In this document: positions 1 through 64,000 of the stretch, piece by piece | Position numbering within the stretch: the first letter of the stretch is position 1 | How the letters are laid out: each line of letters opens with the position of its first letter | Origin: Bacteroidota bacterium | GTDB lineage: Bacteria; Bacteroidota; Bacteroidia; Bacteroidales; FEN-979 | Length of the DNA stretch: 64,000 nt | Direction: 5' to 3' | Assembly: GCA_043810345.1 (NCBI GenBank) | Contig: JBDROF010000018.1 | Location: forward strand, 97,651 to 161,650 | Made by a program: the position numbers and the translations under genes | The notes under the pieces: generated by a model | Told to the model about the DNA's origin: nothing | Seen by the model: only the letters and a program-made list of their open reading frames with translations | The model's database searches: none

Positions 1-2060
1 TTAACGGAGGTGCTTCTCCGAGTTTCACTTGGAGGGTAAATGGCACTATTGTGGGGTCCAGTAGTCCAACATACAGTTATATCCCATCGGATGGGGATAT
101 GATATCCTGTCAGTTGAGTTCGAGTGTCTTCTGTCCGGTTGGTGATCCGGCCACCTCAAATACCATTACAATGGCCGTTCTTCCCTATCTGCCTGCCGGA
201 GTTGATATAACCGCTTCAGATAATCCCGTTTGCGAAGGGACCCAGGTTACTTTTACTGCAACTCATGTAAATGGAGGTACCAATCCCACATTTCAGTGGC
301 AGGTCAACGGGACAAACACCGGAACCAACAATTCTACCTTCACCTATACCCCTGCCGATGGGGATCTCGTGGTTTGTATAATGACATCTGATTATTTCTG
401 TGCCACAGGGAATCCGGCGACATCCAACACCATCTTCATGACCGTCCTTCCCTACCTGCCGGTCAGCCTCTCCATTACGGTTTCGGAGAACCCTGTATGT
501 GAAGGGAATCCCGTTGTATTCACGGCCAACCCTACCAATGGAGGTACCACACCGGTCTACCAGTGGATGGTCAACGGCGGCAATGCAGGAACCAACAGCA
601 CTTCCTTCTCTTATTCCCCTGTTGATGGAGATGTCGTCACCTGTTTGCTGACATCAAATGAGACCTGTACGACCGGTAACCCGGCCTTATCCAATTCGAT
701 TACCATGGTCGTGCTGCCAAATCTTACGGTGGACATTACGATAACTGCATCATCAAATCCATCCTGCCAGGGAGATCCGGTTTTATTCACAGCAACACCC
801 GTCAACGGCGGATCGGCACCTGTTTATCAATGGCAGGTAAACGGTGTGAATACCGGGACCAACAATCCATCCTTTTCCTATGCTCCGACTGATGGCGACA
901 TCGTGACCTGTCTGTTGACCTCCAACGAGCCATGTCCGGTCGGGAATCCGGCGACTTCAAATGCCATTAGCATGACCATCCAGCCATATCTTGCAGCCGG
1001 AGTGACGATCATTGCCTCTTCAAATCCTGTTTGTACCGGCACATCCGTGGAATTTACAGCCACTCCGATCAACGGCGGTACGAATCCGGTCTATCAGTGG
1101 AAAATAAACGGTGTTGACGCAGGTACCAACAGCACGCAATTTTTCTACGCTCCTTCTGATGGTGATATAATAACCTGCCAGATGACATCAGATTATTTGT
1201 GTCCGGTGACAAATCCGGTTCTGTCCAATGAAATCACGATGACGGTCCTTCCTCTTCCCTATATAGCATTAAACATCTGCGTCACGATCACCACACGGGA
1301 TGCCAAACCGTTTCTTTTACGCGGAGGGATCCCCGGAGGAGGAGTATACAGCGGTTCAGGGGTGCAGGATTCGATGTTTTATCCTGCCCTGGTGCCTGTC
1401 ACACAGGATTCCTCGGTGGTAACTTATACTTACTCAAATGTGAATAATTGTGATAGCTCTGCCTCACAAACCATCTGGATATATCCGTCTCAGCCATTTT
1501 CCTGTGGATTGACGCTAACGGATATTCGGGACAATCAGGTGTATCCTACGGTTCAGATCGGTTCTCAGTGCTGGATGGCTGAAAACCTCAATGCAGGCAA
1601 TTTCATTCCTTCCAGTTCACAGCAACGTGACAATTGCATTCTTGAGAAATATTGTTATGCCGACAATAGTACGAATTGTATACAGTATGGAGGACTTTAC
1701 CAATGGGATGAATTGATGCAATATTCTGGCGAAGAGGGAATCCAGGGAGTGTGCCCTCCTGCCTGGCATATCCCAACCGAAGCAGAATGGCAGGCGTTGT
1801 TTGATCTCTATCTGGGAAATGCATTTGCAGGGGATCCACTGAAAACATCCGGCTCATCCGGCTTTAATACCCTGTTCACTGGAGCAAGGTTTATCAATAA
1901 AAGCTGGAGTTTTCTGGATTTTGCCACGATGCTCTGGTCCTCCACCAGCCACGGTGTGAACAAAGGTTGGGCACATGGCCTGAATACCTATAATCACAGC
2001 GTTTCCTATTATCCATCCAGCATTTCCAATGCGCTTTCCATCAGATGCATTAAGGATTAG
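1..2060 (+). CDS. Repeat-rich cell-surface protein with C-terminal FISUMP (Fibrobacter succinogenes major paralogous) domain; 5' end lies outside the window
   Basis: The reading frame is open to the window edge (codons in phase from nt 3; the GTG at 51 is internal). It has five tandem 89-aa Ig/PKD-like units (NPVCEG..V.FTA...NGG..P.YQW.VNG..G.N...F.Y.P.DGD.V.C..TS...C..GNPA.SN.I.M.V). The C-terminus carries FISUMP hallmarks: LTDIRDNQVYPTVQIGSQCWMAENL, YGGLYQW, CPPAWHIPTEAEW, WSSTS, IRC. Confidence 0.85.
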   Translation, partial: NGGASPSFTWRVNGTIVGSSSPTYSYIPSDGDMISCQLSSSVFCPVGDPATSNTITMAVLPYLPAGVDITASDNPVCEGTQVTFTATHVNGGTNPTFQWQVNGTNTGTNNSTFTYTPADGDLVVCIMTSDYFCATGNPATSNTIFMTVLPYLPVSLSITVSENPVCEGNPVVFTANPTNGGTTPVYQWMVNGGNAGTNSTSFSYSPVDGDVVTCLLTSNETCTTGNPALSNSITMVVLPNLTVDITITASSNPSCQGDPVLFTATPVNGGSAPVYQWQVNGVNTGTNNPSFSYAPTDGDIVTCLLTSNEPCPVGNPATSNAISMTIQPYLAAGVTIIASSNPVCTGTSVEFTATPINGGTNPVYQWKINGVDAGTNSTQFFYAPSDGDIITCQMTSDYLCPVTNPVLSNEITMTVLPLPYIALNICVTITTRDAKPFLLRGGIPGGGVYSGSGVQDSMFYPALVPVTQDSSVVTYTYSNVNNCDSSASQTIWIYPSQPFSCGLTLTDIRDNQVYPTVQIGSQCWMAENLNAGNFIPSSSQQRDNCILEKYCYADNSTNCIQYGGLYQWDELMQYSGEEGIQGVCPPAWHIPTEAEWQALFDLYLGNAFAGDPLKTSGSSGFNTLFTGARFINKSWSFLDFATMLWSSTSHGVNKGWAHGLNTYNHSVSYYPSSISNALSIRCIKD
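3..1260 (+). repeat. Intragenic tandem repeat, exact 267-nt (89-codon) period, about 4.7 copies
   Basis: The Asn codon of the NGG motif recurs at nt 3, 270, 537, 804 and 1071, a constant 267-nt spacing. The copies are diverged at the DNA level. Confidence 0.9.
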
Positions 2061-2304
2061 AGGTTCCCAGCTTAATCTTCTCCCCATTTTACATGATCAA
2101 TTCGTCCGGTCTGTTCGTTATCTCCAGTAGAAAAGAACGATGTCGTCCGGAAGCTCCTCCAGCCTGTATTTGTCCTTTGGTCCTGAAAAAGAGGAAGATG
2201 AAACCGAAAGCAGCAATGTAAGGAGAGCAATGCGCATAGGTTGTTTGAACTATCAGTAACGTCCATTTTGAGAGATAACGTATGAATAAATAAGGAGAAT
2301 TCTC

Positions 2305-2312
2305 TATTTTTG
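2305..2312 (+). promoter_or_regulatory. Candidate Bacteroidetes -7 promoter box (TAnnTTTG) for the M23 peptidase gene; implies a near-leaderless mRNA
   Basis: tatttttg lies 5 nt upstream of the ATG at 2317. It matches the TAnnTTTG consensus known for Bacteroides sigma-AB promoters. Confidence 0.35.
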
Positions 2313-2316
2313 CGGC

Positions 2317-3546
2317 ATGAAGAGATCCTGGCTAAGACTTGCTTTTCCGATCATTATCTTGTTCGTTATACTCATTGGATCCATCATCTCATTTACAACT
2401 CCAGAAACCCTTGAAGTACCAGAAGTCGAACCAGAAACTGAACCCCATTTTGCCTATCACCTCAATATCGATACCCTGGACATCATTTACAATGAGGTCA
2501 AAAAGAATCAAAACCTTTCGGAGATCCTGGCTCCGTTAGTCTCCATGCAGACCATTGATCGCATTGCCCGAACCACCCGACATATCTTCGACGTGCGAAA
2601 GATCCGGCCAGGAAATCGGTATGCCGTAATTACATCCAGAGACAGTTTGAAGAAGCCATTATATTTTATTTATGAGATCAGCGATACTGATTTTGTCGTC
2701 TATGATTTCAGGGATTCGTTGCATGTTTACCGGGATGAGAAGGTGGTCTTAAAAACTATAAAGAGTGCTTGCGGAACGATCACCTCCTCGTTATGGAATG
2801 CGTTTGTCGACAATGGTCTCGACATTGACCTGGCCCTGAAGATGTCAGATGTATATGCCTGGACACTAGACTTTTACGGATTGCAGAATGGAGATAATTT
2901 CAAAGTCATCTACGAAGAGTTGTGCATTGATACCTTATCTGTTGGTGTGGGAAATATCCTGGCCTCCCGGTTCGAATCATCGGGTCACGACTTCTATGCG
3001 TTTTACTTTGAGCAGGATAGTGCAGGAACCTATTTTGATGAACTGGCTAAAAGTCTGCAACGTACCTTCCTGAAAGCTCCACTCCGCTTTTCACGCATCA
3101 GTTCACGTTTCAGCCATTCACGAAAACATCCAATCCTGAAAATCTCCCGTCCGCATCACGGCGTGGATTATGCAGCTCCACGTGGCACCCCTGTGGTTGC
3201 CCTGGGCGACGGTAAAGTAACAGAAGCACATTGGAACGGGGGATTCGGCAGGTTTGTAAAGATCAGGCATAACAGTGTTTATTCCACCGGGTACGGCCAC
3301 CTTTCCAACTACGGACCAGGGATCAAATCCGGAACGTATGTGAAACAGGGAGACGTGATTGGCTATGTTGGCAGCAGTGGTCTCTCGACCGGACCTCATC
3401 TCGATTTCCGGGTTTATAAGAATCACGCTCCCATCGATCCATTGAAGATGGAATCGCCTCCTACAGAACCTGTTGATACATCAAATCTCAACGTATACAA
3501 TGTCCTGGTGAAAACCATGATGAAGAAATTGGATTCCATTCACTGA
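2317..3546 (+). CDS. Peptidase M23 family (murein DD-endopeptidase-like), N-terminal membrane anchor
   Basis: 409-aa ORF. M23 motifs: HHGVDYAAPRGTPVVALGDGKV, GYGHLS, GSSGLSTGPHLDFRV. N-terminal hydrophobic helix LRLAFPIIILFVILIGSII. Confidence 0.9.
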   Translation: MKRSWLRLAFPIIILFVILIGSIISFTTPETLEVPEVEPETEPHFAYHLNIDTLDIIYNEVKKNQNLSEILAPLVSMQTIDRIARTTRHIFDVRKIRPGNRYAVITSRDSLKKPLYFIYEISDTDFVVYDFRDSLHVYRDEKVVLKTIKSACGTITSSLWNAFVDNGLDIDLALKMSDVYAWTLDFYGLQNGDNFKVIYEELCIDTLSVGVGNILASRFESSGHDFYAFYFEQDSAGTYFDELAKSLQRTFLKAPLRFSRISSRFSHSRKHPILKISRPHHGVDYAAPRGTPVVALGDGKVTEAHWNGGFGRFVKIRHNSVYSTGYGHLSNYGPGIKSGTYVKQGDVIGYVGSSGLSTGPHLDFRVYKNHAPIDPLKMESPPTEPVDTSNLNVYNVLVKTMMKKLDSIH

Positions 3547-3552
3547 ACCCGG

Positions 3553-4623
3553 TTAAAACGTTTTTTTCATACGAATGTGCAGTGCCGGGCATTGAGAGCT
3601 GTCGGTGTACCATTTACAACGGGGTTTACATCTCTGGCAGGCAACTATCATCTCCTCATGGTGTTGGGCTTTGGAGACCCAGTGGGGATCTGCAAGGATC
3701 GGACGTCCCAGGTTGATAAAATCGGCCAGGTTATTCTCAATCAGGTAGTTTGCCCGTTCCAGGGTGTGAATCTCATTCACCACTCCAACCGGGAGATGAA
3801 CCTCCCGTTTGATCACAGTTCCCGAATAACAGATCCAATTGTAATCAAATCCTTTGGGAGGACGGGGCAATGAAACCAGGGATCCACCATGTGAAACATC
3901 AAGCATATCAATGGGTTTTTGTTCGAGATAACGGGCTATAGCGATTCCATCTTCCAGGGTGGGAGAATTGGCCCCTATCCGGTAAAAAAGTAACAGGGAG
4001 TCACCACAAGCTTGCCTGATCCCATCAATGATCTCGCAGGCCAGCCTCATTCGCCCCTCCAGGGTTCTTCCAAATGCATCTTCGCGACGATTGTAGTAAG
4101 TGGAAGCAAACTGGCTAAGCAGATATCCATGCGCGCCATGGATCTGAACTCCGTCAAACCCGGCCTGCTGTGCCCGGATGGCAGCCTTGATGAAATCATC
4201 CCGGAGGGAATGGATCTCATCAATAGTCAGGTCTCTGGATCTCGGATCCTGTGGATTCGCAGAGGGTCCCGCCGGGCTATCGGTCACACTTTCCGGGGTA
4301 ACCAGTCCTGCATGGTGCAATTGGATCAGTGAGACAGCACCAAAACTTTTGACGATCTCCGGGATGTGGTTCAGCCCTTCGATGTGATTGTCGGACCAGA
4401 TGCCGATCTGGGAAGGAGCCAACCGTCCTTCTTTGCGTATACAGGTCGCCTCGGTAACGATGATCCCGGCGCCGCCCTCAGCCCGTTCACGGTAATGATC
4501 CAGGTTTTTCCGGGTAACGAACCCATCATCGCCGGCATACCCGAAGCAGACCATTGGAGGCATGATCACCCTATTCTTTACAGGGATTCCTTTCAGGTTG
4601 AATGAAGAGAAAAGTGGAAGCAT
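3553..4623 (-). CDS. NADH:flavin oxidoreductase, Old Yellow Enzyme family
   Basis: OYE motifs: NRVIMPPM, AGIIVTEA, QLHHAG, GFDGVQIHGAHGYLLSQFAS..NRREDAFG. I place the start at the internal ATG (MLPLFSSF.., nt 4623), 2 nt after the stop of the upstream small ORF. The track start at 4662 is the alternative. Confidence 0.85.
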   Translation of the reverse strand: MLPLFSSFNLKGIPVKNRVIMPPMVCFGYAGDDGFVTRKNLDHYRERAEGGAGIIVTEATCIRKEGRLAPSQIGIWSDNHIEGLNHIPEIVKSFGAVSLIQLHHAGLVTPESVTDSPAGPSANPQDPRSRDLTIDEIHSLRDDFIKAAIRAQQAGFDGVQIHGAHGYLLSQFASTYYNRREDAFGRTLEGRMRLACEIIDGIRQACGDSLLLFYRIGANSPTLEDGIAIARYLEQKPIDMLDVSHGGSLVSLPRPPKGFDYNWICYSGTVIKREVHLPVGVVNEIHTLERANYLIENNLADFINLGRPILADPHWVSKAQHHEEMIVACQRCKPRCKWYTDSSQCPALHIRMKKTF

Positions 4624-4625
4624 AT

Positions 4626-4916
4626 TCAACTGGTTTTGGTAAAAGGATGAGGATTTTTCCACATTTTCCAGACCAGGAAGATGGGAAAGAAAAACCAGGG
4701 AGCGTTCGCTAACAGGACCAGCTGCAGGTTCAGTCCACCATGAACCATATCAATGAAAAACGGCAATGGCCAGAAGGGGTAGTCGAAATAATCCGGATCC
4801 TTGATCACCAGTTGCTCCGGATCAACGATGTGGGTAATGAAGAAAAGATTGATGAAGAAGAATACAAGGTAGATGTAATCGACCGGGCGCTGTTTCAGGG
4901 GGATTGGTTTGCGCAT
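4626..4916 (-). CDS. Small polytopic membrane protein (possibly EXPERA/DUF2781-like), co-oriented and tightly coupled to the OYE gene
   Basis: 96 aa with two or more hydrophobic helices (YIYLVFFFINLFFITHI; NAPWFFFPIFLVW). Its stop lies 2 nt before the OYE ATG. The family assignment is from memory of the pattern only. Confidence 0.5.
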   Translation of the reverse strand: MRKPIPLKQRPVDYIYLVFFFINLFFITHIVDPEQLVIKDPDYFDYPFWPLPFFIDMVHGGLNLQLVLLANAPWFFFPIFLVWKMWKNPHPFTKTS

Positions 4917-4923
4917 AAATACT

Positions 4924-4991
4924 TGATAAGATATAAGATATTAGATGTTAGATATATTGCCAATTGCCAACTGCCAACTGCTAACTGCTAA
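4924..4991. repeat. Intergenic 'morphing' short tandem repeat
   Basis: gataagatataagatattagatgttagatatat is followed by tgccaattgccaactgccaactgctaactgctaa. Each unit differs from its neighbour by 1-2 nt. Confidence 0.85.
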
Positions 4992-5154
4992 TTTTTTTCT
5001 CAGGCACAGCCGGCGCATTTCCGTCATGAGCTCGAGTTTTATGAAATGAACTTTTGCGAAACAAATATACATAATCAACACAACCCTTCCTTTTATCTCA
5101 TTCCGCATAAGTAATCATTAATCACGTTTCGCGTATCTCGAATCCGGCTTCCTT

Positions 5155-5179
5155 GTCACAGCGAGCAGAGCGAAGCTGC
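5155..5179. repeat. Copy of the dispersed motif gtcaNNgcgagcNNNNcgaagc (also at 25913-25937, and inverted at 27104-27129)
   Basis: gtcacagcgagcagagcgaagctgc compared with gtcattgcgagcgcaacgaagcaac. Confidence 0.6.
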
Positions 5180-5241
5180 AGAATCCGATATCAAAATTGA
5201 ACAATTCCATTGAAAATCTACCATTGTACATGGTAAATTGA

Positions 5242-5249
5242 TAAGTTTG
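5242..5249 (+). promoter_or_regulatory. Candidate -7 box (TAnnTTTG) upstream of galM
   Basis: taagtttg lies 21 nt upstream of the ATG at 5270. Confidence 0.4.
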
Positions 5250-5269
5250 TATCCATAAAGCCAAAAACC

Positions 5270-6412
5270 ATGAAACCCTGTTCTATCCTTCTCATTCCAG
5301 TGCTTCTGTGTTCGGGTTTCTTCACAGGTTGCCAGGATCCCGGAGACAGAAACCAATCATCAAACACCTCAATCCTCTCCATCATGAAAGAACCTTTCGG
5401 GGCTGCAGATAACCAGGAGGTATTCCTCTACACCCTTACAAACGCAAACGGGATCGTTGTAAAAATCACCAATTATGGTGGCATCATTACCCAGATCTGG
5501 ATACCTGACAGGGAAGGTCGACCCGGGGACATTGTACTGGGGTATGACGGCCTCCAGGGATATCTCGACAACAATCCCTATTTCGGTGCCATCGCTGGCC
5601 GTTATGCAAATCGCATTGCGAAAGGCCAGTTCACGCTGGATGGAACCACTTACCACCTGGCAACTAACAACGGGAACAATCATCTCCACGGTGGAGAGAA
5701 AGGCTTTGATAAGGTGGTGTGGGATGCCACCTATACACTGGACTCTGCCTCCGTCGGGTTGGAACTTTCCTATCTGAGCCCGGACGGTGAAGAGGGATAT
5801 CCCGGGAATCTCCATGTGAAAGTACTCTATACGCTGAATAATGCCGATGAATTGACCACCGTCATCACAGCAACTACGGATAAACCCTGTCCAGTCAACC
5901 TTTGCAACCACACCTATTTCAACCTGAGCAAGGTCGACACAAACGTTCTGGGGCACATCCTCTCCATTGTCGCTGCCCAATTCACCGATGTCAGCGACGA
6001 CCTAATTCCCACCGGGGATCTGCCTCCGTTAGCCGGAACCCCGATGGACTTCAACACCCCTCATGAGATCGGTTCACGGATCGAAGAGGTCAGGGGTGGT
6101 TATGACCACAACTATGTGCTTGATAAAACACCCGGCGAGCTGGCTCTTGCAGCCACCCTGCTGGATCCGAAGAACGGCCGGGAGGTCAAGATCTACACGA
6201 CCCAGCCGGGCCTCCAGTTCTATTCGGGGAATTTCCTCGATGGTTCGATCAGGGGAAAAGGAGGAGCAGTATACAACAAGCATTACGGACTCTGCCTGGA
6301 GACCCAGCATTTTCCCGATTCCCCAAACCAGAAGGACTTTCCGAACACCATTTTGAAGCCGGGCGAGACGTACCGTGAAATTACCGTATATAAGTTTGGA
6401 GTGGTGGAATGA
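5270..6412 (+). CDS. galM: Aldose 1-epimerase (galactose mutarotase), lipoprotein-type signal
   Basis: 380 aa. Motifs: GAIAGRYANRIAKGQFTLDGTTYHLATNNGNNHLHGG, GFDKVVW, ETQHFPDSPN. N-terminus LLCSGFFTGC. Confidence 0.9.
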   Translation: MKPCSILLIPVLLCSGFFTGCQDPGDRNQSSNTSILSIMKEPFGAADNQEVFLYTLTNANGIVVKITNYGGIITQIWIPDREGRPGDIVLGYDGLQGYLDNNPYFGAIAGRYANRIAKGQFTLDGTTYHLATNNGNNHLHGGEKGFDKVVWDATYTLDSASVGLELSYLSPDGEEGYPGNLHVKVLYTLNNADELTTVITATTDKPCPVNLCNHTYFNLSKVDTNVLGHILSIVAAQFTDVSDDLIPTGDLPPLAGTPMDFNTPHEIGSRIEEVRGGYDHNYVLDKTPGELALAATLLDPKNGREVKIYTTQPGLQFYSGNFLDGSIRGKGGAVYNKHYGLCLETQHFPDSPNQKDFPNTILKPGETYREITVYKFGVVE

Positions 6413-6449
6413 AATCAGGTTTTCTTTCTGAATTTCTTACTTCTGAGCA

Positions 6450-6472
6450 AGCCGCTGCCATTTATGGCGGCT
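6450..6472. terminator. Possible bidirectional hairpin between convergent galM and galK
   Basis: agccgctg-ccattta-tggcggct forms 6 Watson-Crick plus 2 G-U pairs. There is no U-tract, and it overlaps the galK stop codon. Confidence 0.3.
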
Positions 6473-7646
6473 AATAACGGATATTCCGTACACCATCCGA
6501 CACCTCTGCCACATAAAAGTCCGCCTTCAGGCCGGTCTTTTCTTGATATCTTTTTCCGGCCTCCTCAATGAATTGATCTAACGCATCTGTTTTCACGATG
6601 GAGACTGTGCATCCTCCGAAACCGGCGCCGGTCATACGTGATCCGATTACCCCGGGGATCCGCTGAGCTTCGGCAACCAGTGTATCCAGCTCAAAACCAG
6701 TTACCTCGTAGTTATCACGCAAAGATTCGTGCGAGGCGTTCATCAGGGCGCCGAACTCCAGGATGTTGTGGTTCCAGAGGCAGGCAACTGCATTCAGAAC
6801 CCGTTGGTTCTCCGAGATGACATGCCGGGCTCGTCGACGGATCACTTCGTCGGGTATCTGGTCCTGTACTTTGTAAAATTGCATGAAGCTGATTTCGCTG
6901 AGTTGGCTGATGTCAAATATCTCACCCAGACAGGTGATGGCCAACTGACACTCGGCTACCCGTTCATTGTATTTAGAATCAGCCAGTTCTCTTTGTTTAT
7001 TGGTATTGGCAATGACCAGACTGATCCCATCTAACATCAGGGGGACCATCTTATACTCCAGCGTCTTACAATTCAGGAAGATGACATGAGCCTTCTCACC
7101 CATCCCCACAGCAAACTGATCCATGATGCCACAATTAACTCCAACAAACTGATTCTCAGCCTTCTGGGATAATTTGATCAGGTCGATCAGGGAGAGATTG
7201 GTTTCCAGGAGGTCGTTCAGTGCAAAGGCAGTGACCATCTCAATGGAGGCGGATGATGATAATCCAGCATTATTTGGGATATCTCCGGAGAACAACAACT
7301 CCATACCTCCGAAAGAAATTCCCTGGAGCCGGAACTGATCCATCACACCCAGAGGATAATTCACCCAGTGGTTTTCCATCCTTTTGATACTCCCTGTCAA
7401 CGGAACCTCTGTTTGAAATTTCATGTTGGTGGAAGCCAGGCGGATGACTGGCTCATCCACCAGCCGAATTAGCAGATAGGTTCCGAATTGCAGGGCACAG
7501 GGAAGGACAAAACCACCGTTGTAGTCGGTATGCTCTCCAATCAGATTTACCCGCCCGGGGGCGAAATAGATATTCGGAGGTGCTTCCTGATTTCCAAAGC
7601 GTTTGAAAAAAAGGTTAAGAAGTGGTTGAGGATCCATGTTAAGCAT
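6471..7646 (-). CDS. galK: Galactokinase
   Basis: 391 aa. GHMP/galactokinase signatures: APGRVNLIGEHTDYNGGFVLPCA and NNAGLSSSASIE. Confidence 0.93.
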   Translation of the reverse strand: MLNMDPQPLLNLFFKRFGNQEAPPNIYFAPGRVNLIGEHTDYNGGFVLPCALQFGTYLLIRLVDEPVIRLASTNMKFQTEVPLTGSIKRMENHWVNYPLGVMDQFRLQGISFGGMELLFSGDIPNNAGLSSSASIEMVTAFALNDLLETNLSLIDLIKLSQKAENQFVGVNCGIMDQFAVGMGEKAHVIFLNCKTLEYKMVPLMLDGISLVIANTNKQRELADSKYNERVAECQLAITCLGEIFDISQLSEISFMQFYKVQDQIPDEVIRRRARHVISENQRVLNAVACLWNHNILEFGALMNASHESLRDNYEVTGFELDTLVAEAQRIPGVIGSRMTGAGFGGCTVSIVKTDALDQFIEEAGKRYQEKTGLKADFYVAEVSDGVRNIRY

Positions 7647-7742
7647 TTATGAACCGAAATTAATAAAAAGTTAAAGGAAACGGAGCACAATACCAGTAAT
7701 TAGTTTTGGAGTGAAATGCCTTATTCCTTTAGAAAAATCAAT

Positions 7743-7750
7743 TAATTTTG
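7743..7750 (+). promoter_or_regulatory. Candidate -7 box (TAnnTTTG) upstream of the beta-mannosidase gene
   Basis: taattttg lies 24 nt upstream of the ATG at 7775. Confidence 0.4.
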
Positions 7751-7774
7751 CTGAAATTATCTAAACCGCTACCC

Positions 7775-10321
7775 ATGAAAACTACTCTGAAACTAATCCT
7801 CATCAAGTGTATCTCTGGTTTGATCCTTTTAACCGGAAGCTTTCCTCTCGCTGCCCAGGAACAGAAAAACACCATTCCCCTGGATGGGATCTGGCAACTG
7901 AGGCAACAAGGATCTTCTAAAATCTTAAATGCTGTTGTCCCGGGAGATATTTTCATGGACCTTCAGCGCAACAAGGTAATCCCTGATCCCTTTTTCTCAG
8001 CCAATGAAGAGAAACTCCAGTGGATTGGCGATACCGGATGGGTGTACGAAAAATACTTTGAGCTGGATCGTACTTTTTTTACCAACCGGCACATGCAACT
8101 GGTATGTGAGGGGTTGGACACCTACGCGAATGTGTATATCAACGACTCTCTGGTGATCACCGCAGATAACATGTTCAAGACTTGGTACGCAAGTTTGAAG
8201 GGAATTCTTCGAATCGGGTATAATAAAATTAAAATCGAGTTTCCCTCTGTCACCAAACTGAATAAGGCCTTTTATGATAAACTGAAATACAAACTCCCTG
8301 GTGATGAGCGGGTTGTATGCCGGAAAGCCGCTTACCAATTTGGCTGGGACTGGAGTCCCCGGTTTGTTACCATGGGCATCTGGCGTCCCATTTACATTAA
8401 ATACAGCAGATATGTGGATGTGCTTGGCGTCAACTTCATTCAGAAAAGCCTGACCGATTCCATCGCCAGGATGTCTGCTTCCTTTGTTATAAATTCCACT
8501 CTGGCTGACACGGCCGATTTTAAGTTGATGTTTGATTCCACCGTATTTTTCAGCGGACGCGAGTTACTTAAAAAAGGGATCAATGTCATTCGTATCGATT
8601 TCGATATGACCAACCCTAAACGATGGTGGCCAAATGGTTTTGGGGCTCCTACACGCTATAATCTGGGATATCAGGTATGGTTTGCCGGACGAAAAGAGGC
8701 TGAAGGTCATCAAAAGATTGGTCTGCGTACCGTGGAACTGGTTCAAACGCCTGATTCCATCGGGACATCATTCTATTTGAATATCAATGATGTCCCAGTT
8801 TTTATCCGCGGAGCGAATTACATTCCGATGGACAATTTCCCTTCACGAGTGACTGATTCGATGTATACCGCTCTGATTATGGATGTGGATGCAGCGAACA
8901 TGAATATGCTCCGTGTTTGGGGAGGTGGCATTTATGAAAACGATATTTTCTATGACCTTTGTGATGAGAAGGGAATCATGGTATGGCAGGATTTCATGTT
9001 TGCCAATGCCATGTACCCCGAGGATAATCAGTTCCTCAACAGCGTGAGGGACGAAGTGATCCAAAACATTGTAAGACTACGGCATCATCCATCCATTGTT
9101 CTTTGGTGCGGAAATAACGAGATCGAAGAGGGCTGGTTAAACTGGGGCTGGGTGAAAGAATATGGCTACAACAAGCAGGATTCTTCACGGATTTACCGTA
9201 ACTACCGGAAGATCTTTCATGAGTTCATCCCTTACGCATTGCTCCGGCACGATACCCTGCGTCCTTACATCCCCACCAGTCCCATGCATGGCTGGGGACG
9301 GGAAGAGAGCCTGAAGGAGGGTGATTTTCATTACTGGGGCGTCTGGTGGGGAAAAGAGCCTTTCGAAAAATACAATGAAAAAGTGGGTCGGTTTGTATCC
9401 GAGTATGGGTTTCAGGGTTTCCCTGATTACACCACCATTGAAAAATTTACCTTTCCGGCCGACCGGCAACCAGGCTCTAATGCCATGAAAGCACACCAGA
9501 AAAGTTCGGTGGGCTATGAGACGATTCAGGAATATATGGAACACTATTACAAGGTTCCTACCGACTTTTCCATGTACGGGTATGTTAGTCAGCTTCTCCA
9601 GGCTGATGGCCTGAAAACAGCTATCGATGCTCATCGTCGTGCGAAACCTACCTGCATGGGAACCCTTTATTGGCAACTGAACGACTCCTGGCCTGTTATC
9701 TCCTGGTCTACCCGCGATTATTTCGGAAAAAAGAAAGCTTCATACTGGGCTGCCTATCATGCCTACCGTGACTTCTTTGTATCTCCAGTGATGGAAGGGG
9801 ACAGACTGAAAGTCTACGCCACTTTTGATGAACCGGAAAACCAACAGGCTGAGCTTCGGGTGGTGTTGGTTGATTTTGACGGAAAAGTGCTCTGGCAAGA
9901 GGTGAAAACGTACGACTTTTCAGCTAAAAAAACAGAAATTGTGACGGACACCAACCTGTCGTCATACCTCGCCGGAGTAGATAAATCCAACCTATTCATC
10001 TACGCTCAAATCAAGAATATTCTTGGAATCAGGGCAAGCAATCTAAACTACTTCGTACCACCCAAAGAGATGAAGCTGGAAAAAGCACCTATCGAGATCA
10101 CGGTACAGAAGAGCCAAGGTGGTTACGACATCGAGCTCTACACGACAAAACTGGCGAAAGGGGTCTACCTGAGCACCCCGGTAGCCGGCGAGTTCACCGA
10201 TAACTATTTTGATCTCATGCCATTTGAAGTAAAATGGATCAAGTTTGTCACCCAGGAGACCCCGATTAGTTTGCAGGATTCAATAAAAGTGATTTCCCTG
10301 ATTGATTCCTATCCAGAATAG
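7775..10321 (+). CDS. Beta-mannosidase, glycoside hydrolase family 2, secreted
   Basis: Signal peptide MKTTLKLILIKCISGLILLTGSFPLAAQ. Motifs: VPGDIFMDL..VIPDPFF..NE..QWIGDTGWVY, RGANYIPMD, MLRVWGGGIYE, WQDFMFA, WCGNNE, SEYGFQGFP. ATG 7775 is preferred over the track's TTG at 7748. Confidence 0.88.
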   Translation: MKTTLKLILIKCISGLILLTGSFPLAAQEQKNTIPLDGIWQLRQQGSSKILNAVVPGDIFMDLQRNKVIPDPFFSANEEKLQWIGDTGWVYEKYFELDRTFFTNRHMQLVCEGLDTYANVYINDSLVITADNMFKTWYASLKGILRIGYNKIKIEFPSVTKLNKAFYDKLKYKLPGDERVVCRKAAYQFGWDWSPRFVTMGIWRPIYIKYSRYVDVLGVNFIQKSLTDSIARMSASFVINSTLADTADFKLMFDSTVFFSGRELLKKGINVIRIDFDMTNPKRWWPNGFGAPTRYNLGYQVWFAGRKEAEGHQKIGLRTVELVQTPDSIGTSFYLNINDVPVFIRGANYIPMDNFPSRVTDSMYTALIMDVDAANMNMLRVWGGGIYENDIFYDLCDEKGIMVWQDFMFANAMYPEDNQFLNSVRDEVIQNIVRLRHHPSIVLWCGNNEIEEGWLNWGWVKEYGYNKQDSSRIYRNYRKIFHEFIPYALLRHDTLRPYIPTSPMHGWGREESLKEGDFHYWGVWWGKEPFEKYNEKVGRFVSEYGFQGFPDYTTIEKFTFPADRQPGSNAMKAHQKSSVGYETIQEYMEHYYKVPTDFSMYGYVSQLLQADGLKTAIDAHRRAKPTCMGTLYWQLNDSWPVISWSTRDYFGKKKASYWAAYHAYRDFFVSPVMEGDRLKVYATFDEPENQQAELRVVLVDFDGKVLWQEVKTYDFSAKKTEIVTDTNLSSYLAGVDKSNLFIYAQIKNILGIRASNLNYFVPPKEMKLEKAPIEITVQKSQGGYDIELYTTKLAKGVYLSTPVAGEFTDNYFDLMPFEVKWIKFVTQETPISLQDSIKVISLIDSYPE

Positions 10322-10395
10322 TACTATGGTGAGATGGGGAGGGGCTGAAAGAGATCTAGCTATTTTTTAAATGAGAAGGATAGTATATTTATTAA

Positions 10396-10629
10396 TAGGA
10401 GCTATCCTGTACGGAAAGACTGATCTTCTCCCCTGCCGGGATCTCTATCCATAAATTCTCCCAGAAAGATTACGAACCCAGGACCCTGGAGCAATGGACA
10501 GACCTTAATTCTCCTGCACAGGTCCGGTACGTGAAGGTAGTAGCCAAGACGCCAGGGATCTGTCCCGACTGGCTTCCGGGAGCGGGAAACAAGTGCTGGA
10601 TCTTTGCAGATGAGATCAGCGTTGAGTGA
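10396..10629 (+). pseudogene. Orphan C-terminal gene fragment with no start codon (possibly the end of a discoidin/F5-8 type C-like domain protein)
   Basis: A 78-codon open frame begins directly after three stops, has no ATG/GTG/TTG, and ends ..VRYVKVVAKTPGICPDWLPGAGNKCWIFADEISVE*. The composition looks protein-like. The family guess is from memory only. Confidence 0.35.
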
Positions 10630-10719
10630 TGGCTTTAATGGGCATGAATTACGATTAATATTTCGTAACTTTACATAGTTAACCTCAATGTAGTAACCTG
10701 TTCCCAAAACGAAAATCTT

Positions 10720-12193
10720 ATGAAAAGAGTATTTTTTGCATTTATTGGTGGAATGGCCATGACCTTTTTATGCTTTCCCACCCAAGCGTGTACGACCATG
10801 ATCGTCACCAAAGGAGCCAGCGCCGATGGTTCCATGTCTGCCATATGAGGAGATCTGGAAGATCCTGGGACATAAAAACGAACAATCATTGGGAAAACCA
10901 TTACGGATATTCTACTCCCAGGAACTATCCCGGATTGCATTGGAAAATTGTAAAACCGCCAGGGAGGCCATCATGCTCATGGGAAAGTTGCTTGAAAAAT
11001 ACGGATATTATTCCACGGGTGAAACGTTGCTTGTGGCCGACGCTGATGAAGCCTGGGTTTTCGAGATGTGTGCATTACCTGATGAAGTATATCACTCTGT
11101 TTGGGTGGCCCAGCGCGTTCCTGACGGAGAGTTTTTTGTGGCTGCTAACGAATTCCGGATCCGTTACCTGGTCAAGGACAATCCGGATAGCTTTCTCTAT
11201 TCAGAATACCTGATCACCGGTTTGAAAAAACTAGGATGGTGGGATGAAGAAAAAGAGGGTCCCGTTGACTGGTTAAAAGCTGTCAGTCCGGGTGAGTACA
11301 ACCATCCCTATTACTCCCTCCGACGTGTATGGAGGGTACTTGACCGTGTGAATCCCGATCTGGGTTTATCGCCCTGGGCAGAGGATGGGTATACATTTGA
11401 TTACCCGTTCTCCGTCAGGCCGAAGGAGAAGGTTGCCATCAACGATATCTTTTCATTGTATCGCGACCATTACGAGGGCACAGAATTCGATCTGACGAAG
11501 GGAGTGGCAGCTGGACCGTATGGTGATCCTCACAGGTTTGTCGGGCCTTACGACGGAAACCAGAATGATGTAACACAAGACAAAAAGTTGCTGGGAGCCT
11601 GGGAACGAGCAATCTCTGTCTTTTACCAGGGGTACACCTATGTGTGTCAGCTCCGACCTCATCAGCCTGAAATTACAAAAGGAATTGTCTGGTTTGGCCC
11701 AGACGTCTCCTATACAACCGTATTTATGCCATTTTATGCCTGGGTGAACAAGTTGCCGGAAACAATGCAGACCGGTGGTCCTCAAAAATTTTACGGAAAG
11801 TGTGCCTGGTGGCCGTTTAACTTTGTCAATAACTGGTCCCGGTTAAATTTCCAGCAGATGACCAGGTCCGACATCAAACCATTGCAGTTTCAACTGGAGC
11901 AAGAGGAGCAAGAGGTAATTTTGCTGACAGATCAGTCAGTTATAGATCTCACGCCCGAAAAAGCCCGTGAAATGCTCACCGACAAATGCAGCGCCAATGC
12001 AGACAACATCATCTCCCACTGGTGGCAACTGGCAGCCACCCTCGTTGCCAAGTATTCCGATGGATATATCAACCTGCCAGATGGGGAATATTCCACTCCG
12101 GCATTCAACCCGACCCGGATGATCGGATATCCCGCTTTCTGGTTAAACCAGACCGATTACAGTTGGGGCCCTACATCCTATAAAATGAAGTAA
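10720..12193 (+). pseudogene. Peptidase C69 family dipeptidase, disrupted by a frameshift plus an apparent internal deletion near the N-terminus
   Basis: The frame-1 piece at 10720-10848 encodes a signal peptide and the catalytic N-terminus (..FPTQACTTMIVTKGASADGSMSAI*). The rest (10826-12193, other frame) resumes at ..ELSRIALENCKTAREAIMLMGKLLEKYGYYSTGETLLVADADEAWVFEM. About 80-100 aa normally lie between these blocks in C69 enzymes, by my recollection of the family. Confidence 0.6.
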
Positions 12194-12214
12194 AACCATC
12201 TAAAAAGTTTAGCC

Positions 12215-13270
12215 ATGCGTACCACCTTACTTCTGATTTATTGCCTGCTAGGATTGTCTACAATAAAGAATTTCGGACAAGACAAACCCCTTATCTACAT
12301 CCTTGCCACTGGAGGAACCATTGCCGGTGTTGGGACATCGGAGACAAGCTCGGGCTATACATCCGGAGTGGTCTCTGTTGATAAGATCATCTCTTCAGCA
12401 CCTGAGATCCTGCAACTGGCACAGATCAAAGGGGAACAGGTTGTGAACATTCCGAGCCAGGACATGACGGAGGCCGACTGGCTGATCATTGCCAAACGTG
12501 TGAACCAATTACTTGCGAAGGCGGATGTGACTGGCGTGGTTATCACCCATGGTACGGATACCATGGAAGAGACTGCATACTTCCTGAACCTGGTGGTTAA
12601 AAGTGACAAACCGGTAGTACTTGTTGGTGCAATGAGACCTTCTACCGAACTCAGTGCCGATGGACCCATGAATGTCTACGAGGGTGTTGTAGTTGCCGCC
12701 AGCAGGGAATCTGTAGGAAGAGGAGTGATGATCGTGATGGATGATAAGATATGCAGTGCTGATGATGCATTAAAGACATGGACCACCGCGCTCGAGACCT
12801 TCAAATGTCCCAATTTCGGATTCCTGGGATATGTTTACAACAGCCAGCCGATCTTCACGCGGAAATCTCTGGTCCGGCATACCACTTCCAGTGAGTTCGA
12901 AATCACGGGAGTGAGTACATTACCAAACATTGAGATCGTTTACGGCTATACCGGAATTGATTCGCTGTTTGTCACCACCGCCATTGAGAAAGGAGCGAAA
13001 GGAATTGTATATGCCGGCGTCGGGAACGGGAATCCAAACACGTCGAACCTGAATGCCCTGGCAGATGCCGTGAAGAAAGGAATTCCGGTGGTTCGATCTG
13101 CACGGACGCCATTTGGTCCAACTACACAACACGACGAGGTGGATGACGACAAATATGGGTTTTCGGCATCCTGGTTCAAAACGCCGGAGAAATCAAGGAT
13201 CCTGTTGATGATGGCTTTGATGAAGACAAAGGACTACAAAGAGATACAACGTATGTTTGTGGAATACTAA
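12215..13270 (+). CDS. ansB: L-asparaginase, type II (periplasmic)
   Basis: 351 aa with a signal peptide. Motifs: ILATGGTIAG and ITHGTDTMEETAYFLNL. Confidence 0.92.
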   Translation: MRTTLLLIYCLLGLSTIKNFGQDKPLIYILATGGTIAGVGTSETSSGYTSGVVSVDKIISSAPEILQLAQIKGEQVVNIPSQDMTEADWLIIAKRVNQLLAKADVTGVVITHGTDTMEETAYFLNLVVKSDKPVVLVGAMRPSTELSADGPMNVYEGVVVAASRESVGRGVMIVMDDKICSADDALKTWTTALETFKCPNFGFLGYVYNSQPIFTRKSLVRHTTSSEFEITGVSTLPNIEIVYGYTGIDSLFVTTAIEKGAKGIVYAGVGNGNPNTSNLNALADAVKKGIPVVRSARTPFGPTTQHDEVDDDKYGFSASWFKTPEKSRILLMMALMKTKDYKEIQRMFVEY

Positions 13271-13310
13271 CCTATTGCCATTAATTGTACATGGATGCCA
13301 TTGATTACAG

Positions 13311-14207
13311 ATGTATTCTGATAAAGGGAAAGTAAAATCCGACATGCTTCTGCTGCTGGCTGCGGCGATCTGGGGATTTGCTTTTGTGGCGCAGCGTGTT
13401 GGCATGGATTATGTTGGGCCGTTTACCTTTTCGGCAGTCAGGTTTAGCCTGGGCTGCCTGGTACTGATTCCTTTTCTTTTTTTTCGCAGGCACCTGGTAT
13501 ATAACCGATTGAACCCTTCCAGAAAGGAGAAAAAAAAAATAGTCTGGCTTCAGTTCCTTCTGGGACTGCTTGTCTTTGGAGGGGTTTCGTTTCAGCAGTA
13601 CGGGCTAGTATATACCACCGCAGGCAACGCTGGATTTATTACTGGATTGTATGTTGTGTTTGTCCCTGTCGCCGGACTCTTCCTTGGTCATCGCAACCAT
13701 TTCACCATCTGGATTGGGGTCTTACTGGCCCTTACAGGTCTCTATTTCCTGAGTGTAAAAGAGGGATTTACTATCAACTTTGGAGATTCCCTGGTCTTCA
13801 TCTGCGCCCTGATCTGGACGTCACACGTCATCATTGTCGGAAATGTTGCTCCACGAACCGATCCGATCCGCACAGCAATCATTCAATTCTCGATTTGTGG
13901 AGTGCTGAGTTGGATCGTTGCGATCGGTTTCGAGGAGATCAGCCTGCAACCGCTCCTGGATGCTCTCTGGCCGATCCTTTATGGAGGTGTGATGTCAGTT
14001 GGAATCGGCTACACCATTCAGGTGTTCGCCCAGCAGAAAGCTCATCCGGCTTATGCCTCCATCATCTTAAGCATGGAGTCGGTGTTTGCGGTGTTCGGAG
14101 GCTGGCTGTTACTGGGAGAAGCCGTTACCGGTAAGATCCTGCTTGGATGCTGTTTGATGCTTGCGGGGATGGTTGTGACGCAAGTGAAGGGATTTACCAG
14201 ACTTTAA
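13311..14207 (+). CDS. DMT superfamily (EamA-like) transporter
   Basis: 298 aa, about 10 hydrophobic segments, LLLLAAAIWGFAFVAQRVGM, duplicated EamA-like halves. The start could instead be the ATG at 13344. Confidence 0.8.
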   Translation: MYSDKGKVKSDMLLLLAAAIWGFAFVAQRVGMDYVGPFTFSAVRFSLGCLVLIPFLFFRRHLVYNRLNPSRKEKKKIVWLQFLLGLLVFGGVSFQQYGLVYTTAGNAGFITGLYVVFVPVAGLFLGHRNHFTIWIGVLLALTGLYFLSVKEGFTINFGDSLVFICALIWTSHVIIVGNVAPRTDPIRTAIIQFSICGVLSWIVAIGFEEISLQPLLDALWPILYGGVMSVGIGYTIQVFAQQKAHPAYASIILSMESVFAVFGGWLLLGEAVTGKILLGCCLMLAGMVVTQVKGFTRL

Positions 14208-15906
14208 TCAGTGGTACCGTCACACACGAAGTACCGGTCTTTGCTCTGCAATAATAATATCCGGTTGGGAGTTCCGACGGCTGATACTGGATCGTATGAA
14301 TTCCCGGTTGCCGTGTAGTGGCAATCAGGGTCTCAACGATATGTCCATACAGATTCAGGATCTCTATCTTCACAAATCCTTCTGCAGGTAATATGTACCG
14401 GATCGTGGTTCTGCTGGTAAAGGGATTCGGATAGCAGGTCACCGCCAGGGTATTGGCTCCGGCAGAAGCATCATCAATGGCAATATAGGTGGGGGTGATG
14501 TGACTGTAGTAGACATCCTGCTCGCCGTTCAGGGTGTTGGCCCACGCAAGATGAACTCCCGACTCATCGGATCGCATGTCGAAATAGTCGCCCATCTTCT
14601 GCTGCTGTGGCCAGCCCACATGGGGATCAAAGAGTTCGGAAAGCTGTTCGTTGGGCGACCAGGTTTCCCCTGCATCAGTGGAATAGGAATAATAGAGGGC
14701 GGAGAGGTAGCTGCCTGTGGGGGCATCGCGGGTATCGAGCCATACTACGTCGATCCGGCCGGCAGGGGCTACCGACATGGTTCCAAACCACTGGTAATGG
14801 CCATTCTCCGGGTCATCATTGATCCGGACAGGGAAGAGACTCCAGGTCTGTCCGCCATCTGTGCTACGGGAGAACATGACATCGGCAGGATCTCCGGCAG
14901 CCGGTCGCTCGACCGAAGCCAGCACATAAACGTTTCCCCTGCCGGACCCTTCGGAAATATCCACACCGATATCGGCTTGTCCCATCAATCCCGCCGGATT
15001 TACAGGAGACTGGATGGCAAGGTGACCATCGAGAAATACCTGTTCGGCGAGATCCCAGGTTACGACATAGGCCGGACTTTGAGCGGTAGTGGATTTTGAA
15101 ACAACTACTCCCTCGTCTTCTCCAGCACCGGTGATATACAACTCCCCATCCGGTCCCACTGCCATGGTGCCCCAATAGGGGAAACCCTGAACAGCAACAC
15201 AACTCTGGTAGGAGTTTCCCCCATCCGTTGACCGTGTGAAAAACCCCGGGTAACAGGAGCTGTAATAAGCTGTCCAGAAGGAATAAATGTTCCCGGTACC
15301 TACTCCTTCCGTTTTATCGATCACCATCCATTGTTTATCTCCTCCCCTGGCATTGACGCCATCATCCCAAAGGGCTCCCCCGTCGTCACTCCGGAAGACC
15401 TGGCAGGTATAGGTATATCCGTCAGAGGTCAGGCTGTTGTAATAGATCATACCATCTGGATCCGAATCCAGCACAGGATCGGAACGGAAAATTCCCGGTT
15501 CGATCACCCCCGGAAATGTCCAGGTTTGCCCGCCATCCAAAGTATAACCGTAGCCTGCCTGCCTGAAATTGCTGCCGATATTGTCGAACTGTCGCCACCC
15601 GATCACCATGACATCCGGATTGGTCGGATCTACAGCTATGGAAGGCTCATTGGCGGCATCATCAGGAATATTGTACCCGTTTTCATCTACATTTACCTGA
15701 GTGGTGAAGACGGAGGAGTTAATATAGGTATACCCTTTTGCCGGCGTCATCTGACTGCCGGAAGGAGGCATATAGAGGTCATCGGGCATCTCCCGGTGCA
15801 GGGAAGCCCGGTTTGTATTATCGTTGAGATCCTGAGCAAAAAGGGTTGGTTTAATAGTCAAGAACAGGATGACAAACAAGACTATTCTAAAAGACAGAGT
15901 GTTCAT
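14194..15906 (-). CDS. Secreted BNR/Asp-box repeat (sialidase-fold) protein with T9SS C-terminal sorting domain
   Basis: Signal peptide. Five SxDxGxTW-type boxes (LDGGQTWT, SDDGGALWD, STDGGNSYQ, STDGGQTWS, STDAGETWS). The C-terminus CYPNPFTSRTTIRYILPAEGFVKIEILNLYGHIVETL...GYYYCRAK is typical of Por/T9SS CTDs. Confidence 0.88.
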   Translation of the reverse strand: MNTLSFRIVLFVILFLTIKPTLFAQDLNDNTNRASLHREMPDDLYMPPSGSQMTPAKGYTYINSSVFTTQVNVDENGYNIPDDAANEPSIAVDPTNPDVMVIGWRQFDNIGSNFRQAGYGYTLDGGQTWTFPGVIEPGIFRSDPVLDSDPDGMIYYNSLTSDGYTYTCQVFRSDDGGALWDDGVNARGGDKQWMVIDKTEGVGTGNIYSFWTAYYSSCYPGFFTRSTDGGNSYQSCVAVQGFPYWGTMAVGPDGELYITGAGEDEGVVVSKSTTAQSPAYVVTWDLAEQVFLDGHLAIQSPVNPAGLMGQADIGVDISEGSGRGNVYVLASVERPAAGDPADVMFSRSTDGGQTWSLFPVRINDDPENGHYQWFGTMSVAPAGRIDVVWLDTRDAPTGSYLSALYYSYSTDAGETWSPNEQLSELFDPHVGWPQQQKMGDYFDMRSDESGVHLAWANTLNGEQDVYYSHITPTYIAIDDASAGANTLAVTCYPNPFTSRTTIRYILPAEGFVKIEILNLYGHIVETLIATTRQPGIHTIQYQPSELPTGYYYCRAKTGTSCVTVPLIKVW

Positions 15907-15965
15907 ATCAGAGATTTTTTTACAAAGGTAATAGTTTAGAGAACATGCAGTACTTATACTTATTA

Positions 15966-16008
15966 CACAAGGATCACGAAGGTTGCACAGAGATCCACGA
16001 AGATCGAT
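15966..16008. repeat. Intergenic short stutter repeat
   Basis: caaggatcacgaagg..agatccacgaagatcg. Confidence 0.6.
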
Positions 16009-16056
16009 GAAAATTGAGCAAGAAAATGATTTATAAGGGAGATTGGATCAATTCTG

Positions 16057-16064
16057 TAATTTTG
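16057..16064 (+). promoter_or_regulatory. Candidate -7 box (TAnnTTTG) upstream of the M64 peptidase gene
   Basis: taattttg lies 16 nt upstream of the ATG at 16081. Confidence 0.4.
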
Positions 16065-16080
16065 TGTAAAACTTACATCC

Positions 16081-17406
16081 ATGTTTAAACAATTCATCTG
16101 GTTATTCCTGTTCCAGCTCCTGGCCACATCTTCCATTGTGGCTCAGGATGTTTCTATTACACCGGTCATTGATCAGGCATCAGAGAAAAACCTCTTCGAT
16201 CAGTTTTTCACCGGCAAGACCCTGCGGATCGATTACTTACTTGCCGGGAATGATGAAGTGGCGAATATCTACCTCTGGCAACTAAAAGAGGAACCGTTCT
16301 GGGGTGGTCCCCGGAAAAACCTCCTTGATCCCTGGAATTCAGGTAATTTCCGATTTTCAGTGTTCGACTCGGCAACGGGAACCCTCCTGTACCGGAAAGG
16401 ATTCTCCACCCTTTTTGAGGAGTACCAGGGGACACCCGAGGCAAAGCAGGTCGCCCGCGGTTATCCGATGACCGCCACCCTGCCCTATCCGCTTAAACCG
16501 GTTCGTTTTGAGATTGATAAACGCGCCTATGCCACCGGAGCGTTTGAATGCCTGTTTACGCTGGATATTGATCCGCAGGATTACTTCATCCTGCATGAAC
16601 CGGTTGAGCCCAACCCTGTGACACCCCTTGTCGATCCCGGTGATCCTGCCACACAACTGGATATTGTCTTCCTGGCTGAGGGGTATACAGTGGATGAGAT
16701 GACTAAATTCTTGGATGACGCCCGCCGGATCAGCAACTATTTTCTCTCCGTAGCTCCCTTTAATGATTATACCGAGAAAATCAACTTCTGGGCGATAGAA
16801 TCCCCTTCGGTTGGTTCGGGAATCGACATTCCGGGAAAACGGGAGTATGTAAATACGCGCTTCAACAGCAGCTTTTACACTTTCGACAGTGACCGGTACC
16901 TCACCACGCCAGATACCTGGAGTATGCGGGATGCGGCGGCCAATGTTCCGTACGATCAGATCATCATCCTGGATAATAGCAGGAAATACGGCGGAGGCGG
17001 GTTTTATAATCACTATTGCCAGAGTACCGTAGATAATGAATGGAGTGAGATCGTGACCATTCATGAGTTTGGTCATGCTTTTGGCGGACTGGCCGACGAA
17101 TATGTAGGCGGGGTGAATTATGACGGTTTTTACAACCTGGAGATGGAACCCTGGGAGCCGAATATTACCACAAACGTAGACTTCGGTTCCAAATGGAAAT
17201 CGATGATCCATGATACCATTCCCGTGCCAACTCCAAGGGACTCAACCTACCAGCATGTTGTGGGTTTGTTCGAAGGGGGTGGATACATGGCCAAAGGTAT
17301 CTTCAGTCCGGTGATGAACTGCCGGATGAAAGAGAACAGTGCCAAAGGTTTTTGTCCGGTCTGCCGCGAAGCCATCCGCCAGAAGATCCTCTTTTACTGT
17401 GACTAA
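16081..17406 (+). CDS. Peptidase M64 (IgA-peptidase-like) family zinc metalloprotease, secreted
   Basis: 441 aa with a signal peptide. It has the HExxH context IVTIHEFGHAFGGLADEY that is characteristic of M64. Confidence 0.85.
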   Translation: MFKQFIWLFLFQLLATSSIVAQDVSITPVIDQASEKNLFDQFFTGKTLRIDYLLAGNDEVANIYLWQLKEEPFWGGPRKNLLDPWNSGNFRFSVFDSATGTLLYRKGFSTLFEEYQGTPEAKQVARGYPMTATLPYPLKPVRFEIDKRAYATGAFECLFTLDIDPQDYFILHEPVEPNPVTPLVDPGDPATQLDIVFLAEGYTVDEMTKFLDDARRISNYFLSVAPFNDYTEKINFWAIESPSVGSGIDIPGKREYVNTRFNSSFYTFDSDRYLTTPDTWSMRDAAANVPYDQIIILDNSRKYGGGGFYNHYCQSTVDNEWSEIVTIHEFGHAFGGLADEYVGGVNYDGFYNLEMEPWEPNITTNVDFGSKWKSMIHDTIPVPTPRDSTYQHVVGLFEGGGYMAKGIFSPVMNCRMKENSAKGFCPVCREAIRQKILFYCD

Positions 17407-18247
17407 AGGGCTGATTTTCGACATCAAACGGTTTGCTGTCCACGACGGTCCCGGAATCCGTACCACCATCTTTTTCAAGGGTTGTCCTCTCTCCTGCTGG
17501 TGGTGTCATAATCCGGAGAGCCGGGATAAGAAGCCGCAAAAATCGGTCAAACATTTTTCCCTGAATGGAAAACTCTTTGAAAAAGAAGAGATTACGGGCT
17601 ACAGGAGAAGTGTAGAAGCGATCGTTCAGGAGGTTGAAAGAGACCTGATCTTTTACGAGGAATCGGGAGGTGGGGTCACCCTATCGGGAGGAGAGCCGCT
17701 GTATCAGCCGGATTTTTGTGAGGCCCTGCTGAAATCCTTGAAGAAGAATGGCTTCCATACAGCCCTGGATACCTCCGGTTATGCATCTGAAGAAGAGATC
17801 CGTCGTATCCTGCCTTATACCGATCTTTTTCTGTACGATCTGAAGCTTATGTATGACAAGGAACACCTGAAGTACACCGGTGTCTCCAATAAAATCATTC
17901 TCGAAAACCTGAAAACTCTATTCGAATCCGGAAAACAGGTAATCATCCGCTTCCCCGTCATCCCCGGCATCACCGACACCCCCTCTAATATCCGTTCGAT
18001 CATTGACTTCCTCACACCACTGCACCATTGCACCACTGCACCCCAACACTTTTCACCACCTCACCACCTCACCACCTCACCACCTGAACTGCATCTCCTC
18101 CCCTACCACACGACTGCAAAAAACAAATACCGCAGGTTTCAGATGGACGATAACATACCACCCGGGAATAAACTTAAACATGGGCGGTTAGAACAACTGA
18201 AAAAAAGGTTTGAACAGTCCGGTTTCCGGGTAGTGGTCAGAGGGTAG
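17399..18247 (+). CDS. Glycyl-radical enzyme activating protein (radical SAM), minimal PflA-like form
   Basis: KGLIFDIKRFAVHDGPGIRTTIFFKGCPLSCWWCHNPES (CxxxCxxC), GGVTLSGGEPL, ELHLLPYH..KNKY. There is no Cys-rich ferredoxin insert after the cluster motif. The GTG at 17399 gives the typical N-terminus. The ORF-track ATG at 17339 would overlap the M64 gene by 68 nt. Confidence 0.88.
   Translation: MTKGLIFDIKRFAVHDGPGIRTTIFFKGCPLSCWWCHNPESRDKKPQKSVKHFSLNGKLFEKEEITGYRRSVEAIVQEVERDLIFYEESGGGVTLSGGEPLYQPDFCEALLKSLKKNGFHTALDTSGYASEEEIRRILPYTDLFLYDLKLMYDKEHLKYTGVSNKIILENLKTLFESGKQVIIRFPVIPGITDTPSNIRSIIDFLTPLHHCTTAPQHFSPPHHLTTSPPELHLLPYHTTAKNKYRRFQMDDNIPPGNKLKHGRLEQLKKRFEQSGFRVVVRG
18013..18086. repeat. 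Morphing short tandem repeat lying in frame inside the activase CDS
   Basis: cacaccactgcaccattgcaccactgcacc..caccacctcaccacctcaccacctcaccacctg encodes HHCTTAPQHFSPPHHLTTSPP, directly before the conserved ELHLLPYH block. Confidence 0.85.
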
Positions 18248-18265
18248 CATGAAGAGATTTGTGAC

Positions 18266-18994
18266 ATGAACTCTGCAGACATCCGGTTTTACGAGGAATT
18301 GAATGATTTCCTTCCACAAATCAAGCGGAAAGTTTCCTGCCAGGTTTATTTTCGCGGCCATCCAAGCATTAAACATGTGATCGAATCTGAGCGGGTTCCT
18401 CATACCGAAGTAGACCTGATCCTGATCAATGGCCGATCTGTTTCATTTGCTGAAAAGGTGCAGAACGCTGACATCATATCTGTTTATCCTGTCTTTGAAT
18501 CGTTTGATATTTCCCTGGTCAGCAAGCTCCGGCCGGAACCCCTGCGTAATCCCCGGTTTATCCTTGATGTTCACCTTGGGAAACTAACCCGCTACATGAG
18601 AATGCTGGGATTTGATTCTTGTTTTTCACCTGATTACACTGACCGGGAGCTGGTTGGGATCTCATTGTCCCAGAACCGGACTGTACTGACCCGTGATCGC
18701 CAATTGTTGATGAAAAAAGAGCTCGAGCGGGGATACTGGATTCGTTCAGATCACATCATTGAACAGGTGAAGGAGGTGATGCGGAGATTTGACCTGGCAC
18801 GTCTTGTCCACAGGTATTCCCGGTGTACCCAATGCAACGGAACCCTTAGCCGGGTGGATGCATCCATTGCCCACGGACGATTTCCAGATCATGATTTTTC
18901 CCCGGACCTCCATTTTTCTCAGTGCGATACATGCAAACATATATATTGGCGGGGATCGCATTGCGATCGGTTCGACCAGGCTGTCCTGCCTTAA
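18266..18994 (+). CDS. Mut7-C RNase domain protein with N-terminal ubiquitin-like (Ub-Mut7C) domain and C-terminal zinc ribbon
   Basis: 242 aa. Motifs: FYEELNDFL...VYFRG.PSIKHVIES.RVPHTEVDLILING, FILDVHLGKLTRYMRMLGFDS, LTRDRQLL, CTQCNG...CDTCKHIYWRGSHCDR. Confidence 0.7.
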   Translation: MNSADIRFYEELNDFLPQIKRKVSCQVYFRGHPSIKHVIESERVPHTEVDLILINGRSVSFAEKVQNADIISVYPVFESFDISLVSKLRPEPLRNPRFILDVHLGKLTRYMRMLGFDSCFSPDYTDRELVGISLSQNRTVLTRDRQLLMKKELERGYWIRSDHIIEQVKEVMRRFDLARLVHRYSRCTQCNGTLSRVDASIAHGRFPDHDFSPDLHFSQCDTCKHIYWRGSHCDRFDQAVLP

Positions 18995-19024
18995 ATGGAG
19001 ATGGATCTCAATGTGCTTTTAATG

Positions 19025-19032
19025 TATCTTTG
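19025..19032 (+). promoter_or_regulatory. Candidate -7 box (TAnnTTTG) upstream of the glycyl-radical enzyme gene
   Basis: tatctttg lies 46 nt upstream of the ATG at 19079. Confidence 0.4.
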
Positions 19033-19078
19033 TTAAAATAAATAGCAAAGCGAAACAGGGAAATGTCGAGAGTATCGA

Positions 19079-21481
19079 ATGACAGATAGGATTAAAAAAC
19101 TAAGGGAGCAAACTCTTCAGGCGGTTAACCGCATCAACGCCGAAAGGGCGTTGCTGGTGACAGAATTCTACAAAAGCGGGATCGACAAGGAGGTGTCGAC
19201 GCCTGTGATGCGTGCCATGACATTGTTACACATCCTTCAGCATAAACACATCTGCATCAATGAAGGGGAACTGATCGTCGGGGAGCGGGGGCCGGCGCCC
19301 AAGGCATGTCCCACCTATCCGGAGATCTGCCTGCACTCCCTGGAAGACCTGGAGATCCTCGATTCCAGGAAAAAGGTCTCCTTTCAGGTAGACAAGGAAA
19401 CCCGGAAAGCATATGCCGGTCAAATCATCCCTTTCTGGCAGGGCAAAAGTAACCGCGACCGGATCATGCAGGCCATGGAGCAGGAATGGCTGGATGTATA
19501 CAATGCCGGCGTGTTCACTGAATTTCAGGAGCAACGGGCACCAGGCCATACCGTGGCGGGGGAAAAGATCTACCGGAAGGGGATGCTGGATCTGATACTA
19601 GAGATACGAGATGCAAGATCCGGGATAAAGTGGGAAAGTGAACCGGAAGCCGCTGCAAGGGAGGAAGAGCTGAAGGCGATGGAGATTGCAGCTAATGCCA
19701 TCATCCTGTTTGCGAACAGATGTGCGGATGTACTTGAAGGTCTTGTACCCCTCCCCCAGACCCTCCCAAACAATGGAGAGGAGAATCCAACATCCAGCAT
19801 CCCGCATCCAGGATCTGGCAACGAACTGCTTGCACTGGCCAGGATCTGCCGCAGTGTTCCGGCTCACGCTCCGGAAACTTTCCACGAAGCCCTGCAGCAT
19901 TACTGGTTTATTCACCTGGGCGTGATCACAGAGTTGAATCCATGGGATTCATTCAATCCAGGAAGGCTGGATCAGCATCTCTACCCATTTTATAAACGGG
20001 AAACTGAGGCAGGAACTCTGACGAGAAAGCGTGCTGAAGAACTGCTTCAGAGCTTCTGGATCAAATTCAACAACCATCCGGCCCCACCGAAGGTCGGGGT
20101 CACGGCACTCGAAAGCAATACCTACACCGATTTTTCACTGATCAACCTGGGAGGCGTTCAGGCCGATGGCTCAGATGCGGTAAATGAGCTGACATTCTTG
20201 ATCCTCGACGTCATCGAAGAGATGCGGTTGTTACAACCCAGTTCCATGGTCCAGTTGAGCAGGAAAAATCCAGATAGTCTGATCAAACGTGCCCTTCAGA
20301 TCACCAAAACCGGTTTCGGGCAACCCTCCTACTTCAACACCGATGCGATTGTGCAGGAACTTATGCGACAGGGGAAATCGGCAGAAGATGCAAGAAACGG
20401 AGGAGCAAGTGGTTGTGTGGAGGCTGGTGCATTCGGTACAGAAGCCTACATCCTCTCCGGCTACTTCAACCTGGCTAAGATCCTGGAGATCACACTGCAT
20501 AACGGCTTCGATCCCCAGACCCGGAAACAGATTGGTCCGGCATCCGGTGATCCGGCATCGTTCTCCTCATTTGAAGAACTGAGGGAAGCATACCGGAAGC
20601 AACTGAATCATTTCATCCATATAAAAATCAGGGGGAATAATACCATTCACCGGATATTTGCTGATCAGATGCCCGTACCATTCCTCTCCCTGATCATTGA
20701 TGATTGCATCACCAATGGAAAAGACTACAACGCAGGTGGAGCACGATACAATACCAGCTACATCCAGGGCGTCGGGCTCGGGAGTCTGACCGACTCCCTC
20801 ACCGCACTGAAATACCATGTGTTCGACCGGAAAACCATCTCCATGGCCGGATTTCTGGACGCCCTGGAGAAAAACTTCAATGATTACGATGAATTCCGGG
20901 TGGAATTGATTTACAACACACCCAAATACGGAAACGATGATGATTTTGCCGATGATGAGGCACGACTGGTTTTCGAGATGTTCTTTGAGGCGGTGGATGG
21001 TCAACCCACTTCCATTGGCGGCATCCACCGGATCAACATGCTTCCTACCACTTCCCATCTCTATTTTGGAAGTGTGATTGGTGCCCTGCCCGATGGCAGA
21101 AAAGCCAAACAACCCCTTTCCGAAGGGATATCTCCAGTCCAGGGAGCCGACACGAAAGGCCCCACGACCGTCCTGAATTCTGCCGCCAAAATCGACCATC
21201 TACGCACCGGCGGCACCTTGTTGAACCAGAAGTTCTCTCCTGAATTCTTTGATGGCGAAGAGTCCATAGATAAACTTACAGCTCTGATCCGAAGCTACTT
21301 CCGGATGAACGGACACCATATCCAGTTTAATGTCGTTTCGGCGGAAACCCTGAAAGATGCCCAGAAACATCCCGAGAAATATCGCGATCTGATTGTTCGG
21401 GTAGCAGGATATAGTGATTACTTTAACGATCTGGGAGAAGAGCTGCAGAACGAGATCATACGCAGGACGGAACAAAAGTAA
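19079..21481 (+). CDS. Glycyl-radical enzyme, PFL-like fold, Cys-x-Glu (dehydratase/lyase) class; substrate unassigned
   Basis: 800 aa. N-terminus TDRIKKLREQ..INAERALLVTEFYK, active-site loop GGASGCVEAGAFG, C-terminal glycyl radical motif RDLIVRVAGYSDYFNDL. Confidence 0.9.
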   Translation: MTDRIKKLREQTLQAVNRINAERALLVTEFYKSGIDKEVSTPVMRAMTLLHILQHKHICINEGELIVGERGPAPKACPTYPEICLHSLEDLEILDSRKKVSFQVDKETRKAYAGQIIPFWQGKSNRDRIMQAMEQEWLDVYNAGVFTEFQEQRAPGHTVAGEKIYRKGMLDLILEIRDARSGIKWESEPEAAAREEELKAMEIAANAIILFANRCADVLEGLVPLPQTLPNNGEENPTSSIPHPGSGNELLALARICRSVPAHAPETFHEALQHYWFIHLGVITELNPWDSFNPGRLDQHLYPFYKRETEAGTLTRKRAEELLQSFWIKFNNHPAPPKVGVTALESNTYTDFSLINLGGVQADGSDAVNELTFLILDVIEEMRLLQPSSMVQLSRKNPDSLIKRALQITKTGFGQPSYFNTDAIVQELMRQGKSAEDARNGGASGCVEAGAFGTEAYILSGYFNLAKILEITLHNGFDPQTRKQIGPASGDPASFSSFEELREAYRKQLNHFIHIKIRGNNTIHRIFADQMPVPFLSLIIDDCITNGKDYNAGGARYNTSYIQGVGLGSLTDSLTALKYHVFDRKTISMAGFLDALEKNFNDYDEFRVELIYNTPKYGNDDDFADDEARLVFEMFFEAVDGQPTSIGGIHRINMLPTTSHLYFGSVIGALPDGRKAKQPLSEGISPVQGADTKGPTTVLNSAAKIDHLRTGGTLLNQKFSPEFFDGEESIDKLTALIRSYFRMNGHHIQFNVVSAETLKDAQKHPEKYRDLIVRVAGYSDYFNDLGEELQNEIIRRTEQK
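19748..19820. repeat. Probable in-frame low-complexity repeat inside the GRE CDS
   Basis: cccctcccccagaccctcccaaacaatggagaggag..catccagcatcccgcatccaggatc encodes PLPQTLPNNGEENPTSSIPHPGSG, just upstream of the conserved ..LALARICRSVPAHAPETFHEALQ block. Confidence 0.5.
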
Positions 21482-21557
21482 TTGCCATCATTGCACATCA
21501 TTGCACATCATTGCGCATCATTGCACATTATTGCATATTATTGCGCATGATTGCCAT
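21481..21557. repeat. Tandem repeat, 10-bp unit (ttgcacatca and variants), about 7.5 copies
   Basis: attgccatca ttgcacatca ttgcacatca ttgcgcatca ttgcacatta ttgcatatta ttgcgcatga ttgccat. It starts on the last base of the GRE stop codon. Confidence 0.92.
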
Positions 21558-21597
21558 TCTTCATTATCTTTATCTTCCCGTACCAACATTTTTATCC

Positions 21598-21993
21598 ATG
21601 GAAAACGTAAATCCAACACCATCCAACAGCCTTAAAGCCACCCGCCTGATCATCCGGATCTTTGCCTCTTTGATCACGCTGTTTTACCTGCTGGTATTAG
21701 TGCCAAAATTCATCCAGACACTTTTAGGAGATTCTCCCGAAAGCCCTCCCGATGCAAGCTGGGAAGGGAACATGGTCACCATCGGATTCCTTGTTTACGT
21801 TCTGGGATACATTCTCACCTGGTGGCGGGGACTCGTTGGGGGGATCATACTTGTTGCAGCGGGTGCAATCATGTTTGCGTCACACATGGTTGCTGCACAA
21901 GGTGAATTGGAGTTTGTGCCCTTCCTTGTATTTTCCGGCCCAATGATCTTTGTCGGAGCCCTCTATATTATCTTCTGGTGGAAAAAATCCTAA
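21598..21993 (+). CDS. Small integral membrane protein, unknown function
   Basis: 131 aa from ATG 21598 with 3-4 hydrophobic helices. The upstream part of the track ORF (from 21511) is just translated tandem repeat. Confidence 0.6.
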   Translation: MENVNPTPSNSLKATRLIIRIFASLITLFYLLVLVPKFIQTLLGDSPESPPDASWEGNMVTIGFLVYVLGYILTWWRGLVGGIILVAAGAIMFASHMVAAQGELEFVPFLVFSGPMIFVGALYIIFWWKKS

Positions 21994-22011
21994 TCTAATT
22001 CTTCATTTCTG

Positions 22012-24360
22012 ATGGCAAAAACATACGCTTTTTGTTTTCTTCTGATCATAGCCGTGGTAAGTTCTGCGGTATATGCGCAGAAAACAGTACTGACACAGCC
22101 CGGAGCATTCAAATCGATGTACACCATTCCGCATGGAGTTGAGATCAAAGCCGAGCACGCACACCTGCAGGTCACCTGTTATAGTCCCTCAATCATAAGG
22201 GTCAGAATGAGCAAGGGAACGTTTGCACCTGATTTTTCCTATGCAGTAATTGAACAACCCGGGAGTTCTTTTGTGAAGGTCATTAAACACACCGATTCCA
22301 TCCTTCTTGAAACCAAAGTACTACAGGTTATTATCAAGAAAGACCCAATCCGGATAGCTTTCAGAAATAACAAAGGGAACCTTCTGTCAGAAGATTACCC
22401 TGAGTTCGGGGTAACCTGGCTGGGAGATGAGGTAACGAATCACCGGACCCTGTTTCCTGATGAAAAGTTCATCGGTCTGGGTGAAAAGACTGGCCCACTC
22501 AACAGGCGTGGGAATGCCTATGTGAACTGGAATCGCGACATTCCGGGTTATAGCGACCGGGAAGATCCGCTTTATCAGAGTATTCCTTTTTTTATCGGCA
22601 TCCACGACAGCCTGACCTACGGGATGTTCCTGGACAATTCGTACAAGACCCTGTTTAATTTCGGAGCCTCGACAGATGATCTTTTCTCGTTCTTTTCCGC
22701 AACAGGCGGTGAACTTGATTATTATTTCTTCGGCAAGAATTCCGTTGCCGGAATCATAGAAGATTACACCTGGCTAACAGGCAGAATGCCACTCCCTCCT
22801 TTCTGGAGCCTCGGATACCAGCAATGCCGCTGGGGATACTATCCCGAGTCGGAAGTGATGAGCCTGGCCCGAAAGTTCCGGGATAAACAGATCCCCTGTG
22901 ATGTGATCTACCTGGACATTGATTACATGGATGGCTACAAGATCTTTACCTGGCACCCGGATCGTTTCCCCGATCCACCAGAGATGATCAGGAAGCTCAA
23001 TGATTGGGGATTTCATATCGTTGTGATCGTGGATCCCGGGATCAAGATCGAGCCCGGGTATTTTGCCTATGATCAGGGAACTGCGAATGACTATTTTGTT
23101 AAATATCCGGGCGGGCAATTCTATACCGGAAGCGTTTGGCCTGGCCGTTGTCATTTTCCTGATTTTACAAAGGAAACGACACGGATGTGGTGGGGAGAGA
23201 GTTTTCAATCGCTGGTAGATGCCGGTGTAGAAGGTTTCTGGAATGATATGAACGAGCCTTCGGTCTGGGGCCAGAGTATTCCCAATATCGTGGAATTTGA
23301 TTTTGACGGCCACCAAACCACTATGGCCGAAGCACACAATGTGTATGGACTGGAGATGTCGCGGGCAACCTTTGAAGGGACCCGTACGCTGATGGGCAAC
23401 CGGCGTCCATTTATTCTTACACGAGCCGGTTTTTCGGGGATACAACGGTTTTCGGCTGTATGGACGGGCGACAATTCAGCCACTGATACCGACCTGCTGT
23501 TGGGAGTCAGACTAGTGAATAGCCTGGGATTATCCGGCGTTTCCTTTACCGGTCCGGATGTAGGGGGATTTATGAAAAGCCCATCCAAAGAGCTTTTTCT
23601 TCGGTGGCTATCCATTGGCATATTTACTCCATTCCTGCGAAATCATACTGTGGTGAATACAAAAGACCAGGAACCATGGTCATTCGGGGAGGATGCTGAA
23701 CTCCTCTCCCGTTCCATGATCAACCAACGGTACCGTCTTCTCCCCTATATCTATTCCATGTTTTACGAATCCTCTCAAACCGGAATCCCGGTTGCACGTT
23801 CACTGGCTATCGAATACCCTTATGATCCACTGGTCTATGACTGGCGATACCAGAACCAGTATCTCTTCGGAGAGGCTTTTCTGGTTGCTCCGGTGACCAG
23901 CGACCAGCTATACCAGAAGGTTTATCTCCCGGAAGGAACCTGGTACCGGTACTCCACAGATGCCCCATGCTCAGGCAGATCTGAAATCATTGTGGAAGCT
24001 CCATTGAATGATCTGCCGGTATTTATCAGGGGCGGCAGCATCGTCCCCATGCAATCAGACATTCAATATACTGAGCAAGAACCAGATCCTGCCCTTGAAA
24101 TTCATGTGTACCGGGGAGCCCATTTCAACGCCCTGTTATATTACGAAGACGATGGGACTACGTATAATTATAAAAACGGGATATATTGTAAACGGTTCAT
24201 TATTTTTGATCCCAAACACAGGAAAATCATATTCACACCAACCGAAGGATCCTTTCCTTCAAAGTTCTCAACTTTCAAGTTGATCTTCCACGGATTTGAC
24301 CAGGAGATCACTGAACAGAGTGTCCAAAATGTTGTCGAAAGTTTTGAAATTCCATTCTAA
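22012..24360 (+). CDS. Glycoside hydrolase family 31 (alpha-glucosidase/alpha-xylosidase type), secreted
   Basis: 782 aa with a signal peptide. GH31 motifs: IYLDIDYM, GFWNDMNEPS, VWTGDNSA, RNH..DQEPW. Confidence 0.9.
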   Translation: MAKTYAFCFLLIIAVVSSAVYAQKTVLTQPGAFKSMYTIPHGVEIKAEHAHLQVTCYSPSIIRVRMSKGTFAPDFSYAVIEQPGSSFVKVIKHTDSILLETKVLQVIIKKDPIRIAFRNNKGNLLSEDYPEFGVTWLGDEVTNHRTLFPDEKFIGLGEKTGPLNRRGNAYVNWNRDIPGYSDREDPLYQSIPFFIGIHDSLTYGMFLDNSYKTLFNFGASTDDLFSFFSATGGELDYYFFGKNSVAGIIEDYTWLTGRMPLPPFWSLGYQQCRWGYYPESEVMSLARKFRDKQIPCDVIYLDIDYMDGYKIFTWHPDRFPDPPEMIRKLNDWGFHIVVIVDPGIKIEPGYFAYDQGTANDYFVKYPGGQFYTGSVWPGRCHFPDFTKETTRMWWGESFQSLVDAGVEGFWNDMNEPSVWGQSIPNIVEFDFDGHQTTMAEAHNVYGLEMSRATFEGTRTLMGNRRPFILTRAGFSGIQRFSAVWTGDNSATDTDLLLGVRLVNSLGLSGVSFTGPDVGGFMKSPSKELFLRWLSIGIFTPFLRNHTVVNTKDQEPWSFGEDAELLSRSMINQRYRLLPYIYSMFYESSQTGIPVARSLAIEYPYDPLVYDWRYQNQYLFGEAFLVAPVTSDQLYQKVYLPEGTWYRYSTDAPCSGRSEIIVEAPLNDLPVFIRGGSIVPMQSDIQYTEQEPDPALEIHVYRGAHFNALLYYEDDGTTYNYKNGIYCKRFIIFDPKHRKIIFTPTEGSFPSKFSTFKLIFHGFDQEITEQSVQNVVESFEIPF

Positions 24361-24362
24361 TT

Positions 24363-27053
24363 ATGAAGACCTACCTGACACTTCCCCTTTTCTTTACATT
24401 TTTAATAATGACATCGTGTACCCAGGGTGATCATTTCATTACGGACGCACAATACAGGAAGAAGGTCAGGGAGCAGTTTAACAACCAACAGGAACTTGCC
24501 AGACACCGGGCTGACACCTTGTTTGGAGTATTCCGGCAACACCTGACCACAGAAGAACGTGAAGCACTGGAATTTCTTTATGCCTATATGTCTTTGAATG
24601 ACCTTGCAGATTACAACGGGGAATTCTTCCTGAAGAATGTCAAGAGTTCGCTGGCTGCCAGGGATACGTTCAGCTGGGGAAACATAATCCCTGAAGAGAT
24701 CTTCCGTCATTTTGTACTTCCCATGCGGGTGAACAATGAGAACCTGGATTCATCCCGGTGGGTGTTTTTCACTGAGCTCAAGGATCGGGTCAAAGGGTTG
24801 TCGATGAAGGATGCGACGCTGGAGGTAAACCACTGGTGCCATGAAAAGGTAACCTACAGGGGGACCGACAGTCGTACTTCCTCCCCTCTGGCCACCGTAA
24901 AGACCGCCTATGGCCGGTGTGGGGAGGAGTCGACCTTTACCACGGCTGCATTGAGAGCTGTTGGAATCCCAGCCCGTCAATGTTATACTCCGCGTTGGGC
25001 TCATTGTGATGACAATCATGCATGGGTAGAGGCATGGGTCGACTCTGCCTGGAATTACCTGGGGGCCTGTGAACCGGAACCGGATCTGTATCTTGCCTGG
25101 TTCACCGCTCCGGCAAAGCGGGCCATGCTGGTCAACACCAACGTTTTTGGGGATTATCAGGGTCCTGAGGATGTGTTGCTGAAAGATGAGCGATATACCC
25201 GGATCAACATCCTCCCAAATTATACCGAAACCAAACGGATCTGGGCACGGATACTGGATATCCATCAACAAGCGATCTCCAATGCAGAAGTGGAGTTTCA
25301 GCTTTACAATTATGCCGAATTCTATCCGTTGCTAACAACAAAATCCGACCGAAATGGGCTGGCCTCGTTGCTCACCGGTTACGGAGATCTGCTGATCTGG
25401 GCAAAAAAGGGAGGAAAATATGGATTTGCTCGCGCTGATGTGAGGTCGATGGATACGGTGAATGTTTACCTGGAACTGACAACGGAGATAACCGGCGGAT
25501 TGAATTTCGATATGGTTCCACCAATAAAACAGGATTTACCCGATCTGGTTGACGATTCCCTGCGAAATGCGAACAGCGAACGGCTTCAATTCGAGGACCA
25601 GTTGAGAGCCTCCTATGAAGCTACCTTTATCGACTCCTCCAAAGCGTTCCGCGTGGCTGCGACGCTTGGCATAGACCCCAAAGAACTATGGCATTTCCTG
25701 GAACGATCCCGGGGAAACTGGCGTGAGATCATCACCTTTGTCTCCGAGACCCCGGACACCCTCCGGGAATTCATTTTTCCTCTCCTGGAAGCGATTTCTG
25801 AGAAAGATCTTCGCGATATCAACCCTGGGGTCCTTTTGGACGCAATTACGAATTCACCAATCACCACTGCCACTACTTCCCCTACTTCCACCAGTCCACA
25901 GTCGCCAGTAATGTCATTGCGAGCGCAACGAAGCAACACCAATCACGAGCTTCTGGTCAGCTACATCATGAATCCCCGTGTCGACAACGAACTGCTTAAA
26001 CCGTTCCACAGCTTCCTGAATAGGAAATTCCAGTCGGAATTCACTGAAAGCGCCCGGGAGAACCCGGAAGTAATAGTCAACTGGGTAATAACCAATATCA
26101 TCATAGACAAAAATGCGAACTACAGCCGAGCACCAATCACTCCGGTAGGTGTTTTCGGATTGAAAGCAGCCGATCCCCACTCCAGGGACATCTTTTTTGT
26201 GGCAGTATGCCGCAGTTTTGGCATCCCGGCCCGTTTCGAGCCGGCGACTAAAATTCCACAATACTGCCAGGATGGCAACTGGAAAGATGTCTACTTTGAA
26301 GAGCCTCCAGCCAATCCTGAACGCAACGCTACGTTTGTTCTGGTCAATGACCCGGAGAACATCGTTGAGCCTGAGTATTCCATTCATTATACCGTGGAAC
26401 AACACAAGGATGGCTTTTTCAGGACCCTTGACTATGAGAACAGCGATCTGGTCGACAAATTTCCGGTCACCCTTCAGCTTGCCCCGGGCACCTACATGGT
26501 GGTCACGGGGAACCGCTTACCGGACGGAACGGTGCTGGCCAGGATCGTCCGGATCAAGCTGGAGGGAGGTAAAACCACACAATTACCTGTAACCCTAAGA
26601 AAAGATTTCACTTCGCCACCCGTGTTTGGCATCTTCGAAAAAAATAAACTACAATCAGACCTTGCCGGAAAAGGCATTCAAATCGATCCCTCTACAGGGC
26701 AAATCCTTGCCTGGATGGAACCAGATAAAGAACCAACAAAACATTTCGTGGCAGACCTCAAGGCAAAAGCTGAAGAGATCACAAAATGGACCGGGGGCAT
26801 GATCCTCTTCTTTCCCGATCAACAGGAGCTGGAACGGTTTATCAGTAAAGAGAAAGGTGGACTTCCCGAAAAGATCAATTATGCCCTTTATGAGGACTAC
26901 CCGTTTGACCTGCTCTATTATTCCGTGGATGTTCCACTTTCAGGCAATTTTCCATTGGTCATCTACATCAGTCCGCGCGGGTTCATCAATTTTCTCTCTC
27001 AGGGATACCGGATTGGCACCGGGGAAGAGCTGGTGAAGCTGATGAAGAGGTGA
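24363..27053 (+). CDS. Large lipoprotein with transglutaminase-like (Cys-His-Asp) core domain
   Basis: 896 aa. Lipobox FLIMTSC. Transglutaminase core YGRCGEESTFTTAALRAVGIPARQCYTPRWAHCDDNHAWVEAWVD. The start lies 2 nt after the GH31 stop. Confidence 0.85.
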   Translation: MKTYLTLPLFFTFLIMTSCTQGDHFITDAQYRKKVREQFNNQQELARHRADTLFGVFRQHLTTEEREALEFLYAYMSLNDLADYNGEFFLKNVKSSLAARDTFSWGNIIPEEIFRHFVLPMRVNNENLDSSRWVFFTELKDRVKGLSMKDATLEVNHWCHEKVTYRGTDSRTSSPLATVKTAYGRCGEESTFTTAALRAVGIPARQCYTPRWAHCDDNHAWVEAWVDSAWNYLGACEPEPDLYLAWFTAPAKRAMLVNTNVFGDYQGPEDVLLKDERYTRINILPNYTETKRIWARILDIHQQAISNAEVEFQLYNYAEFYPLLTTKSDRNGLASLLTGYGDLLIWAKKGGKYGFARADVRSMDTVNVYLELTTEITGGLNFDMVPPIKQDLPDLVDDSLRNANSERLQFEDQLRASYEATFIDSSKAFRVAATLGIDPKELWHFLERSRGNWREIITFVSETPDTLREFIFPLLEAISEKDLRDINPGVLLDAITNSPITTATTSPTSTSPQSPVMSLRAQRSNTNHELLVSYIMNPRVDNELLKPFHSFLNRKFQSEFTESARENPEVIVNWVITNIIIDKNANYSRAPITPVGVFGLKAADPHSRDIFFVAVCRSFGIPARFEPATKIPQYCQDGNWKDVYFEEPPANPERNATFVLVNDPENIVEPEYSIHYTVEQHKDGFFRTLDYENSDLVDKFPVTLQLAPGTYMVVTGNRLPDGTVLARIVRIKLEGGKTTQLPVTLRKDFTSPPVFGIFEKNKLQSDLAGKGIQIDPSTGQILAWMEPDKEPTKHFVADLKAKAEEITKWTGGMILFFPDQQELERFISKEKGGLPEKINYALYEDYPFDLLYYSVDVPLSGNFPLVIYISPRGFINFLSQGYRIGTGEELVKLMKR
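25845..25949. repeat. Composite repeat lying in frame inside the transglutaminase-like CDS
   Basis: attacgaattcaccaatcaccactgccactacttcccctacttccaccagtccacag..gtcattgcgagcgcaacgaagcaac encodes ITNSPITTATTSPTSTSPQSPVMSLRAQRSNTNHE. It shares words with other repeats in the window (ttacgaatt, caccac, gtcattgcgag..cgaagc). Confidence 0.8.
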
Positions 27054-27130
27054 TGGGGTGATGAAGGGATAGTGCAAACTGCCAACGGCGGACTGCGGAC
27101 TGCGATTGCTTCGCTCAGCTTGCAATGACA
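27041..27130. repeat. Stutter repeat plus an inverted copy of the gtcaNNgcgagc..cgaagc motif, at the 3' end of the transglutaminase-like gene
   Basis: gatgaagaggtgatggggtgatgaagggatagtg; ggcggactgcggactgcg; gattgcttcgctcagcttgcaatgac (27104-27129) is approximately the reverse complement of 25913-25937. Confidence 0.75.
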
Positions 27131-27150
27131 TGACTCCAAACTTGATTCTA

Positions 27151-27618
27151 ATGAATAGCCTGGTTCATCAGATCATTAGCGGCGGTCAAACAGGGGTGGA
27201 CCGGGCAGCGCTTGATTTTGCCCTGAGCCAAAAGATCCCCTGCGGTGGGTATTGTACAGCCGGACGAATAGCCGAGGACGGCCGGATCCCCGACCATTAT
27301 CCGTTGCGCGATACAGAGACCGCCGAGTATGCCGAACGTACCGAAAAAAATGTGCAGACAGCAGACGGAACCCTGATCATATATACGGGATCCATGTCAG
27401 GAGGGACCCAGTTCACCTACCTGTGCGCCAAATCAGCTGGAAAGCCGCTGTTTACCTGTGATCTGGATCAGCCCATTCCGGTCCGGAGATTTCAAAACTG
27501 GATCCGGGAAAAAAGGATCCATACCCTCAACATTGGCGGTCCGCGCGAAAGCCAGCAGCCCGGTATTTATACCCGCACAGTTGAAACGCTTGCGAGGCTA
27601 TTTTCAGCTGCCCGTTGA
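27151..27618 (+). CDS. YpsA-like SLOG family protein (formerly 'putative molybdenum carrier')
   Basis: IISGGQTGVDRAALDFAL...GGYCTAGRIAEDGRIPDHYPL.....YAERTEKNVQTADGTLII. I chose ATG 27151 because the track start at 27106 lies inside the repeat. Confidence 0.75.
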   Translation: MNSLVHQIISGGQTGVDRAALDFALSQKIPCGGYCTAGRIAEDGRIPDHYPLRDTETAEYAERTEKNVQTADGTLIIYTGSMSGGTQFTYLCAKSAGKPLFTCDLDQPIPVRRFQNWIREKRIHTLNIGGPRESQQPGIYTRTVETLARLFSAAR

Positions 27619-27692
27619 ACATTTGGTTCAGTGACGAACTAATTTTCACGACATTTTCTTTTGATTGCTGATTTCAGGAAACAAAAAAATCG

Positions 27693-27700
27693 TACCTTTG
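27693..27700 (+). promoter_or_regulatory. Candidate -7 box (TAnnTTTG) for the tRNA-Arg gene
   Basis: tacctttg ends 9 nt before tRNA position 1 (27710). That spacing fits a transcription start just upstream of the mature 5' end. Confidence 0.5.
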
Positions 27701-27709
27701 CCCCCTATT

Positions 27710-27783
27710 GGCCCCGTAGCTCAACTGAATAGAGTATCTGACTACGGATCAGAAGGCTGGGGGTTTGAATCCCTCCGGGGTCA
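27710..27783 (+). tRNA. tRNA-Arg (anticodon ACG)
   Basis: Hand-folded cloverleaf. Acceptor GGCCCCG/CGGGGTC, D stem GCTC/GAGT, anticodon stem TCTGA/TCAGA with loop CTACGGA (ACG), T stem GGGGG/CCCTC with loop TTTGAAT, discriminator A. No CCA is encoded. Confidence 0.9.
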
Positions 27784-27879
27784 CGAATTAAAAGTTCGAG
27801 TTACTTTCCTTCTTTTTAGTCTGATTTTAACCCGCCTTTTTACTTCGAGCAAATAAAGATTAATTTAAAACACTTTCGT

Positions 27880-28143
27880 ATGAACATTTATGCAGGAAAC
27901 CTTAGTTATAAGGTAGACGAAACAGACCTGAAACAACTTTTTGAGGAATTCGGTGAAGTATCTTCAGTGAATTTAATCAGTGACAAGTACACCGGGCAAA
28001 GCAAAGGATTTGGCTTTGTGGTCATGGAAAACAAAGATGAAGCGATCAAAGCGATCAAAGGACTCGATGGCCGTGAAATTGACAACAGGGAGATCAAGGT
28101 GAATGAAGCAAGGCCAAAACCTGATAATTTTTTCAGGAAATAG
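27880..28143 (+). CDS. RNA-binding protein with a single RRM (RNP-1/RNP-2) domain
   Basis: 87 aa. RNP-2 IYAGNL, RNP-1 KGFGFVVM. Confidence 0.92.
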   Translation: MNIYAGNLSYKVDETDLKQLFEEFGEVSSVNLISDKYTGQSKGFGFVVMENKDEAIKAIKGLDGREIDNREIKVNEARPKPDNFFRK

Positions 28144-28156
28144 CTAAAACAATCTC

Positions 28157-28327
28157 ATGAACAAATCCCAATATAGCTTTACAAAACGAAAAAGGGAGTT
28201 GGAAAAAAAGAAAAAAAAGGAAGAAAAGTTAAAACGTAAAGCGACCAGGCAACATTCAAAAAACGGTTCAAGGGAAACTCCTGGAATGGATGATGAAGAA
28301 AATCCGACTGGTCAGGTCACATCCTGA
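28157..28327 (+). CDS. Possible small Lys/Arg-rich protein (56 aa)
   Basis: A hand-translated ORF below the track cutoff: MNKSQYSFTKRKRELEKKKKKEEKLKRKATRQHSKNGSRETPGMDDEENPTGQVTS. It starts 14 nt after the RRM gene. No family was recognised. Confidence 0.35.
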   Translation: MNKSQYSFTKRKRELEKKKKKEEKLKRKATRQHSKNGSRETPGMDDEENPTGQVTS

Positions 28328-28353
28328 CAAGTTTTCGGATGGTCAGTTAGTCT

Positions 28354-28599
28354 TTACTTTTCCTTCGCCCAGGCATTGATATACACCCACTTATCGCACA
28401 CATTAATATCAACGGATGTTAATGTAAAGGCCAATGCCTTATACCCCTTTTCCCAACCCTCTCTTTCTGCTTTGATAAGCAAAACGTTTATCTTTTCAAT
28501 CTGAGCTTTGTAGTCTGGTTGATCCTGGGCATAGCAGACAGAAACCAGAGCTGTGAAAAGAAGGAGTAAAAACCCGTAATTCCATAAGTTCTTTTTCAT
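28354..28599 (-). CDS. Small secreted protein, unknown function
   Basis: 81 aa with a clear signal peptide MKKNLWNYGFLLLLFTALVSVCYAQ. Confidence 0.5.
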   Translation of the reverse strand: MKKNLWNYGFLLLLFTALVSVCYAQDQPDYKAQIEKINVLLIKAEREGWEKGYKALAFTLTSVDINVCDKWVYINAWAKEK

Positions 28600-28666
28600 A
28601 ATTCCTCCGTTTTTTTTGTGAACTAATCAATAAAGATACAGAATTAAAAATTGTTGCAAAAAAGTA

Positions 28667-28674
28667 TACCTTTG
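28667..28674 (+). promoter_or_regulatory. Candidate -7 box (TAnnTTTG) at the left edge of the biosynthetic cluster
   Basis: tacctttg lies 32 nt upstream of the ATG at 28707. Confidence 0.45.
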
Positions 28675-28706
28675 CACGTTTGGAATAACCGGGAAATCAA
28701 CAGACT

Positions 28707-29435
28707 ATGAGGCATGTATTAGTGACAGGTGGTTCCAGAGGAATTGGAAGGGCTTGCTGCCTGCGGCTTGCTGATGCAGGGCATTACATCATCATCAACT
28801 ACCTCTTCAACAAGGATGAAGCGGAAAAAACGCTGGAGATGGTTCGTGAAAAAGGGAGTGATGGGGAGTTGCTGAAGTTCGATGTATCCAGCCAGCAGGA
28901 GGTAGAAAAAGCCCTGAATGGATGGATGGAGAAACATGAAGGAGCTTATATATCCATTCTTGTGAACAATGCCGGCATCAGGAAAGATGCCCTGGTTATG
29001 TGGATGAAAGACGACGAATGGCAGGATGTGATCAACACCAACCTGAACGGCTTTCTCTATGTGACCCGAGCCCTGATAAAAGAGATGCTGATCAATAAGT
29101 TCGGCCGGATCATCAATGTGGTTTCGTTATCCGGATTGAAGGGGTTGCCCGGACAAGTCAACTATTCGGCTGCCAAAGCGGGTGTGATCGGAGCTACCAA
29201 GGCGATGGCGCAGGAGGTTGCCAAAAAGAATGTAACGGTCAATGCGGTAGCTCCGGGATTTATCCGCACCGATATGACCAAAGATATGGATGAATCCCAA
29301 CTGAAAGGGATGATTCCGATGGGACGTTTCGGCACCACTGATGAGGTGGCAGGGATCGTTGGTTTTCTTGCTTCTGAAGAGGCCTCTTACATCACAGGAG
29401 CTGTGATAAACGTTAACGGAGGACTATATACCTAA
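28707..29435 (+). CDS. 3-oxoacyl-ACP reductase (SDR, FabG-like ketoreductase)
   Basis: 242 aa. Motifs: VLVTGGSRGIGRA, NNAG, YSAAKAG, PGFIRTDM. Confidence 0.92.
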   Translation: MRHVLVTGGSRGIGRACCLRLADAGHYIIINYLFNKDEAEKTLEMVREKGSDGELLKFDVSSQQEVEKALNGWMEKHEGAYISILVNNAGIRKDALVMWMKDDEWQDVINTNLNGFLYVTRALIKEMLINKFGRIINVVSLSGLKGLPGQVNYSAAKAGVIGATKAMAQEVAKKNVTVNAVAPGFIRTDMTKDMDESQLKGMIPMGRFGTTDEVAGIVGFLASEEASYITGAVINVNGGLYT

Positions 29436-29506
29436 TTACGAATGACGAATTACGAATGACGAATTATATATTAATTTCGCTACCTCGCTACTTCGCTACC
29501 TCGCTA
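29436..29506. repeat. Two adjacent intergenic stutter repeats
   Basis: ttacgaatgacgaattacgaatgacgaatt, then ttcgctacctcgctacttcgctacctcgcta. The first word set recurs at 61631-61653. Confidence 0.9.
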
Positions 29507-29510
29507 TTTT

Positions 29511-30734
29511 ATGAATAGAGTCGTCATTACCGGCATGGGAATCTACTCTGTCATCGGGAAGAATCTCGACGAGGTAAAGGATTCATTGTACCAGGGAAAA
29601 TCAGGCATTGTGTTCGATCCGGTCCGAAAAGAGATGGGATTCCGGTCCGCGTTGACAGGGATGGTGGAACGTCCACAACTCAAAGGGATCCTCGACCGCC
29701 GGATGCGGGTGGGGATGGCTGTGCAGGGCGAATATGCTTACATGGCTACCCTGGAAGCGCTTAAAGCTTCCGGGGTTGAACAGGACTTTCTGGATCGCCA
29801 TGAGGTTGGCATTATATATGGCAACGACAGTTCTGCGGTACCGGTGGTAGAATCGGTCGACATTCTCCGGGAGAAAAAAGATACCATGATGATCGGTTCG
29901 GGCTATATTTTCCAGTCCATGAACTCAACGGTATCGATGAATCTTTCGGTTATCTTCCGGTTGCGCGGTATCAACTTTACGGTTGCAGGGGCTTGTGCAA
30001 GCGGTTCACATGCCATTGGAATGGGGTTTCTGATGATCAGGCAAGGCCTCCAGGATATTATTATCTGTGGAGGCGCCCAGGAGATCAATCCTGAATCTAC
30101 TGCCAGCTTCGATGCCCTGAATGCCTTTTCGATCCGTGAATCGGAACCTACCAAAGCATCCCGTCCATTTGACCGCGACCGTGACGGCCTGGTGCCGAGC
30201 GGAGGTGCTGCTACTGTAATTTTGGAAAGCTACGACTCAGCAGTAAAACGCGGAGCTACCATTTTGGGTGAAATGATGGGCTATGGCTTCTCCTCCAATG
30301 GGGAACACATCTCTTTACCCAACGTGGAGGGGCCACGCCGGGCGATGCAGATGGCCCTGAAAGATTCGGGTATGCCTGCCGGGGAGATAGACTACATCAA
30401 TGCCCATGCAACATCGACCCAGGCCGGCGACAGCAACGAAGCACAAGCTATTGATGATGTTTTCGGGAAAACCAAACCCATGGTGAGCAGCACCAAATCA
30501 ATGACCGGTCACGAAATGTGGATGGGGGGAGCCAGCGAGGTAGTTTACTCGACGCTGATGATGCAGAACTCCTTTGTTGCTCCAAATATCAACTTTGACA
30601 ATCCCGATGAGGTCACCGGACGACTCAATCTCGTCCGGACAACATTACCTGCCGAAATCAATGCATTTCTCTCCAATTCATTCGGATTCGGAGGCACCAA
30701 TTCTGCCATAATAATCCGCAAGTTTTCCCGCTAG
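29511..30734 (+). CDS. Beta-ketoacyl-ACP synthase (KAS I/II fold), catalytic Cys-His-His present
   Basis: 407 aa. Motifs: AGACASGSHAIG, INAHATSTQAGD, TKSMTGHEM, SNSFGFGGTNSAII. Confidence 0.9.
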   Translation: MNRVVITGMGIYSVIGKNLDEVKDSLYQGKSGIVFDPVRKEMGFRSALTGMVERPQLKGILDRRMRVGMAVQGEYAYMATLEALKASGVEQDFLDRHEVGIIYGNDSSAVPVVESVDILREKKDTMMIGSGYIFQSMNSTVSMNLSVIFRLRGINFTVAGACASGSHAIGMGFLMIRQGLQDIIICGGAQEINPESTASFDALNAFSIRESEPTKASRPFDRDRDGLVPSGGAATVILESYDSAVKRGATILGEMMGYGFSSNGEHISLPNVEGPRRAMQMALKDSGMPAGEIDYINAHATSTQAGDSNEAQAIDDVFGKTKPMVSSTKSMTGHEMWMGGASEVVYSTLMMQNSFVAPNINFDNPDEVTGRLNLVRTTLPAEINAFLSNSFGFGGTNSAIIIRKFSR

Positions 30735-30751
30735 GATAATGTAAAAAAATG

Positions 30752-30759
30752 TATTTTTG
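30752..30759 (+). promoter_or_regulatory. Candidate internal -7 box (TAnnTTTG) upstream of ACP-1
   Basis: tatttttg lies 9 nt upstream of the ATG at 30769. Confidence 0.35.
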
Positions 30760-30768
30760 CATCCATCA

Positions 30769-31029
30769 ATGGACATCCTGATGCAGAACGAGGAGATTAT
30801 CACTAAGATCAATCAACTCTTGATTGAAGAGATTGAGATTGATGAAGAGCAAATCCGGCATGATGCTGACCTGAAAAAGGACCTGGGCATTGACAGTCTT
30901 GACTTTGTAGATCTTTTTGTCATCATAGAGAACAATTTCGGCTTTAAAATGAAAGCCGAGGAGATGACTGATGTAAAGACCCTCCAGGACTTTTATTCTT
31001 ACGTTATCAAACGCGTTCATTCAAACTAA
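30769..31029 (+). CDS. Acyl carrier protein (ACP-1)
   Basis: About 86 aa. Phosphopantetheine site context DLGIDSLDFVDL. The ATG at 30769 or 30781 is preferred over the TTG at 30757. Confidence 0.88.
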   Translation: MDILMQNEEIITKINQLLIEEIEIDEEQIRHDADLKKDLGIDSLDFVDLFVIIENNFGFKMKAEEMTDVKTLQDFYSYVIKRVHSN

Positions 31030-31037
31030 CCTCCCGG

Positions 31038-31940
31038 ATGTCGTCATGGCAAGGAAAAACCAGAGGAGGGGTCCTGGGGTATAAAATCTTTATCTGGACC
31101 TTAAAATACCTTGGCATCCCATTTGCTTATCTCCTCCTCCGTTTTGTTGTGACCTGGTTTGTTTTCAATTCACGGGAAGCCTTCAGGGCTGTTTACGCCT
31201 ACTTCAGGAATATCCAGCACTACTCCATAGTGAAATCGGTGATCAGTATTTTCCACAACTATTATATTTTCGGACAAATACTGATTGACAAACTGGCCAT
31301 GCTGACGGGTTTCCAACATCGCTTCACGTTTGATTTCGAAGGAGAAGAGCATCTGCGACAGATGCAGGATGGAGGATTGCTGATCAGTGCCCATGTGGGA
31401 AACTGGGAGATTGCCGGAAACCTGCTGAACCGTCTCAACAAGCGGATACACATCCTTATGTTTGATGCCGAACACCAACGGATTAAAGGGTACCTTGAAG
31501 ATACCATGAAAAAGCGCAATGTCCACTTCATCATCATCCGTGAGGGCTACAATCATCTGAAAGAGATTGAACAGGCATTCGCAGGAGGGGATATCATCGC
31601 CATGCATGGCGACAGGTTCATTGAAGGGAATAAAACGGTAACGCTTGATTTCATGGGAAAACAGGCTCGTTTCCCGGTCGGGCCGGTTAACCTGGCAGCC
31701 CGGTTTCAGGTTCCTGTTTCTTACGTGTTTGCCGTCAAAGAAACGCGAACCCATTACCACTTCTTTGCCACGTCTCTGTACCGGTTTGAATTTACACGCA
31801 ACCTGAAGAAGAGAGAGCAGATTCTAAAGGAGGCCGTCGCCATTTATGTTCAAAAATTCGAAGAGATCCTGCGCAGATATCCGTTGCAATGGTTTAACTA
31901 CTATGATTTCTGGAAACCCGAACCTGATCTCATCACATAA
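31038..31940 (+). CDS. Lysophospholipid/lipid A-type acyltransferase (LpxL/HtrB-like LPLAT)
   Basis: 300 aa. N-terminal membrane helix, SAHVGNWEIAG (HX4E/D-type motif). Its length and position match the LPLAT found in aryl-polyene/flexirubin clusters. Confidence 0.75.
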   Translation: MSSWQGKTRGGVLGYKIFIWTLKYLGIPFAYLLLRFVVTWFVFNSREAFRAVYAYFRNIQHYSIVKSVISIFHNYYIFGQILIDKLAMLTGFQHRFTFDFEGEEHLRQMQDGGLLISAHVGNWEIAGNLLNRLNKRIHILMFDAEHQRIKGYLEDTMKKRNVHFIIIREGYNHLKEIEQAFAGGDIIAMHGDRFIEGNKTVTLDFMGKQARFPVGPVNLAARFQVPVSYVFAVKETRTHYHFFATSLYRFEFTRNLKKREQILKEAVAIYVQKFEEILRRYPLQWFNYYDFWKPEPDLIT

Positions 31941-31950
31941 TCACCCCGGT

Positions 31951-33312
31951 ATGACCACCAAGAGGTTACTTCTTGTTTCAGCCAACCGTTTCGCGGTCCC
32001 CTATCCGGTCTATCCGTTAGGTATCTCTTACCTGCTCTCATACCTGCAGGACCGCCTGGAGGGTTTCGAGATCCTGGTATTCGACCTGAACCTCCATGGT
32101 GAAGAGGAATTTACCGACTTTCTGAGATACCATAATCCTGATTTCACTGGCGTTTCGCTTCGGAACGTAGATGATGTCAGTTCCTTTTCGCGGGAGTTTT
32201 TCCTGACAGGATACAAAGAGATCATCGACCTGATCCGGAAAACCCTTCCGGAAACAATGCTGATCATCGGGGGTTCTGCCTTCTCTATTTTCCCTGAGGA
32301 GCTGTTTGCCTATTTTCAGCCAGATTTTGGCATTTACGGAGAGGGCGAAGAGAGCCTTTATAAGCTGTTGACCAGCATCCGTGATAGAGTCCCTGTCTAT
32401 GCAATCGAAGGCCTTGTATACCAAAACGGTAACCAGATTGTAGTGAATCCAAGGAACCATTACCTCCGTTCACTCGACCTCTTCTTTTCCGGTAATCTGA
32501 TCCAGTTCTATTGGGAAAAAAGTGGTATGATGAACCTCCAGACCAAGAGAGGTTGCCCCTATGAGTGCATCTACTGTACCTACCCTCTGATTGAGGGCAG
32601 GAAGGTGAGGACACTGGACCCGGATAAGATCGTGGAGAGCCTGAAAGATCTCTATTTCAACAACCAGATCAACTACATCTTTTTTACCGATTCGGTCTTC
32701 AACATCGACCGGAAATTTAACCTTACGCTTGCCCGCAAGATCCTGAAGTCGGGTATCAAGATCCAGTGGGGAGCCTATTTCTCTCCCCATAACATGGCTC
32801 TGGAGGAACTCAAATTGTTTGCAGAATCTGGACTCACTCACATCGAATTTGGAACAGAATCACTTTCAGACAGTACACTGAAACAATACCGGAAACATTT
32901 TACTGTAAACGAGATCGTTGAGGTCTCAGATATGTGTAATGAAGCTGGAATCTATTTCGCCCATTTCCTGATACTTGGTGGTTATGGCGAAACAGAGAAC
33001 AGCATCAACGAGGGATTTGAGAACTCGAAACGGATTACAAACTCTGTCTTTTTTCCCTATGTTGGAATGCGGATCTACCCAGGTACCAGGTTGTATGAAT
33101 TGGCGGTGTCGGACGGAACCATTGATCCGGAAGACAAACTGATTGAGCCAGCCTATTACCTCGCTGATCATATTGACTACGGGAGCCTGAAGGAGCGTGC
33201 TGAACAAACAGGCAGAAGGTGGGTATTCACGGACGAGGATGTAGTGACCTTCATGAACAGATTGAGAGCACGGAACAGAAAAGGATCATTATGGCACCAT
33301 TTGAAAAAATAA
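31951..33312 (+). CDS. B12-binding-domain radical SAM enzyme (#1)
   Basis: 453 aa from ATG 31951. N-terminal Rossmann-like B12-type region (RLLLVSAN..PYPVYPLGISYL..GVSLRNVDDV..IIGGSAFSIFPEE..GEGEE). Radical SAM motif QTKRGCPYECIYCTYP. It is clearly paralogous to 58699-60141. Confidence 0.88.
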   Translation: MTTKRLLLVSANRFAVPYPVYPLGISYLLSYLQDRLEGFEILVFDLNLHGEEEFTDFLRYHNPDFTGVSLRNVDDVSSFSREFFLTGYKEIIDLIRKTLPETMLIIGGSAFSIFPEELFAYFQPDFGIYGEGEESLYKLLTSIRDRVPVYAIEGLVYQNGNQIVVNPRNHYLRSLDLFFSGNLIQFYWEKSGMMNLQTKRGCPYECIYCTYPLIEGRKVRTLDPDKIVESLKDLYFNNQINYIFFTDSVFNIDRKFNLTLARKILKSGIKIQWGAYFSPHNMALEELKLFAESGLTHIEFGTESLSDSTLKQYRKHFTVNEIVEVSDMCNEAGIYFAHFLILGGYGETENSINEGFENSKRITNSVFFPYVGMRIYPGTRLYELAVSDGTIDPEDKLIEPAYYLADHIDYGSLKERAEQTGRRWVFTDEDVVTFMNRLRARNRKGSLWHHLKK

Positions 33313-33707
33313 ATATCCCTCAGAAACCACCCATGGTGATGGTGGATAAACTCATCACGGTAGCCAACGGGATTGTGGAAACCACATTTCTAATCCGGGA
33401 AGATAACCTCTTTTGCGATCACGGCCTGTTTACCGAAGCAGGATTGGTTGAAAACATGGCCCAAACCGCTGCGGCAGGGGTGGGGAGCAAACCTTCCCTC
33501 GCAGGGAATGAACCTCCGGTAGGTTTCATCGGAGGGATCCGGAACCTGAAGATTATACGTTTCCCGGCTACTGGGGATGAACTCTTCACGAGGATTAGCG
33601 TTGAACACGAAGTTTTTGAAGCCTTAGTAGTGCAGGGTGAGGTGTTTCTGAACGACCAGCTCATTGCCTCCTGTCAACTAAAGTTATTTCTCATGCGACC
33701 AAGATAA
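33291..33707 (+). CDS. Hotdog-fold protein, FabA/FabZ-like dehydratase of the aryl-polyene-cluster type
   Basis: 138 aa. PPMVMVDKL...LFCDHGLFTEAGLVENMAQTAAA...GFIGGIRNLKI. The start is uncertain (ATG 33291 overlaps the rSAM gene by 22 nt; ATG about 33333 is the alternative). Confidence 0.7.
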   Translation: MAPFEKINIPQKPPMVMVDKLITVANGIVETTFLIREDNLFCDHGLFTEAGLVENMAQTAAAGVGSKPSLAGNEPPVGFIGGIRNLKIIRFPATGDELFTRISVEHEVFEALVVQGEVFLNDQLIASCQLKLFLMRPR

Positions 33708-33748
33708 TTTTTTTAATTTCGCACCGCATTAACAAAATTTGTAAAATC

Positions 33749-34147
33749 ATGGAAGAACAGAAGTTTGACTATAAGTACAAGGATCCGGAACACGGACATT
33801 ACAAAGAACTCTTCTATTCATATGATAAAGACGGTAAATACGATAAACGGGTCCGGTTTCATGACGACTCTGACCGGATCTTTATTGAACAGTTTTGGGA
33901 CAGCCAGAATGCCCGGATCGAAGCAGCACGACAGAATGTTTTGTCGGGGAAAAAGAGCCCAGTTTATTATTACATGGAGAAAAACCTGCTGGATGTAATG
34001 AGTTTGAGCATGCAGGCAAAGATTTCACTCTGGCGCGTCAAGCTTCATTTCAAACCACGTCTCTTCAGGCGGTTGAGTGAAAAAACACTGGCGAAATATG
34101 CCGAAGCCTTTAACATTACGGTTGCACAATTAAAAAATATCGAATAA
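33749..34147 (+). CDS. Hypothetical protein, possible C-terminal helix-turn-helix
   Basis: 132 aa with good coding look. The C-terminal LSEKTLAKYAEAFNITVAQLKNIE resembles an XRE-type HTH. No family was recognised. Confidence 0.55.
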   Translation: MEEQKFDYKYKDPEHGHYKELFYSYDKDGKYDKRVRFHDDSDRIFIEQFWDSQNARIEAARQNVLSGKKSPVYYYMEKNLLDVMSLSMQAKISLWRVKLHFKPRLFRRLSEKTLAKYAEAFNITVAQLKNIE

Positions 34148-34165
34148 CTGGAAATCGGAAAATTT

Positions 34166-35185
34166 ATGGAACAGTCAACGATCATGATCGACTATACCCA
34201 CCACCAGGCAGGCCATTGTGAGAGTGGAACCACTTCAAACCTCTTTAAGCATTATGGAATGGATATCTCGGAGCCCATGGCTTTCGGAATAGGGAACGGA
34301 TTGTATTTCAGCTATATACCATTTTTAAAAATCCAGTATGCGCCGATGATCTCATTCCGGAACATACCCAATACAATATTCCGCAGGGGAACCAACCGGC
34401 TGGGAGCAGATGCCATCGTTATCAAAAAATTCAAAACCCCAAAAGAGTCGATGGATGCCCTTGACCGCAACCTGGAAAAAGGAGTTCCGACGGGGCTGCA
34501 GGTGGGTGTTTTTAATCTCACCTTCTTCCCCCCGGAATACCGCATGCAATATAATATGCACAACATGGTTGTGTACGGAAAAGAGGGAAATATCTATCAT
34601 GTCAGTGACACCGTGCTGGAAAAACCTCAGACCATATCTTATGATGACCTGCAGCGGGTTCGCTGGGCAAAAGGAGCGTTTGCACCAAACGGAAAGATGT
34701 ATTGGATCAACCAGGTGAATAAAAACATAGATCTTAGAAAAGCGGTCACTGATGGGATTGCCAAAACTGTTTATGAGATGATCAAGGTTCCTTTCCCCCT
34801 GATTGGCACCAAAGGAATGCGTTTCATGGCCAAAGATCTGAGGAAGTGGCCGAAAAAACACGGAAAAGAAAAAGCCTCTTTTTACCTGGGGCAAATTCTG
34901 AGAATGGCTGAAGAGGTTGGTTCCGGGGGTGCCGGTTTCCGGTTTATCTATGGTGCCTTCCTGAAAGAGGCGGGAGAAAAATTTAACAATCCGGACCTCC
35001 TGGAAGCGTCGGAGATGATGGGAATGGCGGCAAATAAATGGAGAGAGTTCTCTTACATTGGCGCACGTAACTGCAAGAGCAGATCAGAACCAACCGAAGA
35101 TTATGGGATGCTGGGAGATATGCTTAATGAGATCTCCTATATGGAAGAGAAGGTCTATAAAAAACTCGATAAAATCAAGATCTGA
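34166..35185 (+). CDS. BtrH-like (butirosin BtrH N-terminal domain + DUF4872-like) papain-fold protein
   Basis: 339 aa. N-terminus HHQAGHCESGTTSNLFKHYGMDISEPMAFGIGNGLYFSY matches my recollection of the BtrH_N pattern (H..HC....... G..lSE...fG.G.G). Confidence 0.7.
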   Translation: MEQSTIMIDYTHHQAGHCESGTTSNLFKHYGMDISEPMAFGIGNGLYFSYIPFLKIQYAPMISFRNIPNTIFRRGTNRLGADAIVIKKFKTPKESMDALDRNLEKGVPTGLQVGVFNLTFFPPEYRMQYNMHNMVVYGKEGNIYHVSDTVLEKPQTISYDDLQRVRWAKGAFAPNGKMYWINQVNKNIDLRKAVTDGIAKTVYEMIKVPFPLIGTKGMRFMAKDLRKWPKKHGKEKASFYLGQILRMAEEVGSGGAGFRFIYGAFLKEAGEKFNNPDLLEASEMMGMAANKWREFSYIGARNCKSRSEPTEDYGMLGDMLNEISYMEEKVYKKLDKIKI

Positions 35186-35187
35186 TC

Positions 35188-35940
35188 ATGAGTGAAGAGT
35201 CCATCATCGGGATTCGGGATCTGACCAAGTATTACAAAGGGGCTGACGAACCGGCAATCAATCATATTTCACTCGATATTTTCAAAGATGAGATCTTTGG
35301 CTTACTGGGTCCAAACGGAGCTGGGAAAACAACCACCATCTCTATCCTTTGCGGTCTCTTTCCTCCCACTGAAGGAAGGGTTACCATCGACGGGCTTGAT
35401 ATCCGTTCCAACCATGAGAAGATCAAGCACATCATCGGAATCGTGCCACAGGATGTAGCTCTCTATCCTACACTGACCGGCCAGGAGAACCTTCAGTTCT
35501 TTGGCAATATGTACGGGCTGAGAGGGAACGCGCTGAAAGAACGCATCGGTGAGTACCTGGTCCGGTTTGGCCTGGAGAAATTCGCACGGAAACTGGTTTC
35601 CACATATTCCGGAGGAATGAAACGCCGGGTCAACCTGATTGCCGGGTTGTTGCACAAGCCCAGGATTCTCTTCCTGGATGAACCCACTGTTGGGATCGAT
35701 GTGCAGTCGCGCAATGTGATCCTTGAGTTCCTGCACGAACTGCGGAGAACCGGTACTACGATCATCTATACCTCGCACTATATGGAAGAGGCGGAGAAAC
35801 TTTGCAACCGCGTTGCAATCATAGACCAGGGAAAGATCATTGCCATAGGAAACCCTAAAGAGTTGGTTGCCCAGAATCCGGAATTCAAAAACCTGGAAAC
35901 TCTGTTTCTGGGATTGACAGGGAAAGATCTAAGGGACTAA
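35188..35940 (+). CDS. ABC transporter ATP-binding protein
   Basis: 250 aa. Walker A GPNGAGKTT, signature YSGGMKRR, Walker B ILFLDEPTVGID. Confidence 0.93.
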   Translation: MSEESIIGIRDLTKYYKGADEPAINHISLDIFKDEIFGLLGPNGAGKTTTISILCGLFPPTEGRVTIDGLDIRSNHEKIKHIIGIVPQDVALYPTLTGQENLQFFGNMYGLRGNALKERIGEYLVRFGLEKFARKLVSTYSGGMKRRVNLIAGLLHKPRILFLDEPTVGIDVQSRNVILEFLHELRRTGTTIIYTSHYMEEAEKLCNRVAIIDQGKIIAIGNPKELVAQNPEFKNLETLFLGLTGKDLRD

Positions 35941-35967
35941 GCATTTGAAGGAAAACAATTTAATTAA

Positions 35968-36115
35968 CAATAAATGCCAAATCACAATTAACAAATTTCA
36001 AATAAATCCCAAATTCTAAATCCCAATGATCTAAAACATATGAGAACTGATGTTTGAAATTTTGAACATTGGAGTTTGGTTGTTATTTGTTATTTGGTGC
36101 TTGATATTTGTTAAT
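35968..36115. repeat. AT-rich imperfect palindrome (about 45-nt arms) separating the ABC ATPase and permease genes
   Basis: The left arm aattaacaaatttcaaataaatcccaaattctaaatcccaatg compares with the reverse complement of the right arm, attaacaaatatcaagcaccaaataacaaataacaaccaaactccaatg. The core ..cccaatg/cattgga.tttgg is shared with 60157-60286. Confidence 0.7.
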
Positions 36116-36129
36116 CAAATATTCCCGGT

Positions 36130-37431
36130 TTGTTTAAATTTTTCGCCGCTTATCGAAAAGAATGGTTGATCCTGATCCGGGACCCGGCCGGACTGGTACT
36201 CCTGTTCCTGATGCCTATGGTCATGGTGGTGATCCTCTCCATGGTCCAGGAATTCGGCTGGAGCACCATTTCTAAAGAGCCCCAGGTGCCGGTATTGTTT
36301 GTAAATACCGACCTGGACTCTGTAGGGAACAAGTTTCAACAGGGATTAACAGAAGCTAAAATATTCACTCTGATCTCTCAACTGGATTCTGTACCCGTAA
36401 CCCAGGAAGTTGCCCGCCAGAAAGTCCTTGATGGGGAGTATCAGATTGCTGTGATCATCCCCGAACGCACTTCTGAACGTATCAGGGCTAAAATCAGACT
36501 GCTGGTTAATAAAACGATGATGAGCCTGATGATGCCCGACCAGAATCTCCTGGCTGGAGTGACCAATACAGACTCGGTGGAGGTGATCATCTATTTTGAT
36601 CCCGCCGTAAGAAATTCGTTCCGGAATGCGTTTCTAAGTTCCACCCGGGAATTCAATTCAAAGATTGAATCCCGGATGATCTTTGAGACCTTCCAGGAGG
36701 AACTGCGGAAACTCTTTCCTGGTTTTAATATGCCGGTGATCGATTATGAATCGTCTGTCTACTTCAAGGAAATCTTTCCGTCAGGCGTTGAAGAGGAGAT
36801 CCTTCCGTCAACCACACAGCATAATGTCCCCTCCTGGGCCATCTTTGCCATGTTTTTCATCGTGGTGCCTCTCACCAGCAGCATCATCAAAGAACGGGAA
36901 GAGGGGAGTCTGATCCGGCTCATGACCATTCCCGTTACATATATGACCATATTCATGGCTAAAGTCGGTGTGTACCTGATCGTCTGCTTTATTCAGTTCA
37001 TGCTGATGGTGCTTGCCGGGATATACGTGCTTCCGTTGTTCAACATGCCCCCTCTGGAGGTGGGCACCAATTACCTGGCTATTGCCATTATGACAATCGT
37101 ATCGAGCCTTGCTGCATTAGGATATGGGATTCTCCTTGGAACCCTTTCCAAAACCCATCAGCAGGCTGCTGCATTCGGGTCTGTCTCCATTGTAGTACTG
37201 GCAGCCATGGGCGGACTATGGGTACCGGTCTACCTGATGGGTTCCTTGATGAGGCATCTGGCCGCCTTCTCTCCGCTGAACTGGGCTCATGCGGGGTTTC
37301 TTGACATCTTCCTCAGGGGTAGCTCCCTGATGGATGTACTACCAGAGATCATCAAACTTCTTATCTTTTTTACTGTTACCATCGCCATTGCAGCTATCTA
37401 CCGGACACTTAAACCCCCAATCAGCACGTGA
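36130..37431 (+). CDS. ABC-2 type transporter permease
   Basis: 433 aa. One N-terminal TM, a large extracytoplasmic loop, then 5 C-terminal TMs (classic ABC-2 layout). TTG start at 36130 as in the track. Confidence 0.85.
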   Translation: MFKFFAAYRKEWLILIRDPAGLVLLFLMPMVMVVILSMVQEFGWSTISKEPQVPVLFVNTDLDSVGNKFQQGLTEAKIFTLISQLDSVPVTQEVARQKVLDGEYQIAVIIPERTSERIRAKIRLLVNKTMMSLMMPDQNLLAGVTNTDSVEVIIYFDPAVRNSFRNAFLSSTREFNSKIESRMIFETFQEELRKLFPGFNMPVIDYESSVYFKEIFPSGVEEEILPSTTQHNVPSWAIFAMFFIVVPLTSSIIKEREEGSLIRLMTIPVTYMTIFMAKVGVYLIVCFIQFMLMVLAGIYVLPLFNMPPLEVGTNYLAIAIMTIVSSLAALGYGILLGTLSKTHQQAAAFGSVSIVVLAAMGGLWVPVYLMGSLMRHLAAFSPLNWAHAGFLDIFLRGSSLMDVLPEIIKLLIFFTVTIAIAAIYRTLKPPIST

Positions 37432-37850
37432 ACAAAGATCTTGTAGAACGAACCGAGGTAAAAATCAGGTTTGGGGAAGTGGACTCTATGAAGATCGTCT
37501 GGCATGGAAATTACCTTAAGTATTTTGAAGATGCCCGGGAAGCGTTTGGCGAGCGGTATGGCCTGGGGTATCTGGATGTTTCGAAACACCGGGTCATGAT
37601 CCCAATCGTCAAGGTGCAGTGCGATTTTTTAAAACCGCTTGAATATGGGGGCAGCGCCATTGTTGAGACCAGGTTTGTGAATTCGGAAGCAGCTAAGATC
37701 ATTTTTGAATACAAGCTATTCAGGAAATCTGATATGGAACTGGCTGCCACTGGCAGTTCAGTGCAGGTTTTCCTTACTCCCGATGGGGAACTGTTACTCA
37801 CAACCCCGGAGTTCTTTATCGGGTGGAAAAAACATTGGGGTCTTATCTGA
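37428..37850 (+). CDS. Acyl-CoA/acyl-ACP thioesterase, 4HBT (YbgC-like) hotdog family
   Basis: 140 aa. VKIRFGEVDSMKIVWHGNYLKYFEDAREAF. The GTG start overlaps the permease stop (GTGA). Confidence 0.85.
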   Translation: MNKDLVERTEVKIRFGEVDSMKIVWHGNYLKYFEDAREAFGERYGLGYLDVSKHRVMIPIVKVQCDFLKPLEYGGSAIVETRFVNSEAAKIIFEYKLFRKSDMELAATGSSVQVFLTPDGELLLTTPEFFIGWKKHWGLI

Positions 37851-37851
37851 C

Positions 37852-39033
37852 ATGCAGGTTATGCAACCAGTGTATATCGTCAGCGACAACATCATCACTT
37901 CCCTTGGAGCCACCACTACCCAGAATATGGAGGCGTTGAAGGCCGGACACATCGGGATCAGTATGCAATCGGATCCACTCCTTTTTCCGTCACCGGTTCC
38001 GCTCTCCCTGGTTAACACCGGGATGCTGGAGGAGGAGTTCCAGGCGATCCTGGAACACTATAAAAAGAAGATCGATCCCATGGACTTTACCCGTCTGGAG
38101 AAACTTTTCATCATGTCAATTCATGAAGCCATCTGTAAGCTTTCATACAACTTCAAGAGTCGGAAGACACTCTTCGTCCTATCCACGACAAAAGGGAATA
38201 TTGACCTGTTGGAGGCGAGGCATCAGGGAGGCTTCCATCATCACCGGATCTTTTTATGGGAGATGGCCCGGATCGTGGGTGATTTCTTCGAGTTTTTCCA
38301 TCCCCCATTGATCGTCTCCAATGCCTGTATCTCCGGCATTATGGCGCTGCTGACCGCCTTCCGGTATCTGCGGACAGGCGCTTACGACCATGCAGTCGTG
38401 AGCGGCGGAGATATCCTCACAGAGTTTGTGATCTCAGGATTTCAATCCTTTCAATCACTCAGTCCTACCCCCTGTCGTCCTTACGATACCGGTCGTGACG
38501 GACTCTCCCTGGGTGAGGGAGCCGGTACCATAGTGTTGACCACCGGGATGGAAAACAAACCTTCAAACCAGGTGAAGGTGACCGGAGCAGCCACTTCCAA
38601 TGATGCAAACCACATTTCCGGGCCTTCCCGTACCGGGGAGGAGCTTAGTTTTGCTATCTGCAATGCCATGCAGGAGGCAGATCTGTCCTCCAGTGAAATC
38701 GGGTTTATCAATGCCCACGGAACTGCTACCCCATTCAATGACGAGATGGAGTCGAAAGCCATCGTTCTGGCCGGTTTGACGGAGGTGCCAGTGAACAGTT
38801 TCAAAGGATTCTGGGGCCATACCCTGGGCGCAGCCGGACTGATAGAGTCGGTAGCCGCTATCCATGCATTAAAGGGACAACAACTGATCAGGTCGGCAGG
38901 ATTTGAATCCCTGGGAGTACCTGAACCGATCCACGTCATTGCCAACAACGAAGAGAAACAAATGAAAAGCTGCCTGAAGACCGCTTCCGGATTCGGAGGA
39001 TGTAATGCAGCCATCATTTTTGAAAAAGATTGA
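37852..39033 (+). CDS. Beta-ketoacyl synthase (Cys-His-His), short-N-terminus type seen in aryl-polyene/flexirubin clusters
   Basis: 393 aa from ATG 37852 (1 nt after the thioesterase stop). Motifs: VSNACISGIMAL, INAHGTATPFNDEME, FWGHTLGAAGLIES, ASGFGGCNAAIIF. Confidence 0.88.
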   Translation: MQVMQPVYIVSDNIITSLGATTTQNMEALKAGHIGISMQSDPLLFPSPVPLSLVNTGMLEEEFQAILEHYKKKIDPMDFTRLEKLFIMSIHEAICKLSYNFKSRKTLFVLSTTKGNIDLLEARHQGGFHHHRIFLWEMARIVGDFFEFFHPPLIVSNACISGIMALLTAFRYLRTGAYDHAVVSGGDILTEFVISGFQSFQSLSPTPCRPYDTGRDGLSLGEGAGTIVLTTGMENKPSNQVKVTGAATSNDANHISGPSRTGEELSFAICNAMQEADLSSSEIGFINAHGTATPFNDEMESKAIVLAGLTEVPVNSFKGFWGHTLGAAGLIESVAAIHALKGQQLIRSAGFESLGVPEPIHVIANNEEKQMKSCLKTASGFGGCNAAIIFEKD

Positions 39034-39035
39034 AT

Positions 39036-39683
39036 ATGGATCAGGTCATTTCATCATATTCACAGATAAGACCGTTCCAGATCAAGGTCAATGGTCATCT
39101 CGAATTTGATGACAAAAATTTTATTACTTTTGCGGAGTTCATAAAGCCGTTCTTTAAGAGACTCGACTTGCGATACCCGAAATTTTACAAAATGGACTCC
39201 CTGAGCAAGCTTGGGTTTATCTCTGCAGAATTGGTTCTCAGGCAGGTAAACCTCGATCTTTATGATAAGAAACGTGTGGGTATCGTATTGGCGAATGGAA
39301 GCTCCAGTCTGGATACAGACCTGATCCACCAACAAAGTATCAACGACCGTTCGCAATACTTTCCAAGCCCCTCGGTGTTTGTCTACACTCTTCCCAACAT
39401 CATGATCGGGGAGATTTGTATCCGGCACCAGGTAAAAGGGGAAAATACGTTTCTCATCTCAGAAAAATTCGACCACAGGCTTTTGTTCAACTATGTGAAC
39501 GAACTTTTTCAGCACCACCGGGTGGAAGCTTGCCTCGCCGGATGGGTGGAGCTTCTGAAGGAGCAGTTTGAGGCCCTTCTGATGTTCGTTGAACCCGCAG
39601 GAAAAGCAGGTCCGGAGGAAAAAGCAGGGATGATGATCCCTTTCTCCGAAGTGGCAATGGATGAATTATATCAAACAATGTGA
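39036..39683 (+). CDS. KS-N-terminal-like protein without a recognisable active-site Cys (probable non-catalytic KS partner)
   Basis: 215 aa. KFYKMDSLSKLGFISAELVL, GIVLANGSSSLDTD, PSPSVFVYTLPNIMIGEICIRH. It starts 3 nt after the KS stop. Confidence 0.65.
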   Translation: MDQVISSYSQIRPFQIKVNGHLEFDDKNFITFAEFIKPFFKRLDLRYPKFYKMDSLSKLGFISAELVLRQVNLDLYDKKRVGIVLANGSSSLDTDLIHQQSINDRSQYFPSPSVFVYTLPNIMIGEICIRHQVKGENTFLISEKFDHRLLFNYVNELFQHHRVEACLAGWVELLKEQFEALLMFVEPAGKAGPEEKAGMMIPFSEVAMDELYQTM

Positions 39684-39693
39684 CAAGGCAATT

Positions 39694-39951
39694 ATGGAAG
39701 ATTTAATTGAAAAATTGAAGAAGGAAGTGATAGAACAACTGAACCTTGAAGATATATCGCCGGAGGATATTGAAGTAGACTCACCTTTGTTTGGAGAAGG
39801 GCTCGGACTTGACTCGATTGATGCACTTGAACTCATCGTTCTTCTTGAGAAAAATTACGGATTGAAAATTGAAGATCCCAAAGACGGGAAAAAGATATTC
39901 CACTCCATCAGAACGATGGCCGAATACATCACAGAGCCACAAAAAGTCTGA
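39694..39951 (+). CDS. Acyl carrier protein (ACP-2)
   Basis: 85 aa. GEGLGLDSIDALELIVLLE. Confidence 0.9.
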   Translation: MEDLIEKLKKEVIEQLNLEDISPEDIEVDSPLFGEGLGLDSIDALELIVLLEKNYGLKIEDPKDGKKIFHSIRTMAEYITEPQKV

Positions 39952-39954
39952 TGA

Positions 39955-41154
39955 ATGGCCAGGCGGGTTGTGGTAACCGGAACCGGCATCATTTCCAGCC
40001 TTGGCAGGAACCTTCCGGAGACCATCGATTCGATCCTCCACTCCAGATCAGGGATTGGAAAACTTCAACATCTCAATACTCCTCACAAAACAGAGTTCCC
40101 CTTTGCAGAGGTTCCATGGAGCAATGATCAACTGATTGACCTGGCTCAACTAACTGATCTCGTGGGATATTCACGGAACACCCTGCTGGGGGTGATTGCG
40201 GCTCGGGAAGCCTTCAAGCATGCCCGGCTTCCCCATCTTCCACCCCTGAGAACAGGGTTAATCTCTGCTACTACAGTGGGTGGCATGGATAGATGCGAGA
40301 TCTATTACAACGACTTTTTGACCAACGATTCGAAAAACATCTACATCGATGTGTACGATTGTGCCGACAGCACAGAGAAAATTGCTGATACCCTGCAGAT
40401 TCGGGATTATGTAACGACTATTAGCACAGCCTGTTCCTCGGCTGCCAACGCGATTTTACTCGGGGCCAGGATGATCCGCAGTGGTCAGCTTGATCGCGTG
40501 GTTGCCGGAGGCACTGAAGCACTCACCAGCTTTCATGTGAATGGTTTCAATGCGCTTAAGATCCTGGACAAGGTCCCTTGCCGTCCTTTCGATGCCAACC
40601 GGAACGGAATTACCCTGGGTGAAGGGGCTGCCTACCTGGTTCTGGAATCAGAGGAGGCAGCCAGGGAGGGTGACCGGGAGATCTTAGCGGAGTTGACCGG
40701 TTACGGGAACGCATGCGAAGCCTTCCACCAGACTGCCTCATCTCCGGATGGGAAGGGAGCTTTCCTGGCGATGGAGAGGGCTTTGCAGATCAGTGGAACC
40801 GATCAGTCGGAGATCGACTATGTCAACGCACACGGGACAGGGACTGACAACAACGACATTGCTGAAGGAGTTGCCATCGAACGGTTGTTCGGGAAAAGGA
40901 TCCCGAAAGTAAGCTCCACGAAGCCTTTCACAGGTCATATGACCAGCGCAGCCGGATCGGCTGAAGCCATCCTCTCCATCCTCTGTCTCACCCACCGGCT
41001 GATCCTGCCTAACCTGAACTTTAACACCCCCATGCCGGAATTGAACTTTACACCGGAACCAACATTGATACGGGATATCGATGTGAAAACGGTGATGTCC
41101 AATTCCTTTGGATTTGGCGGAAATAATACCACCCTTATTTTCAGGAAAATATGA
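39955..41154 (+). CDS. Beta-ketoacyl-ACP synthase II-type KS (KS-alpha of pair 1)
   Basis: 399 aa. Motifs: ISTACSSAANAILLGARMIRSG, VNAHGTGTDNND, TGHMTSAAGSAEA, SNSFGFGGNNTTLIF. Confidence 0.92.
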   Translation: MARRVVVTGTGIISSLGRNLPETIDSILHSRSGIGKLQHLNTPHKTEFPFAEVPWSNDQLIDLAQLTDLVGYSRNTLLGVIAAREAFKHARLPHLPPLRTGLISATTVGGMDRCEIYYNDFLTNDSKNIYIDVYDCADSTEKIADTLQIRDYVTTISTACSSAANAILLGARMIRSGQLDRVVAGGTEALTSFHVNGFNALKILDKVPCRPFDANRNGITLGEGAAYLVLESEEAAREGDREILAELTGYGNACEAFHQTASSPDGKGAFLAMERALQISGTDQSEIDYVNAHGTGTDNNDIAEGVAIERLFGKRIPKVSSTKPFTGHMTSAAGSAEAILSILCLTHRLILPNLNFNTPMPELNFTPEPTLIRDIDVKTVMSNSFGFGGNNTTLIFRKI

Positions 41155-42248
41155 CCGCATACATCCATGGTATTGGCCTCATCTCTCCCCAGCAGACCAC
41201 GGATCCAGCTCTGTTTCTGCCTGAGGTGATGGAGTATACAGCTGATTTCCTGAAAGCGATTGACCCAAATTATAAAACATACATCCACCCGCTGGCTGCC
41301 CGCCGGATGAGCCGGCTCATCAAGATGGGGATCACATCTGCTCTAATCGCCCTGCAAGATGCACGAATACTCCCCTCCCTTCTTGGGGAGGGTCCGGGGG
41401 AGGGGTCGCAGGTGGGGTCCATCATAACCGGCACTGGCCTAGGATCTGTTGAAGACACCGAAAAAATCCTGACCGGCATGACCGCCGGTGAACAATTGAT
41501 GAACCCGACGCCCTTTATCCAGTCCACCTATAACACCATCAGTTCACAGATCGCTATCTCCATCAAATGTCACAATTACAATTCTACTTACGTACACCGC
41601 TCATTCTCTTTTGAAAGTGCACTTCAGGATGCCCTGTTACAGTTTGCTGAAGGAGCCGTCTTGACAGCCCTTGTTGGGGGCATCGATGAAATGACCGCTA
41701 ACCACCTTCAGATCACCCGGCGGGCCGGGCACTGGAAGATGAACCCGGTGAATAACCTGCAGCTACTCTCGACCAAAACACCCGGTGCACTTGCCGGAGA
41801 AGGCGCTGCCTTTTTCCTGCTGGGGAACCAATCCACAGCCTCTACTTATGCCACTCTCAGGGATGTGAAAACCCTTTACAGGCCGGAAAAGCAGACATAT
41901 CTGGAAGAGGTAATTCACGATTATCTTTCCGCTAACGATTTGGATATAAATCAGTTGGATATCGTAATTCTGGGTTACAATGGGGATATTCAATTTGATG
42001 CCGTGTATGACCAGCTAGGATCAGGAATCTTCCGGGAAACTCAACAGGTGTGGTATAAACACCTCTGTGGAGAGTATTATACTTCTACTGGTTTCGCCCT
42101 CTGGTTGGGAGCCAATATCCTGAAACATCAGCTGGTTCCGGCCATCGTCAAATTCAACAACGTGAATTCCGGCCCTTTAAAGCATATCCTGATCTATAAC
42201 CAATACCGAAATATTAACCATTCCATGATTCTCCTTAGCAGAAGATAA
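41151..42248 (+). CDS. Chain-length-factor-like KS homologue lacking the catalytic Cys (partner of pair 1)
   Basis: 365 aa. ATGA overlap with the KS gene. IHGIGLISPQ.., IITGTGLG, FIQSTYNTISSQIAISIK sits where the KS has ISTACSS. Confidence 0.8.
   Translation: MTAYIHGIGLISPQQTTDPALFLPEVMEYTADFLKAIDPNYKTYIHPLAARRMSRLIKMGITSALIALQDARILPSLLGEGPGEGSQVGSIITGTGLGSVEDTEKILTGMTAGEQLMNPTPFIQSTYNTISSQIAISIKCHNYNSTYVHRSFSFESALQDALLQFAEGAVLTALVGGIDEMTANHLQITRRAGHWKMNPVNNLQLLSTKTPGALAGEGAAFFLLGNQSTASTYATLRDVKTLYRPEKQTYLEEVIHDYLSANDLDINQLDIVILGYNGDIQFDAVYDQLGSGIFRETQQVWYKHLCGEYYTSTGFALWLGANILKHQLVPAIVKFNNVNSGPLKHILIYNQYRNINHSMILLSRR
41371..41420. repeat. GC-rich hairpin repeat lying in frame inside CLF-like gene 1
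   Basis: tcccctcccttcttggggagggtccgggggaggggtcgcaggtggggtcc encodes PSLLGEGPGEGSQVGS, immediately before the conserved IITGTGLG. Confidence 0.85.
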
Positions 42249-42366
42249 CCAGCAACCTTCACCTATTCACGGACTATCCAATACCCTTAACACGATCCCA
42301 CTGAGTCCTGCGCTCTGGGCCCTGTGCTCTTTCTCTTTGTCCTCCGTGGTTGAACAAATTTTCTGT

Positions 42367-42374
42367 TAACTTTG
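42367..42374 (+). promoter_or_regulatory. Candidate internal -7 box (TAnnTTTG) upstream of KS pair 2
   Basis: taactttg lies 24 nt upstream of the ATG at 42399, in the only sizeable (150-nt) gap of this gene run. Confidence 0.4.
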
Positions 42375-42398
42375 CCTGCACGAATTTGTCTGAACTGA

Positions 42399-43613
42399 AT
42401 GTCGAAACGCATCTTTATTACCGGGATCGGGATCATCTCTGCCATTGGGAACAGCATACACGAAGTCCTCTATTCACTGGAAACCGGCAAAACCGGCATC
42501 GGGGAGATCACTCTCTTTCCTACCCTTCACCAGGGGTCAATTCCCATGGCCGAAGTGAAACTCTCCAACGCCCAGCTCCTCAACCTGGCAGGCCAACACG
42601 AAAATGGTAATTTTACGAGGACTGCCCTGCTGGGGATGGTTGCTGCGAAAGAGGCGTTAGAATCAGCGGGAATCAGAGATGTTACTGCCCTTAGAACCGG
42701 TCTTCTCTCTGCCACTACGGTGGGTGGAATGGACCGTAGCGAAGGCTTTTACAAGGAATTCCTTGAAGATCCTGCAAAAGGGCGGTTGAAAGATGTGATC
42801 AATCACGATTGTGGCGACAGCACTGAACGTATTGCTTCTTACCTGGGGATCAATCACCTGATCTCAACCATCAGTACAGCTTGTTCCTCTTCCGCTAACT
42901 CCATCATGTTTGGTGCCGACCTGATCCGCAGCGGAAAACTTGACCGGGTGATCGCCGGAGGAACCGACTCAGTTACAAAGTTCACCCTCAACGGATTCAA
43001 TACACTGATGATCCTGGATAAAAGAGGATGCCATCCGTTTGATGAACACAGGGCGGGTTTAACACTTGGTGAAGGGGCGGCTTTTGTCGTGCTTGAACCC
43101 GAAGAAATTGTAAAAAGAGAGGGGAAACAGCCCCTGGCTGAACTTACCGGGTATGGCAATGCCAACGATGCATACCATCAGACGGCTAGCTCACCCGATG
43201 GAAAAGGTGCCTTTCTGGCCATGACCATAGCCCTGGAAATGAGTAAGCTGAGCCCATCTGAACTGGATTATATCAACGCTCATGGAACCGGAACTGAGAA
43301 TAATGATTTGTCTGAAGGGATTGCCCTGGAGCGGATCTTTGACCCGGTTCCCCCTTTCAGCTCTACGAAAACCTATACCGGCCATACGCTTGGGGCTGCA
43401 GGAGCAGTGGAAGCTGTGATTTCGATCCTTTCGATCTGCCACGGGATGATCTTTCCGAACCTCAATTGGTCAACGCCCATGAAAGAGTTAACGATCCAAC
43501 CTGTAACTCAACTAATAAAGAAGAAGAATATCCGGCATGTTCTCTCCAACTCCTTTGGTTTCGGGGGAAATAACTCCACCCTGATCCTCTCTCAACCTCC
43601 TCAATCTGTATAA
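42399..43613 (+). CDS. Beta-ketoacyl-ACP synthase II-type KS (KS-alpha of pair 2; paralogue of 39955-41154)
   Basis: 404 aa. Motifs: ISTACSSSANSIMFGADLIRSG, INAHGTGTENND, TGHTLGAAGAVEA, SNSFGFGGNNSTLIL. Confidence 0.92.
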   Translation: MSKRIFITGIGIISAIGNSIHEVLYSLETGKTGIGEITLFPTLHQGSIPMAEVKLSNAQLLNLAGQHENGNFTRTALLGMVAAKEALESAGIRDVTALRTGLLSATTVGGMDRSEGFYKEFLEDPAKGRLKDVINHDCGDSTERIASYLGINHLISTISTACSSSANSIMFGADLIRSGKLDRVIAGGTDSVTKFTLNGFNTLMILDKRGCHPFDEHRAGLTLGEGAAFVVLEPEEIVKREGKQPLAELTGYGNANDAYHQTASSPDGKGAFLAMTIALEMSKLSPSELDYINAHGTGTENNDLSEGIALERIFDPVPPFSSTKTYTGHTLGAAGAVEAVISILSICHGMIFPNLNWSTPMKELTIQPVTQLIKKKNIRHVLSNSFGFGGNNSTLILSQPPQSV

Positions 43614-43616
43614 TCT

Positions 43617-44717
43617 GTGAAATTTGTGGTAAAACAAAAAGCATATATAAACAGCGTCGGATGCATCTCTCCTCAGCACACAATCGATAACCGGCAGTTT
43701 CTTACAGAACCGGTTTCGGTAGAAAGTACGCGCCTGAAAGCCATTGACCTGAATTATAAGGAGTTTGTCCCTCCTGAGATGGTACGTAGGATGGGACGGA
43801 TCATTAAAATGGGAGTAGCGGCAGCGAAGATCTGCCTGGAATACCCCTCCCCTTCAGGGGAGGGATCGGGGGTGGGGTCTCCGGATGCCATTATCACTGG
43901 AACCGGTCTCGGTTGCATGGAAGATACAGAGAAATTCCTGGGAAATATGATTAAAAACAACGAAGAGTTTCTCACTCCCACCTCTTTTATCCAATCCACA
44001 CATAATACAGTAAGTGCCCAGATCGCTTTGCTGATCAAGTGTCATGGCTATAACTTCACCTACGTTCACCGGGGATTCTCCTTTGAAACTGCCATCCTCG
44101 ACAGTCTGGTTCGGTTGGAAAATAACCGGATAAAAAACGTGCTTTTTGGTGCTGCCGATGAACTTACAGAAAACTCTTTTCAGATCCAAAACCGGATGGG
44201 TTTCTGGCGCAGACAACCTATTGATAATCTGAAACTTCTTGAGCAACAGGAGCGGGGAACCATCGCAGGTGAAGGGGCTGCATTTTTCCTGCTGGAGAAA
44301 AAGAAAAAGAGCAACTCTTACGCTGTTCTCAACGACGTAGAGATGCTCTATCGTCCTACCACCACCCATGAGATCTCTCATTATATTCGGCTTTTCCTTG
44401 AAAGAAACGGACTGGAAAAGAACAATATAGATCTTCTATTGCTTGGGCGGAACGGGGATATCAGATTCGATCCAATTTATGATGATATAGTGGCAGCCGT
44501 TTTCCCGGAAGTGGCCTCCTGCGGCTTCAAACAGCTATGCGGGGAGTACATGACCGCTTCTTCATTCGGAGTATGGCTGGCTTCCAAAATCTTGAAAGAA
44601 CAGCGGGTTCCTGATCTACTCTTGATCCAGAAAAAACCCTCCGCCCTGAAACATATTCTTTTGTATAACCACTACCGGGGGATCAATCACACCCTGATCC
44701 TCATGAGCCAGGCATAG
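43617..44717 (+). CDS. Chain-length-factor-like KS homologue lacking the catalytic Cys (partner of pair 2; paralogue of 41151-42248)
   Basis: 366 aa with a GTG start. Collinear with 41151-42248 (..RRMGRIIKMG.., IITGTGLG.MEDTEKFL, FIQSTHNTVSAQIALLIKCHGYN, LCGEYMTASSFG). Confidence 0.8.
   Translation: MKFVVKQKAYINSVGCISPQHTIDNRQFLTEPVSVESTRLKAIDLNYKEFVPPEMVRRMGRIIKMGVAAAKICLEYPSPSGEGSGVGSPDAIITGTGLGCMEDTEKFLGNMIKNNEEFLTPTSFIQSTHNTVSAQIALLIKCHGYNFTYVHRGFSFETAILDSLVRLENNRIKNVLFGAADELTENSFQIQNRMGFWRRQPIDNLKLLEQQERGTIAGEGAAFFLLEKKKKSNSYAVLNDVEMLYRPTTTHEISHYIRLFLERNGLEKNNIDLLLLGRNGDIRFDPIYDDIVAAVFPEVASCGFKQLCGEYMTASSFGVWLASKILKEQRVPDLLLIQKKPSALKHILLYNHYRGINHTLILMSQA
43843..43880. repeat. GC-rich hairpin repeat lying in frame inside CLF-like gene 2, at the same alignment position as in gene 1
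   Basis: acccctccccttcaggggagggatcgggggtggggtct has an 8-bp perfect stem (ccctcccc/ggggaggg). It encodes PSPSGEGSGVGS before IITGTGLG. Confidence 0.85.
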
Positions 44718-45524
44718 ATGTTCACATTCCGCAAACTGACCATACTATTTTTCATCCTGCTCCTGGCGCTCAACCTGATCTATTTCCTGGGATGCCGTAT
44801 GGAGTGGTTGATTGGCCATCTTTGCTCTCACACCTATGTGTACATGCTGGTTCTCTTTGGCCTGTACATCGGTATCTCCATTACCATGGCATTTTTCATC
44901 AGCTCCAACTTTCATCATAAAGCCATTTGCAGAGGAGTGACAACGGAAAAGCTATGTGCTCTCACATTTGACGACGGACCGGATCCCGAAAACACGCCAT
45001 ACATCCTGAAGGTATTGAACCGGCAGCGGATTCCCGCCACTTTTTTTGTCATTGGTGAAAAACTGCATGGCAATGAAATGATTCTAAAAGAGATGGATGC
45101 CGGGGGACACCTGATCGGAAACCACTCCTGGAGTCACTCCGTTTGGTTCGATTTTTTTCCGGCATGTCGTCTGAGAAAGGAGCTTACCAGAACGGCGAAA
45201 GCTGTTTCGGACATCACCGGAAAATCCCCACTCCTTTTCCGACCTCCCTATGGCGTCATCAACCCTATACTTTCATCCACGTTAAGGAGTTTGGCCTATC
45301 ATGTCATCGGATGGAATATCCGCTCCTTTGATACGGTACATCGAGACCCGGAAAAAACAGTAACCAGGATCCTAAGGAAGCTTACTCCCGGTTCAATTAT
45401 CTTGCTTCACGATCATCTTGCGAATTCCCCAACACTCCTGGAAAGAGTTATTGACCAACTCAGACTCCACGGATACCAAATTGTCCCAATTACTCAACTC
45501 GCTCACATTGAAGCCTATGCATAA
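44718..45524 (+). CDS. Polysaccharide deacetylase (NodB homology, CE4) with N-terminal membrane helices
   Basis: 268 aa. Motifs: LTFDDGPD, ATFFVIG, GHLIGNHSWSH, LFRPPYG, IILLHD. Confidence 0.9.
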   Translation: MFTFRKLTILFFILLLALNLIYFLGCRMEWLIGHLCSHTYVYMLVLFGLYIGISITMAFFISSNFHHKAICRGVTTEKLCALTFDDGPDPENTPYILKVLNRQRIPATFFVIGEKLHGNEMILKEMDAGGHLIGNHSWSHSVWFDFFPACRLRKELTRTAKAVSDITGKSPLLFRPPYGVINPILSSTLRSLAYHVIGWNIRSFDTVHRDPEKTVTRILRKLTPGSIILLHDHLANSPTLLERVIDQLRLHGYQIVPITQLAHIEAYA

Positions 45525-46146
45525 ACTTATTCTCATTCTGACACTTTTCTCCATTGGGATTGCTAACGCGCAGCACAAACCGTTGGATGCTGCCACCATT
45601 CACCGGATCAAGGAAGGTGTATCCCTGGCTGCAAAAAAGACGGAGACCATCTCCAGTGACTTCACCCAGGAGAAAGAGATGAGCATCCTGAATGATAAAA
45701 TCATTACCAGCGGGAAGTTCTACTTTAAAAAGGAGCAACTACTCCGGTGGGAATACATTCACCCATTCAGCTATGTCATTGCTATCCGGGGAGATGTGAT
45801 TACCATCCGGGATGAAGGAGAGGTCAGATCAATTAACACGCAGGCTAACAAGGTGTTTGCAGAGGTAAACAGGATTTTTATCGGAAGTGTCATGGGAATG
45901 CTGTTGGATGATGACAATTTCAAGGCGGATTATACACAAAGCAACGGTCACTACATCGTCAGTCTCTCTCCTATCTCCTCTGCCTTACAGGAGAGTTTGA
46001 ACAGGATCGTAATCTACTTTGACAAAACGGACTTTACCGTTGATAAGCTAGAGATGTTTGAACCTGCCGGCGACTTTACCAGAATCACCTTCTCAAAGAA
46101 ACAACTTAACCAGCCTCTCTCCGATGAGATCTTTCATCTTCGCTAG
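45517..46146 (+). CDS. LolA-like outer-membrane lipoprotein carrier family protein
   Basis: 209 aa from ATG 45517 (8-nt overlap with the deacetylase gene). Signal peptide MHKLILILTLFSIGIANAQ. FTQEKEMSILNDKIITSGKFYFKKEQLLRWEY is typical of LolA-family members in aryl-polyene clusters. Confidence 0.8.
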   Translation: MHKLILILTLFSIGIANAQHKPLDAATIHRIKEGVSLAAKKTETISSDFTQEKEMSILNDKIITSGKFYFKKEQLLRWEYIHPFSYVIAIRGDVITIRDEGEVRSINTQANKVFAEVNRIFIGSVMGMLLDDDNFKADYTQSNGHYIVSLSPISSALQESLNRIVIYFDKTDFTVDKLEMFEPAGDFTRITFSKKQLNQPLSDEIFHLR

Positions 46147-46852
46147 CGTCTTTATTCTCTTCCTACTTACCGGATGTCAGCCCATAAAACCTCGGCATCT
46201 GGTCCCCGTTTCTGATAACAAGTCTACTGAAACCTCTTTCCCAACTGCTCACTGCCAAGTGCCAACTCTCTTCTCCTCCTCCACCTTTGAAAAAGCCCTT
46301 TTTAAAGCCACCATGGATATCCGGGAGCATCATCTGACCGGATTGATGTTTGTTAAAAAGGTCCTGGATCCGGGATCCGGGATCCGGGATCTTTCCACCG
46401 GTACAGCATATTCTTCTGTTGATGCTGGTGTGAAATACCGGATTGTTTTCAGCAATGAGTTTGGGATGACCTATTTTGACCTGGAGATCGGATCTGATTC
46501 TTTGCATGTCCATTATTGCTTTGAACCTTTGAATAAAAAAGCACTCTGGAAGATACTGGAGACCGATTTCAGGTTGTTACTCACCACTGAAGAGGTATCG
46601 GGTTACATGAAATCCTATATCCAGGATAAAACCAATTACCTGGCATGTCGACAAAAACAGGGAAATATCGTACGATGGGATTTGTACACTTGTGAAGGGG
46701 ACACACTGGTTGAAGTACGTGGTAAATCAAACCTGGCCGATCAGGCTCATATTGCCTTCAACGGATATCAGCAGGGATTCCCGTCACGAATAATCATCTT
46801 AAATCCCTTTATCAAACTGAAACTTTCCATATCTTTACTCTCCATTAATTGA
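46124..46852 (+). CDS. Lipoprotein of unknown function (possibly a LolB-like partner)
   Basis: 242 aa from ATG 46124. Lipobox FLLTGC. It overlaps the LolA-like gene by 23 nt. Confidence 0.7.
   Translation: MRSFIFASVFILFLLTGCQPIKPRHLVPVSDNKSTETSFPTAHCQVPTLFSSSTFEKALFKATMDIREHHLTGLMFVKKVLDPGSGIRDLSTGTAYSSVDAGVKYRIVFSNEFGMTYFDLEIGSDSLHVHYCFEPLNKKALWKILETDFRLLLTTEEVSGYMKSYIQDKTNYLACRQKQGNIVRWDLYTCEGDTLVEVRGKSNLADQAHIAFNGYQQGFPSRIIILNPFIKLKLSISLLSIN
46366..46391. repeat. In-frame heptamer tandem repeat (ggatccg x3.7) inside the lipoprotein CDS
   Basis: ggatccgggatccgggatccgggatc encodes DPGSGIRD. Confidence 0.85.
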
Positions 46853-46879
46853 TCTCCACGGATAGTCTTCGTTTTTACG

Positions 46880-46887
46880 TACCTTTG
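46880..46887 (+). promoter_or_regulatory. Candidate internal -7 box (TAnnTTTG) upstream of the FabZ-like gene
   Basis: tacctttg lies 27 nt upstream of the ATG at 46915. Confidence 0.4.
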
Positions 46888-46914
46888 TTCCCCTAACCGG
46901 TTGTATCTACTGAT

Positions 46915-47304
46915 ATGCTGAAGGGAACTTTTTTTCATATTCTGCAAATCACTGAAAGCAAGGAGGAAGCCGAAGCAGATAATCTGCCAGGTATATTCCG
47001 GATTGCTATTTCCCTGGATCCCACTCACCCCATTTATCAAGGTCATTTCCCTGGTAATCCTGTTGTTCCCGGCGTCTGTCAACTCCGGATAATCACGGAG
47101 ATCATCTCGGAGATTACCCAGAAAGAGGTCAGGTTGTTAGAAGCCGACAACATCAAGTTTCTGTCCATGATCAATCCCTTTGAACATCCGGAGCTGGCTG
47201 TCGATTGCACATTACAGAAAACGGAGGAGGGTTACATCCGGGTAACAGCCTCTATATCAGATCGTGAAAAGGTTTTTTATAAATCCAAGTCTCTAGTTGC
47301 ATGA
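46915..47304 (+). CDS. 3-hydroxyacyl-ACP dehydratase (FabA/FabZ-like hotdog)
   Basis: 129 aa. Signature HPIYQGHFPGNPVVPGVCQLRIITE. Confidence 0.88.
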   Translation: MLKGTFFHILQITESKEEAEADNLPGIFRIAISLDPTHPIYQGHFPGNPVVPGVCQLRIITEIISEITQKEVRLLEADNIKFLSMINPFEHPELAVDCTLQKTEEGYIRVTASISDREKVFYKSKSLVA

Positions 47305-47705
47305 ACCATTCTCAAAACACCCATATCACCACTACTTCTGTCAGGGGTTATGAACTTGATTCTTATAGCCACGTGAATAATTCGGTCTACCTGAACTATT
47401 TTGAGCACGGACGATGGGAACTATTCCGGGAGCTCAATCTGACTCAGGTGATCCATTCCCATAATATTTTGATTGTCGTTACCGATGTGCATATCCGGTA
47501 TATGAGGGAAGCGAAACTTTTCGATGAGATTGAGATTCAAACCCGGGTAGTGTGTGATGAGCCATACCTGATCTTCAAACAGAAATTGATTAACAGGCAA
47601 ACCGGACTTGCGCTTGCCAGGGGAGAAACAAAGACCATCTTCATCGATGAAAACAGGAAGCCGGTAGAAATTCCGGATGAGTTCAAAGCTATTCTTAACG
47701 ATTAA
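47301..47705 (+). CDS. Acyl-CoA thioesterase, 4HBT (YbgC-like) hotdog family (second copy)
   Basis: 134 aa with an ATGA overlap. VRGYELDSYSHVNNSVYLNYFEHGRWELF. Confidence 0.85.
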   Translation: MNHSQNTHITTTSVRGYELDSYSHVNNSVYLNYFEHGRWELFRELNLTQVIHSHNILIVVTDVHIRYMREAKLFDEIEIQTRVVCDEPYLIFKQKLINRQTGLALARGETKTIFIDENRKPVEIPDEFKAILND

Positions 47706-47711
47706 TCATAC

Positions 47712-48467
47712 ATGGAGAGTAACCGTCAGATCGAATGGGAAATCAGAGAAGGGATAGGGGTCCTTAGGATAAACAATCCTCCGGAGAATTACCTGTATGA
47801 ACCTGAGTTCGTTCCGCTTAAGTCGTTGAAGACCTGGACTACCGATCCAATTCTCAAAGGGATACTGATCCACGGGAAGGGGAAGCATTTCTCAGCCGGA
47901 GGCGACTTAAAACGGCTTTTTGAACTGGTTTCGAAGGATCAAAACCTCGAGACAAAGATCGCTGCCGGTGCTGCTATACTCAATCACCTGACCAGTACAG
48001 ACCTACCCCTGGTGGCTGCCATTCATGGCGTATGTTTTGGAGGAGGGCTCGAAATTGCTCTGGCCTGTCACATCCGTGTGGCCGCTGAGAATTCGCTCTT
48101 TGCCACCCCGGAGACCAGCCATGGACTACTTCCCGGAATGGGTGGAACAGTCCGATTACCTTCTGTCATCGGGCAAACCCACGCCCTGCAGATGATCCTG
48201 TCGGGTGATATGATCAGTGCTGATGAAGCCCGCAGGATCGGGCTGATCGATTTCATTGTGCCACGTAAGGAGGTATATGCCTTTGGTTTCAATCTACTCC
48301 GTAAAATGACGAAAACCATTCAACCTCAGGTGATCCGGTCGGTCGTCAAAGCCCTCAGAAATGCACATTACTTACCTCTGGAGCAAGCGATCGCGGAAGA
48401 GACCCGGATCTTTTGTAGGTTAGCCAGGGAAGAATCGCTCCGGCGGTTATCTGAATCAAACACATAA
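47712..48467 (+). CDS. Enoyl-CoA hydratase/isomerase (crotonase) family protein 1
   Basis: 251 aa. Motifs: GKGKHFSAGGDLK, AAIHGVCFGGGLEIALACHIRVA, PETSHGLLPGMGGT. Confidence 0.9.
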   Translation: MESNRQIEWEIREGIGVLRINNPPENYLYEPEFVPLKSLKTWTTDPILKGILIHGKGKHFSAGGDLKRLFELVSKDQNLETKIAAGAAILNHLTSTDLPLVAAIHGVCFGGGLEIALACHIRVAAENSLFATPETSHGLLPGMGGTVRLPSVIGQTHALQMILSGDMISADEARRIGLIDFIVPRKEVYAFGFNLLRKMTKTIQPQVIRSVVKALRNAHYLPLEQAIAEETRIFCRLAREESLRRLSESNT

Positions 48468-48471
48468 CATA

Positions 48472-49146
48472 GTGAACCGTTCATTCCATACTATCGAGTG
48501 GAAAGTGTTGGGTCGAGTCGGGCATCTCACTATGAACCAGCCTCCATCGAACAAGATGACGGTAGAGTTTTTCAATGAAATGACATCATTGAAAAAGGTC
48601 ATTGTCGGGTCAACCAATTTGAAGGCGATCATCATATCCGGGAAGGGGCGTCACTTTTCTTCGGGAGCCGACCTAGATGAGTTGTTACGGGAGATTTCCC
48701 GCCACAAAAACGCTGAATCCTTTCTAAAATCCAACTATTCGGCACTACATTATTTTGAAACGCTCCCCCTGCCTGTCATCAGTGCGATACGTGGAGTCTG
48801 TCTTGGTTCAGCCCTGGAATTGGCTCTCTTCACTCATTTCCGGTTTTGCGGTGATGAAGCCGTGTTCGGTTTACCTGAAACAACCTTCAATCTGATTCCT
48901 GGTATCGGCGGCATCCAACGATTTGCCAACCTGGCCGGGAGAGCGCAAGCACTCGACTACATCCTGACCGGCCGGACCTTTGATGCAAAAACAGCGCTGA
49001 ATCTGGGGATTGTCGACGCAGTTTGGCCGAAAAAGGAGCTGGTGGAGAGGGCGGTCGCGTTTGCAACCCAGCTGCCGGAAAGGTATGAGAAGGGAATGAG
49101 GAAAGTGTATGTCTCAAGATACAGGATAAGGGATTGTAAGAGATAA
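48472..49146 (+). CDS. Enoyl-CoA hydratase/isomerase (crotonase) family protein 2
   Basis: 224 aa with a GTG start. Motifs: GKGRHFSSGADLDEL, SAIRGVCLGSALELALFTHFRF, PETTFNLIPGIGG. Confidence 0.85.
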   Translation: MNRSFHTIEWKVLGRVGHLTMNQPPSNKMTVEFFNEMTSLKKVIVGSTNLKAIIISGKGRHFSSGADLDELLREISRHKNAESFLKSNYSALHYFETLPLPVISAIRGVCLGSALELALFTHFRFCGDEAVFGLPETTFNLIPGIGGIQRFANLAGRAQALDYILTGRTFDAKTALNLGIVDAVWPKKELVERAVAFATQLPERYEKGMRKVYVSRYRIRDCKR

Positions 49147-49150
49147 GATT

Positions 49151-50350
49151 TTGGCTTTACGTAAACATACAACCCCTGCCACTTCAAATCCCGCTTCGCG
49201 GATCCCGAATCCCGCATCCGGCATCCGGCATCCGGTATCTGTAAAGGTTGTCGGAAGCGGCTCATTTCTTCCTGGGGCAGCCATTTTACCCGACCAGGTC
49301 GATTATTTTCTGGGGGAATTGATGGAAGCGCCGGAAAAGATCCGGAAATGGATGAAACGAATCCGGATCCTGATGAAGGAGTTGCTGGAGGCAGAATATT
49401 ATCATTTTGCCTTGGATCCCATTACACGACAATTTACGGAGGATAATGTAACAATGTCGGTGAAAGCAGCCCGGGAAGCCATCACGGATGCCGGAATGAA
49501 ACCGGAGGAGATCGAACTGATCGTTTACGGCAGCGCACACCAGGACCAGATGCCAACTGCTTCCGTAAGGATCCAAGAAGCGCTGGGGATTGAACGATGC
49601 GGGGAGCTCTCAGTGCATGCGAATTGCACCTCTGCCTACAAAGCGCTTCTGCTCGCCCACGAACTTCTTCAATCAGGCCGGTACCGGAACGCCCTCGTGG
49701 TCTCGTCGAGCATGTCATCGTCGGAGCTGGTAGCAGAATACTACAATCAATCCCTGGTTAAAAAAGAGGAGCTGTTTTTACGTTATTTCCTCAGCGACGG
49801 CGCTTCGGCCCTGGTGTTGAAAGCAGAACCTGAACGGAGTGGCAATGGGTTATACCTGGATTACACCTATATGGAATCAACCGGAGGGAAAAAACCGTCG
49901 GCCATGGGAAACAGACGCCCGGCTTACTGGATGAATCCGAAAGAGGAGTATGAGAAAGGTTGTCACCACCTGGCCCAGATGTTCCAGGAGGAGCTTCGGG
50001 CCAACTTCCACGAAGCTGACGGCTCGGTCTTCCTGAATGGCTTGAAACGGATGCTGGCCCTGCATCCGGTCGATCCCCGGCATATCCGTTTTTTCCAGGT
50101 GAACTTCCCGTCAAAACATATTTCGGAACTGGTGATGGATGAATGCAGTGAACTGGGGATCGACCGGAACACGCTCTACTCGAAGATGGCCACGATGGGC
50201 TATATCGGTCCGCCCATGGCCTTTCTCTGTCTCGACCGGATCCGGAAAGAAGAGCAATTGAACACGGGTGATATAATCCTTAGCTTTGTAACTGAGGTCA
50301 GTAAATTCATGCAGGCGGGATATGTGCTGAGGTACGAAGTCAGACGTTAG
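49151..50350 (+). CDS. KAS III (FabH)-like thiolase-fold condensing enzyme, divergent active-site context
   Basis: 399 aa. FabH-like N-terminus VKVVGSGSFLPG, Cys context VHANCTSAYKALLLAHELLQSG. The usual HQAN and GNTSAAS blocks are replaced by FQVNFPSKH and MGYIGPPM. The only in-frame start is TTG 49151, which makes the repeat at 49186-49240 part of the CDS. Confidence 0.75.
   Translation: MALRKHTTPATSNPASRIPNPASGIRHPVSVKVVGSGSFLPGAAILPDQVDYFLGELMEAPEKIRKWMKRIRILMKELLEAEYYHFALDPITRQFTEDNVTMSVKAAREAITDAGMKPEEIELIVYGSAHQDQMPTASVRIQEALGIERCGELSVHANCTSAYKALLLAHELLQSGRYRNALVVSSSMSSSELVAEYYNQSLVKKEELFLRYFLSDGASALVLKAEPERSGNGLYLDYTYMESTGGKKPSAMGNRRPAYWMNPKEEYEKGCHHLAQMFQEELRANFHEADGSVFLNGLKRMLALHPVDPRHIRFFQVNFPSKHISELVMDECSELGIDRNTLYSKMATMGYIGPPMAFLCLDRIRKEEQLNTGDIILSFVTEVSKFMQAGYVLRYEVRR
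49186..49240. repeat. Stutter repeat forming the N-terminal extension of the KAS III-like CDS
   Basis: aaatcccgcttcgcggatcccgaatcccgcatccggcatccggcatccggtatc encodes NPASRIPNPASGIRHPVS. Confidence 0.85.
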
Positions 50351-50436
50351 AATTTAGAACGCAAGTTAAAAGTTAGAACGACGAACTGTTTTCCAAATTT
50401 CCTAATGACTTAATGACCATTGACTAATGACTAACC
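50346..50436. repeat. Intergenic stutter repeats that contain the start codon of rSAM #2
   Basis: gttagaatttagaacgcaagttaaaagttagaacgacgaac and ctaatgacttaatgaccattgactaatgactaac. Confidence 0.8.
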
Positions 50437-52004
50437 CTAAACGATATACGCTGTTTTTACTGAGTCCCCGCCAGCGCTTTATCAATTATCCAGCGCATAT
50501 TTACCTGGCGAAGATGTTCGGAAAGCAGCGGTTTATGGTGCCATTGGCACTTCCTACGGTGGCGGCTCTTACTCCTGACCATTACGACCTCCATATTTAT
50601 GACGAGGAGATTGAGGAGATCCCGGTAGACATCCTGCCAGATATCGTGGGCATCACTACCCTGGCTGCCACTGTCAACCGGGCTTTTGAACTGGGAGACC
50701 ACTTCCGGAAACTGGGTGCCATCGTGATCTATGGTGGACCTTACGCCTCCTTTCAGGTTGACAAAGCACTGGAACATGGTGATGCAGTAGTGGTTGGAGA
50801 GGCCGAAGAACAATGGGAAAAGCTGCTGGAGGATTTTGAGCAAAATAATTTGCAACAGGTCTATGCGGCAAACTCCTATGTCGACTACCTTACCCAGAAA
50901 CCGCCCCGCTGGGATCTGGTCAATATGAAACGGATCTTCCAGGTAGCGATACAGGTCTCCCGGGGGTGTCCCTTCAACTGCGATTTCTGCATAGTAACCA
51001 AAATCTTCGGACGGAGGATGCGATACCGCGAAATCGATAATGTGGTGGAGGAAATCAACGCAGCTCCTTCGAAGTACTTCTTCTTCGTAGACGATAACCT
51101 CACCATCAATAAACGCTATGCCAGAGAGTTGATGGAGGCAATAAAACCGTTGAAGATCTCCTGGGGTTGCATGTGCAGCATCGATGTGGCGAAAGATGAC
51201 GAACTGCTCAAAGCGATGGCGGATGCGGGATGTTTCAATATCCTCATCGGGTTTGAGTCCCTCAACCCGGATAGCCTGGATGCCTCCAACAAGCATCATA
51301 ACCGGCGTGGGACCATCTATGAGGAGGCCATTCAGAAGATCCATTCCCATGGGATCCATATTAACGCCAGCTTTGTGGTGGGTTTCGACAACGACGACCT
51401 GGAGGAATTCGACCGGATCTACGACTTTACATTGAAACACAGCCTTCCCAATGTCAACCTTCACCTATTGAACGCACCACCGGGATCGGAGATCTATAAG
51501 CGATACCAGGAGGAGGGCCGGCTACTGAATTGTAATCCTGAACTTGGGGTGGGCCATTTCCCTACCATCCACTATATGAATATGTCGCAGATTGAACTGT
51601 TCAATAAATATATGACCACTATCGAACGTTTCTACTCCTTTGACACCGTTCTACGGAAAGCGAAAAACCTGTTCAGCAACGGAAACTTCACAAGATCCGG
51701 TGGCGATATTGCAGCATGGCTGAAAGTTCGTCTCACCTGGATCACGGTTAAGGCATTTCTTATTACAAGAGATACCAGGAAACGGGAGCTCTTTTTTTAT
51801 ATCATCGGCCTGATCCGCTCCAACAAAATTGCGATCGACAAAGGCCTGGGATTCCTGCTAACCATGCTGGGATATCACCGGCATATTGAAGCGCATAAAA
51901 GAAACATGGAAGATTACCGGAACATAGTGAGGGAACAGGACCGGGGTGCGTGGAAAGATCACTCCTCCCCAACCCCTCCCCAAAAAGGGAGGGGAAACCA
52001 GTAA
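50427..52004 (+). CDS. B12-binding-domain radical SAM enzyme (#2), long C-terminal extension
   Basis: 525 aa. B12-type N-terminus (LALPTVAALTP..DIVGITTLAATVNRAFELGDHFRKLGAIVIYGGPYAS..VVVGEAE). Radical SAM motif VSRGCPFNCDFCIV. The C-terminal about 150 aa may be DUF4070-like (recollection only). Confidence 0.88.
   Translation: MTNPKRYTLFLLSPRQRFINYPAHIYLAKMFGKQRFMVPLALPTVAALTPDHYDLHIYDEEIEEIPVDILPDIVGITTLAATVNRAFELGDHFRKLGAIVIYGGPYASFQVDKALEHGDAVVVGEAEEQWEKLLEDFEQNNLQQVYAANSYVDYLTQKPPRWDLVNMKRIFQVAIQVSRGCPFNCDFCIVTKIFGRRMRYREIDNVVEEINAAPSKYFFFVDDNLTINKRYARELMEAIKPLKISWGCMCSIDVAKDDELLKAMADAGCFNILIGFESLNPDSLDASNKHHNRRGTIYEEAIQKIHSHGIHINASFVVGFDNDDLEEFDRIYDFTLKHSLPNVNLHLLNAPPGSEIYKRYQEEGRLLNCNPELGVGHFPTIHYMNMSQIELFNKYMTTIERFYSFDTVLRKAKNLFSNGNFTRSGGDIAAWLKVRLTWITVKAFLITRDTRKRELFFYIIGLIRSNKIAIDKGLGFLLTMLGYHRHIEAHKRNMEDYRNIVREQDRGAWKDHSSPTPPQKGRGNQ
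51961..51998. repeat. GC hairpin repeat forming the C-terminal tail of rSAM #2
   Basis: actcctccccaacccctccccaaaaagggaggggaaac has an 8-bp stem (cccctccc/gggagggg). It encodes ..SSPTPPQKGRGNQ*. Confidence 0.85.
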
Positions 52005-52009
52005 AAGGA

Positions 52010-53098
52010 ATGATCAACATCCATCATCAGGCATCAGGCAGCATTCATCCGGTATCAAGCATCCAGACTGTTGGCGTCATCGGTGAAGGAAAAATGGGGT
52101 CCAGCATCTTCTATTCCCTGCTCCATTCGCCCTATTCCCTGCGCTGGATCGGAAGCCCGGATGCCGATGTAGAAAAACTTCAGCAGCACCTGGAAAAAAA
52201 AATCCACCGCCATCTTAAGAGCGGCATCGTGGGTCAGGATGAGCATGATCGCCTGCTTCTGAGAACGATCATCTCCTCCGATGTGAGTCATACCGCAAAT
52301 TGCGACCTGGTGATCGAAGCGATCCCGGAAGAGTTAACGTTGAAGCGACAGCTTTTTGCGGATTTGGACAGGATCACTAAATCATCCTGTATACTGGCCA
52401 CAAACTCATCCTCTTTCAATCCGTCTCAGCTCTTTCTGGATTCGAAAAGAGACGAACGGATTATCGGAATGCACTACTTTTTCCCCGTACCGTTAAAGGA
52501 GACCGTGGAGCTGATTTTTCCTGAGAAAACATCCACCAAAGTGCGTTCAACTACTGAAGCCTTTTTACGTCAGACAGGTAAACAAATACTTCTTCTGAAT
52601 GAATCTAATAGCTTTATTTTAAATAAATTATTCCTTGATATTCAGAATGAAACTTATCGAATTGTTGAACAGGGAATGGCTACAGTCAAGCAGATTGACA
52701 CGTTGATCAAAGAGCAACTTTTTCCTGTTGGAGTGTTTGATTTCATGGATAACGTTGGGATTGAAACCATGTTGGCGGCGGTCAGAAATTATACATCGGA
52801 CTACCCGCACAAAGATTATTACCAAAACCTGATCAACAAACTCCAGGCGCTTGTGGATGCGGGTAAGTTTGGGCTGAAATCAGGAGAGGGTTTTTTTCGT
52901 TATACGGAAGGGAAGATGAGCGATTCATCGTCACCTGAACCCCTCCGGCCAGAAGTTGCCCGTGAGATCACCAACCACCTCAGGTTTACCTATCTGAATG
53001 CTGCCAAGCGGTTCACCATGCAGTCGGGATGTACGATTGATGAGATGAACCAGGCGATCAGGGAGTACTTAGGCCTCGAAAAGGGTCCCTTTGAATAA
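52010..53098 (+). CDS. 3-hydroxyacyl-CoA dehydrogenase (NAD-binding, HBD/FadB-type)
   Basis: 362 aa from ATG 52010. Motifs: VGVIGEGKMGSSI (GxGxxG), DLVIEAIPEEL..KRQLF, ILATNSSS, IGMHYFFPVP. The first ~18 codons derive from the stutter repeat at 52013-52066. Confidence 0.88.
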   Translation: MINIHHQASGSIHPVSSIQTVGVIGEGKMGSSIFYSLLHSPYSLRWIGSPDADVEKLQQHLEKKIHRHLKSGIVGQDEHDRLLLRTIISSDVSHTANCDLVIEAIPEELTLKRQLFADLDRITKSSCILATNSSSFNPSQLFLDSKRDERIIGMHYFFPVPLKETVELIFPEKTSTKVRSTTEAFLRQTGKQILLLNESNSFILNKLFLDIQNETYRIVEQGMATVKQIDTLIKEQLFPVGVFDFMDNVGIETMLAAVRNYTSDYPHKDYYQNLINKLQALVDAGKFGLKSGEGFFRYTEGKMSDSSSPEPLRPEVAREITNHLRFTYLNAAKRFTMQSGCTIDEMNQAIREYLGLEKGPFE

Positions 53099-53163
53099 TT
53101 TTCAAATCCCATCCGTACTTATCCGATTTCTTTGCGATCTTTGTGATATCAAACCACTACATC

Positions 53164-53538
53164 ATGAAAAAATCAGGTATCATACTGGTTGCATTAGTGG
53201 GGACATTTGTGATCTTTGTCTCTTTTATCAGGCCAGCAGGTCCACCCATTTCAGACCCGCCGAAAAACATTCCTGACTCGGTTTGGGCCGTCATTAAAAC
53301 ATCCTGTCTCGAATGTCATGTCAACGATGGCAATAGCCTGGCTAAAGCCAAGCTCAATTTCGATAAGTGGGACGAATATTCCCCGGAAAAGCAGTTTGTT
53401 AAAGCTCAGGATATCTGTGAAGAGGTCCGGAAAGGAACAATGCCTCCCTCCAAATTTCGAAAAAACAATCCCGATGCCGTTCCTTCCACAGGAGCGACAA
53501 CCCGAATCTGCAAGTGGGTGAATCAACTCGAAAAATAG
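53164..53538 (+). CDS. Haem-binding-domain protein (CxxCH), membrane-anchored or secreted
   Basis: 124 aa from ATG 53164. N-terminal helix GIILVALVGTFVIFVSF. CLECHVNDGNSLAKAKLNFDKWDEY....VRKGTMPP matches my recollection of the Haem_bd domain. Confidence 0.7.
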   Translation: MKKSGIILVALVGTFVIFVSFIRPAGPPISDPPKNIPDSVWAVIKTSCLECHVNDGNSLAKAKLNFDKWDEYSPEKQFVKAQDICEEVRKGTMPPSKFRKNNPDAVPSTGATTRICKWVNQLEK

Positions 53539-53545
53539 TTACTAA

Positions 53546-54760
53546 ATGGCTGGAAAAGTGGTTGTTACCGGAATGGGGATCGTCTCCTCGCTAGGTCTTG
53601 ACCTGGAAACCAACTGGTCGAACCTGGTAACTGGCAAAAGTGGGATCGGGAACATTACCTTGTTTGATGCTTCAGAAAACCAGACTCGGATAGCGGGAGA
53701 AGTACCTGCAGCTTTTGAAGACCATTACAAAGATTACATCAAGAAACGGGCTGCCGGTCAGATGACCCGTGTGACCAGGATGTGCATGGTGGCTGCAAAA
53801 GATGCAGTGAACCATGCCGGGGTAGATTTTGAACAGATGGATAAGACCCGGTGTTCTGTGATTATGGGGGTTGTAAATACCGGGAACTCAAGCGTGGAGA
53901 GTGATACCAATCCTCAGAATACCGTATTCAAAAGCATGACGAATTCCATGTCGGCCTGGGTATCTCTGGATTACCAGCTTATGGGGCCCAATTATGCCAT
54001 CAATACGGCATGTGCCTCCTCAGCTTATGCACTGGCTTCGGGGTATGACCTGATCCGGAACAACCAGGCTGATCTGGTCATCGTAGGGGGAGCCGACAGC
54101 ATCATCAACAAAGAAGAGATCGAAGGATTTAACGCTCTTTATGCTTTATCGGTACAAAATGATCCACCTGAAAAGGCCAGCAAACCCTTTTCGTTAGATC
54201 GCGACGGATTCGTCATCGGTGAAGGGGCTGGTGTGATTATCCTGGAATCTGAAAAGAGTGCCTCCAGACATCATGCTACCATCTTTGCCGAACTGGCCGG
54301 TTACGGTTTGAGCAGTGAAGGGTACAACATCATGGCTCCGATGAAGGATGGAGAAGGGATGGCATTCACCATGAACAAAGCGCTCAAATCCACTGGTATT
54401 GCCCTGGATGAAGTAGACTACATCAATGCTCACGGGACCTCAACCGAACTCAACGACAGGTATGAAACACTGGCAATCAAGAGGACCTTTGGTGAACGAG
54501 CCGCGAAAATTCCTGTATCATCCTCCAAATCCATGCTGGGACATACCATCGGAGCCGCTGGGACTATAGAGGGAATCATCACCATTCTTTCCATTTATCA
54601 CGATACGATCACGCCCACAATAAACCTGGATCATCCTGATCCGGATCTGGACCTGGACTATGTACCTCATTCCTCCAGAAAGCAAGGGGTTCGTGTCGCT
54701 TTGTCAAACTCATTTGGCTTCGGGGGCCACAATGCTACTCTCGTTTTCAGAAAGTATTAA
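53546..54760 (+). CDS. Beta-ketoacyl-ACP synthase II (FabF-like), the most canonical KS of the cluster
   Basis: 404 aa. Motifs: INTACASSAYALASG, INAHGTSTELND, SKSMLGHTIGAAGTIE, SNSFGFGGHNATLVF. Confidence 0.92.
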   Translation: MAGKVVVTGMGIVSSLGLDLETNWSNLVTGKSGIGNITLFDASENQTRIAGEVPAAFEDHYKDYIKKRAAGQMTRVTRMCMVAAKDAVNHAGVDFEQMDKTRCSVIMGVVNTGNSSVESDTNPQNTVFKSMTNSMSAWVSLDYQLMGPNYAINTACASSAYALASGYDLIRNNQADLVIVGGADSIINKEEIEGFNALYALSVQNDPPEKASKPFSLDRDGFVIGEGAGVIILESEKSASRHHATIFAELAGYGLSSEGYNIMAPMKDGEGMAFTMNKALKSTGIALDEVDYINAHGTSTELNDRYETLAIKRTFGERAAKIPVSSSKSMLGHTIGAAGTIEGIITILSIYHDTITPTINLDHPDPDLDLDYVPHSSRKQGVRVALSNSFGFGGHNATLVFRKY

Positions 54761-54790
54761 CAGGAATACAGTTTAAATAGAAAAAAGAAG

Positions 54791-54798
54791 TATTTTTG
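54791..54798 (+). promoter_or_regulatory. Candidate internal -7 box (TAnnTTTG) upstream of ACP-3
   Basis: tatttttg lies 28 nt upstream of the ATG at 54827. Confidence 0.4.
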
Positions 54799-54826
54799 CT
54801 TCTGATTCTTTGAAAAAAAAGAGTGT

Positions 54827-55132
54827 ATGGCACAGATTAGAGAAAATACAAGAGAAGAGGTGCAAGAGGTTGTATATGAATTCTTTGCCGATGAATGTGA
54901 GGTAGACGTTTCGGAGATCTCAGATCAGACAAATATCATCAAAGACCTGGATGGAGATTCGCTCATGTTCCTGGAACTTATCGAAATCTTCAAAAAGAAA
55001 TATTCACTTGAGATTGAGCTGAAAACCATCGGTAAATATGCTGTCAAACACCCGGTTGAGACAATCGGGCAGTTAATTGACATGCAGATGCTTATCATTG
55101 AACATGAGAACCGCATCCTGGAATTAGTTTAA
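54827..55132 (+). CDS. Acyl carrier protein (ACP-3)
   Basis: 101 aa. IIKDLDGDSLMFLELIEIF. Confidence 0.88.
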   Translation: MAQIRENTREEVQEVVYEFFADECEVDVSEISDQTNIIKDLDGDSLMFLELIEIFKKKYSLEIELKTIGKYAVKHPVETIGQLIDMQMLIIEHENRILELV

Positions 55133-55147
55133 AAACCCTGACATTCC

Positions 55148-56053
55148 TTGCCTGATTGTACAGCCGCATTTGTTTTTCCTGCCTTTGTCAGGGATTATGA
55201 CGACGATAAGTCTCCGCAAATTGATGGTTTCAGTAAACACTTTCACCATCTTTTGGCAGAAGCATCCAGGGTGGTTGATCCCGACCTGACCTTTTTCCAT
55301 CCCGAGAACCAGAATTTTCTGGACCATGAGTTACGGACTCAGTATATTGCTTTTGTTTATGGCTGTGCAATCTCAGATATTGTTCAGGGAAGAGGGATTC
55401 ACCCGAAACTCCTCTGCGGATACAGCATGGGGATTTATGCCGCTTTGGTTCACGGGGGAGCTCTCTCCTTCGAGAATGGTCTTTTGTTAATCCGCAATGC
55501 TTTTCAGGAGATCTCTTATACAACGATGACTGACCGGTTTGGTATGGCCGGGATCATTGGACTTACCGAACCTGACATTCGGAACATTCTTCAATCCCTC
55601 CCAGGGGTAAAAGTTACAAACCAAAACAGCTCCTACTCATTTGTGCTTTCGGGACGTCAGCAGGATCTGGAGAGAGCGCTGAAGGCCGCCCGGGAAGAGG
55701 GAGCTTTTCATGCCAGGATGCTCAGTGTAACTGTCCCTTACCATTCCTATTTGTTAAAATCGGCCGCACTACAATTTGCTAAATTCGTTTATAGCCTGGA
55801 TATCCGTACACTCCAGATTCCATTGATATCGGTGCTCAACCGGGAAACCCTGAGTTCACCTGAAGATATTAAAACGGAACTTGTTGAAAACCTTTACAAA
55901 CATTTTAACTGGCACTCAACCCAGCTAAAGATGATCGACATGGGCATCAACCTGTTTGTGGAGTGTGGACCCGGAAGTAGTCTGAAGAAGAACTCACGGT
56001 TTATTGAAGGAAATTACCGGTTTTTGTCCATGGATGAGATCCTCACGCATTAA
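55148..56053 (+). CDS. Acyltransferase of the FabD (malonyl-CoA:ACP transacylase) fold, atypical motifs
   Basis: 301 aa with a TTG start. AFVFPAF replaces FVFPGQGSQ. The nucleophile elbow is GYSMG (FabD has GHSLG). LSVTVPYHS. Confidence 0.75.
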   Translation: MPDCTAAFVFPAFVRDYDDDKSPQIDGFSKHFHHLLAEASRVVDPDLTFFHPENQNFLDHELRTQYIAFVYGCAISDIVQGRGIHPKLLCGYSMGIYAALVHGGALSFENGLLLIRNAFQEISYTTMTDRFGMAGIIGLTEPDIRNILQSLPGVKVTNQNSSYSFVLSGRQQDLERALKAAREEGAFHARMLSVTVPYHSYLLKSAALQFAKFVYSLDIRTLQIPLISVLNRETLSSPEDIKTELVENLYKHFNWHSTQLKMIDMGINLFVECGPGSSLKKNSRFIEGNYRFLSMDEILTH

Positions 56054-56056
56054 GCC

Positions 56057-56749
56057 TCAGTCTACCTTCAGCCTATACCCTACATTGTAAACATTTTCGA
56101 TCACCACACCATTCTTTCCCAAATGTTTCCGCAGACGGGAAACAAAGACATCCAGGCTGCGGCTTGAAAAGAAATGGTTGTGTCCCCAAATTTCAATCAG
56201 GAGCTCGTCTCTCTTCACCACCTTCTCACGGTTTTTCAGCAGGAACGAAAATAATTCCGCTTCTCTGTGGGTTAGCGCATGTTTTTTATCAGCTACGGTA
56301 AGCCAAAGATTGACAGGATCCCAAATCACCCTTTGATTGATCTCATTCACTCTGAATTCTTCATCCGAAAGCTGAACGGCCCGCCGTTTCAGGAATACCT
56401 CGATCTTCAGCACAAGCTCTTCAATGCTAAAGGGTTTTGTGATATAATCATCCCCACCCAGCTTGAGTCCATGAATTTTATCCTCTCTGGCAGAGCGGGC
56501 CGTGACGAAAATAATAGGAACCTGAAGGTCTTGTTCACGAATCTTTTCAGCCAGGGTAAAACCATCCATTTTTGGGAGCATGATATCCAGGATGCAGAGA
56601 TTATACTTGTTCTTCCCAAACTTCTCCAGCGCATCCTTCCCGTTTTCAATTGCGTCAATATCGTATCCCTTCATAGTAAGGTTATCCCTTGTCACGAATG
56701 AGAGCGTCAGGTCATCTTCAACATACAGTATCTTGGGTCGTTTTTTCAT
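56057..56749 (-). CDS. OmpR/PhoB-family response regulator (receiver + winged helix)
   Basis: 230 aa from ATG 56749 (ATGA overlap with the kinase gene). Motifs: ILYVEDD, LCILDIMLPKMDG, TARS..EDK..GL..GGDDYITKPF, GYRL. Confidence 0.9.
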   Translation of the reverse strand: MKKRPKILYVEDDLTLSFVTRDNLTMKGYDIDAIENGKDALEKFGKNKYNLCILDIMLPKMDGFTLAEKIREQDLQVPIIFVTARSAREDKIHGLKLGGDDYITKPFSIEELVLKIEVFLKRRAVQLSDEEFRVNEINQRVIWDPVNLWLTVADKKHALTHREAELFSFLLKNREKVVKRDELLIEIWGHNHFFSSRSLDVFVSRLRKHLGKNGVVIENVYNVGYRLKVD

Positions 56750-58008
56750 CTGGTCATGGATATAACAAAGGAACAACCTTTTGCCGGTTCACTCTTCAGC
56801 GAGATTTTCCATCCGTGTGCTTTACAGGTGTTTCTGACATAGAAAAGACCCAGTCCAAATCCCTTGATATCATGCACGTTTCCTGTGGGGATACGGAAAA
56901 ACTTACGGAATACCTTTTTCTGAAATGAATGAGGGATCCCCGGACCATTATCGCTGATCTTCAGAATAACAGATCTATTTTCACAATAGGTTTCAACAAC
57001 AATTGCGGGATCTTCACCTCCATATTTTGATGCATTATCCAATAGGTTGTAAATGATATTTGACAGGTGTACCGGATCCGCATGGACCTTTCCAACATCA
57101 GCGGCAAGTTTTGTCCTGACCGAAAACACTTTTCCCGAATTGCTCCGGCAGTTTTCCAGCACTGGTATGATCAGCTCATTCAACTCGACATTCTCCCGTT
57201 TCAACTCAAAGCCCGTTTTCTCAATCCGAGCGATATTAAGGACTTTATTTACCAGCATGTTTAACCTGCTGTTTTCTTGTTTTATGATGTTCCCATAGGT
57301 CAGTAACCGTTCCGGATCCTCCAGGATTGAGGGATGAGTGATGACATCTGCCGAAATATTAATGCTGGAAATTGGTGTCTTGAATTCATGCGTCATGTTG
57401 TTGATGAAGTCCTTCTGTAATTCAGAAAATCGTTTCTGCTTGAAAATCACCAGGATAGAGTAGCTGAAGAAGAGTACCAGGGCCAGCAGGATACCAGATA
57501 GGATCAACCAGATTGTCATATTACTGATGACAGTATTCTGGATGGAAGGAAACCGAATCCCGAAATAGTAGAGGTACTCACTGTATTTTGGCAGGTTGGT
57601 GGAGGGGGAAAGAGATTTATTAACACCCTGCCTGGGGATGTAATTCCCGTAGACCATTTTATCGTTATGGCAATCGTAAATGGCATACTCATAATCCACA
57701 TCCAGTCCGATCCGGGCGAACTCACTCTTCAGGTAATACTCCAGGATATTGGCATCGACAACGCTGTTTATGTTGACTACGAAGTAGTTGGAAGAAAGCT
57801 GGTTCACCGGGTTCTCATGGGGAGGAACCGTTTCATTATAGAGATACATTTTATGTGCGACACTGTTCAACCCAATGGAGATCGATTCGTTCACCTGCTT
57901 CTCATTCATATTCCAGGCCTTGAGGAGCCAATAGATCTGAATCGTGAAAATCGCGATGATAGCAACTGTCCCGAACAAGATTACGAACCTTACCTGATTA
58001 TGTTTCAT
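56746..58008 (-). CDS. Sensor histidine kinase (two TM segments, HisKA + HATPase_c)
   Basis: 420 aa from ATG 58008. H-box FINNMTHEFKTPISSI, N box LDNASKYG, DNGPGIP, GFGLGLFYV. Confidence 0.9.
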   Translation of the reverse strand: MKHNQVRFVILFGTVAIIAIFTIQIYWLLKAWNMNEKQVNESISIGLNSVAHKMYLYNETVPPHENPVNQLSSNYFVVNINSVVDANILEYYLKSEFARIGLDVDYEYAIYDCHNDKMVYGNYIPRQGVNKSLSPSTNLPKYSEYLYYFGIRFPSIQNTVISNMTIWLILSGILLALVLFFSYSILVIFKQKRFSELQKDFINNMTHEFKTPISSINISADVITHPSILEDPERLLTYGNIIKQENSRLNMLVNKVLNIARIEKTGFELKRENVELNELIIPVLENCRSNSGKVFSVRTKLAADVGKVHADPVHLSNIIYNLLDNASKYGGEDPAIVVETYCENRSVILKISDNGPGIPHSFQKKVFRKFFRIPTGNVHDIKGFGLGLFYVRNTCKAHGWKISLKSEPAKGCSFVISMTR

Positions 58009-58180
58009 CCGGGCAACCTGAGATGTGGAGTCCAAAAATAGACCAAAATCTGCTTAAAAAACGTAATTTTGCTTTTCATTAACATAATTTTACGTTACGT
58101 TAACATTGTTTTACCTTTTGTTAACATGGATATCGAATAGATGATCGGATTTTTGTACAATCAATTAAAACACAACCGAC

Positions 58181-58651
58181 ATGAAACAAGCAACACTTTT
58201 CACCATCCTCATTCTTTTTGCTGCATCTATTTCATTATTGGCCCAACAAACAACGATCACATACCATAAAGAGGCAGATAAAAAAGAAAAGAAAAATGGC
58301 CCTATAGCCAAATTTGATAAGACTGTAAATGATTTTGGACAAATTGAACAAGGCATCCCGAGAACAGCCGAGTTCACATTGACCAACGAAGGCAATGAAC
58401 CGCTCCTGATCAGCTCCGCGAAAGCCTCCTGCGGTTGCACGAACCTGAAGTATTCAACCGAACCAATTCTCCCAAAAAAGTCCACAACAATCTCAGCTAC
58501 TTACAATGCGGCAGCACCAGGTAATTTTATCAAGACAATCACTGTGCAGACCAACGCTGATACAGATAATGTGATTCTTCAGATCAAAGGAATGGTTGTA
58601 TCGAAAGATGGAACCGTGCCAGAGAAGAAGTACGTGCCAGAGAATAAGTAA
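58181..58651 (+). CDS. DUF1573 domain protein, secreted
   Basis: 156 aa with a signal peptide. FGQIEQGIPRTAEFTLTNEGNEPLLISSAKASCGCT is the classic DUF1573 signature. Confidence 0.85.
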   Translation: MKQATLFTILILFAASISLLAQQTTITYHKEADKKEKKNGPIAKFDKTVNDFGQIEQGIPRTAEFTLTNEGNEPLLISSAKASCGCTNLKYSTEPILPKKSTTISATYNAAAPGNFIKTITVQTNADTDNVILQIKGMVVSKDGTVPEKKYVPENK

Positions 58652-58746
58652 TTGCGTATCATTGCCATCATTTCCAAGATTGCACATGAATTGATTTTTT
58701 ACGTCTTATATCCTTCGTCCTTCGTCGCTCCTCTTTCTTCCTTCCT
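58652..58746. repeat. Stutter repeats between DUF1573 and rSAM #3, extending into the 3' end of the rSAM #3 CDS
   Basis: ttgcgtatcattgccatcatttccaagattgcacatgaattg uses the same words as the 21481-21557 tandem repeat. tccttcgtccttcgtcgctcctctttcttccttcc encodes (minus strand) the C-terminal tail ..RKEERGATKDEG... Confidence 0.8.
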
Positions 58747-60141
58747 GATTCTTAGCAGTGTCCTGAACATGGGTTCGGTTAGCTCTTTCTCTTTTCGCGT
58801 AAGCAGGGCTTTTTGCATCAACTCCGGTGAGGGGGAGCTTTCAGCAGATGGAAGACAATTATGGAATGTATTGCTGATCTCTTTCAGTATCTTACCCAGT
58901 TTCTTTTTCGGTGTATCTGCTGAAAAATAGTAGGGTGATGGGTAAAACAGGGATTCCCCGGGTTGGATCACACCCTCTTTCAGAGCGATTTTCTCCAGGG
59001 GTGTATTCGGATAGATCCGCAAGCCAGCATGCATTAATACCATATCTTCTTCGTTGATATACCGGCCAATAAAATTATGTGTCTGGGCAACCGTTTCAGT
59101 AGTCTCTCCCGGTCCTCCAAAGAGAAAGAACCACATGGTAGGCAAGTCATACATCCTGGTCAAGAGGGCAGTGCGCTTGATATCCCGGAAGGTGAATCCT
59201 TTCTGCAGGTTTTTAATAACGGCCGGGGCCGCACTGTCGGGAGTTACATCAATCTGTATAAAACCTGCCTTGATCATCAGTTTAAAGAGTTCATGACTGG
59301 TGTTCCTGGGATTGATCCCCATGGTCCGGAGCCGGGGACGAATATTTCTCCGGATGATGGCGCGACAGATATCTTCTGCATGACCTGCCGGTTCATTAAA
59401 GGTAGAGTCAATGAAATCGAAGGTGACCTTCCCCAACCGGTCCATGGCCTCTTCAATCTCACGTGCAATATCATCCGGATTACGGACCCTGTAACGTCTC
59501 CCCTCTATGCAGGGATAGGTACAATAGATGCACCGGAGTGCGCAACCCCTTTTGGTCTGGACACTATAGACACCACGCTCTTTGTACGGGGAAAAATCGA
59601 TGTGTCGGTCAATCTCAGAAAAAGGGATGGAGTGAAAGGGAATAAACTTTGTCACTGAAACCGCTCCTGCTTTCCTGTTCTCTTTCCTGAACACCTGCGG
59701 GAGGTGATCCACCGGTTTCTCCTTGTCCAGGCAGCGGAGAACCTCCAGGAACACCTCCTCCCCCTCCCCTGTGATCCCATAATCGGCTTCGGTCATCTCC
59801 ATGATCTCCTGCGGAAAGACACTGAATCCACTACCTCCAAGGATTACGGGAGCCTGGGAAACATGTTGAACCGGGTGGATAAAGTCACGCAGTATATCGC
59901 CGATATAAAACACCGTTCTATCAGCGACGACATCGTCGATGTTTCTGATACTGAATCCAATGTAATCGGGATCAAAGGATTTTACCTGATCCACCAGCGA
60001 TCTCCCTTCATTAAAAACCCCGTCATAGATCTTCACATCATACCAAGGTTCCAGGTACGATGCAAGTAAACAAAGTCCCAAAGGGGGAATAGGATAAGGA
60101 AATTTTTCAATATTTGTATTAACCAGAAGGACTCTCTTCAT
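58699..60141 (-). CDS. B12-binding-domain radical SAM enzyme (#3), paralogue of #1
   Basis: 480 aa from ATG 60141. RVLLVNTN..PYPIPPLGLCLL, FSIRNIDDV, ILGGSGFSVFPQE, GEGEE, QTKRGCALRCIYCTYP, GLRIYPNT. All blocks are collinear with 31951-33312. Confidence 0.88.
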   Translation of the reverse strand: MKRVLLVNTNIEKFPYPIPPLGLCLLASYLEPWYDVKIYDGVFNEGRSLVDQVKSFDPDYIGFSIRNIDDVVADRTVFYIGDILRDFIHPVQHVSQAPVILGGSGFSVFPQEIMEMTEADYGITGEGEEVFLEVLRCLDKEKPVDHLPQVFRKENRKAGAVSVTKFIPFHSIPFSEIDRHIDFSPYKERGVYSVQTKRGCALRCIYCTYPCIEGRRYRVRNPDDIAREIEEAMDRLGKVTFDFIDSTFNEPAGHAEDICRAIIRRNIRPRLRTMGINPRNTSHELFKLMIKAGFIQIDVTPDSAAPAVIKNLQKGFTFRDIKRTALLTRMYDLPTMWFFLFGGPGETTETVAQTHNFIGRYINEEDMVLMHAGLRIYPNTPLEKIALKEGVIQPGESLFYPSPYYFSADTPKKKLGKILKEISNTFHNCLPSAESSPSPELMQKALLTRKEKELTEPMFRTLLRIRKEERGATKDEGYKT

Positions 60142-60156
60142 GAAATAAACAATAAG

Positions 60157-60286
60157 CACCAATATTCAATTATCAAATAACAACTAAATACTAATGTTTT
60201 AATCTGTCAGCAGTGATTGAAATGGTTGGCAATTCGGTCATTGGAATTTGGATATATTTGAAATTTGTTTTTTGCGATTTGTAAAT
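60157..60286. repeat. AT-rich imperfect palindrome between rSAM #4 and rSAM #3 (same family as 35968-36115)
   Basis: The left arm ..caaataacaactaaatactaatg compares with the reverse complement of the right arm, caaatttcaaatatatccaaattccaatg. It shares the cattggaatttgg core. Confidence 0.65.
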
Positions 60287-61627
60287 TTAAATTACATCTG
60301 TCCCCTTCTTGATCAGCCACAGCGCTCCAACCCTTTCATGAAATTCTTCATAGGGAAGGGTTGTCTTTGTAACTGCATTAAAAAAGTTATACTTATTATA
60401 ATCATGATCGATAATCTGCTCCTTGATCTGCCGGTAATAGACGGTGCCCGGCATCGGCGACAAAATCGTATAACCGGCATACACAACCGGGTTGGCAGAG
60501 GAGTAATCAGCTAATGCTTTGAAATCATCTTTCATATAATCAAAAGGAATCACATAGTTTCCTCTGACCATGATCCCATATTCATGAAACACCTCAATCG
60601 CCTTCTGATTATCCCCTGCCGGCGATTCCTTCTTGTACCGCTTCAGCTCCTCGTCACGGAATGATTCAAAACCACAGATCACGACTTTTAACCCTCCCCT
60701 TGCCATCTTTTCAATAATCTCCGGATGGTTTGCCGCCACATCGGCCCGGATATCCATCACCAATGTTTTCTCTATCCGTTCTTCCACGATCCGGGCGAAC
60801 AGCTGATTCATGAACGCCATGTCCACCACGGTGTTGGCATCTGCAAACCGCACTACCGAGTACTCGGGAATGGATTGCAGCTCCTGGATCAGGCTTTCAA
60901 CAGTTCGCTGGTGGTATTTCCCCAGGAACTGCGTCCAGATAGAACAAAAGGTGCACTTATAGGGGCATCCAAGAGAGGTAAATACATAGGTACTTGGATC
61001 AGGGCTATTACCAACTCTATAAGTCGATATCCATTTTGCCAGATGCCCACGATCAATCGCCAGGTAATCCTCACAAGCTGCATCCCAGGGTGATGGCTTT
61101 CCAGCTGTCTTCACCAGGACACCCTGCTGCCTGATCAGAATGCCAGCTACTGATTCCAATGGCATTCCAACCGCTTTGGCCCTCATCAACTCCCTGAATA
61201 TATGTGCACACTGCCCCGGGATGACCACATCAACAGAATGATCTGTGAAATCAAAAGGGAGCAGGGTAGCATGCAATCCCCCGGCGACGGTCAGGATCTC
61301 GGGATTCACCTCCTTGACTACCTTACAGATAGTAACAGAATCGTTGAATTCCGAAGTAATCACAGTTACGCCCACCACATCCGGCCGGTGTCTCTCCACA
61401 AGCTCCTTGACAAGTTTCCGTAATGGCGGAGTGGCCGGATCAAGGTCATACTCCCCTTTTGTGTCAAACAACACTACGTCATGATCCTTCACGGCTGCAG
61501 CGACGGTCAGTAATCCCAGAGGCGGACCGATCAATTTCTTGTGGATGAATCGTTTGGCTGCCTTCGGGGCATATTTTAGAATGTTGTTTTCAGGAGAACG
61601 GGGAGGATTTATCAGGAGGATCTTCAT
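60287..61627 (-). CDS. B12-binding-domain radical SAM enzyme (#4)
   Basis: 446 aa from ATG 61627 (the TTG at 61630 is one codon upstream). B12-type N-terminus (KILLINPP..PPLGLLTVAAAV..VVGVTVITSEF..VAGGLHATL). Radical SAM motif TSLGCPYKCTFCSIW. Confidence 0.88.
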   Translation of the reverse strand: MKILLINPPRSPENNILKYAPKAAKRFIHKKLIGPPLGLLTVAAAVKDHDVVLFDTKGEYDLDPATPPLRKLVKELVERHRPDVVGVTVITSEFNDSVTICKVVKEVNPEILTVAGGLHATLLPFDFTDHSVDVVIPGQCAHIFRELMRAKAVGMPLESVAGILIRQQGVLVKTAGKPSPWDAACEDYLAIDRGHLAKWISTYRVGNSPDPSTYVFTSLGCPYKCTFCSIWTQFLGKYHQRTVESLIQELQSIPEYSVVRFADANTVVDMAFMNQLFARIVEERIEKTLVMDIRADVAANHPEIIEKMARGGLKVVICGFESFRDEELKRYKKESPAGDNQKAIEVFHEYGIMVRGNYVIPFDYMKDDFKALADYSSANPVVYAGYTILSPMPGTVYYRQIKEQIIDHDYNKYNFFNAVTKTTLPYEEFHERVGALWLIKKGTDVI

Positions 61628-61630
61628 CAA

Positions 61631-61653
61631 TTACGAATTACGAATGACGAATT
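61631..61653. repeat. Stutter repeat, same words as 29436-29465
   Basis: ttacgaattacgaatgacgaatt lies directly upstream of the rSAM #4 start. Confidence 0.85.
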
Positions 61654-61726
61654 TTAAAATGTGATGCAGAAAAGATAATCAAAGGTACATATTTAATAGA
61701 CTTAAGGCTGCCTTGTGTGGAATTGC

Positions 61727-61734
61727 TATTTTTG
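61727..61734 (+). promoter_or_regulatory. Candidate -7 box (TAnnTTTG) upstream of the GT2-DUF2062 gene
   Basis: tatttttg lies 51 nt upstream of the ATG at 61786. Confidence 0.4.
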
Positions 61735-61785
61735 CTTTGTCAACCTCGTTCCCGGATGCCGGATAGCAATTACATAAGCCAGAAG

Positions 61786-63081
61786 ATGAAATCGTTGAGG
61801 TGTTGCGTGATCATTCCAACCTACAACAATGCCGGAACGCTGGAGAAGGTGATCCGAGGAGTACAGGAATATTCTGACGACATCATCGTGGTGAACGACG
61901 GGAGCACGGATGAAACACCGGAGATCTTAAACAAGTTGGCAGCTGGCAGTTGGCACTTGGCAGAAGATGGCACGGCACCACGGCACCACGGCACCACTTC
62001 ACCAGTCACCAGTCACCAGTCACCAGTCACCATAATCACCACTTCCACCACATCCACCACATTCACCATTATCACCATCCCCCGCAACACCGGCAAAGGC
62101 TTCGCGCTCCGGCAAGGATTCAACTATGCTATTCAGCAGGGATACCGCTATGCTATCACGATCGACAGCGATGGGCAACATTTTCCGGAAGACATCCCGA
62201 AATTCATTGAAAAAACAGAAGAGGATCCTGATGCCATCGTGATTGGCGCACGGGACATGAAACAGGAGGATGTACCAGGAACCAGCAGTTTCGGACATAA
62301 ATTCTCCATTTTCTGGTTCCGGGTTGAGACCGGTCTGAGGGTCCCTGATGTACAATCGGGGTATCGCCTTTACCCGCTTAAGCGGATCCAAACCATCCGC
62401 CAATTTTACTGTTCCAGGTACGAATTTGAGGTAGAGATCCTTGTCCGGTTAGCCTGGCGGGGGGTGTCTATCCTATCGGTACCGGTGAAGATCTGGTATG
62501 GAGCAGCCGCGGAGCGTGTTTCACATTTCCGGAAAGGGAGGGATTTTGCTCGGACCAGTCTGCTCAATAGCATTCTGGTCTTTGCAGCCCTTCTCTGGGT
62601 CAGACCGTTCCATTTTACCAAAGGTCTTCGGAAAAAAAGCTTCAGGGAGATCATCCGGGAGTATTTCATCAACAGTGAGGATACCAACGCAAAATTGGCC
62701 TGGTCTGTGGTGCTTGGCATCTTCATCGGGGTATCTCCCGTCTGGGGATATCAGATGATTGTTGCTGTAGCACTGGCACATTTTCTCCGATTGCACAAAT
62801 TTGTCGCACTGGTAGCCTCCAACATCAGCATCCCTCCCCTGATCCCCATTATCCTCTTTTGCAGTTATATCACAGGAGGGTTTGTGCTTGGAGCTGAGAA
62901 CACCCATCTGGAATACTCTTCAGGCATTAATTTCCAGTGGATCAAGCAACACCTGATCCAATACATCGTGGGAAGTTTTGTTTTTGGTGCCGTGCTGGCA
63001 CCTGTGACCGGATTCATCACCTATGTTTTGCTGGTCACCTTCAGAAAGAATGTACAACTAAAAGAGATGGAAAAGAACTAA
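61786..63081 (+). CDS. Family 2 glycosyltransferase fused to a C-terminal DUF2062 membrane domain
   Basis: 431 aa from ATG 61786. GT2 motifs: CCVIIPTYNNAGTLEKVI, VVNDGSTDETPEIL, NTGKGFALRQG, TIDSDGQH. The C-terminal AWSVVLGIFIGVSPVWGYQMIVAVALAHFLRLHKFVALVASNISIPP is DUF2062-like. The track start at 61717 is an upstream GTG. Confidence 0.88.
   Translation: MKSLRCCVIIPTYNNAGTLEKVIRGVQEYSDDIIVVNDGSTDETPEILNKLAAGSWHLAEDGTAPRHHGTTSPVTSHQSPVTIITTSTTSTTFTIITIPRNTGKGFALRQGFNYAIQQGYRYAITIDSDGQHFPEDIPKFIEKTEEDPDAIVIGARDMKQEDVPGTSSFGHKFSIFWFRVETGLRVPDVQSGYRLYPLKRIQTIRQFYCSRYEFEVEILVRLAWRGVSILSVPVKIWYGAAAERVSHFRKGRDFARTSLLNSILVFAALLWVRPFHFTKGLRKKSFREIIREYFINSEDTNAKLAWSVVLGIFIGVSPVWGYQMIVAVALAHFLRLHKFVALVASNISIPPLIPIILFCSYITGGFVLGAENTHLEYSSGINFQWIKQHLIQYIVGSFVFGAVLAPVTGFITYVLLVTFRKNVQLKEMEKN
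61936..62069. repeat. Long morphing tandem repeat (about 134 nt) lying in frame inside the GT2 catalytic domain
   Basis: ttggcagctggcagttggcacttggcag..ggcacggcaccacggcaccacggcaccac..ttcaccagtcaccagtcaccagtcaccagtcaccat..aatcaccacttccaccacatccaccacattcaccattatcaccatc encodes LAAGSWHLAEDGTAPRHHGTTSPVTSHQSPVTIITTSTTSTTFTIITI, between DGSTD and NTGKG. Confidence 0.9.
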
Positions 63082-63091
63082 CCGGTGCTAA

Positions 63092-64000
63092 ATGGCTGCT
63101 TTCTTCATCCACATTTACCGTTTTTTTCGGAAATACCGCTGGGCGTTCTGGATCTTCATGGCCGTTACAGCCGGTTTTATCATCCTCTTTGCCTCCCAGG
63201 TGAAACTAGAGGAGGATATCTCCAGGATCACCTCAAAAGATGACACTCTCCATCAGGACGAGTATGTGATCCGGAATTTTAAGTTTGCTGAAAAGCTGAT
63301 TGTCCATATCCGTCAGACCGACAGTCTTGACACCCCCTGCCCCGATACGCTGATTGCACTTGCTAAACTGCTTTACGACAGCCTGATGACCCAACTTGAC
63401 TCCTCTTATATTCAATCGGCGTTCCTGAAAACAGAAGATAGCCTGTTACCATTGGTGTTGAGCCTCATCGACAATCATCTTCCCCTCTTCCTGGATGAGG
63501 ATGACTATCTGAGTCTGGACAGCCTTGGTAAGAAGACGGGACTGGAATCCATCGTCAGGAAGAATTACAAGATCCTGGTCTCTCCAGCCAGCATCATGAT
63601 GAAACGGAGACTGGTAGAGGATCCTCTGGGACTCTCCAACATTGCTCTGAGAAAACTACAGAGTCTCCAGGTAGACGATCATTATAGGCTACGGGATGGT
63701 TATATTTTTTCTCAGGACGGCAGGCACCTTCTGTTCTTCATCACTCCGACTAATCCACCAAGTGAAACCAGTAAAAACGCAAAACTGATCCGGACACTGG
63801 ATCAATTGGTCGGTCAGCTGACTGCCATTCCTGAACTATCAGAGACAGCCACAGCTCCCCTGGTCGAGATCGATTATTTCGGATCTGTGGCCGTGGCCGT
63901 TAGCAATGCAAACCAGTTGAAACGAGACATCATCCTAAGCCTTTTTCTGGCGCTGATCCTTATCCTGTTGCTGATCGGATGGTATTTCCGCAATGCAGCT
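63092..64000 (+). CDS. MMPL/RND-superfamily exporter, N-terminal 303 codons (3' end lies outside the window)
   Basis: Not in the ORF track because it is open to the window end. Hand translation from ATG 63092: MAAFFIHIYRFFRKYRWAFWIFMAVTAGFIILFASQVKLEEDISRI... ...FGSVAVAVSNANQLKRDIILSLFLALILILLLIGWYFRNAA. It has an N-terminal TM, a large periplasmic loop, then a TM bundle start, as in MMPL exporters of aryl-polyene clusters. Confidence 0.75.
   Translation, partial: MAAFFIHIYRFFRKYRWAFWIFMAVTAGFIILFASQVKLEEDISRITSKDDTLHQDEYVIRNFKFAEKLIVHIRQTDSLDTPCPDTLIALAKLLYDSLMTQLDSSYIQSAFLKTEDSLLPLVLSLIDNHLPLFLDEDDYLSLDSLGKKTGLESIVRKNYKILVSPASIMMKRRLVEDPLGLSNIALRKLQSLQVDDHYRLRDGYIFSQDGRHLLFFITPTNPPSETSKNAKLIRTLDQLVGQLTAIPELSETATAPLVEIDYFGSVAVAVSNANQLKRDIILSLFLALILILLLIGWYFRNAA

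Follow-up and report, generated by a model that had tools for sequence, protein, structure and literature searches.

Short tandem arrays with variable units recur throughout the 64,000-nt stretch of Bacteroidales DNA analysed here (the window), and they raise the questions of what generates them, whether they belong to one genome or to many, and why they survive where they do. A sequence-only reading had attributed them to a genome-specific repeat-generating process, acting either by replication slippage seeded from a dispersed element or through a small non-autonomous element, with possible roles as spacers, terminators or contingency loci. In this report, we compare the arrays with shuffled sequence, with related genomes and with known repeat systems.

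Abundance and distribution of the arrays

Tandem Repeats Finder (TRF) reported 55 rows in the window, merging into 42 loci that cover 1332 nt, against a mean of 9.2 rows and 193 nt in 30 dinucleotide shuffles; 32 rows scored at least 40 (1.4 in shuffles), and 16 arrays had a period of 7 (1.4 in shuffles). The window has 6 times as many rows as shuffled sequence and over 20 times as many strong ones, bearing out the proposal that the repeats go beyond ordinary low complexity. The earlier count of at least 20 loci was about right, as there are 19 strong clusters, several with two to four arrays each. Fourteen of the 17 positions listed in that reading lie on or beside a TRF array (4924, 18013, 19748/19785, 21481, 27041, 29436, 46366, 49186, 50346/50402, 52013, 58652, 58711, 61631 and 61936); at 15966 and 42300 TRF detects no tandem structure, and at 25845 an in-frame insertion is present but is degenerate and TRF-negative.

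A typical array is about 30 nt long and mostly comprises three to five copies of a 7- or 8-base unit. The period spectrum is dominated by 7 and 8, with 79 and 47 arrays in the window plus 80 loci and with 270 and 172 TRF rows in 2.19 Mb of related Bacteroidales; tracts across the clade are short and imperfect (median copy number 3-3.6), and array density varies among metagenome-assembled genomes (MAGs) from 0 to 9.9 per 10 kb. The same 7/8-nt spectrum in 2.2 Mb from many Bacteroidales MAGs does not bear out a genome-specific process: the arrays are shared by a wide range of environmental Bacteroidales and are not peculiar to a single genome.

Placement relative to genes

The following arrays lie in spacers or at gene ends.

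4926..4993, no strand assigned: compound intergenic array, 4.4 copies of ATAAGAT and then about 5 of TGCCAAC (TRF 41-51)
21481..21554, plus strand: 7.5 copies of ATTGCACATC, beginning in the hypD stop codon (TAATTGC...; TRF 99-113)
29434..29466, plus strand: 4.7 copies of AATTACG/AATGACG, beginning in the stop codon of a fabG-like gene (TRF score 66)
29476..29506, plus strand: 3.8 copies of TTCGCTAC/CTCGCTAC, ending 4 nt before a fabF-like ATG (TRF 53-62)
36003..36113, plus strand: two kinds of heptamer repeat, AAATCCC and TTGTTAT, upstream of an ABC-2 permease gene (TRF)
50402..50434, plus strand: 4.6 copies of CTAATGA that extend into the ATG of a gene for a B12-binding radical SAM protein (TRF score 43)
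58658..58744, no strand assigned: ATCATTGCC repeats after a DUF1573 stop codon (TAATTGC...) and 4.9 copies of TCCTTCG (TRF 31-33, weak)
61629..61653, minus strand: 3.6 copies of AATTACG directly upstream of a minus-strand B12-binding radical SAM gene (TRF score 43)

By translation, the TCCTTCG array lies in the 3' end of a minus-strand radical SAM gene. The repeats at 36003..36113 lie inside a stretch alignable to the region upstream of a minus-strand gene starting at 60162 (72% column identity over 192 columns), and the arrays at 61629 and 29434 share one unit.

The arrays had been described as almost always adjacent to stop or start codons. This tendency is real across the clade but was overstated for the window, where random placement would put 2.5 of the 19 clusters no more than 30 nt from an ORF end and 1.7 in non-coding sequence; the observed numbers are 7 and 8, and the other 11 clusters lie inside ORFs. 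Clade-wide, non-coding sequence holds 74% of strong arrays and only 9.8% of bases. Arrays in spacers lie at a median of 10 nt from an ORF end (38 nt when placed at random within these spacers), and 41% are within 5 nt of a stop or start codon (15% for random placement); stop codons are abutted as often as start codons. Coding arrays have 57% GC and intergenic arrays 33%, so each kind matches its context.

Arrays inside genes

The remaining features lie within genes, at their coded ends or close by.

17952..18085, plus strand: in-frame arrays in a glycyl-radical activase, a weak 9-mer followed by 3.5 copies of CACCACTG and 4.1 of TCACCACC (TRF)
19747..19786, plus strand: one copy of a C-rich/G-rich hairpin element, read in frame as part of the HypD loop
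19785..19815, plus strand: 4.4 copies of ATCCAGC, in frame in a surface loop of trans-4-hydroxy-L-proline dehydratase (HypD) (TRF)
25844..25940, plus strand: degenerate in-frame insertion in a transglutaminase-like protein, AATTACGAATT and CACCA-type words, then a GTCATTGCGAGCGCAACGAAGCAAC hairpin element (TRF-negative)
27028..27104, plus strand: weak arrays of AGCTGATGA, GGTGATG and GCGGACT (2.4 copies) across the 3' boundary of the transglutaminase-like gene into the spacer (TRF 33-35)
27104-27129: GATTGCTTCGCTCAGCTTGCAATGAC element, after these weak arrays
46362..46391, plus strand: 4.3 copies of TCCGGGA, in frame by translation in a predicted lipoprotein of unknown function (TRF score 53)
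49187..49239, plus strand: ATCCCGC/ATCCGGC arrays extending a KAS III-like gene at its 5' end, in frame when read from TTG 49151 (TRF)
51967-51995: hairpin-element copy, 24 nt upstream of the next array
52019..52070, plus strand: CATCAGG/CATCCGG array in the N-terminal extension of a 3-hydroxyacyl-CoA dehydrogenase, from ATG 52010 (TRF score 36)
61934..62077, plus strand: four contiguous in-frame arrays in a GT2-DUF2062 glycosyltransferase, in order 4.3 copies of AGTTGGC, 3.4 of CACGGCAC, 4.9 of TCACCAG and 4.7 of TCACCACAT (TRF scores 46-68)

Alignments identify four of the 11 ORF-internal clusters as in-frame loop insertions (in HypD, its activase, the GT2 glycosyltransferase and the transglutaminase-like protein), and relatives carry different arrays at the same loops. 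In the activase (Pfam match Radical_SAM), the arrays encode ...TPLHHCTTAPQHFSPPHHLTTSPP... and form a loop insertion before an LLPYH motif in an 18-ortholog alignment, where relatives have other arrays; a single reading frame aligns across all 18 orthologs. The HypD loop has about 15 residues more than PDB 6vxc and holds differing repeat-rich insertions in the relatives L001, L002, L004 and L005, the last three being heptamer arrays. In L002 and L004, AAATCGA/AAATCGG arrays continue without a break into the native AAATCGGAGAT(C/T) sequence, a 7-nt proto-repeat in its own right. The transglutaminase-like insertion adds about 25 residues relative to eight orthologs, another insertion occupies this site in L001, and no internal stops were found in the orthologs from nine relatives. 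In the glycosyltransferase, the Pfam GT2 match is split in two stretches, and residues 69-114 correspond to residues 74-84 of PDB 5ekp, giving about 35 extra residues. At protein termini, Pfam homology of the KAS III-like protein starts later than the array-coded extension, and 3HCDH_N begins at residue 40 of the long dehydrogenase ORF.

Turnover and constraint

Between close relatives, the arrays change about as slowly as their flanks: 11 of 11 were identical in genome pairs at least 99.9% identical, and length had changed in none of seven at 94-97% identity and in two of four at about 92%. Some arrays appear or vanish between genomes 92-97% identical. Two genomes that are 92% identical, L005 and L089, differ by 28 nt (4 x 7) in one heptamer array, and L089 carries a block of about 92 nt of AGTCACAG units where L005 has nothing, with no seed evident in the flanks. 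Over longer times, arrays in loops are replaced.

An intercistronic subset keeps its unit, and in one case also its copy number, long after synonymous saturation. Fourfold-site identity is only 0.35-0.42 where the arrays of the fabG-fabF spacer and the hypD 3' array keep their units. After the fabG-like stop codon, the 7-nt AWTNWCG periodicity of the 29434 array is retained in L001, L003 and L084, and four TTCGCTAY-like units precede the fabF-like start in all four genomes (these three and the window); in the window, L001 and L084 they come within 0-4 nt of the start, and L003 lacks an ATG at this position. Between the two arrays lies a spacer of 9 to about 44 nt that is not conserved. Downstream of hypD, the unit at 21481 is found at the orthologous site in L002, and L004 has a degenerate version. 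Because these two intergenic sets keep their units despite saturated synonymous sites, comparison at two loci within one clade suggests constraint on intercistronic arrays; at least the gene-nearest unit is probably constrained, and it may act on mRNA or DNA.

Relation to known repeat systems

Tandem heptamers have a precedent in the short tandemly repeated repetitive (STRR) sequences that Mazel and colleagues reportedly described in cyanobacteria in 1990. Even the RNase P RNA gene reportedly contains STRR heptamers (Vioque, 1997), and in Nostoc very small dispersed repeats that form hairpins reportedly often lie within tandem heptamers (Elhai and colleagues, 2008). Our arrays resemble STRR in that heptamers are tandemly repeated, lie mostly between genes, fall into several unit families per genome, are tolerated at variable positions of functional genes and are associated, as in Nostoc, with very small hairpin repeats. 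Unlike STRR, they occur in another phylum, are shorter and have many more unit types. STRR consensus units are absent; the nearest is TCACCAG, one base from STRR1.

TAACTGA direct repeats are known from marine Beggiatoaceae, cyanobacteria and five Bacteroidetes (MacGregor 2015, PMC4679880), and those upstream of start codons were proposed as binding sites for multimeric proteins; the same Bacteroidetes spacers hold other heptamer repeats too (PMC4679880). Both systems comprise intergenic heptamer direct repeats of two to six copies, often a few nucleotides from a start codon (PMC4679880), and our relative L110 has eight TAACTGA copies ending 6 nt before the hypD ATG. In contrast, the window has no TAACTGA repeat and uses at least 12 unrelated units, its arrays abut stops as often as starts, and many are in frame within genes. 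Prokaryotic long simple sequence repeats whose units measure 5-11 nt (Mrazek, Guo and Shah 2007, as presented in PMC4679880; also PMC4692102) share, as summarized there, the head-to-tail arrangement, lengths far above chance, the predominance of heptanucleotides, the patchy phylogenetic distribution and, as is true across our clade, the location of non-multiple-of-three units mostly outside genes. Relative to that summary, the present arrays differ in that octamers are nearly as common as heptamers, in that only three to five units occur, often in two to four arrays with different units side by side, and in that more than half of the window's clusters lie in ORFs as in-frame loop or terminal insertions. 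The ten genomes richest in such repeats, as given in PMC4679880, include no anaerobic environmental Bacteroidales. The class is already known from other phyla (PMC4679880), and by analogy the arrays appear to be of the STRR/TAACTGA type.

Alternative explanations

If the arrays were carried or seeded by very small mobile elements, an origin suggested for the Nostoc repeats, the same unit would turn up at distant loci. Recurrence of words, claimed from the window alone, is real but only modestly above chance: six of 66 pairs of period-7 arrays differ by at most one base (about 1.6 expected, Poisson P = 0.006), unit sharing between genomes is also about twice chance, and the within-genome excess over that rate is not significant (6 versus 2.9, P = 0.07). 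AATKACGAAT occurs eight times at three loci (0.35 expected in the window), AATKACG arrays lie at three window loci and at non-orthologous sites in L008, L011, L017, L023, L045 and L093, CATCCRG occurs at four window loci, and the TGCCAAC arrays at 4958 and (in frame) 61934 are 90% complementary over 29 nt. The apparently unseeded block in L089 also fits carriage. The C-rich/G-rich hairpin element, a different class from the arrays, is 38-40 nt long and has four copies in the window; the copy at 19747 is 85% complementary over 40 nt to that at 41367-41406 and has an orthologous ACCCCTCCCC in L001. CATCCRG arrays follow the copies at 19747 and 51967 on the same side, so a link between dispersed element and arrays is possible; the copies at 41367 and 43845 lack arrays. 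Against mobility, no shared flanks, terminal inverted repeats or target-site duplications were found among the arrays, nor any Rfam family; 99 different units occur in 126 arrays (window plus 80 loci), array composition tracks local context, and a local seed is visible in the HypD loop. A small non-autonomous element was thus not borne out, and we regard carriage by mobile elements as unlikely. A role for the whole class as functional cis-elements, that is, repeated mRNA or DNA sites through which multimeric proteins tune translation or transcription of the neighbouring gene, seems rather doubtful. It would account for the excess of arrays at stop and start codons, for the four-genome retention of the fabG-fabF arrays around an unconserved spacer, for the ATTGCACATC unit common to the window and L002, and for the L110 repeat, which is placed like published cases. 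However, the units are too diverse by far to be recognized by one or a few binding factors, in-frame arrays inside enzymes are numerous, one unit occurs in both orientations relative to its neighbour gene (29434 versus 61629; L001 versus L022), arrays come and go between genomes 92-97% identical, and the conservation could reflect one constrained gene-adjacent seed unit with re-expansion.

Terminator activity fails for most arrays, as no general hairpin was found and most do not fold beyond shuffles; the exceptions are 21481 (z = -3.5) and 46362, whose nearly palindromic unit folds strongly (z = -5.0). Contingency loci, in which gain or loss of 7- or 8-nt units would shift frame or promoter spacing and switch genes on and off at high frequency, are very improbable. 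As in Haemophilus, Neisseria and Campylobacter (PMC2651432), arrays with unit lengths indivisible by three occur within or beside genes; one of these encodes a glycosyltransferase, and such genes are classic phase-variable loci. Unlike those loci (PMC2651432), the arrays here are short, have imperfect units and occur also in core metabolic enzymes such as HypD and its activase; the activase and transglutaminase-like alignments contain no frameshifted ortholog, and the copy-number stability between close relatives described above contradicts switching. Assembly or polishing artefacts, or chance low-complexity sequence, can be practically dismissed. Short-read assemblers can mishandle tandem repeats, and the Logan contig L081 breaks inside the 29434 array; nevertheless, this independent contig reads the same array sequence, arrays of about 30 nt are well within read length, the class recurs at orthologous sites in dozens of independent MAGs and metagenome contigs, coding arrays preserve reading frames, and shuffles fall far short of the observed counts.

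A model for the origin of the arrays

We consider it moderately probable that the loci are heptamer and octamer simple-sequence repeats of the STRR/TAACTGA kind, which arose by local slippage and were filtered by selection, a few being co-opted. A repeat-generating tendency is supported, and among the processes proposed earlier local slippage fits best, given proto-repeat seeds, period doubling and the 28-nt, four-unit difference. A chance proto-repeat would be duplicated locally by strand slippage or realignment during replication or repair; this step, which we infer rather than observe, is probable. Re-duplication of mutated units may then produce both the stepwise, "morphing" look and the super-periods. 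Stepwise change between units, an earlier observation, is visible in some arrays (4926, 4958) but is not general: mismatches do not rise with unit separation in 109 variable arrays (1.19, 1.03 and 1.11 at separations 1, 2 and 3), and alternating 14- and 16-nt super-units are as common, with perfect ones at 29434 and 29476; at 21481 the super-unit measures 30 nt. Selection would decide where arrays survive: in short intergenic spacers, which they may fill up to the stop or start codon; in protein termini; and in a few permissive surface loops, there presumably only with a frame-keeping total length and units free of stop codons. Slippage alone is insufficient to account for the preferred 7- and 8-nt periods, and a purely local origin does not predict the above-chance recurrence of units at non-orthologous sites and across genomes. 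The Bacteroidales arrays are a genuine example of the heptamer repeat class of cyanobacteria and giant sulfur bacteria.

Host and gene content of the window

The Pfam domains of the window, which include a T9SS sorting domain, DUF1573 and a Fib_succ_major domain, and its closest relatives in genome and metagenome scans, which are Prolixibacteraceae or Bacteroidales MAGs (at most 81% amino-acid identity for the glycyl-radical enzyme), place it in an uncultured Bacteroidales genome; its G+C content is ~47-48%. The first 28 kb hold genes for sugar and peptide catabolism, including those for the trans-4-hydroxy-L-proline dehydratase HypD and its radical-SAM activase. The two main regions are:

17339-21481: HypD homolog (E = 4e-296 to PDB 6vxc) and its activase
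28707-63081: large type II FAS/aryl-polyene-like lipid gene cluster

A Mut7-C RNase-domain gene (18266-18994) lies between the activase and HypD genes. The lipid cluster comprises at least five ketosynthase-like genes (several as ketosynthase pairs), two ACPs, FabG, a FabA-like dehydratase, a thioesterase, two enoyl-CoA hydratases, a 3-hydroxyacyl-CoA dehydrogenase, LolA-like, deacetylase and ABC transporter genes, four B12-binding radical SAM enzymes and one GT2-DUF2062 glycosyltransferase (GT2). The regions upstream of its ABC-2 permease gene (35941-36132) and of a B12-binding radical SAM gene (60160-60290, minus strand) align in the same orientation relative to the genes, with 72% column identity over 192 columns and a ~35-nt block that is ~90% identical, and are likely a shared promoter or leader of two lipid-cluster operons.

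Some repeats were left out of the array class. At 58060-58127, three 21-nt direct repeats (AACATAATTTTACCTTTCGTT-like, x3.2) immediately precede a histidine kinase/OmpR-type response regulator operon, in its divergent promoter region; they are plausible candidates for autoregulatory binding sites and form another class than the 7- and 8-mers. The four 267-nt direct repeats at 141-991, in the first ORF, are repeated Ig/PKD-like protein domains and not simple-sequence repeats. An 18-nt in-frame duplication (58615-58650) and matches between KAS paralogs were also set aside.

Abundance and distribution of the arrays

Tandem Repeats Finder (TRF) returned 55 rows in the window (42 merged loci, 1332 nt), against a mean of 9.2 rows and 193 nt in thirty dinucleotide-preserving shuffles of the window; the corresponding counts were 32 and 1.4 at a score of at least 40, and 16 and 1.4 for period 7. 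Clean arrays seen on reading the sequence include TCACCACC x4, TCACCAG x5, CACGGCAC x3.4, AATTACG/AATGACG x4.7 and ATTGCACATC x7.5. The arrays are real and go beyond ordinary low complexity, as the sequence-only reading had held, and of the 17 positions that it listed, 14 coincide with or adjoin a TRF array; the one at 25845 is a degenerate insertion that TRF does not report, and 15966 and 42300 have no TRF-detected tandem structure. An assembly artefact is ruled out by an independent Logan contig, which carries an identical AATKACG array and breaks inside it, and by the presence of the array class at orthologous sites in many independent assemblies.

The same reading had proposed a genome-specific process, and this part of it fails. 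In the window and 80 related Bacteroidales genome loci (handles L001 and so on), strong arrays are chiefly those of period 7 (79) and period 8 (47), followed by a sharp drop, and these periods also dominate 2.19 Mb that includes metagenome loci (270 and 172 rows), where arrays become rarer with each copy above 2 and the median copy numbers are 3.6 and 3.0, respectively. Array density ranges from 0 to ~10 per 10 kb among MAGs and is ~3 per 10 kb in the window.

Position relative to genes

Among the 19 strong clusters of the window, seven lie within 30 nt of an ORF end (2.5 under random placement) and eight are non-coding (1.7 under random placement). Since the other 11 lie within ORFs, the earlier description of the repeats as almost always adjacent to stop or start codons is too strong for the window; it survives as a tendency in 2.13 Mb of related loci, where non-coding sequence makes up 9.8% of bases and holds 74% of 163 arrays, and 50% of the arrays extend into the 30-nt zone around an ORF end. 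Even inside their own spacers, arrays of these loci have a median distance of 10 nt from the nearest ORF end, versus 38 nt for random placement, and 41% versus 15% lie within 5 nt. Clade-wide, stops (65 arrays) and starts (52 arrays) form that end about equally often. Several arrays start within a TAA stop codon (for example TAATTACG... and TAATTGC...), and window arrays abut start codons at 29476, 50402, 61629 and 36080. Coding arrays have a G+C content of 57% and intergenic arrays one of 33%; thus, each class resembles its own surroundings.

Inside coding sequence, the arrays are inserted in frame at permissive positions. Window HypD has ~15 extra residues in one loop relative to PDB 6vxc, and the same loop carries insertions of quite different sequence in L001, L002, L004 and L005 and none in other relatives; these are heptamer arrays in L002, L004 and L005 (CATGAGG, GACGAAG, GAAAATC, AAATCGG and GTCCCGC) and hairpins in L001. 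The activase loop that precedes the LLPYH motif varies among orthologs from a minimum of 8 residues to ~35, and it is lengthened by octamers or heptamers that differ between lineages. L005 and L089, 92% identical overall, have unrelated arrays there, and all 18 activase orthologs align in one reading frame. Four contiguous arrays (144 nt) add ~35 residues to GT2 between the DGSxD motif and the next strand, by comparison with PDB 5ekp. The transglutaminase-like protein has a 25-residue insertion, at whose site L001 has a different insertion and eight other orthologs have none; its orthologs from nine relatives contain no internal stops. In addition, arrays form an N-terminal extension of the 3-hydroxyacyl-CoA dehydrogenase and take up the 5' extension of the KAS III ORF in its longest form.

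Unit sharing and variation within arrays

Recurrence of words between distant loci, another element of the first reading, does exceed chance: the 12 window arrays of period 7 give 66 pairs, and in 6 of these the units, compared in any rotation and on either strand, have no more than one mismatch, against ~1.6 pairs expected for random or genomic heptamers (P = 0.006). Between-genome array pairs, however, are also about twice as similar as chance, and the within-genome excess over this background is not significant (6 versus 2.9, P = 0.07). Recurring units include AATKACG (25844, 29434 and 61629), the CATCCRG family (19785, 46362, 49209 and 52025) and TGCCAAC, whose arrays at 4958 and 61934 are 90% complementary across 29 nt. 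AATTACG-like units occur in 12 arrays across genomes, against ~3.6 expected under a uniform model, a figure inflated by AT-rich composition and orthology, and we therefore do not build on preferred heptamer families.

The proposed stepwise "morphing" holds for some window arrays, in which changes are propagated from unit to unit (TTGCCAA TTGCCAA CTGCCAA CTGCTAA CTGCTAA) with a weak gradient. It does not describe the class: across 109 variable arrays, mean unit divergence shows no gradient (1.19, 1.03 and 1.11 at separations of 1, 2 and 3), and alternating variants that form perfect 14- or 16-nt super-units are as typical as stepwise change.

Origin and stability of the arrays

Slipped-strand duplication is the probable origin of arrays of this kind, with growth from a proto-repeat, re-duplicated variant units and unit-multiple differences as its marks. 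In the HypD loop of L002 and L004 the array leads straight into native AAATCGGAGAT(C/T), whose two consecutive heptamers are already alike, and looks like an upstream expansion of this native proto-repeat. Period doubling and tripling indicate that variant units were themselves re-duplicated. L005 and L089 show a length difference of 28 nt (4 x 7) in a heptamer array upstream of hypD, and one octamer array comprises three units in L019 but a single unit in L018. To this extent, the repeat-generating tendency and the slippage suggested from the sequence alone are borne out. A larger-scale duplication at an array site is seen between L014 (~2243) and L096 (~9820), on contigs 99.7% identical, as a 73-nt tandem duplication difference in a spacer segment containing GGCGAAA heptamer repeats.

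Carriage or seeding by a mobile or dispersed element, which the sequence-only reading had raised as a small non-autonomous element, could explain the presence of some units at non-orthologous sites of several genomes, and that of a ~92-nt AGTCACAG block in L089 for which no seed is obvious, but it is unsupported by the arrays themselves: a dispersed-repeat search detected neither flanks in common nor terminal repeats or target duplications at them, and 126 arrays comprise 99 different units. MITEs, REPs and small dispersed repeats occur as many near-identical copies with conserved ends, terminal inverted repeats or target-site duplications, a description that does not fit the arrays; it fits, loosely, a separate four-copy hairpin element, listed here with a second small element:

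19747-19786, 41367-41406, 43845-43885 and 51967-51995: C-rich/G-rich hairpin element, ~38 nt, ACCCCTCCCC..CCCTCCCC-loop-GGGAGGGG
25912-25936 and 27104-27129: small element GTCATTGC-N-CGAAGCAAY, two inverted copies, 20/25 bases identical

Part of what had been read as a morphing repeat at 19748 is the first hairpin copy. All four copies are read in frame, one in the HypD loop, one each at matching positions of two paralogous ketosynthase-like genes and one in the C-terminal tail of a radical SAM protein; two of the four are followed by CATCCRG heptamer arrays. The second element has one copy inside the in-frame insertion of the transglutaminase-like gene (25912-25936) and the other just past that gene, beside weak arrays. 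An exact-pattern search of 80 loci found no match to either element; a mismatch-tolerant search found the fourth window copy of the C-rich/G-rich hairpin and, elsewhere, only loosely similar hairpins, such as CCCCTCTCC-TAAA-GGAGAGGGG in L089, L114 and L023. We consider it quite improbable that environmental Bacteroidales possess a counterpart of the system of cyanobacterial short tandemly repeated repetitive (STRR) heptamers and small dispersed repeats, in which the 7-8-nt arrays and the hairpin elements would be written into preferred sites by a process dedicated to this, polymerase- or RNA-mediated perhaps, instead of by ordinary slippage. Such a process, if true, would create fast-changing in-frame surface loops in enzymes and intercistronic arrays co-opted as conserved regulatory sites.

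As to function, 7- and 8-nt units inside the ORFs of the activase, HypD, GT2 and others could make contingency (phase-variable) loci, as had been suggested, for gain or loss of a unit would change frame or expression. This role is unsupported, because the arrays are stable across short evolutionary distances and not hypervariable: in close pairs among the related loci, 11 of 11 arrays are identical at 99.9% identity or more and none of seven changes length at 94-97%. At ~92% identity, two of four change length and many more are no longer matchable. For same-species strains, exact-protein look-ups with four window proteins returned one 979-nt Logan contig and nothing else.

Conserved intercistronic arrays and RNA structure

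Some intergenic arrays have been retained over much longer distances. For hypD, identity at 4-fold degenerate sites between the window and L001-L004 is down to 35-42%, near saturation, and yet a few intercistronic arrays outlast this and are therefore candidate regulatory elements. After the hypD stop, L002 has exactly the ATTGCACATC unit of the window, and L004 still has a recognisable form of it. In the fabG-fabF spacer, both arrays are retained in the window, L001, L003 and L084. The first begins in the stop codon and is an AWTNWCG array with a 7-nt period; the second consists of four TTCGCTAY-like units that precede the start and, in the window, L001 and L084, extend to 0-4 nt from it, the unit closest to the start being the best conserved. 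The sequence between the two arrays, 9 to ~44 nt, is unalignable. Bacteroidota are a phylum without Shine-Dalgarno-led initiation. Arrays of this kind may be under selection or may have been re-seeded repeatedly by one constrained unit beside the gene, a lead rather than a result, since it comes from two loci in one clade.

A terminator or structured-RNA role is rejected for most arrays. Fold z-scores lie above -1.2 for 12 of 16 arrays, and only the palindrome-cored arrays at 21481 and 46362 and, more weakly, that at 18015 are more structured than shuffles; the arrays do not qualify as intrinsic terminators, which are G+C-rich hairpins followed by a T run. Because most arrays have no structure beyond shuffles, the general terminator role proposed earlier fails. 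At gathering score, Rfam 15 matched nothing in the window save a tRNA gene (27710-27783).

Comparison with known repeat classes

Knowledge of bacterial heptamer tandem repeats goes back to 1990, and a survey followed in 2007. The consensus units of STRR1-3 are reportedly CCCCAGT, TTGGTCA and CAACAGT; none occurs as a repeat of at least two copies in the window, and L025 has one 2-copy TTGGTCA. The arrays resemble STRRs in being tandem heptanucleotide repeats, mostly intergenic clade-wide, and differ in host, which is a (heterocyst-forming) cyanobacterium for STRRs and, by the T9SS sorting domain, DUF1573 and nearest MAGs, a member of Bacteroidales here. In Nostoc, small dispersed repeats are said to be often embedded in heptamer repeats (an account attributed to Elhai et al. 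in 2008), and the small hairpin elements adjoining arrays in the window recall this arrangement.

The window arrays also fit the defining trait of long simple sequence repeats (LSSRs), head-to-tail 5-11-nt units longer than chance (55 versus 9.2 rows). Heptamers dominate LSSRs with such units, according to the summary of Mrazek et al. 2007 in PMC4679880 and to PMC4692102, and are commonest here too (16 of 55 window rows; 79 versus 47 and 270 versus 172 for period 7 versus 8). The LSSR trait of units that are not multiples of three lying mainly outside coding sequence holds for 74% of arrays in related loci but for only 8 of 19 clusters in the window. TAACTGA repeats have been reported just upstream of start codons in Beggiatoaceae, cyanobacteria and five Bacteroidetes, and other heptamer repeats were already noted in Bacteroidetes spacers (MacGregor 2015, PMC4679880). 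The window contains no TAACTGA repeat; the metagenome relative L110 has TAACTGA/TTACTGA x8 at 144-203, ending 6 nt before the hypD ATG, which is the published repeat and placement. TAACTGA repeats sit upstream of starts in forward orientation; four window arrays abut starts, and clade-wide the nearest ORF end of an array may be a stop (65) or a start (52). A strong octamer component, side-by-side compound arrays, many in-frame loop insertions and the host lineage set the window apart from LSSRs, STRRs and TAACTGA repeats.

The arrays thus belong to a known but unexplained kind of heptamer/octamer repeat, which the window and its relatives extend to anaerobic environmental Bacteroidales. They break short-read assemblies, and array-derived low-complexity inserts in well-conserved enzymes can mislead annotation and structure prediction. 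That the same protein loops are repeatedly struck by different arrays is a useful lead to recurrent loop hot spots. Three usable facts are added to what was known of such repeats, namely the recurrent targeting of loops, stability over short evolutionary range and intercistronic arrays that outlast synonymous saturation.

Follow-up and report, generated by a model that had tools for sequence, protein, structure and literature searches.

An orthologue of trans-4-hydroxy-L-proline dehydratase and a short glycyl-radical activase encoded close together in an environmental Bacteroidota genome

A locus within a 64,000-nucleotide stretch of an environmental Bacteroidota genome (hereafter, the window) encodes, with a probability that we put at about 85% from its sequence, the known anaerobic hydroxyproline enzyme trans-4-hydroxy-L-proline dehydratase (HypD) together with its activase. 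By family profile, PDB match and active-site residues, the 800-aa glycyl-radical enzyme (GRE) of the window is an orthologue of this dehydratase and an ordinary member of the known HypD family. A false orphan is thus removed: the enzyme is well described, abundant and anaerobic. The nearest relatives of the genome, among the best 80 loci listed, are Prolixibacteraceae-like metagenome-assembled genomes. These 80 loci, the best of a contig profile scan and all of Bacteroidota type, form the set of relatives used below, and the clostridial and gut-Bacteroidales comparators were taken from a plasmid collection.

Identification of the glycyl-radical enzyme as HypD

The hypD gene (19079..21481, + strand) encodes a protein of 800 aa carrying LIVRVAGYSDYFNDL and GGASGCVEAG. 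The RVAGYSDYF motif contains the radical site, Gly777, and the GCVE motif contains the thiyl residue, Cys446, and Glu448 of the C-x-E loop. Its matches to the Pfam PFL-like (5.5e-204) and Gly_radical (1.5e-38) families lie far beyond chance. A first-pass annotation had described a GRE of this length with these two motifs and had placed it in the Cys-x-Glu, eliminase class; both statements are correct. Its further claim, that the enzyme was an orphan of unknown substrate, is not supported and is rejected on the equivalog HMM, the PDB match and residue mapping. The NCBIfam equivalog for HypD, NF043068, scored the protein at 1209 bits (cut-off 1100; second-best family, 608), and the match spans residues 2-800 of the protein and positions 1-783 of the 784 in the profile. 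Among PDB entries, C. difficile HypD (6vxc) gave 987 bits (E 3.8e-296; 781 aligned positions, 54% of them identical), the runner-up being a glycerol dehydratase with 504.

The active site of HypD, catalytic and substrate-contact residues together, has been defined as 15 residues (eLife 2020, PMC7077986), and all 15 of C. difficile HypD are identical in the window enzyme in the HMMER alignment to 6vxc. They include the HypD-specific Phe152, Arg156, His160, Trp277, Asp278, Lys326, Ser334, Asp339, Phe340, Tyr450 and Thr645 (numbering of PMC7077986). The same 15 positions are invariant in 82 HypD sequences (79 of Bacteroidota type and those of Cetobacterium, Parabacteroides and Enterococcus), except for a Val to Ile exchange at one position in 3 of the 82. 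Clustering with a characterised family that shares conserved specificity residues, which the annotation had named in advance as the finding that would end orphan status, was looked for and found, the family being HypD.

The window enzyme shares with C. difficile HypD (6vxc/6vxe; NF043068) its fold, length, Gly loop (RVAGYSD), Cys loop (GCVE) and an activase gene next door. It differs in lacking an adjacent proC, in an activase without ferredoxin insert, in a lineage-specific surface insert, and in a setting among peptidase and glycosidase genes rather than the Stickland-fermentation context of C. difficile. The low-complexity insert (approximately residues 223-246) matches a 7-nt tandem array within hypD (19785..19815, + strand; TRF). 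It is variable or absent in relatives, likewise in the HypD proteins of Cetobacterium, Parabacteroides and Enterococcus, and falls in an alignment gap of C. difficile HypD.

Downstream, a 10-nt tandem array of approximately 7.5 copies, ATTGCACATC, begins straight after the hypD stop (21481..21554; repeat search and TRF). It is followed by a gene for a small membrane protein, DUF7670 (21598..21993, + strand; Pfam 7.6e-07), whose start is probably the ATG at 21598, given that the other listed start, a TTG at 21511, falls inside the repeat array. This gene is a variable neighbour: among the best 80 loci, L004 alone shares with the window its position after hypD.

The activase-hypD spacer

A GRE-activase gene (17399-18247) neighbours hypD, ending 831 nt upstream of it, and activase genes lie directly upstream of hypD in approximately 77 of the best 80 loci. 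As the first-pass annotation had noted, a gene for a Mut7-C PIN-like RNase (18266..18994, + strand; Pfam) separates the two. Its product combines an N-terminal ubiquitin-like domain with a C-terminal zinc ribbon; the Mut7-C (PF01927, 2e-40, 138.7 bits) and Ub-Mut7C (PF14451, 1.2e-26, 92.8 bits) matches exceed the gathering thresholds, and the zinc-ribbon cysteines appear in the translation as CTQC...CDTC.

Mut7-C might be a functional part of the locus, either by processing or regulating the M64-activase-hypD transcript as an RNase or through its ubiquitin-like domain acting on the GRE or the activase. Consistent with such a role, the gene lies on the same strand, 18 nt past the activase stop and 84 nt ahead of hypD, with no predicted terminator between, and three genomes retain this gene order, with Mut7-C proteins that share 71-76% identity with that of the window. 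Its distribution makes this very unlikely, however. Among the best 80 loci plus L082, Mut7-C occupies the spacer only in the window, L002 and L082; it is missing from 77 of the 80 species-level HypD loci, including L001, L003 and L004, which are close relatives and share the M64-activase-hypD-GH31 synteny of the window. No gene occupies the spacer in L003, L004 and L013, and in other relatives it is filled by unrelated genes: an outer-membrane beta-barrel gene or a gene for a multi-pass membrane protein (AI-2E/PerM permease-like by eye), both on the opposite strand, or a 1378-aa ORF on the hypD strand (glycosidase-like by eye). The Mut7-C family is widespread as a single gene across several phyla, and its more distant orthologues (57-61% identity, and all those at or below 61%) sit in unrelated neighbourhoods. 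From this distribution, Mut7-C is a recent insertion in the activase-hypD spacer, not a conserved partner.

A search of the flanks of Mut7-C revealed no direct or inverted repeats, that is, no mobile-element scars; the sole inverted pair nearby (18207-18224 / 18674-18691, 83% complementary) is partly intragenic and looks like chance. One distant orthologue is flanked by HepT/nucleotidyltransferase toxin-antitoxin pairs. A defence or toxin function was considered for Mut7-C and rejected, as PADLOC returned no match for it and its context is not consistent.

No intrinsic terminators were predicted on the + strand from the M64 peptidase gene to hypD. The sequence TATCTTTG (19025..19032, + strand), located 54 nt upstream of the hypD start, matches the Bacteroidota -7 consensus TAnnTTTG and is a putative hypD promoter. 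Where the activase-hypD gap exceeds 70 nt, 15 of 41 loci have this consensus 40-75 nt upstream of hypD; among the loci with shorter gaps 1 of 35 has it, and among random 120-nt windows 4.6%. A sigma-70-type promoter scan is uninformative for Bacteroidota. These consensus matches, together with the opposite-strand spacer genes of relatives, point to a probable separate promoter for hypD in this clade, and such a promoter would account for the spacer's tolerance of insertions.

The M64 peptidase and the gene neighbourhood

Upstream of the activase lies a gene for a secreted zinc metallopeptidase of the M64 family (16081..17406, + strand; Pfam), with a signal peptide and the HExxH motif in the form HEFGH; it matches the Peptidase_M64 (PF09471, 1.5e-66, 225 bits) and M64_N (PF16217, 3.3e-35, 120.7 bits) domains. 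The activase GTG (17399-17401) lies within GTGACTAA, the TAA of which (17404-17406) is the stop of the M64 ORF, in agreement with the overlap reported in the first-pass annotation. Both the GTG start and the overlap are also found in relatives: M64 is directly upstream of the activase in 25 of the best 80 loci and in L082, with a short overlap in approximately 11 of these. This recurring M64-activase adjacency is possibly new, and a literature search on M64 peptidases with hydroxyproline or in Bacteroidota gave nothing relevant. Other recurrent neighbours in the best 80 loci are C69 dipeptidases (13), S37/S28 prolyl peptidases (8), M24 aminopeptidase P/prolidase genes (7), proline-racemase family genes (7) and DPP-IV/S9 peptidases (5). 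The neighbourhood check in relatives, which had been proposed as a way to resolve the supposed orphan, thus revealed recurring proline-specific peptidases and a proline-racemase-family gene, with Mut7-C as no conserved part.

Neither microcompartment shell genes nor genes for P5C reductase or aldehyde/alcohol dehydrogenases were detected among the 47 larger window ORFs scanned, which cover most of the window, in line with the earlier statement that none is adjacent. Likewise, P5C dehydrogenase was not found among the ORFs scanned, and neither it nor proC was a recurrent neighbour in the best 80 loci. The missing P5C reductase had been cited among the reasons why no known pathway was obviously indicated. 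The hypD-proC co-location, seen in the Cetobacterium hypD locus and not next to the window hypD, has been described as a Clostridiales-type arrangement (PMC6219649) and does not recur in the best 80 loci, so its absence is no argument against HypD; proC adjacency defines the Clostridiales arrangement, not the HypD enzyme family.

These features bear on whether the window enzyme, though HypD-like, has another physiological substrate (a hydroxyproline isomer, a hydroxyproline-containing dipeptide or another cyclic amine), which would make the orphan label effectively right. The 54% identity to the only characterised HypD, the lack of a proC neighbour, the atypical activase and the insert at residues 223-246 all leave some room for this. 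Yet the residues touching hydroxyproline at its hydroxyl, amine and carboxylate groups, like those of the aromatic box, are all identical and do not vary within the clade; the protein passes the NF043068 cut-off; the insert, which stems from a tandem repeat, forms a variable loop on the surface; and enzymes that act on similar compounds (HplG, 7vua; glycerol and propanediol dehydratases) reach about half the score of 6vxc or less. We therefore consider a different substrate very unlikely, and hydroxyproline the substrate indicated by the residues.

A short activase without ferredoxin insert

The activase gene (17399..18247, + strand) encodes a radical SAM protein of 282 aa with a GTG start, assigned by TIGR02494, alignment and an AlphaFold model. 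Its ORF contains CPLSCWWCHNPE, and the motifs CPLSCWWC, GGGVTLSGGEP and LLPYH are all present. A single CxxxCxxC cluster motif is present and the ferredoxin-like two-cluster insert is absent, the 51 residues from the cluster motif to GGGVT containing no Cys, which confirms the earlier description of this protein. It exceeds the cut-off of the GRE-activase subfamily TIGR02494 (PFLE_PFLC; 276.4 bits against 174.35) but not that of the HypD-activase equivalog NF043069 (286.7 bits against 425), of which two stretches matched and the middle of the profile did not; passing the latter implies a ferredoxin-like insert with 8 Cys. Its assignment as HypD activase thus relies on adjacency and subfamily membership and, given the adjacency, the short protein most probably still works as the activase of HypD.

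The HypD activases of Cetobacterium somerae (WP_330112163) and Parabacteroides distasonis (WP_011966166), both of NF043069 and both encoded adjacent to hypD, are 38-41% identical to the window protein and have DGPGIR, CxxxCxxCHNPE, GGGVTxSGGEP and LLPYH in common with it. They carry two CxxCxxCxxxCP motifs (8 Cys) where the window clade has only its spacer, so that an alignment of the window protein with these two activases and E. coli YbiY maps a clean deletion of approximately 38 aa in the window clade. The P. distasonis activase gene lies downstream of hypD, whereas that of the window lies upstream. The spacer of 51 aa, with 0-1 Cys, is found in 58 of the 59 Bacteroidota activases examined (species-level genomes, 40-69% identity), and the clade shares 56 invariant columns that include CxxxCxxC, GGEP and all radical-SAM motifs; as far as these sequences go, the short activase is the norm in the Bacteroidota clade of the window.

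The AlphaFold model of the activase (pLDDT 87.6) has a single-domain fold, and its top Foldseek match is the pyruvate formate-lyase activase PFL-AE (3cb8; TM 0.80/0.92, rmsd 2.0 A), which is likewise a single-domain radical-SAM protein with one cluster. The two are, however, only 30-31% identical, the PflA model scores 176 bits against 276-287 for eliminase-type activase models, and the window protein retains a 20-residue stretch, a beta-hairpin in the AlphaFold model, where PflA has nothing. The higher eliminase-type scores and the retained hairpin argue for a secondary loss rather than kinship with PflA: by these comparisons, the radical-SAM protein upstream of hypD belongs to the eliminase-type lineage of GRE activases and has lost its two-cluster ferredoxin insert. 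Eliminase-class activases without the insert also include those of GRM5 microcompartment GREs (PMC6325248) and the HypD activase of Enterococcus raffinosus (259 aa), but these represent independent deletions with different boundaries, as the alignment shows for Enterococcus, and the window has no microcompartment. A literature search on short HypD activases gave nothing relevant, the only precedent being the insert-less GRM5 activases; a short activase acting alone on an eliminase-class GRE is not trivially expected.

Two 8-nt tandem-repeat arrays of repeat family D3 lie within the activase gene (18015..18085, + strand; TRF rows 18015-18042 and 18053-18085) and give rise to a loop, HHCTTAPQHFSPPHHLTTSPPE, that is lineage-specific, disordered and of low complexity; this loop lies just ahead of LLPYH, is hypervariable in relatives and has a pLDDT below 50 at residues 213-226. 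A degenerate activase, with its ferredoxin domain lost, a repeat loop gained and HypD activated by another activase of the genome or the locus decaying, is very unlikely: the score below the equivalog cut-off, the arrays that could shift the frame by slippage and the reported importance of the auxiliary domain in another system (PMC13450708) stand against an exact spacer length and invariant motifs across the clade, an activase that stays beside hypD in nearly all of the 80 loci, a model confident except for the loop, and the insert-less PFL-AE, RNR-AE and GRM5 activases, which function or are at least known.

Proposed pathway and significance

In the mechanism that we propose for HypD and its short activase, the activase would use a single [4Fe-4S] cluster and S-adenosylmethionine to generate the radical on Gly777, in the manner of pyruvate formate-lyase activase. 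From Gly777 the radical would move to Cys446, which would take the C5 hydrogen of hydroxyproline, and loss of the 4-OH, aided by Asp290, His157 and Glu448, would yield pyrroline-5-carboxylate (P5C). Housekeeping enzymes encoded elsewhere would take P5C further, either reducing it to proline or oxidising it to glutamate. The M64 peptidase would be translationally coupled to the activase and, with the nearby dipeptidase, transporter and glycosidase genes, would probably free hydroxyproline from Pro/Hyp-rich (glyco)proteins, while the Mut7-C RNase would have no conserved role in the pathway.

We tentatively propose, as a possibility, that in environmental Bacteroidota the secreted M64 peptidase, the ferredoxin-less activase and HypD act together as a module dedicated to obtaining hydroxyproline, whether from collagen-like proteins or from plant/algal Hyp-rich glycoproteins, with the short activase fully competent alone. 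By association, the conserved and coupled M64 peptidase hints at Pro/Hyp-rich proteins as the substrate class of a family otherwise uncharacterised in Bacteroidota, and it would supply a Hyp-releasing enzyme of the kind listed as unknown in the literature on HypD (PMC6219649).

According to their sequences, a large clade of environmental Bacteroidota and, independently, Enterococcus appear to activate an eliminase-class GRE with a ferredoxin-less activase. What the auxiliary ferredoxin domain does in GRE activases is described as still unknown in a 2026 review, and the natural long and short variants of the HypD activase offer matched material for testing its role. If the proposed module is real, the three-cluster clostridial/Parabacteroides and one-cluster Bacteroidota HypD activases would constitute a natural experiment on this domain.

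Identification of the glycyl-radical enzyme as a putative HypD

The locus contains an M64 peptidase gene (16081-17406, +; Pfam Peptidase_M64, 1.5e-66), a radical-SAM activase gene (+; ORF open from 17339, with a conserved GTG start at 17399), a Mut7-C/Ub-Mut7C gene (18266-18994, +; Pfam Mut7-C, 2e-40) and a gene for an 800-aa glycyl-radical enzyme (GRE; 19079-21481, +) carrying the motifs RVAGYSDYF and GGASGCVEAG. The GRE also matches the Pfam families PFL-like (5.5e-204) and Gly_radical (1.5e-38), and the Pfam matches of the GRE, Mut7-C and M64 proteins are far beyond chance. The activase GTG is situated within GTGACTAA, a stretch that also holds the M64 stop codon, resulting in a stop/start overlap (17399-17406). 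Translations and Pfam searches therefore bear out the four-ORF layout and the motifs described in the first-pass annotation, including the Mut7-C gene between the activase and the GRE.

That annotation had regarded the GRE as an orphan of unknown substrate, a view refuted by three lines of evidence. First, the protein scored 1209 bits over its full length against the NCBIfam equivalog NF043068 for trans-4-hydroxy-L-proline dehydratase (HypD; cut-off 1100 bits), roughly double what any other GRE family reached in that search (PFL2/glycerol dehydratase subfamily, 608; sulfopropanediol dehydratase, 484; CutC, 437 bits). Second, its top PDB match was the Clostridioides difficile HypD 6vxc (987 bits, E 3.8e-296; 54% overall identity), followed by glycerol dehydratase (504 bits). 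Third, all 15 mapped residues of C. difficile HypD (Phe152, Arg156, His160, Trp277, Asp278, Lys326, Ser334, Asp339, Phe340, Cys434, Val435, Glu436, Tyr450, Thr645 and Gly765), drawn from the catalytic and substrate-contact positions defined by structure and mutagenesis (eLife 2020, PMC7077986), are identical in the window GRE. Fourteen of these positions are invariant, and the remaining one is Val or Ile, across 82 aligned HypD sequences (79 from Bacteroidota-type loci, window included, plus those of Cetobacterium, Parabacteroides and Enterococcus). The protein thus falls with a characterised GRE family whose specificity residues it keeps, and the equivalog score, PDB match and conserved residues together identify it, at the sequence level, as HypD and not as an orphan.

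By analogy with the mechanism characterised for the family (PMC7077986), the activase would cleave SAM reductively at a single cluster, leading to hydrogen abstraction from Gly777; a Cys446 thiyl radical would then take the C5 hydrogen of hydroxyproline (Hyp), Asp290, His157 and Glu448 would help the 4-OH to leave, and the hydrogen would be given back at C4 to yield pyrroline-5-carboxylate (P5C). P5C would then pass to enzymes whose genes lie elsewhere in the genome.

A short activase typical of the clade

The 282-aa activase (17399-18247) scores above the cut-off of the GRE-activase subfamily model (276 against 174 bits) and below that of the HypD-activase equivalog (287 against 425 bits), its match to the latter being split into two stretches. 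Two CxxCxxCxxxCP motifs are present in each of the HypD activases from Cetobacterium somerae (303 aa) and Parabacteroides distasonis (301 aa). Aligned with these and with E. coli YbiY, the window protein lacks about 38 aa in a clean deletion whose flanks are conserved; compared with E. coli PflA, it has 20 additional residues at the insert position, none of them Cys. Of 59 Bacteroidota activases taken from the loci, 58 have a spacer of exactly 51 residues, with 0-1 Cys, between CxxxCxxC and GGGVT. Lengths range from 215 to 308 aa (mostly 260-295) among the top 120 database homologues, none of which has a Fer4 domain. The minimal activase proposed in the first-pass annotation is therefore real, and the trait is clade-wide.

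A confident AlphaFold model built from 35 homologues (pLDDT 87.6, pTM 0.86) predicts that the remnant of the insert forms a beta-hairpin (residues 47-66); the closest structural match of the model is PFL-AE 3cb8 (TM 0.80/0.92, rmsd 2.0 A).

The vast majority of GRE activases carry a ferredoxin domain, whose function is not known (2026 review, PMC13450708). Since PFL-AE and RNR-AE (PMC13450708) as well as the GRM5 activases (PMC6325248) also lack it, the short HypD activase is a variant with precedent, typical of its clade, and not a new kind. The 259-aa activase adjoining an annotated HypD on an Enterococcus raffinosus megaplasmid (plasmid-collection locus L089, 3155-3934) likewise has no ferredoxin insert, but its deletion is larger and its boundaries are unlike those in Bacteroidota. 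Judged from these boundaries, the Enterococcus loss is independent, which brings the number of insert losses among HypD activases to at least two.

The activase-hypD spacer as an insertion hot spot

The Mut7-C gene is intact, encoding PIN-like, Zn-ribbon and N-terminal ubiquitin-like domains, and lies on the same strand 18 nt past the activase and 84 nt ahead of hypD; no terminator-like site was found between these two genes. Among the loci compared, Mut7-C occupies this position in only three genomes, those of the window, L002 and L082 (71-76% protein identity to the window Mut7-C), and the spacer is empty in the close relatives L003, L004 and L013, which share the synteny. In eight loci (L005-L008, L011, L015, L018 and L019) the spacer holds an opposite-strand outer-membrane beta-barrel gene (about 225 aa, PF13568). 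An additional opposite-strand multi-pass membrane protein, AI-2E/PerM permease-like by eye, occurs in L001, L007 and L008, and a 1378-aa ORF, glycosidase-like by eye, together with an OMP-like ORF in L009. The spacer is thus an insertion hot spot. Mut7-C orthologues at 57-61% identity reside in unrelated neighbourhoods, and no PADLOC model matches Mut7-C. The simplest reading is that Mut7-C is a recent insertion in a permissive spacer, a hitch-hiker.

A promoter belonging to hypD itself may account for this permissiveness. Bacteroidota promoters contain a -7 element with the consensus TAnnTTTG, which is matched by TATCTTTG at 19025-19032, 54 nt upstream of hypD. Of the 41 loci whose gap exceeds 70 nt, 15 have this motif 40-75 nt upstream of hypD, versus 1 of the 35 with a shorter gap and 4.6% of random 120-nt windows, which is suggestive of a dedicated hypD promoter in the clade.

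Tandem arrays of 7-10-nt units are scattered over the window (4926-4993, 18015-18085, 19785-19815, 21481-21554, 29434-29506, 36003-36113 and 61934-62077). They are mostly intergenic; those within genes (the activase, hypD and ORF 61717-63081) are translated into hypervariable low-complexity loops. At 18015-18085, the 8-nt arrays coincide with activase residues 213-226 (HHCTTAPQHFSPPHHLTTSPPE) and the 7-nt array at 19785-19815 with HypD residues of about 223-246, both lineage-specific loops that vary strongly from one relative to the next and are modelled as disordered. Since 8 is not divisible by three, adding or losing a single unit would put the activase out of frame, and phase variation of the activase is a speculative possibility. 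Like repeats are present in the activase-hypD spacers of L005, L013, L021, L036 and L069. A 10-nt array (7.5 copies, 21481-21554) directly follows the hypD stop and contains the TTG listed as the start codon of the DUF7670 ORF (21511-21993); the true start is likely ATG 21598 (MENVNPTPS...). Among the loci compared, only the window and L004 have this small membrane protein 3' of hypD.

Elsewhere in the window, a large lipid- or polyketide-type biosynthetic cluster (28707-56053, plus 58699-61630 on the - strand) has seven or more ketoacyl-synthase-like ORFs alongside an SDR reductase, two enoyl-CoA hydratases, a 3-hydroxyacyl-CoA dehydrogenase, LolA-like, ABC-2 transporter, polysaccharide deacetylase, BtrH_N/DUF4872, lipid-A-type acyltransferase and acyltransferase genes, and four B12-binding radical-SAM genes (31846-33312, 50427-52004, 58699-60162 and 60287-61630). 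It looks aryl-polyene or flexirubin-like, but its several B12 radical-SAM genes are unusual.

Gene neighbourhood and a possible source of hydroxyproline

HypD occurs widely among Bacteroidetes (PMC6219649). Scanning species-representative genomes provided the best 80 loci (HypD 66-81% identical), nearly all from environmental Bacteroidota metagenome-assembled genomes, the closest being Prolixibacteraceae-like. By tblastn, the activase lies directly 5' of hypD in about 77 of them, and the order EamA, M64, activase, gap, hypD, GH31, transglutaminase-like is common to the window and a clade of about 25 loci. In the gut-Bacteroidales locus L088 (P. distasonis 'plasmid 5'), HypD is only 50% identical to that of the window and a ferredoxin-bearing activase lies 3' rather than 5' of hypD, so that at least two distinct HypD/activase lineages exist in Bacteroidota. 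Bacteroidota-type HypD/activase pairs also occur in bins labelled Alphaproteobacteria, Ignavibacteriales, Cloacimonadota and Calditrichia/Calditrichota (L019, L053, L060, L067 and L075); at least the label of L019 looks like a binning error, because its gene order and coordinates equal those of the Bacteroidales locus L018.

Clustering of adjacent ORFs and annotation of the recurrent clusters identified, among the best 80 loci, M64 peptidase (25 loci), EamA transporter (19), GH31 (18), GH92 (16), C69 dipeptidase (13), S37/S28 prolyl peptidase (8), M24 aminopeptidase P/prolidase (7), proline-racemase family (7) and DPP-IV/S9 (5) genes as neighbours, a context that points independently to Pro/Hyp peptides. 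The P5C reductase gene proC, present at the Cetobacterium hypD locus, was found neither in the window ORFs scanned nor as a recurrent neighbour in the best 80 loci; hypD-proC co-location has been described as the Clostridiales arrangement (PMC6219649).

About 26 species-level genomes (L001-L025 and L082) have an M64 gene immediately 5' of the activase, and 11 of them show the short stop/start overlap of the window, where the secreted peptidase would be translationally coupled to the activase. In L052, L056 and L072, too, the activase is preceded by an M64 gene, here a more divergent one (35-40% identity). Together with the neighbouring C69 dipeptidase, EamA transporter, asparaginase and glycosidases, the M64 peptidase would plausibly supply Hyp from Pro/Hyp-rich glycoproteins, a link drawn by association, and a literature search found no work tying M64 to hydroxyproline. 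What remains are two small leads: a ferredoxin domain naturally lost from some of the orthologous HypD activases, and the association of M64 with HypD.

Follow-up and report, generated by a model that had tools for sequence, protein, structure and literature searches.

A conserved flexirubin-family gene cluster with B12-binding radical-SAM enzymes and an additional 12-gene module in an uncultured Bacteroidota bacterium

We have analyzed a gene cluster in a 64,000-nucleotide stretch of DNA (the window) from an uncultured, probably anaerobic Bacteroidota bacterium, with a Prolixibacteraceae MAG as its nearest species representative. A run of 32 co-directional genes extends from 28707 to 56053 (28.7-56.1 kb) with no gap wider than 189 nt, and carries on past 56.1 kb up to the end of the window. 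ORF coordinates place 4-nt gene overlaps at 37428, 41151 and 47301, in agreement with an earlier note on this DNA that had described an almost uninterrupted, often translationally coupled run. Nearly every item in the gene list of that note was verified by Pfam matches, motifs and ORF coordinates; the exceptions are given below. Genes are on the forward strand unless stated otherwise, and the ORF starts of three of them (the KAS III-like, dehydrogenase and LolA genes) reach too far upstream, into intergenic short tandem repeats.

At its core the cluster has the standard machinery of type II polyene synthesis. The run opens with a FlxB-type SDR ketoreductase (28707-29435; Pfam adh_short/KR), which scores 392.5 bits against a cut-off of 340 for the FlxB_rubin_SDR model NF053542. 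It is followed by ketosynthase KS1 (29511-30734), with both ketoacyl-synt domains (N and C), and by ACP1 (30757-31029; PF00550), in which the DSL motif can be read. Further along lie an ApeP-like hotdog dehydratase subunit (33291-33707; PF22817 in orthologues and a weak FabZ match), a 4HBT thioesterase (37428-37850; PF13279/PF03061) and a segment (37852-39951) that encodes ketosynthase KS12, a DarE-like N-terminal ketosynthase stub (39030-39683) and ACP2 (39661-39951). Two Pfam-supported KS/CLF pairs, KS15/CLF16 and KS17/CLF18, occupy 39955-44717, and the last core gene is an ApeI/FabA-like dehydratase (46915-47304; PF07977 and PF22818). The Cys-His-His triad is intact in five ketosynthases (29511, 37852, 39955, 42399 and 53546), the number claimed earlier. 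Three partners lacking the Cys had been counted as well; two are full-length CLFs (41151 and 43617) in which all three catalytic residues are missing, but the third is the stub at 39030, which in one relative (L092) forms a single 580-aa ORF with KS12. Only two hotdog proteins of dehydratase type, those at 33291 and 46915, were found where three had been claimed. The three ACPs (30757, 39661 and 54827) and two 4HBT thioesterases (37428 and 47301) are present as listed.

The usual set of lipid-attachment and outer-membrane export genes accompanies this core. It comprises an LpxL-type LPLAT acyltransferase (31038-31940; PF03279), a DarG-family protein (33749-34147; 110.4 bits against a cut-off of 70 for NF053536 DarG_fam) and DarH, a BtrH-related acyltransferase (34166-35185; BtrH_N and DUF4872) with 406.2 bits against the NF053550 cut-off of 300. 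A DarI/DarJ-like transporter pair (35188-37431) consists of an ABC ATPase (35188-35940) and an ABC-2 permease (36130-37431), both identified by Pfam. A CE4 polysaccharide-deacetylase-family protein (44718-45524; PF01522) precedes a pigment-specific Lol pair (45418-46852): LolA2 (45418-46146; NF053544, 219.6 bits, cut-off 125) and the lipoprotein LolB2 (46058-46852; NF053540, 81 bits, cut-off 60), with the lipobox LLTGC. Towards the right end is a GT2-DUF2062 glycosyltransferase identified by Pfam (61717-63081; MFH1296158, GenBank start 61756), in which tandem repeats (61934-62077) make up a low-complexity insert. The last ORF (63092-64000), cut by the window end, is the N-terminal 303 aa of what had been called an MMPL exporter. 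It has no Pfam match of its own; the call was made from full-length orthologues (1284-1297 aa), which are fusions of MMPL, a PlsC-type acyltransferase and a methyltransferase.

Between the ApeI-like dehydratase and the GT2 glycosyltransferase sits a block of 12 further genes. The first is a YbgC/FadM-type acyl-CoA thioesterase (47301-47705; Pfam 4HBT_2), with 71.6 bits against the TIGR00051 cut-off of 68.7. Two crotonase-fold enoyl-thioester hydratases (47712-48467 and 48472-49146; PF00378) are both FadB-like and keep both catalytic Glu residues in all orthologues. The next gene (49151-50350, with a likely true start near 49241) encodes a KAS III-like condensing enzyme whose best match, by sequence as well as by fold, is StlD. 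Its Cys-Asn-Tyr triad is invariant in 8 orthologues, and no fusion was seen among its relatives at 73% identity or higher, which number more than 120. It scores 109 bits against a cut-off of 450 for the StlD/DarB model NF005293 and 88 against 550 for the DarB model, and Asn replaces His302 of StlD; its chemistry may thus differ from that of DarB, acyl transfer being one example. After the radical-SAM gene rSAM_B come a 3-hydroxyacyl-thioester dehydrogenase (51950-53098, the start probably later; PF02737 and PF00725), in which the NAD-binding and catalytic motifs are readable, and a membrane-anchored Haem_bd protein (53143-53538; PF14376) with a CxxCH motif (CLECH), whose position is kept in relatives. 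A dedicated set (53546-56053) of FabF (53546-54760, triad intact), ACP3 (54827-55132) and a FabD-like acyltransferase (55148-56053) was identified by Pfam; the acyltransferase falls under the fabD/mdcH cut-off, and its GYSMG Ser, Arg and His are read in the sequence. Two more radical-SAM genes, rSAM_C and rSAM_D, complete the module. Its genes are the most conserved of the cluster (KAS III-like protein, 73-92% identity; FabF, 70-89%; ACP3, 75-96%), and the FabF, ACP3 and acyltransferase set is 70-96% identical in relatives. The name "CoA-level", used earlier for these enzymes, reflects homology only, and they could act on ACP3-bound substrates.

An acyltransferase, an ACP, a ketosynthase, a thiolase-fold protein with weak HMG-CoA-synthase matches and two crotonases superficially resemble an HMG-synthase-type cassette (AT, donor ACP, decarboxylating KS, HMGS, ECH1, ECH2), which would add beta-methyl branches to the polyene. 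We consider this very improbable, as it is already disfavoured by active-site tests: the FabF keeps its active-site Cys where cassette enzymes have Ser, the thiolase-fold enzyme matches StlD/DarB with a higher score than HMGS and is without the HMGS Glu and His, and the two crotonases, both of FadB type, retain their Glu pairs.

Four proteins combine a B12-binding with a radical-SAM domain, each with a CxxxCxxC motif. rSAM_A (31951-33312) belongs to the "ladderane/lipid" B12-rSAM family TIGR04072 (405.6 bits, cut-off 360); its next best matches are BzaD and TsrM-type C-methylases, and TsrM is its best solved relative. Its paralogue rSAM_C (58699-60162, reverse strand), 29% identical to it, stays under the same cut-off with 308 bits. 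rSAM_B (50427-52004) is BchE/HpnJ-like with a weak DUF4070 match, and rSAM_D (60287-61630, reverse strand) is HpnR/BchE-like and 67-82% identical in relatives. The nearest matches of rSAM_A and rSAM_C are thus the C-methylases BzaD and TsrM. rSAM_B and rSAM_D are as similar to the non-methylating BchE/HpnJ as to methylases, with all of these scores far under the cut-offs.

All of the extra genes named in the earlier note are therefore present (four B12 radical-SAM genes, two crotonases, a KAS III-like enzyme, a dehydrogenase, a haem protein, a FabF-ACP-AT set and a two-component system). The OmpR-type response regulator (56057-56776, reverse strand), histidine kinase (56746-58035, reverse strand) and DUF1573 protein (58181-58651), all Pfam assignments, form a lineage-specific insert (56057-58651) that is confined to the closest relatives (L004, L086 and L090) and is absent from L001, L002, L006 and L100.

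The remaining extras are integrated into the cluster and are not chance neighbours, because gene order is conserved in relatives and two Rosetta-stone fusions join them to other cluster genes; the earlier claim that they belong to it is upheld. Bacteroidales MAGs share this order down to ~65% identity (L001, L002/L084, L004, L085/L086, L090 and L100, at 65-90%). In many relatives LPLAT is fused to rSAM_A (755-774 aa), and in many rSAM_B is fused, in the same context, to the 3-hydroxyacyl-CoA dehydrogenase (831-882 aa); one such fusion occurs in 73 blocks of the collection. The idea that the radical-SAM and crotonase/dehydrogenase genes are unrelated neighbours, such as beta-oxidation genes and stand-alone radical-SAM enzymes, could appeal to rSAM_B-like proteins (58-59% identity) that occur alone in other contexts (L009-L011) and to L006, which has the module with no KS/CLF genes nearby. 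It is already largely refuted by the conserved order across many MAGs, the two fusions, and the overlapping or tightly spaced starts of these co-directional genes, and has very little probability left. A canonical relative (L092) has no radical-SAM genes; its dehydratase abuts GT2 directly and a class-I methyltransferase occupies the rSAM_A slot. In a Spirochaetales MAG a 54% orthologue of rSAM_D adjoins an orthologue of rSAM_B; this locus (L013) has DarG/DarH-like genes and a U32-family protein beside the radical-SAM enzymes and contains no KS or ACP, and therefore the radical-SAM set may act on lipids made elsewhere.

Relatives also bear on the starter unit. A tblastn search of the whole window confirmed that it holds no ammonia-lyase, and in none of the relatives was an aryl-CoA ligase seen. 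The suggestion that the starter may not be aromatic is nevertheless weakened: a FlxA-type tyrosine ammonia-lyase (830 bits, cut-off 700) lies directly upstream of the ketoreductase in relatives at 82%, 66% and 64% identity, and is missing there only in the window and its closest (90%) relative.

From these gene contents and matches we propose, with somewhat better than even confidence, that a flexirubin-family pathway here includes a second, self-contained thioester line, the module. The FabD-like acyltransferase, ACP3 and FabF would extend a chain, and the dehydrogenase and two crotonases would interconvert 3-oxo-, 3-hydroxy- and 2-enoyl-thioesters, among which are both kinds of substrate for head-to-head condensation by DarB/StlD-type enzymes. 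Such thioesters would be joined or transferred by the StlD/DarB-like Cys-Asn-Tyr ketosynthase, which would yield the pigment's second half, an alcohol or resorcinol-like moiety. The B12 radical-SAM enzymes would functionalise C-H bonds without oxygen, with C-methylation as the most probable reaction; rSAM_B would act on the 3-hydroxy- or 3-oxo-acyl thioester handled by its fusion-partner dehydrogenase and rSAM_A on the substrate or product of LPLAT. DarH or LPLAT would join the two halves, and the Lol/MMPL set would place the product in the outer membrane.

It is possible, although we think it rather unlikely, that in the same integrated cluster at least one of these enzymes performs non-methylating C-C or redox chemistry and makes a new carbon skeleton, as an oxygen-independent replacement of the DarA aromatase, by BchE-like oxidation and cyclisation of a beta-ketoacyl intermediate, or by polyene ring formation or cross-linking. 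TIGR04072, to which rSAM_A belongs, is the family proposed for ladderane ring formation (PMC13459092). The best family matches of rSAM_B are BchE and HpnJ, and its fusion partner makes beta-keto groups; rSAM_A replaces DarA/DarB positionally while DarG and DarH are retained. The U32 family, paired with these enzymes in Spirochaetales, includes O2-independent hydroxylases. However, most characterised B12 radical-SAM enzymes are methylases, the similarities to BchE, HpnJ and HpnR are all far under curated cut-offs, rSAM_A and rSAM_C resemble C-methylases most, and the slot of rSAM_A holds an ordinary methyltransferase in L092.

An ordinary flexirubin, an aryl-octaene dialkylresorcinol ester, is improbable as the product. 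Here the DarB-like enzyme and the module would replace DarA/DarB, and the radical-SAM enzymes would supply only those ring or chain methyl groups for which aerobes use SAM methyltransferases. FlxA, FlxB, DarG, DarH, LolA2 and LolB2 are all present across the family, and flexirubin bears a methionine-derived ring methyl group (PMC3992019). Yet four to five B12 radical-SAM enzymes and 12 extra genes far exceed this need, the catalytic His of StlD is replaced, the MMPL fusion already has a methyltransferase domain, and the window lineage is without FlxA.

Ladderane lipids as in anammox bacteria are the least probable product. A TIGR04072 member, pairs of active and inactive KS and, in relatives, a phytoene-desaturase-like gene would fit; but the host, which encodes a T9SS protein, belongs to the Bacteroidota and is no anammox planctomycete, flexirubin-specific genes are present, and similar clusters of non-anammox bacteria yielded no ladderanes (PMC2649909).

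On the whole, the earlier interpretation is partly supported: family and integration stand, the non-aromatic starter and a wholly new kind of cluster are weakened, and the two-component system is a lineage-specific insertion. No characterised cluster of matching gene content was found, and a literature search joining "flexirubin" with "radical SAM" found no report. The suggestion of a potentially undescribed class is tempered by the membership of rSAM_A in TIGR04072 and by the FAS-like clusters with radical-SAM, phytoene-desaturase-like and glycosyltransferase genes noted in non-anammox anaerobes in 2009 (PMC2649909); because of these uncharacterised "ladderane-like" FAS and radical-SAM clusters, the present one is not wholly outside described kinds.

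The cluster itself is real, conserved and of the flexirubin (outer-membrane polyene pigment) family, as the earlier note had assigned it. Five window genes (FlxB, DarG family, DarH, LolA2 and LolB2) pass NCBI curated flexirubin models, and the LolA2/LolB2 pair is reported to be always present in flexirubin-like loci and only there (PMC11885536). The genes are arranged colinearly with those of the flexirubin cluster of Flavobacterium johnsoniae (Fjoh_1109-1075), the ABC ATPase and permease standing in the position of Fjoh_1096/1095. The canonical DarA/DarB resorcinol genes are absent from the window cluster, and rSAM_A lies in exactly the slot that they occupy in F. johnsoniae, a shared slot that does not amount to functional equivalence. 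The usual resorcinol-making genes are swapped for B12-dependent radical enzymes and an extra 12-gene module, and the product is therefore probably an undescribed variant of the flexirubin pigment/lipid class.

The cluster opens with a run of 32 genes on one strand (28707 to 56053), in which the largest gap is 189 nt and several genes overlap the preceding stop codon by 4 nt. Six-frame ORF translation and Pfam scans bore out the gene list of the earlier note almost item by item; the third dehydratase-like hotdog protein that it had claimed was not found in the window. The window proteins are GenBank entries MFH1296122-MFH1296158. The run starts with KR, KS, ACP and LPLAT genes, followed by rSAM_A (31951), the first of four B12-binding radical-SAM genes. 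After these come a small hotdog protein, a 132-aa protein, a BtrH_N/DUF4872 protein, an ABC ATPase, an ABC-2 permease and a 4HBT thioesterase, and then a KS, a 217-aa KS-like stub, an ACP and two KS/partner pairs. A CE4 deacetylase, a LolA-like protein, a lipoprotein and a FabA/ApeI-like dehydratase are next, followed by a second thioesterase, two crotonases, a KAS III-like protein, rSAM_B (50427), a 3-hydroxyacyl-CoA dehydrogenase, a CxxCH Haem_bd protein, FabF, ACP and an acyltransferase (AT). Beyond 56053, minus-strand genes for a response regulator and a histidine kinase are followed by a DUF1573 gene, by rSAM_C (58699-60162) and rSAM_D (60287-61630), again on the minus strand, and by GT2-DUF2062. 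The last gene encodes a large exporter, which the window end cuts after its first 303 codons. Alignment to E. coli FabF as a ruler shows the Cys-His-His triad intact in 5 ketosynthases and all three triad residues missing from 2 KS partners, while the 217-aa KS-like protein is an N-terminal stub only. Promoter and terminator counts between 44.5 and 64 kb were the same as in shuffled sequence, in a scan that does not cover Bacteroidota promoters.

Assignment of this cluster to the APE/flexirubin family, as the earlier note had it, was right, since five window genes pass flexirubin-specific NCBIfam models with curated cut-offs and the cluster is colinear, gene by gene, with that of F. johnsoniae from Fjoh_1109 down to Fjoh_1078 (Table S5, PMC3992019). 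We therefore place it in the flexirubin family with high confidence. The KR matches the FlxB-type SDR ketoreductase model (NF053542, 392.5 bits; cut-off 340), the 132-aa protein the DarG family (NF053536, 110 bits; cut-off 70), the BtrH-like protein DarH (NF053550, 406 bits; cut-off 300), the LolA-like protein LolA2 (NF053544, 219.6 bits; cut-off 125) and the lipoprotein LolB2 (NF053540, 81 bits; cut-off 60). The DarG equivalog model, NF053545, is not reached (111 bits vs a cut-off of 170). LolA2 and LolB2 are reported to be restricted to flexirubin-like pigment loci (De Smet et al., PMC11885536). The dialkylresorcinol genes DarA and DarB of canonical flexirubin clusters have been replaced: no window ORF remains that could be DarA, the KAS III-like protein scores only 87.6 bits against the DarB model NF053539 (cut-off 550), and the DarAB slot holds rSAM_A in the window and in 4 relatives.

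The genes 5' of 28.7 kb are unrelated to the cluster and include GH31, transglutaminase-like, peptidase and T9SS-tailed proteins, together with a pyruvate-formate-lyase-like glycyl-radical enzyme and its activase. The glycyl-radical enzyme and the other upstream genes point to a probable anaerobic or facultative Bacteroidota host. In this region (17339-21555) a Mut7-C/ubiquitin-fold gene separates the glycyl-radical enzyme gene (19079-21481) from that of the radical-SAM activase (17339-18247), and a 10-nt unit (ATTGCACATC) is repeated 7.5 times just after the enzyme gene (21481-21554). Near the left end of the window, a 50-nt segment occurs four times at a spacing of 267 nt (141-991) inside ORF 51-2060, and thus corresponds to an 89-residue repeat in the encoded protein.

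No ammonia-lyase had been seen in the window, and the starter unit had for that reason been suspected not to be aromatic. The observation stands, as the FlxA tyrosine ammonia-lyase has no tblastn match anywhere in the window; the suspicion is weakened by the relatives, three of which carry a 517-aa lyase directly 5' of KR (L085, 82%; L084, 66%; L099, 64%). The L085 lyase, the one that was scanned, passes the FlxA model (830 bits vs a cut-off of 700). Since a FlxA-type lyase adjoins KR in these three loci, the radical-SAM-bearing family is, as far as gene content tells, built for an aromatic starter. The window shares with L097, a 90% relative in which FlxA is likewise not found 5' of KR, a rearranged left flank without FlxA. 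In the FlxA slot (27054-28706) the window has a cpYpsA (SLOG) gene (27106-27618), a tRNA-Arg(ACG) (27710-27784), a gene for an RRM RNA-binding protein (27880-28143) and, on the minus strand, a small ORF (28354-28599), a layout that L097 shares. The FlxA of this lineage could lie outside the window; alternatively, the lineage may take up coumarate or use a different starter. No member of the radical-SAM-bearing family showed an aryl-CoA ligase, and for the 4-coumarate-CoA ligase FlxY there is no AMP-binding match among the window genes, the right border lying beyond the window.

All four radical-SAM proteins combine an N-terminal B12-binding domain (PF02310) with a radical-SAM core (PF04055), the PF02310 score of rSAM_B (30.1 bits) being just below the Pfam gathering cut-off of 32.1, and all four contain CxxxCxxC. 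They are predicted to be class B (cobalamin-dependent) radical-SAM enzymes. Pairwise identity among them is just 20-29%. rSAM_A belongs to TIGR04072 ('lipid biosynthesis B12-binding/radical SAM protein'), with 405.6 bits against a cut-off of 360; rSAM_C scores 308 bits, under that cut-off, and is thus a paralogue, not a member. The TIGR04072 model was built around the proposed ladderane clusters. The next closest matches of rSAM_A and rSAM_C are the aromatic C-methylases BzaD and TsrM. Searches of solved structures with the radical-SAM proteins gave weak matches to TsrM, AprD4, TokK and CysS and assigned no substrates.

The ancestral layout is that of L092, a more distant relative (31-53% identity to the window) that has no radical-SAM gene. 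Its order is LPLAT, class-I methyltransferase, hotdog, thioesterase, KS (with stub), ACP, KS, CLF, CE4, LolA, lipoprotein, dehydratase, GT2, MMPL fusion, phytoene-desaturase-like enzyme, C45 acyltransferase and AMP-ligase. The slot after LPLAT thus holds a methyltransferase in L092, DarA and DarB in F. johnsoniae, and rSAM_A in the window family. Between dehydratase and GT2 the window has an insert of 12 genes (the module): a YbgC-type thioesterase, the two crotonases, the KAS III-like protein, rSAM_B, the dehydrogenase, the haem protein, FabF, ACP3, AT, rSAM_C and rSAM_D. The right border of the window cluster was inferred from the relatives L090, L001 and L100. In L090 (L090:14714-19335, JGI Ga0268284_1000007) the MMPL/acyltransferase/methyltransferase fusion of the right end is followed by a small ORF and then by genes for a CrtD/phytoene-desaturase-like FAD enzyme, an autoproteolytic C45 acyltransferase, a fifth B12 radical-SAM protein, shorter at 421 aa, and a TonB-type receptor. 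The fifth radical-SAM gene occupies the position of the ligase in F. johnsoniae (Fjoh_1075) and L092.

That the additional genes are part of the cluster, as had been proposed, is confirmed by relatives, and we have high confidence that they are integrated into it both physically and evolutionarily. Homologues of rSAM_A, rSAM_B and the KAS III-like protein are numerous; the best 120 matches listed for each query, every one representing a cluster at 90% identity, are 62-100% identical. Among these, all matches with organism names come from uncultured bacteria, and the names are nearly all Bacteroidales or Bacteroidota, with a few given just as 'bacterium' and one Alphaproteobacteria. Gene order is kept, and proteins are 65-90% identical to those of the window, in the neighbourhoods compared, which come from a genome of 5.27 Mb (L002/L084), contigs of 838 kb (L001) and 299 kb (L085/L086), the Prolixibacteraceae MAG L004 and JGI contigs (L090, L100). 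Two Rosetta-stone fusions occur in relatives, LPLAT with rSAM_A (755-774 aa) and rSAM_B with the 3-hydroxyacyl-CoA dehydrogenase (831-882 aa); 73 blocks of the collection list one fusion of the latter type, which has the same gene context. Within the cluster, conservation is highest for the module genes. The reading of the extra genes as unrelated neighbours is rejected in view of this synteny and of the fusions. The two-component system, which the earlier note had counted in, is an exception: like the DUF1573 gene it occurs only in the closest relatives and is missing from L001, L002, L006 and L100. A PNPOx-like gene takes its place in L002 (L002:16682-17095), and a MarC-family gene lies between LolB2 and dehydratase in L086 (L086:5757-6371), so that the cluster junctions appear to tolerate gene gain. 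In L006 the module, GT2 and MMPL follow unrelated sensor kinases; the cluster can therefore be split, as are the flx and dar loci in Chitinophaga.

A scan of the collection with one genome per species found at least 11 close orthologue loci (identity of at least 45%), all in MAGs. The matches listed include another 69 loci, in which only distantly related B12 radical-SAM paralogues stand in unrelated contexts; KS or LPLAT genes lie close by in just two of them (L020 and L071). A Spirochaetales MAG (CAZYID010000027.1, L013:1790-11159) brings together DarG-like, DarH-like, two B12 radical-SAM and U32-family genes and has orthologues of rSAM_D (54%) and rSAM_B (45%). Because no KS or ACP genes lie within 10 kb in this locus, the radical-SAM set may act on lipids synthesised elsewhere. 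In three loci of Rikenellaceae and Bacteroidales MAGs (L009-L011), rSAM_B-like proteins (58-59% identical) are found with none of the other cluster genes; the neighbours in L010 are outer-membrane beta-barrel, epimerase and phosphoesterase genes.

Short tandem arrays with units of 7-10 nt, in 3-6 copies each, are present mostly in spacers between cluster genes (29434-29506, 36003-36113, 49187-49239, 50402-50434, 52025-52063, 58711-58744 and 61629-61653), and also at 4926-4993, 18015-18085 and 19785-19815. Mechanically called ORFs are lengthened by them, for example those of the KAS III-like protein and the dehydrogenase at their N-termini. Related heptamers (AATTACG/AATGACG) occur at 29427-29468, 50412-50439 and 61629-61656. 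Within GT2-DUF2062, four arrays in succession (61934-62077; periods 7, 8, 7 and 9 nt) code for an insert of low complexity by which the GT2 domain is split. As the gene carries repeat units that are not multiples of three, slippage could switch it off. The ORF has 454 aa in the window, 458 aa in L090 and 394 aa in L001, and the length of the last (~60 aa less than in the window) may mean that the insert is missing there. The histidine-kinase operon and the DUF1573 gene diverge from a spacer with 3.2 copies of a 21-nt unit (AACATAATTTTACCTTTCGTT; 58060-58127), which may be a binding array for the OmpR-type regulator.

The family closest to the KAS III-like protein (49151..50350) is StlD/DarB (NF005293, 109 bits; FabH, 69 bits), yet the protein does not pass as a StlD/DarB ketosynthase either by model score (cut-off 450) or by its catalytic residues. 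StlD is its best solved relative by sequence (~20% identity) and also the best fold match of its AlphaFold model (pLDDT 74; TM 0.70, E 2e-25). The active-site Cys is kept, StlD His302 is replaced by Asn and the FabH Asn position by Tyr, and this Cys-Asn-Tyr set is invariant in 8 orthologues. Both crotonases keep two catalytic Glu residues in all orthologues, and the dehydrogenase retains its NAD-binding and catalytic motifs. AT scores below the fabD cut-off; it retains the Ser, Arg and His of FabD-type enzymes, suggestive of a malonyl-type substrate. An HMG-synthase beta-branching cassette was considered for these genes and rejected: a decarboxylating KS with Cys replaced by Ser marks such cassettes, FabF here keeps its Cys, and the thiolase-fold enzyme has Cys-Asn-Tyr, not Glu-Cys-His.

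From these assignments a scheme can be proposed. The core would make a polyenoyl-ACP, to be handled by the export set, and the module would be a second thioester line in which the dehydrogenase and crotonases could yield 3-oxo- and 2-enoyl-thioesters. These are the two substrate types of DarB/StlD (PMC6836626). The StlD-like enzyme would take them to build the other half of the molecule. B12 radical-SAM enzymes would functionalise these intermediates without oxygen, and DarH or LPLAT would join the two halves. Methylation is our default reading of the radical-SAM chemistry, since rSAM_A and rSAM_C are methylase-like and a methyltransferase fills the same slot in L092. For rSAM_B and rSAM_D, which give weak matches to BchE, HpnJ and HpnR, live alternatives are a BchE-like oxidation and cyclisation, or service as an anaerobic substitute for the DarA aromatase. 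Confidence in the specific chemistry is low to moderate. A further-reaching idea, which we hold only tentatively and think doubtful as a whole, is that anaerobic Bacteroidales rebuilt the flexirubin pathway on cobalamin-dependent radical chemistry: the Cys-Asn-Tyr StlD-like enzyme, the radical-SAM/dehydrogenase pair (fused in many genomes) and TIGR04072 enzymes would build or cyclise the second pigment half without O2 and without DarA/DarB, giving a new carbon skeleton. If true, this would provide the first tractable handle on how TIGR04072, a candidate ladderane family, acts on fatty-acyl or polyketide chains.

Almost all known cases of lipid modification by radical-SAM enzymes concern isoprenoids, and the only acyl-type cases proposed are ladderanes and jawsamycin (2026 review, PMC13459092). 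Within the library searched, no publication combines 'flexirubin' with 'radical SAM' and none mentions TIGR04072. The present family places four to five cobalamin-type radical-SAM enzymes within a well-understood pigment pathway, and its two natural fusions indicate their partners, an acyltransferase and a 3-hydroxyacyl dehydrogenase. It is common in uncultured anaerobic Bacteroidales from many metagenomes, represents an uncharacterised pathway with clear experimental handles, and accounts for many of the hybrid 'ladderane/arylpolyene/resorcinol' calls of genome-mining tools. Its elucidation could uncover a new lipid or pigment subclass of anoxic habitats, show how an apparently aerobic-type pigment pathway was adapted to anoxia, and give TIGR04072 a first function, which bears on the unsolved ladderane problem.

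APE clusters of Proteobacteria share with the window the KS/CLF heterodimer logic, an ApeI/ApeP-type dehydratase pair, KR, ACPs, 4HBT thioesterase, LPLAT, GT2-DUF2062, MMPL exporter and LolA-like protein. Here the KS/CLF pairs are seen from the triads, and the dehydratase pair from an ApeI-like match together with ApeP-like matches in orthologues. Beyond the APE set the window has DarG/DarH, LolB2, an ABC transporter, radical-SAM enzymes and the thioester module, and unlike APE clusters it shows no ApeH-type aryl-activating ligase. With the flexirubin clusters (F. johnsoniae Fjoh_1075-1110; C. pinensis flx and dar; Schoner et al. 2014, PMC3992019) it has in common the gene order (tyrosine ammonia-lyase)-KR-KS-ACP-LPLAT-[slot]-hotdog-DarG-DarH-ABC-ABC2-thioesterase-KS-KS stub-ACP-KS-CLF-CE4-LolA2-LolB2-dehydratase-GT-exporter/acyltransferase; the phytoene-desaturase-like reductase and C45 acyltransferase of their right end are also present in the window's relatives. 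It differs from them in lacking DarA and a canonical DarB, with a TIGR04072 enzyme in their slot, in the 12-gene module with its three additional B12 radical-SAM genes between dehydratase and glycosyltransferase, in showing no 4-coumarate-CoA ligase (L090 having its fifth B12 radical-SAM gene at that end) and no halogenase, and in the absence of FlxA from the left border of the window lineage. Compared with the StlD/DarB ketosynthases of dialkylresorcinol and stilbene pathways, the KAS III-like protein keeps the active-site Cys, and its neighbours would supply beta-keto and enoyl thioesters, but no DarA-type aromatase is adjacent.

FAS II-like clusters with radical-SAM, phytoene-desaturase-like, glycosyltransferase, phenylacetyl-CoA-ligase and polysaccharide-deacetylase genes were described in Kuenenia, Desulfotalea, Geobacter and Pelobacter, and ladderanes were not found outside anammox bacteria (Rattray et al. 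2009, PMC2649909). These ladderane-like clusters (Kuenenia stuttgartiensis cluster I, KustE3603-3608, and its syntenic counterparts in Desulfotalea, Geobacter and Pelobacter) share with the window the TIGR04072 radical-SAM enzyme, a pair of active and inactive KS, ACP, dehydratase, phytoene-desaturase-like enzyme, glycosyltransferase and polysaccharide deacetylase; the window is set apart by its phylum, the flexirubin-specific gene set and the extra thioester module. A ladderane product, which the shared genes might suggest, is rejected, the host being a Bacteroidota MAG, not an anammox bacterium with the ACP and FabZ specific to that group, and the cluster carrying flexirubin-specific genes; we have neither evidence nor expectation of cyclobutane lipids. 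'Ladderane' cluster calls without assigned function recur in metagenome surveys of non-anammox phyla, and anammox cluster I has the same tool kit as the window cluster on a small scale. In view of these and the earlier FAS II-like radical-SAM clusters, the window cluster is an elaborate new version of a recognised cluster type and not a categorically new system; its new elements are the replacement of DarAB by a radical-SAM enzyme, the 12-gene module, the Cys-Asn-Tyr ketosynthase subfamily and the two fusions.
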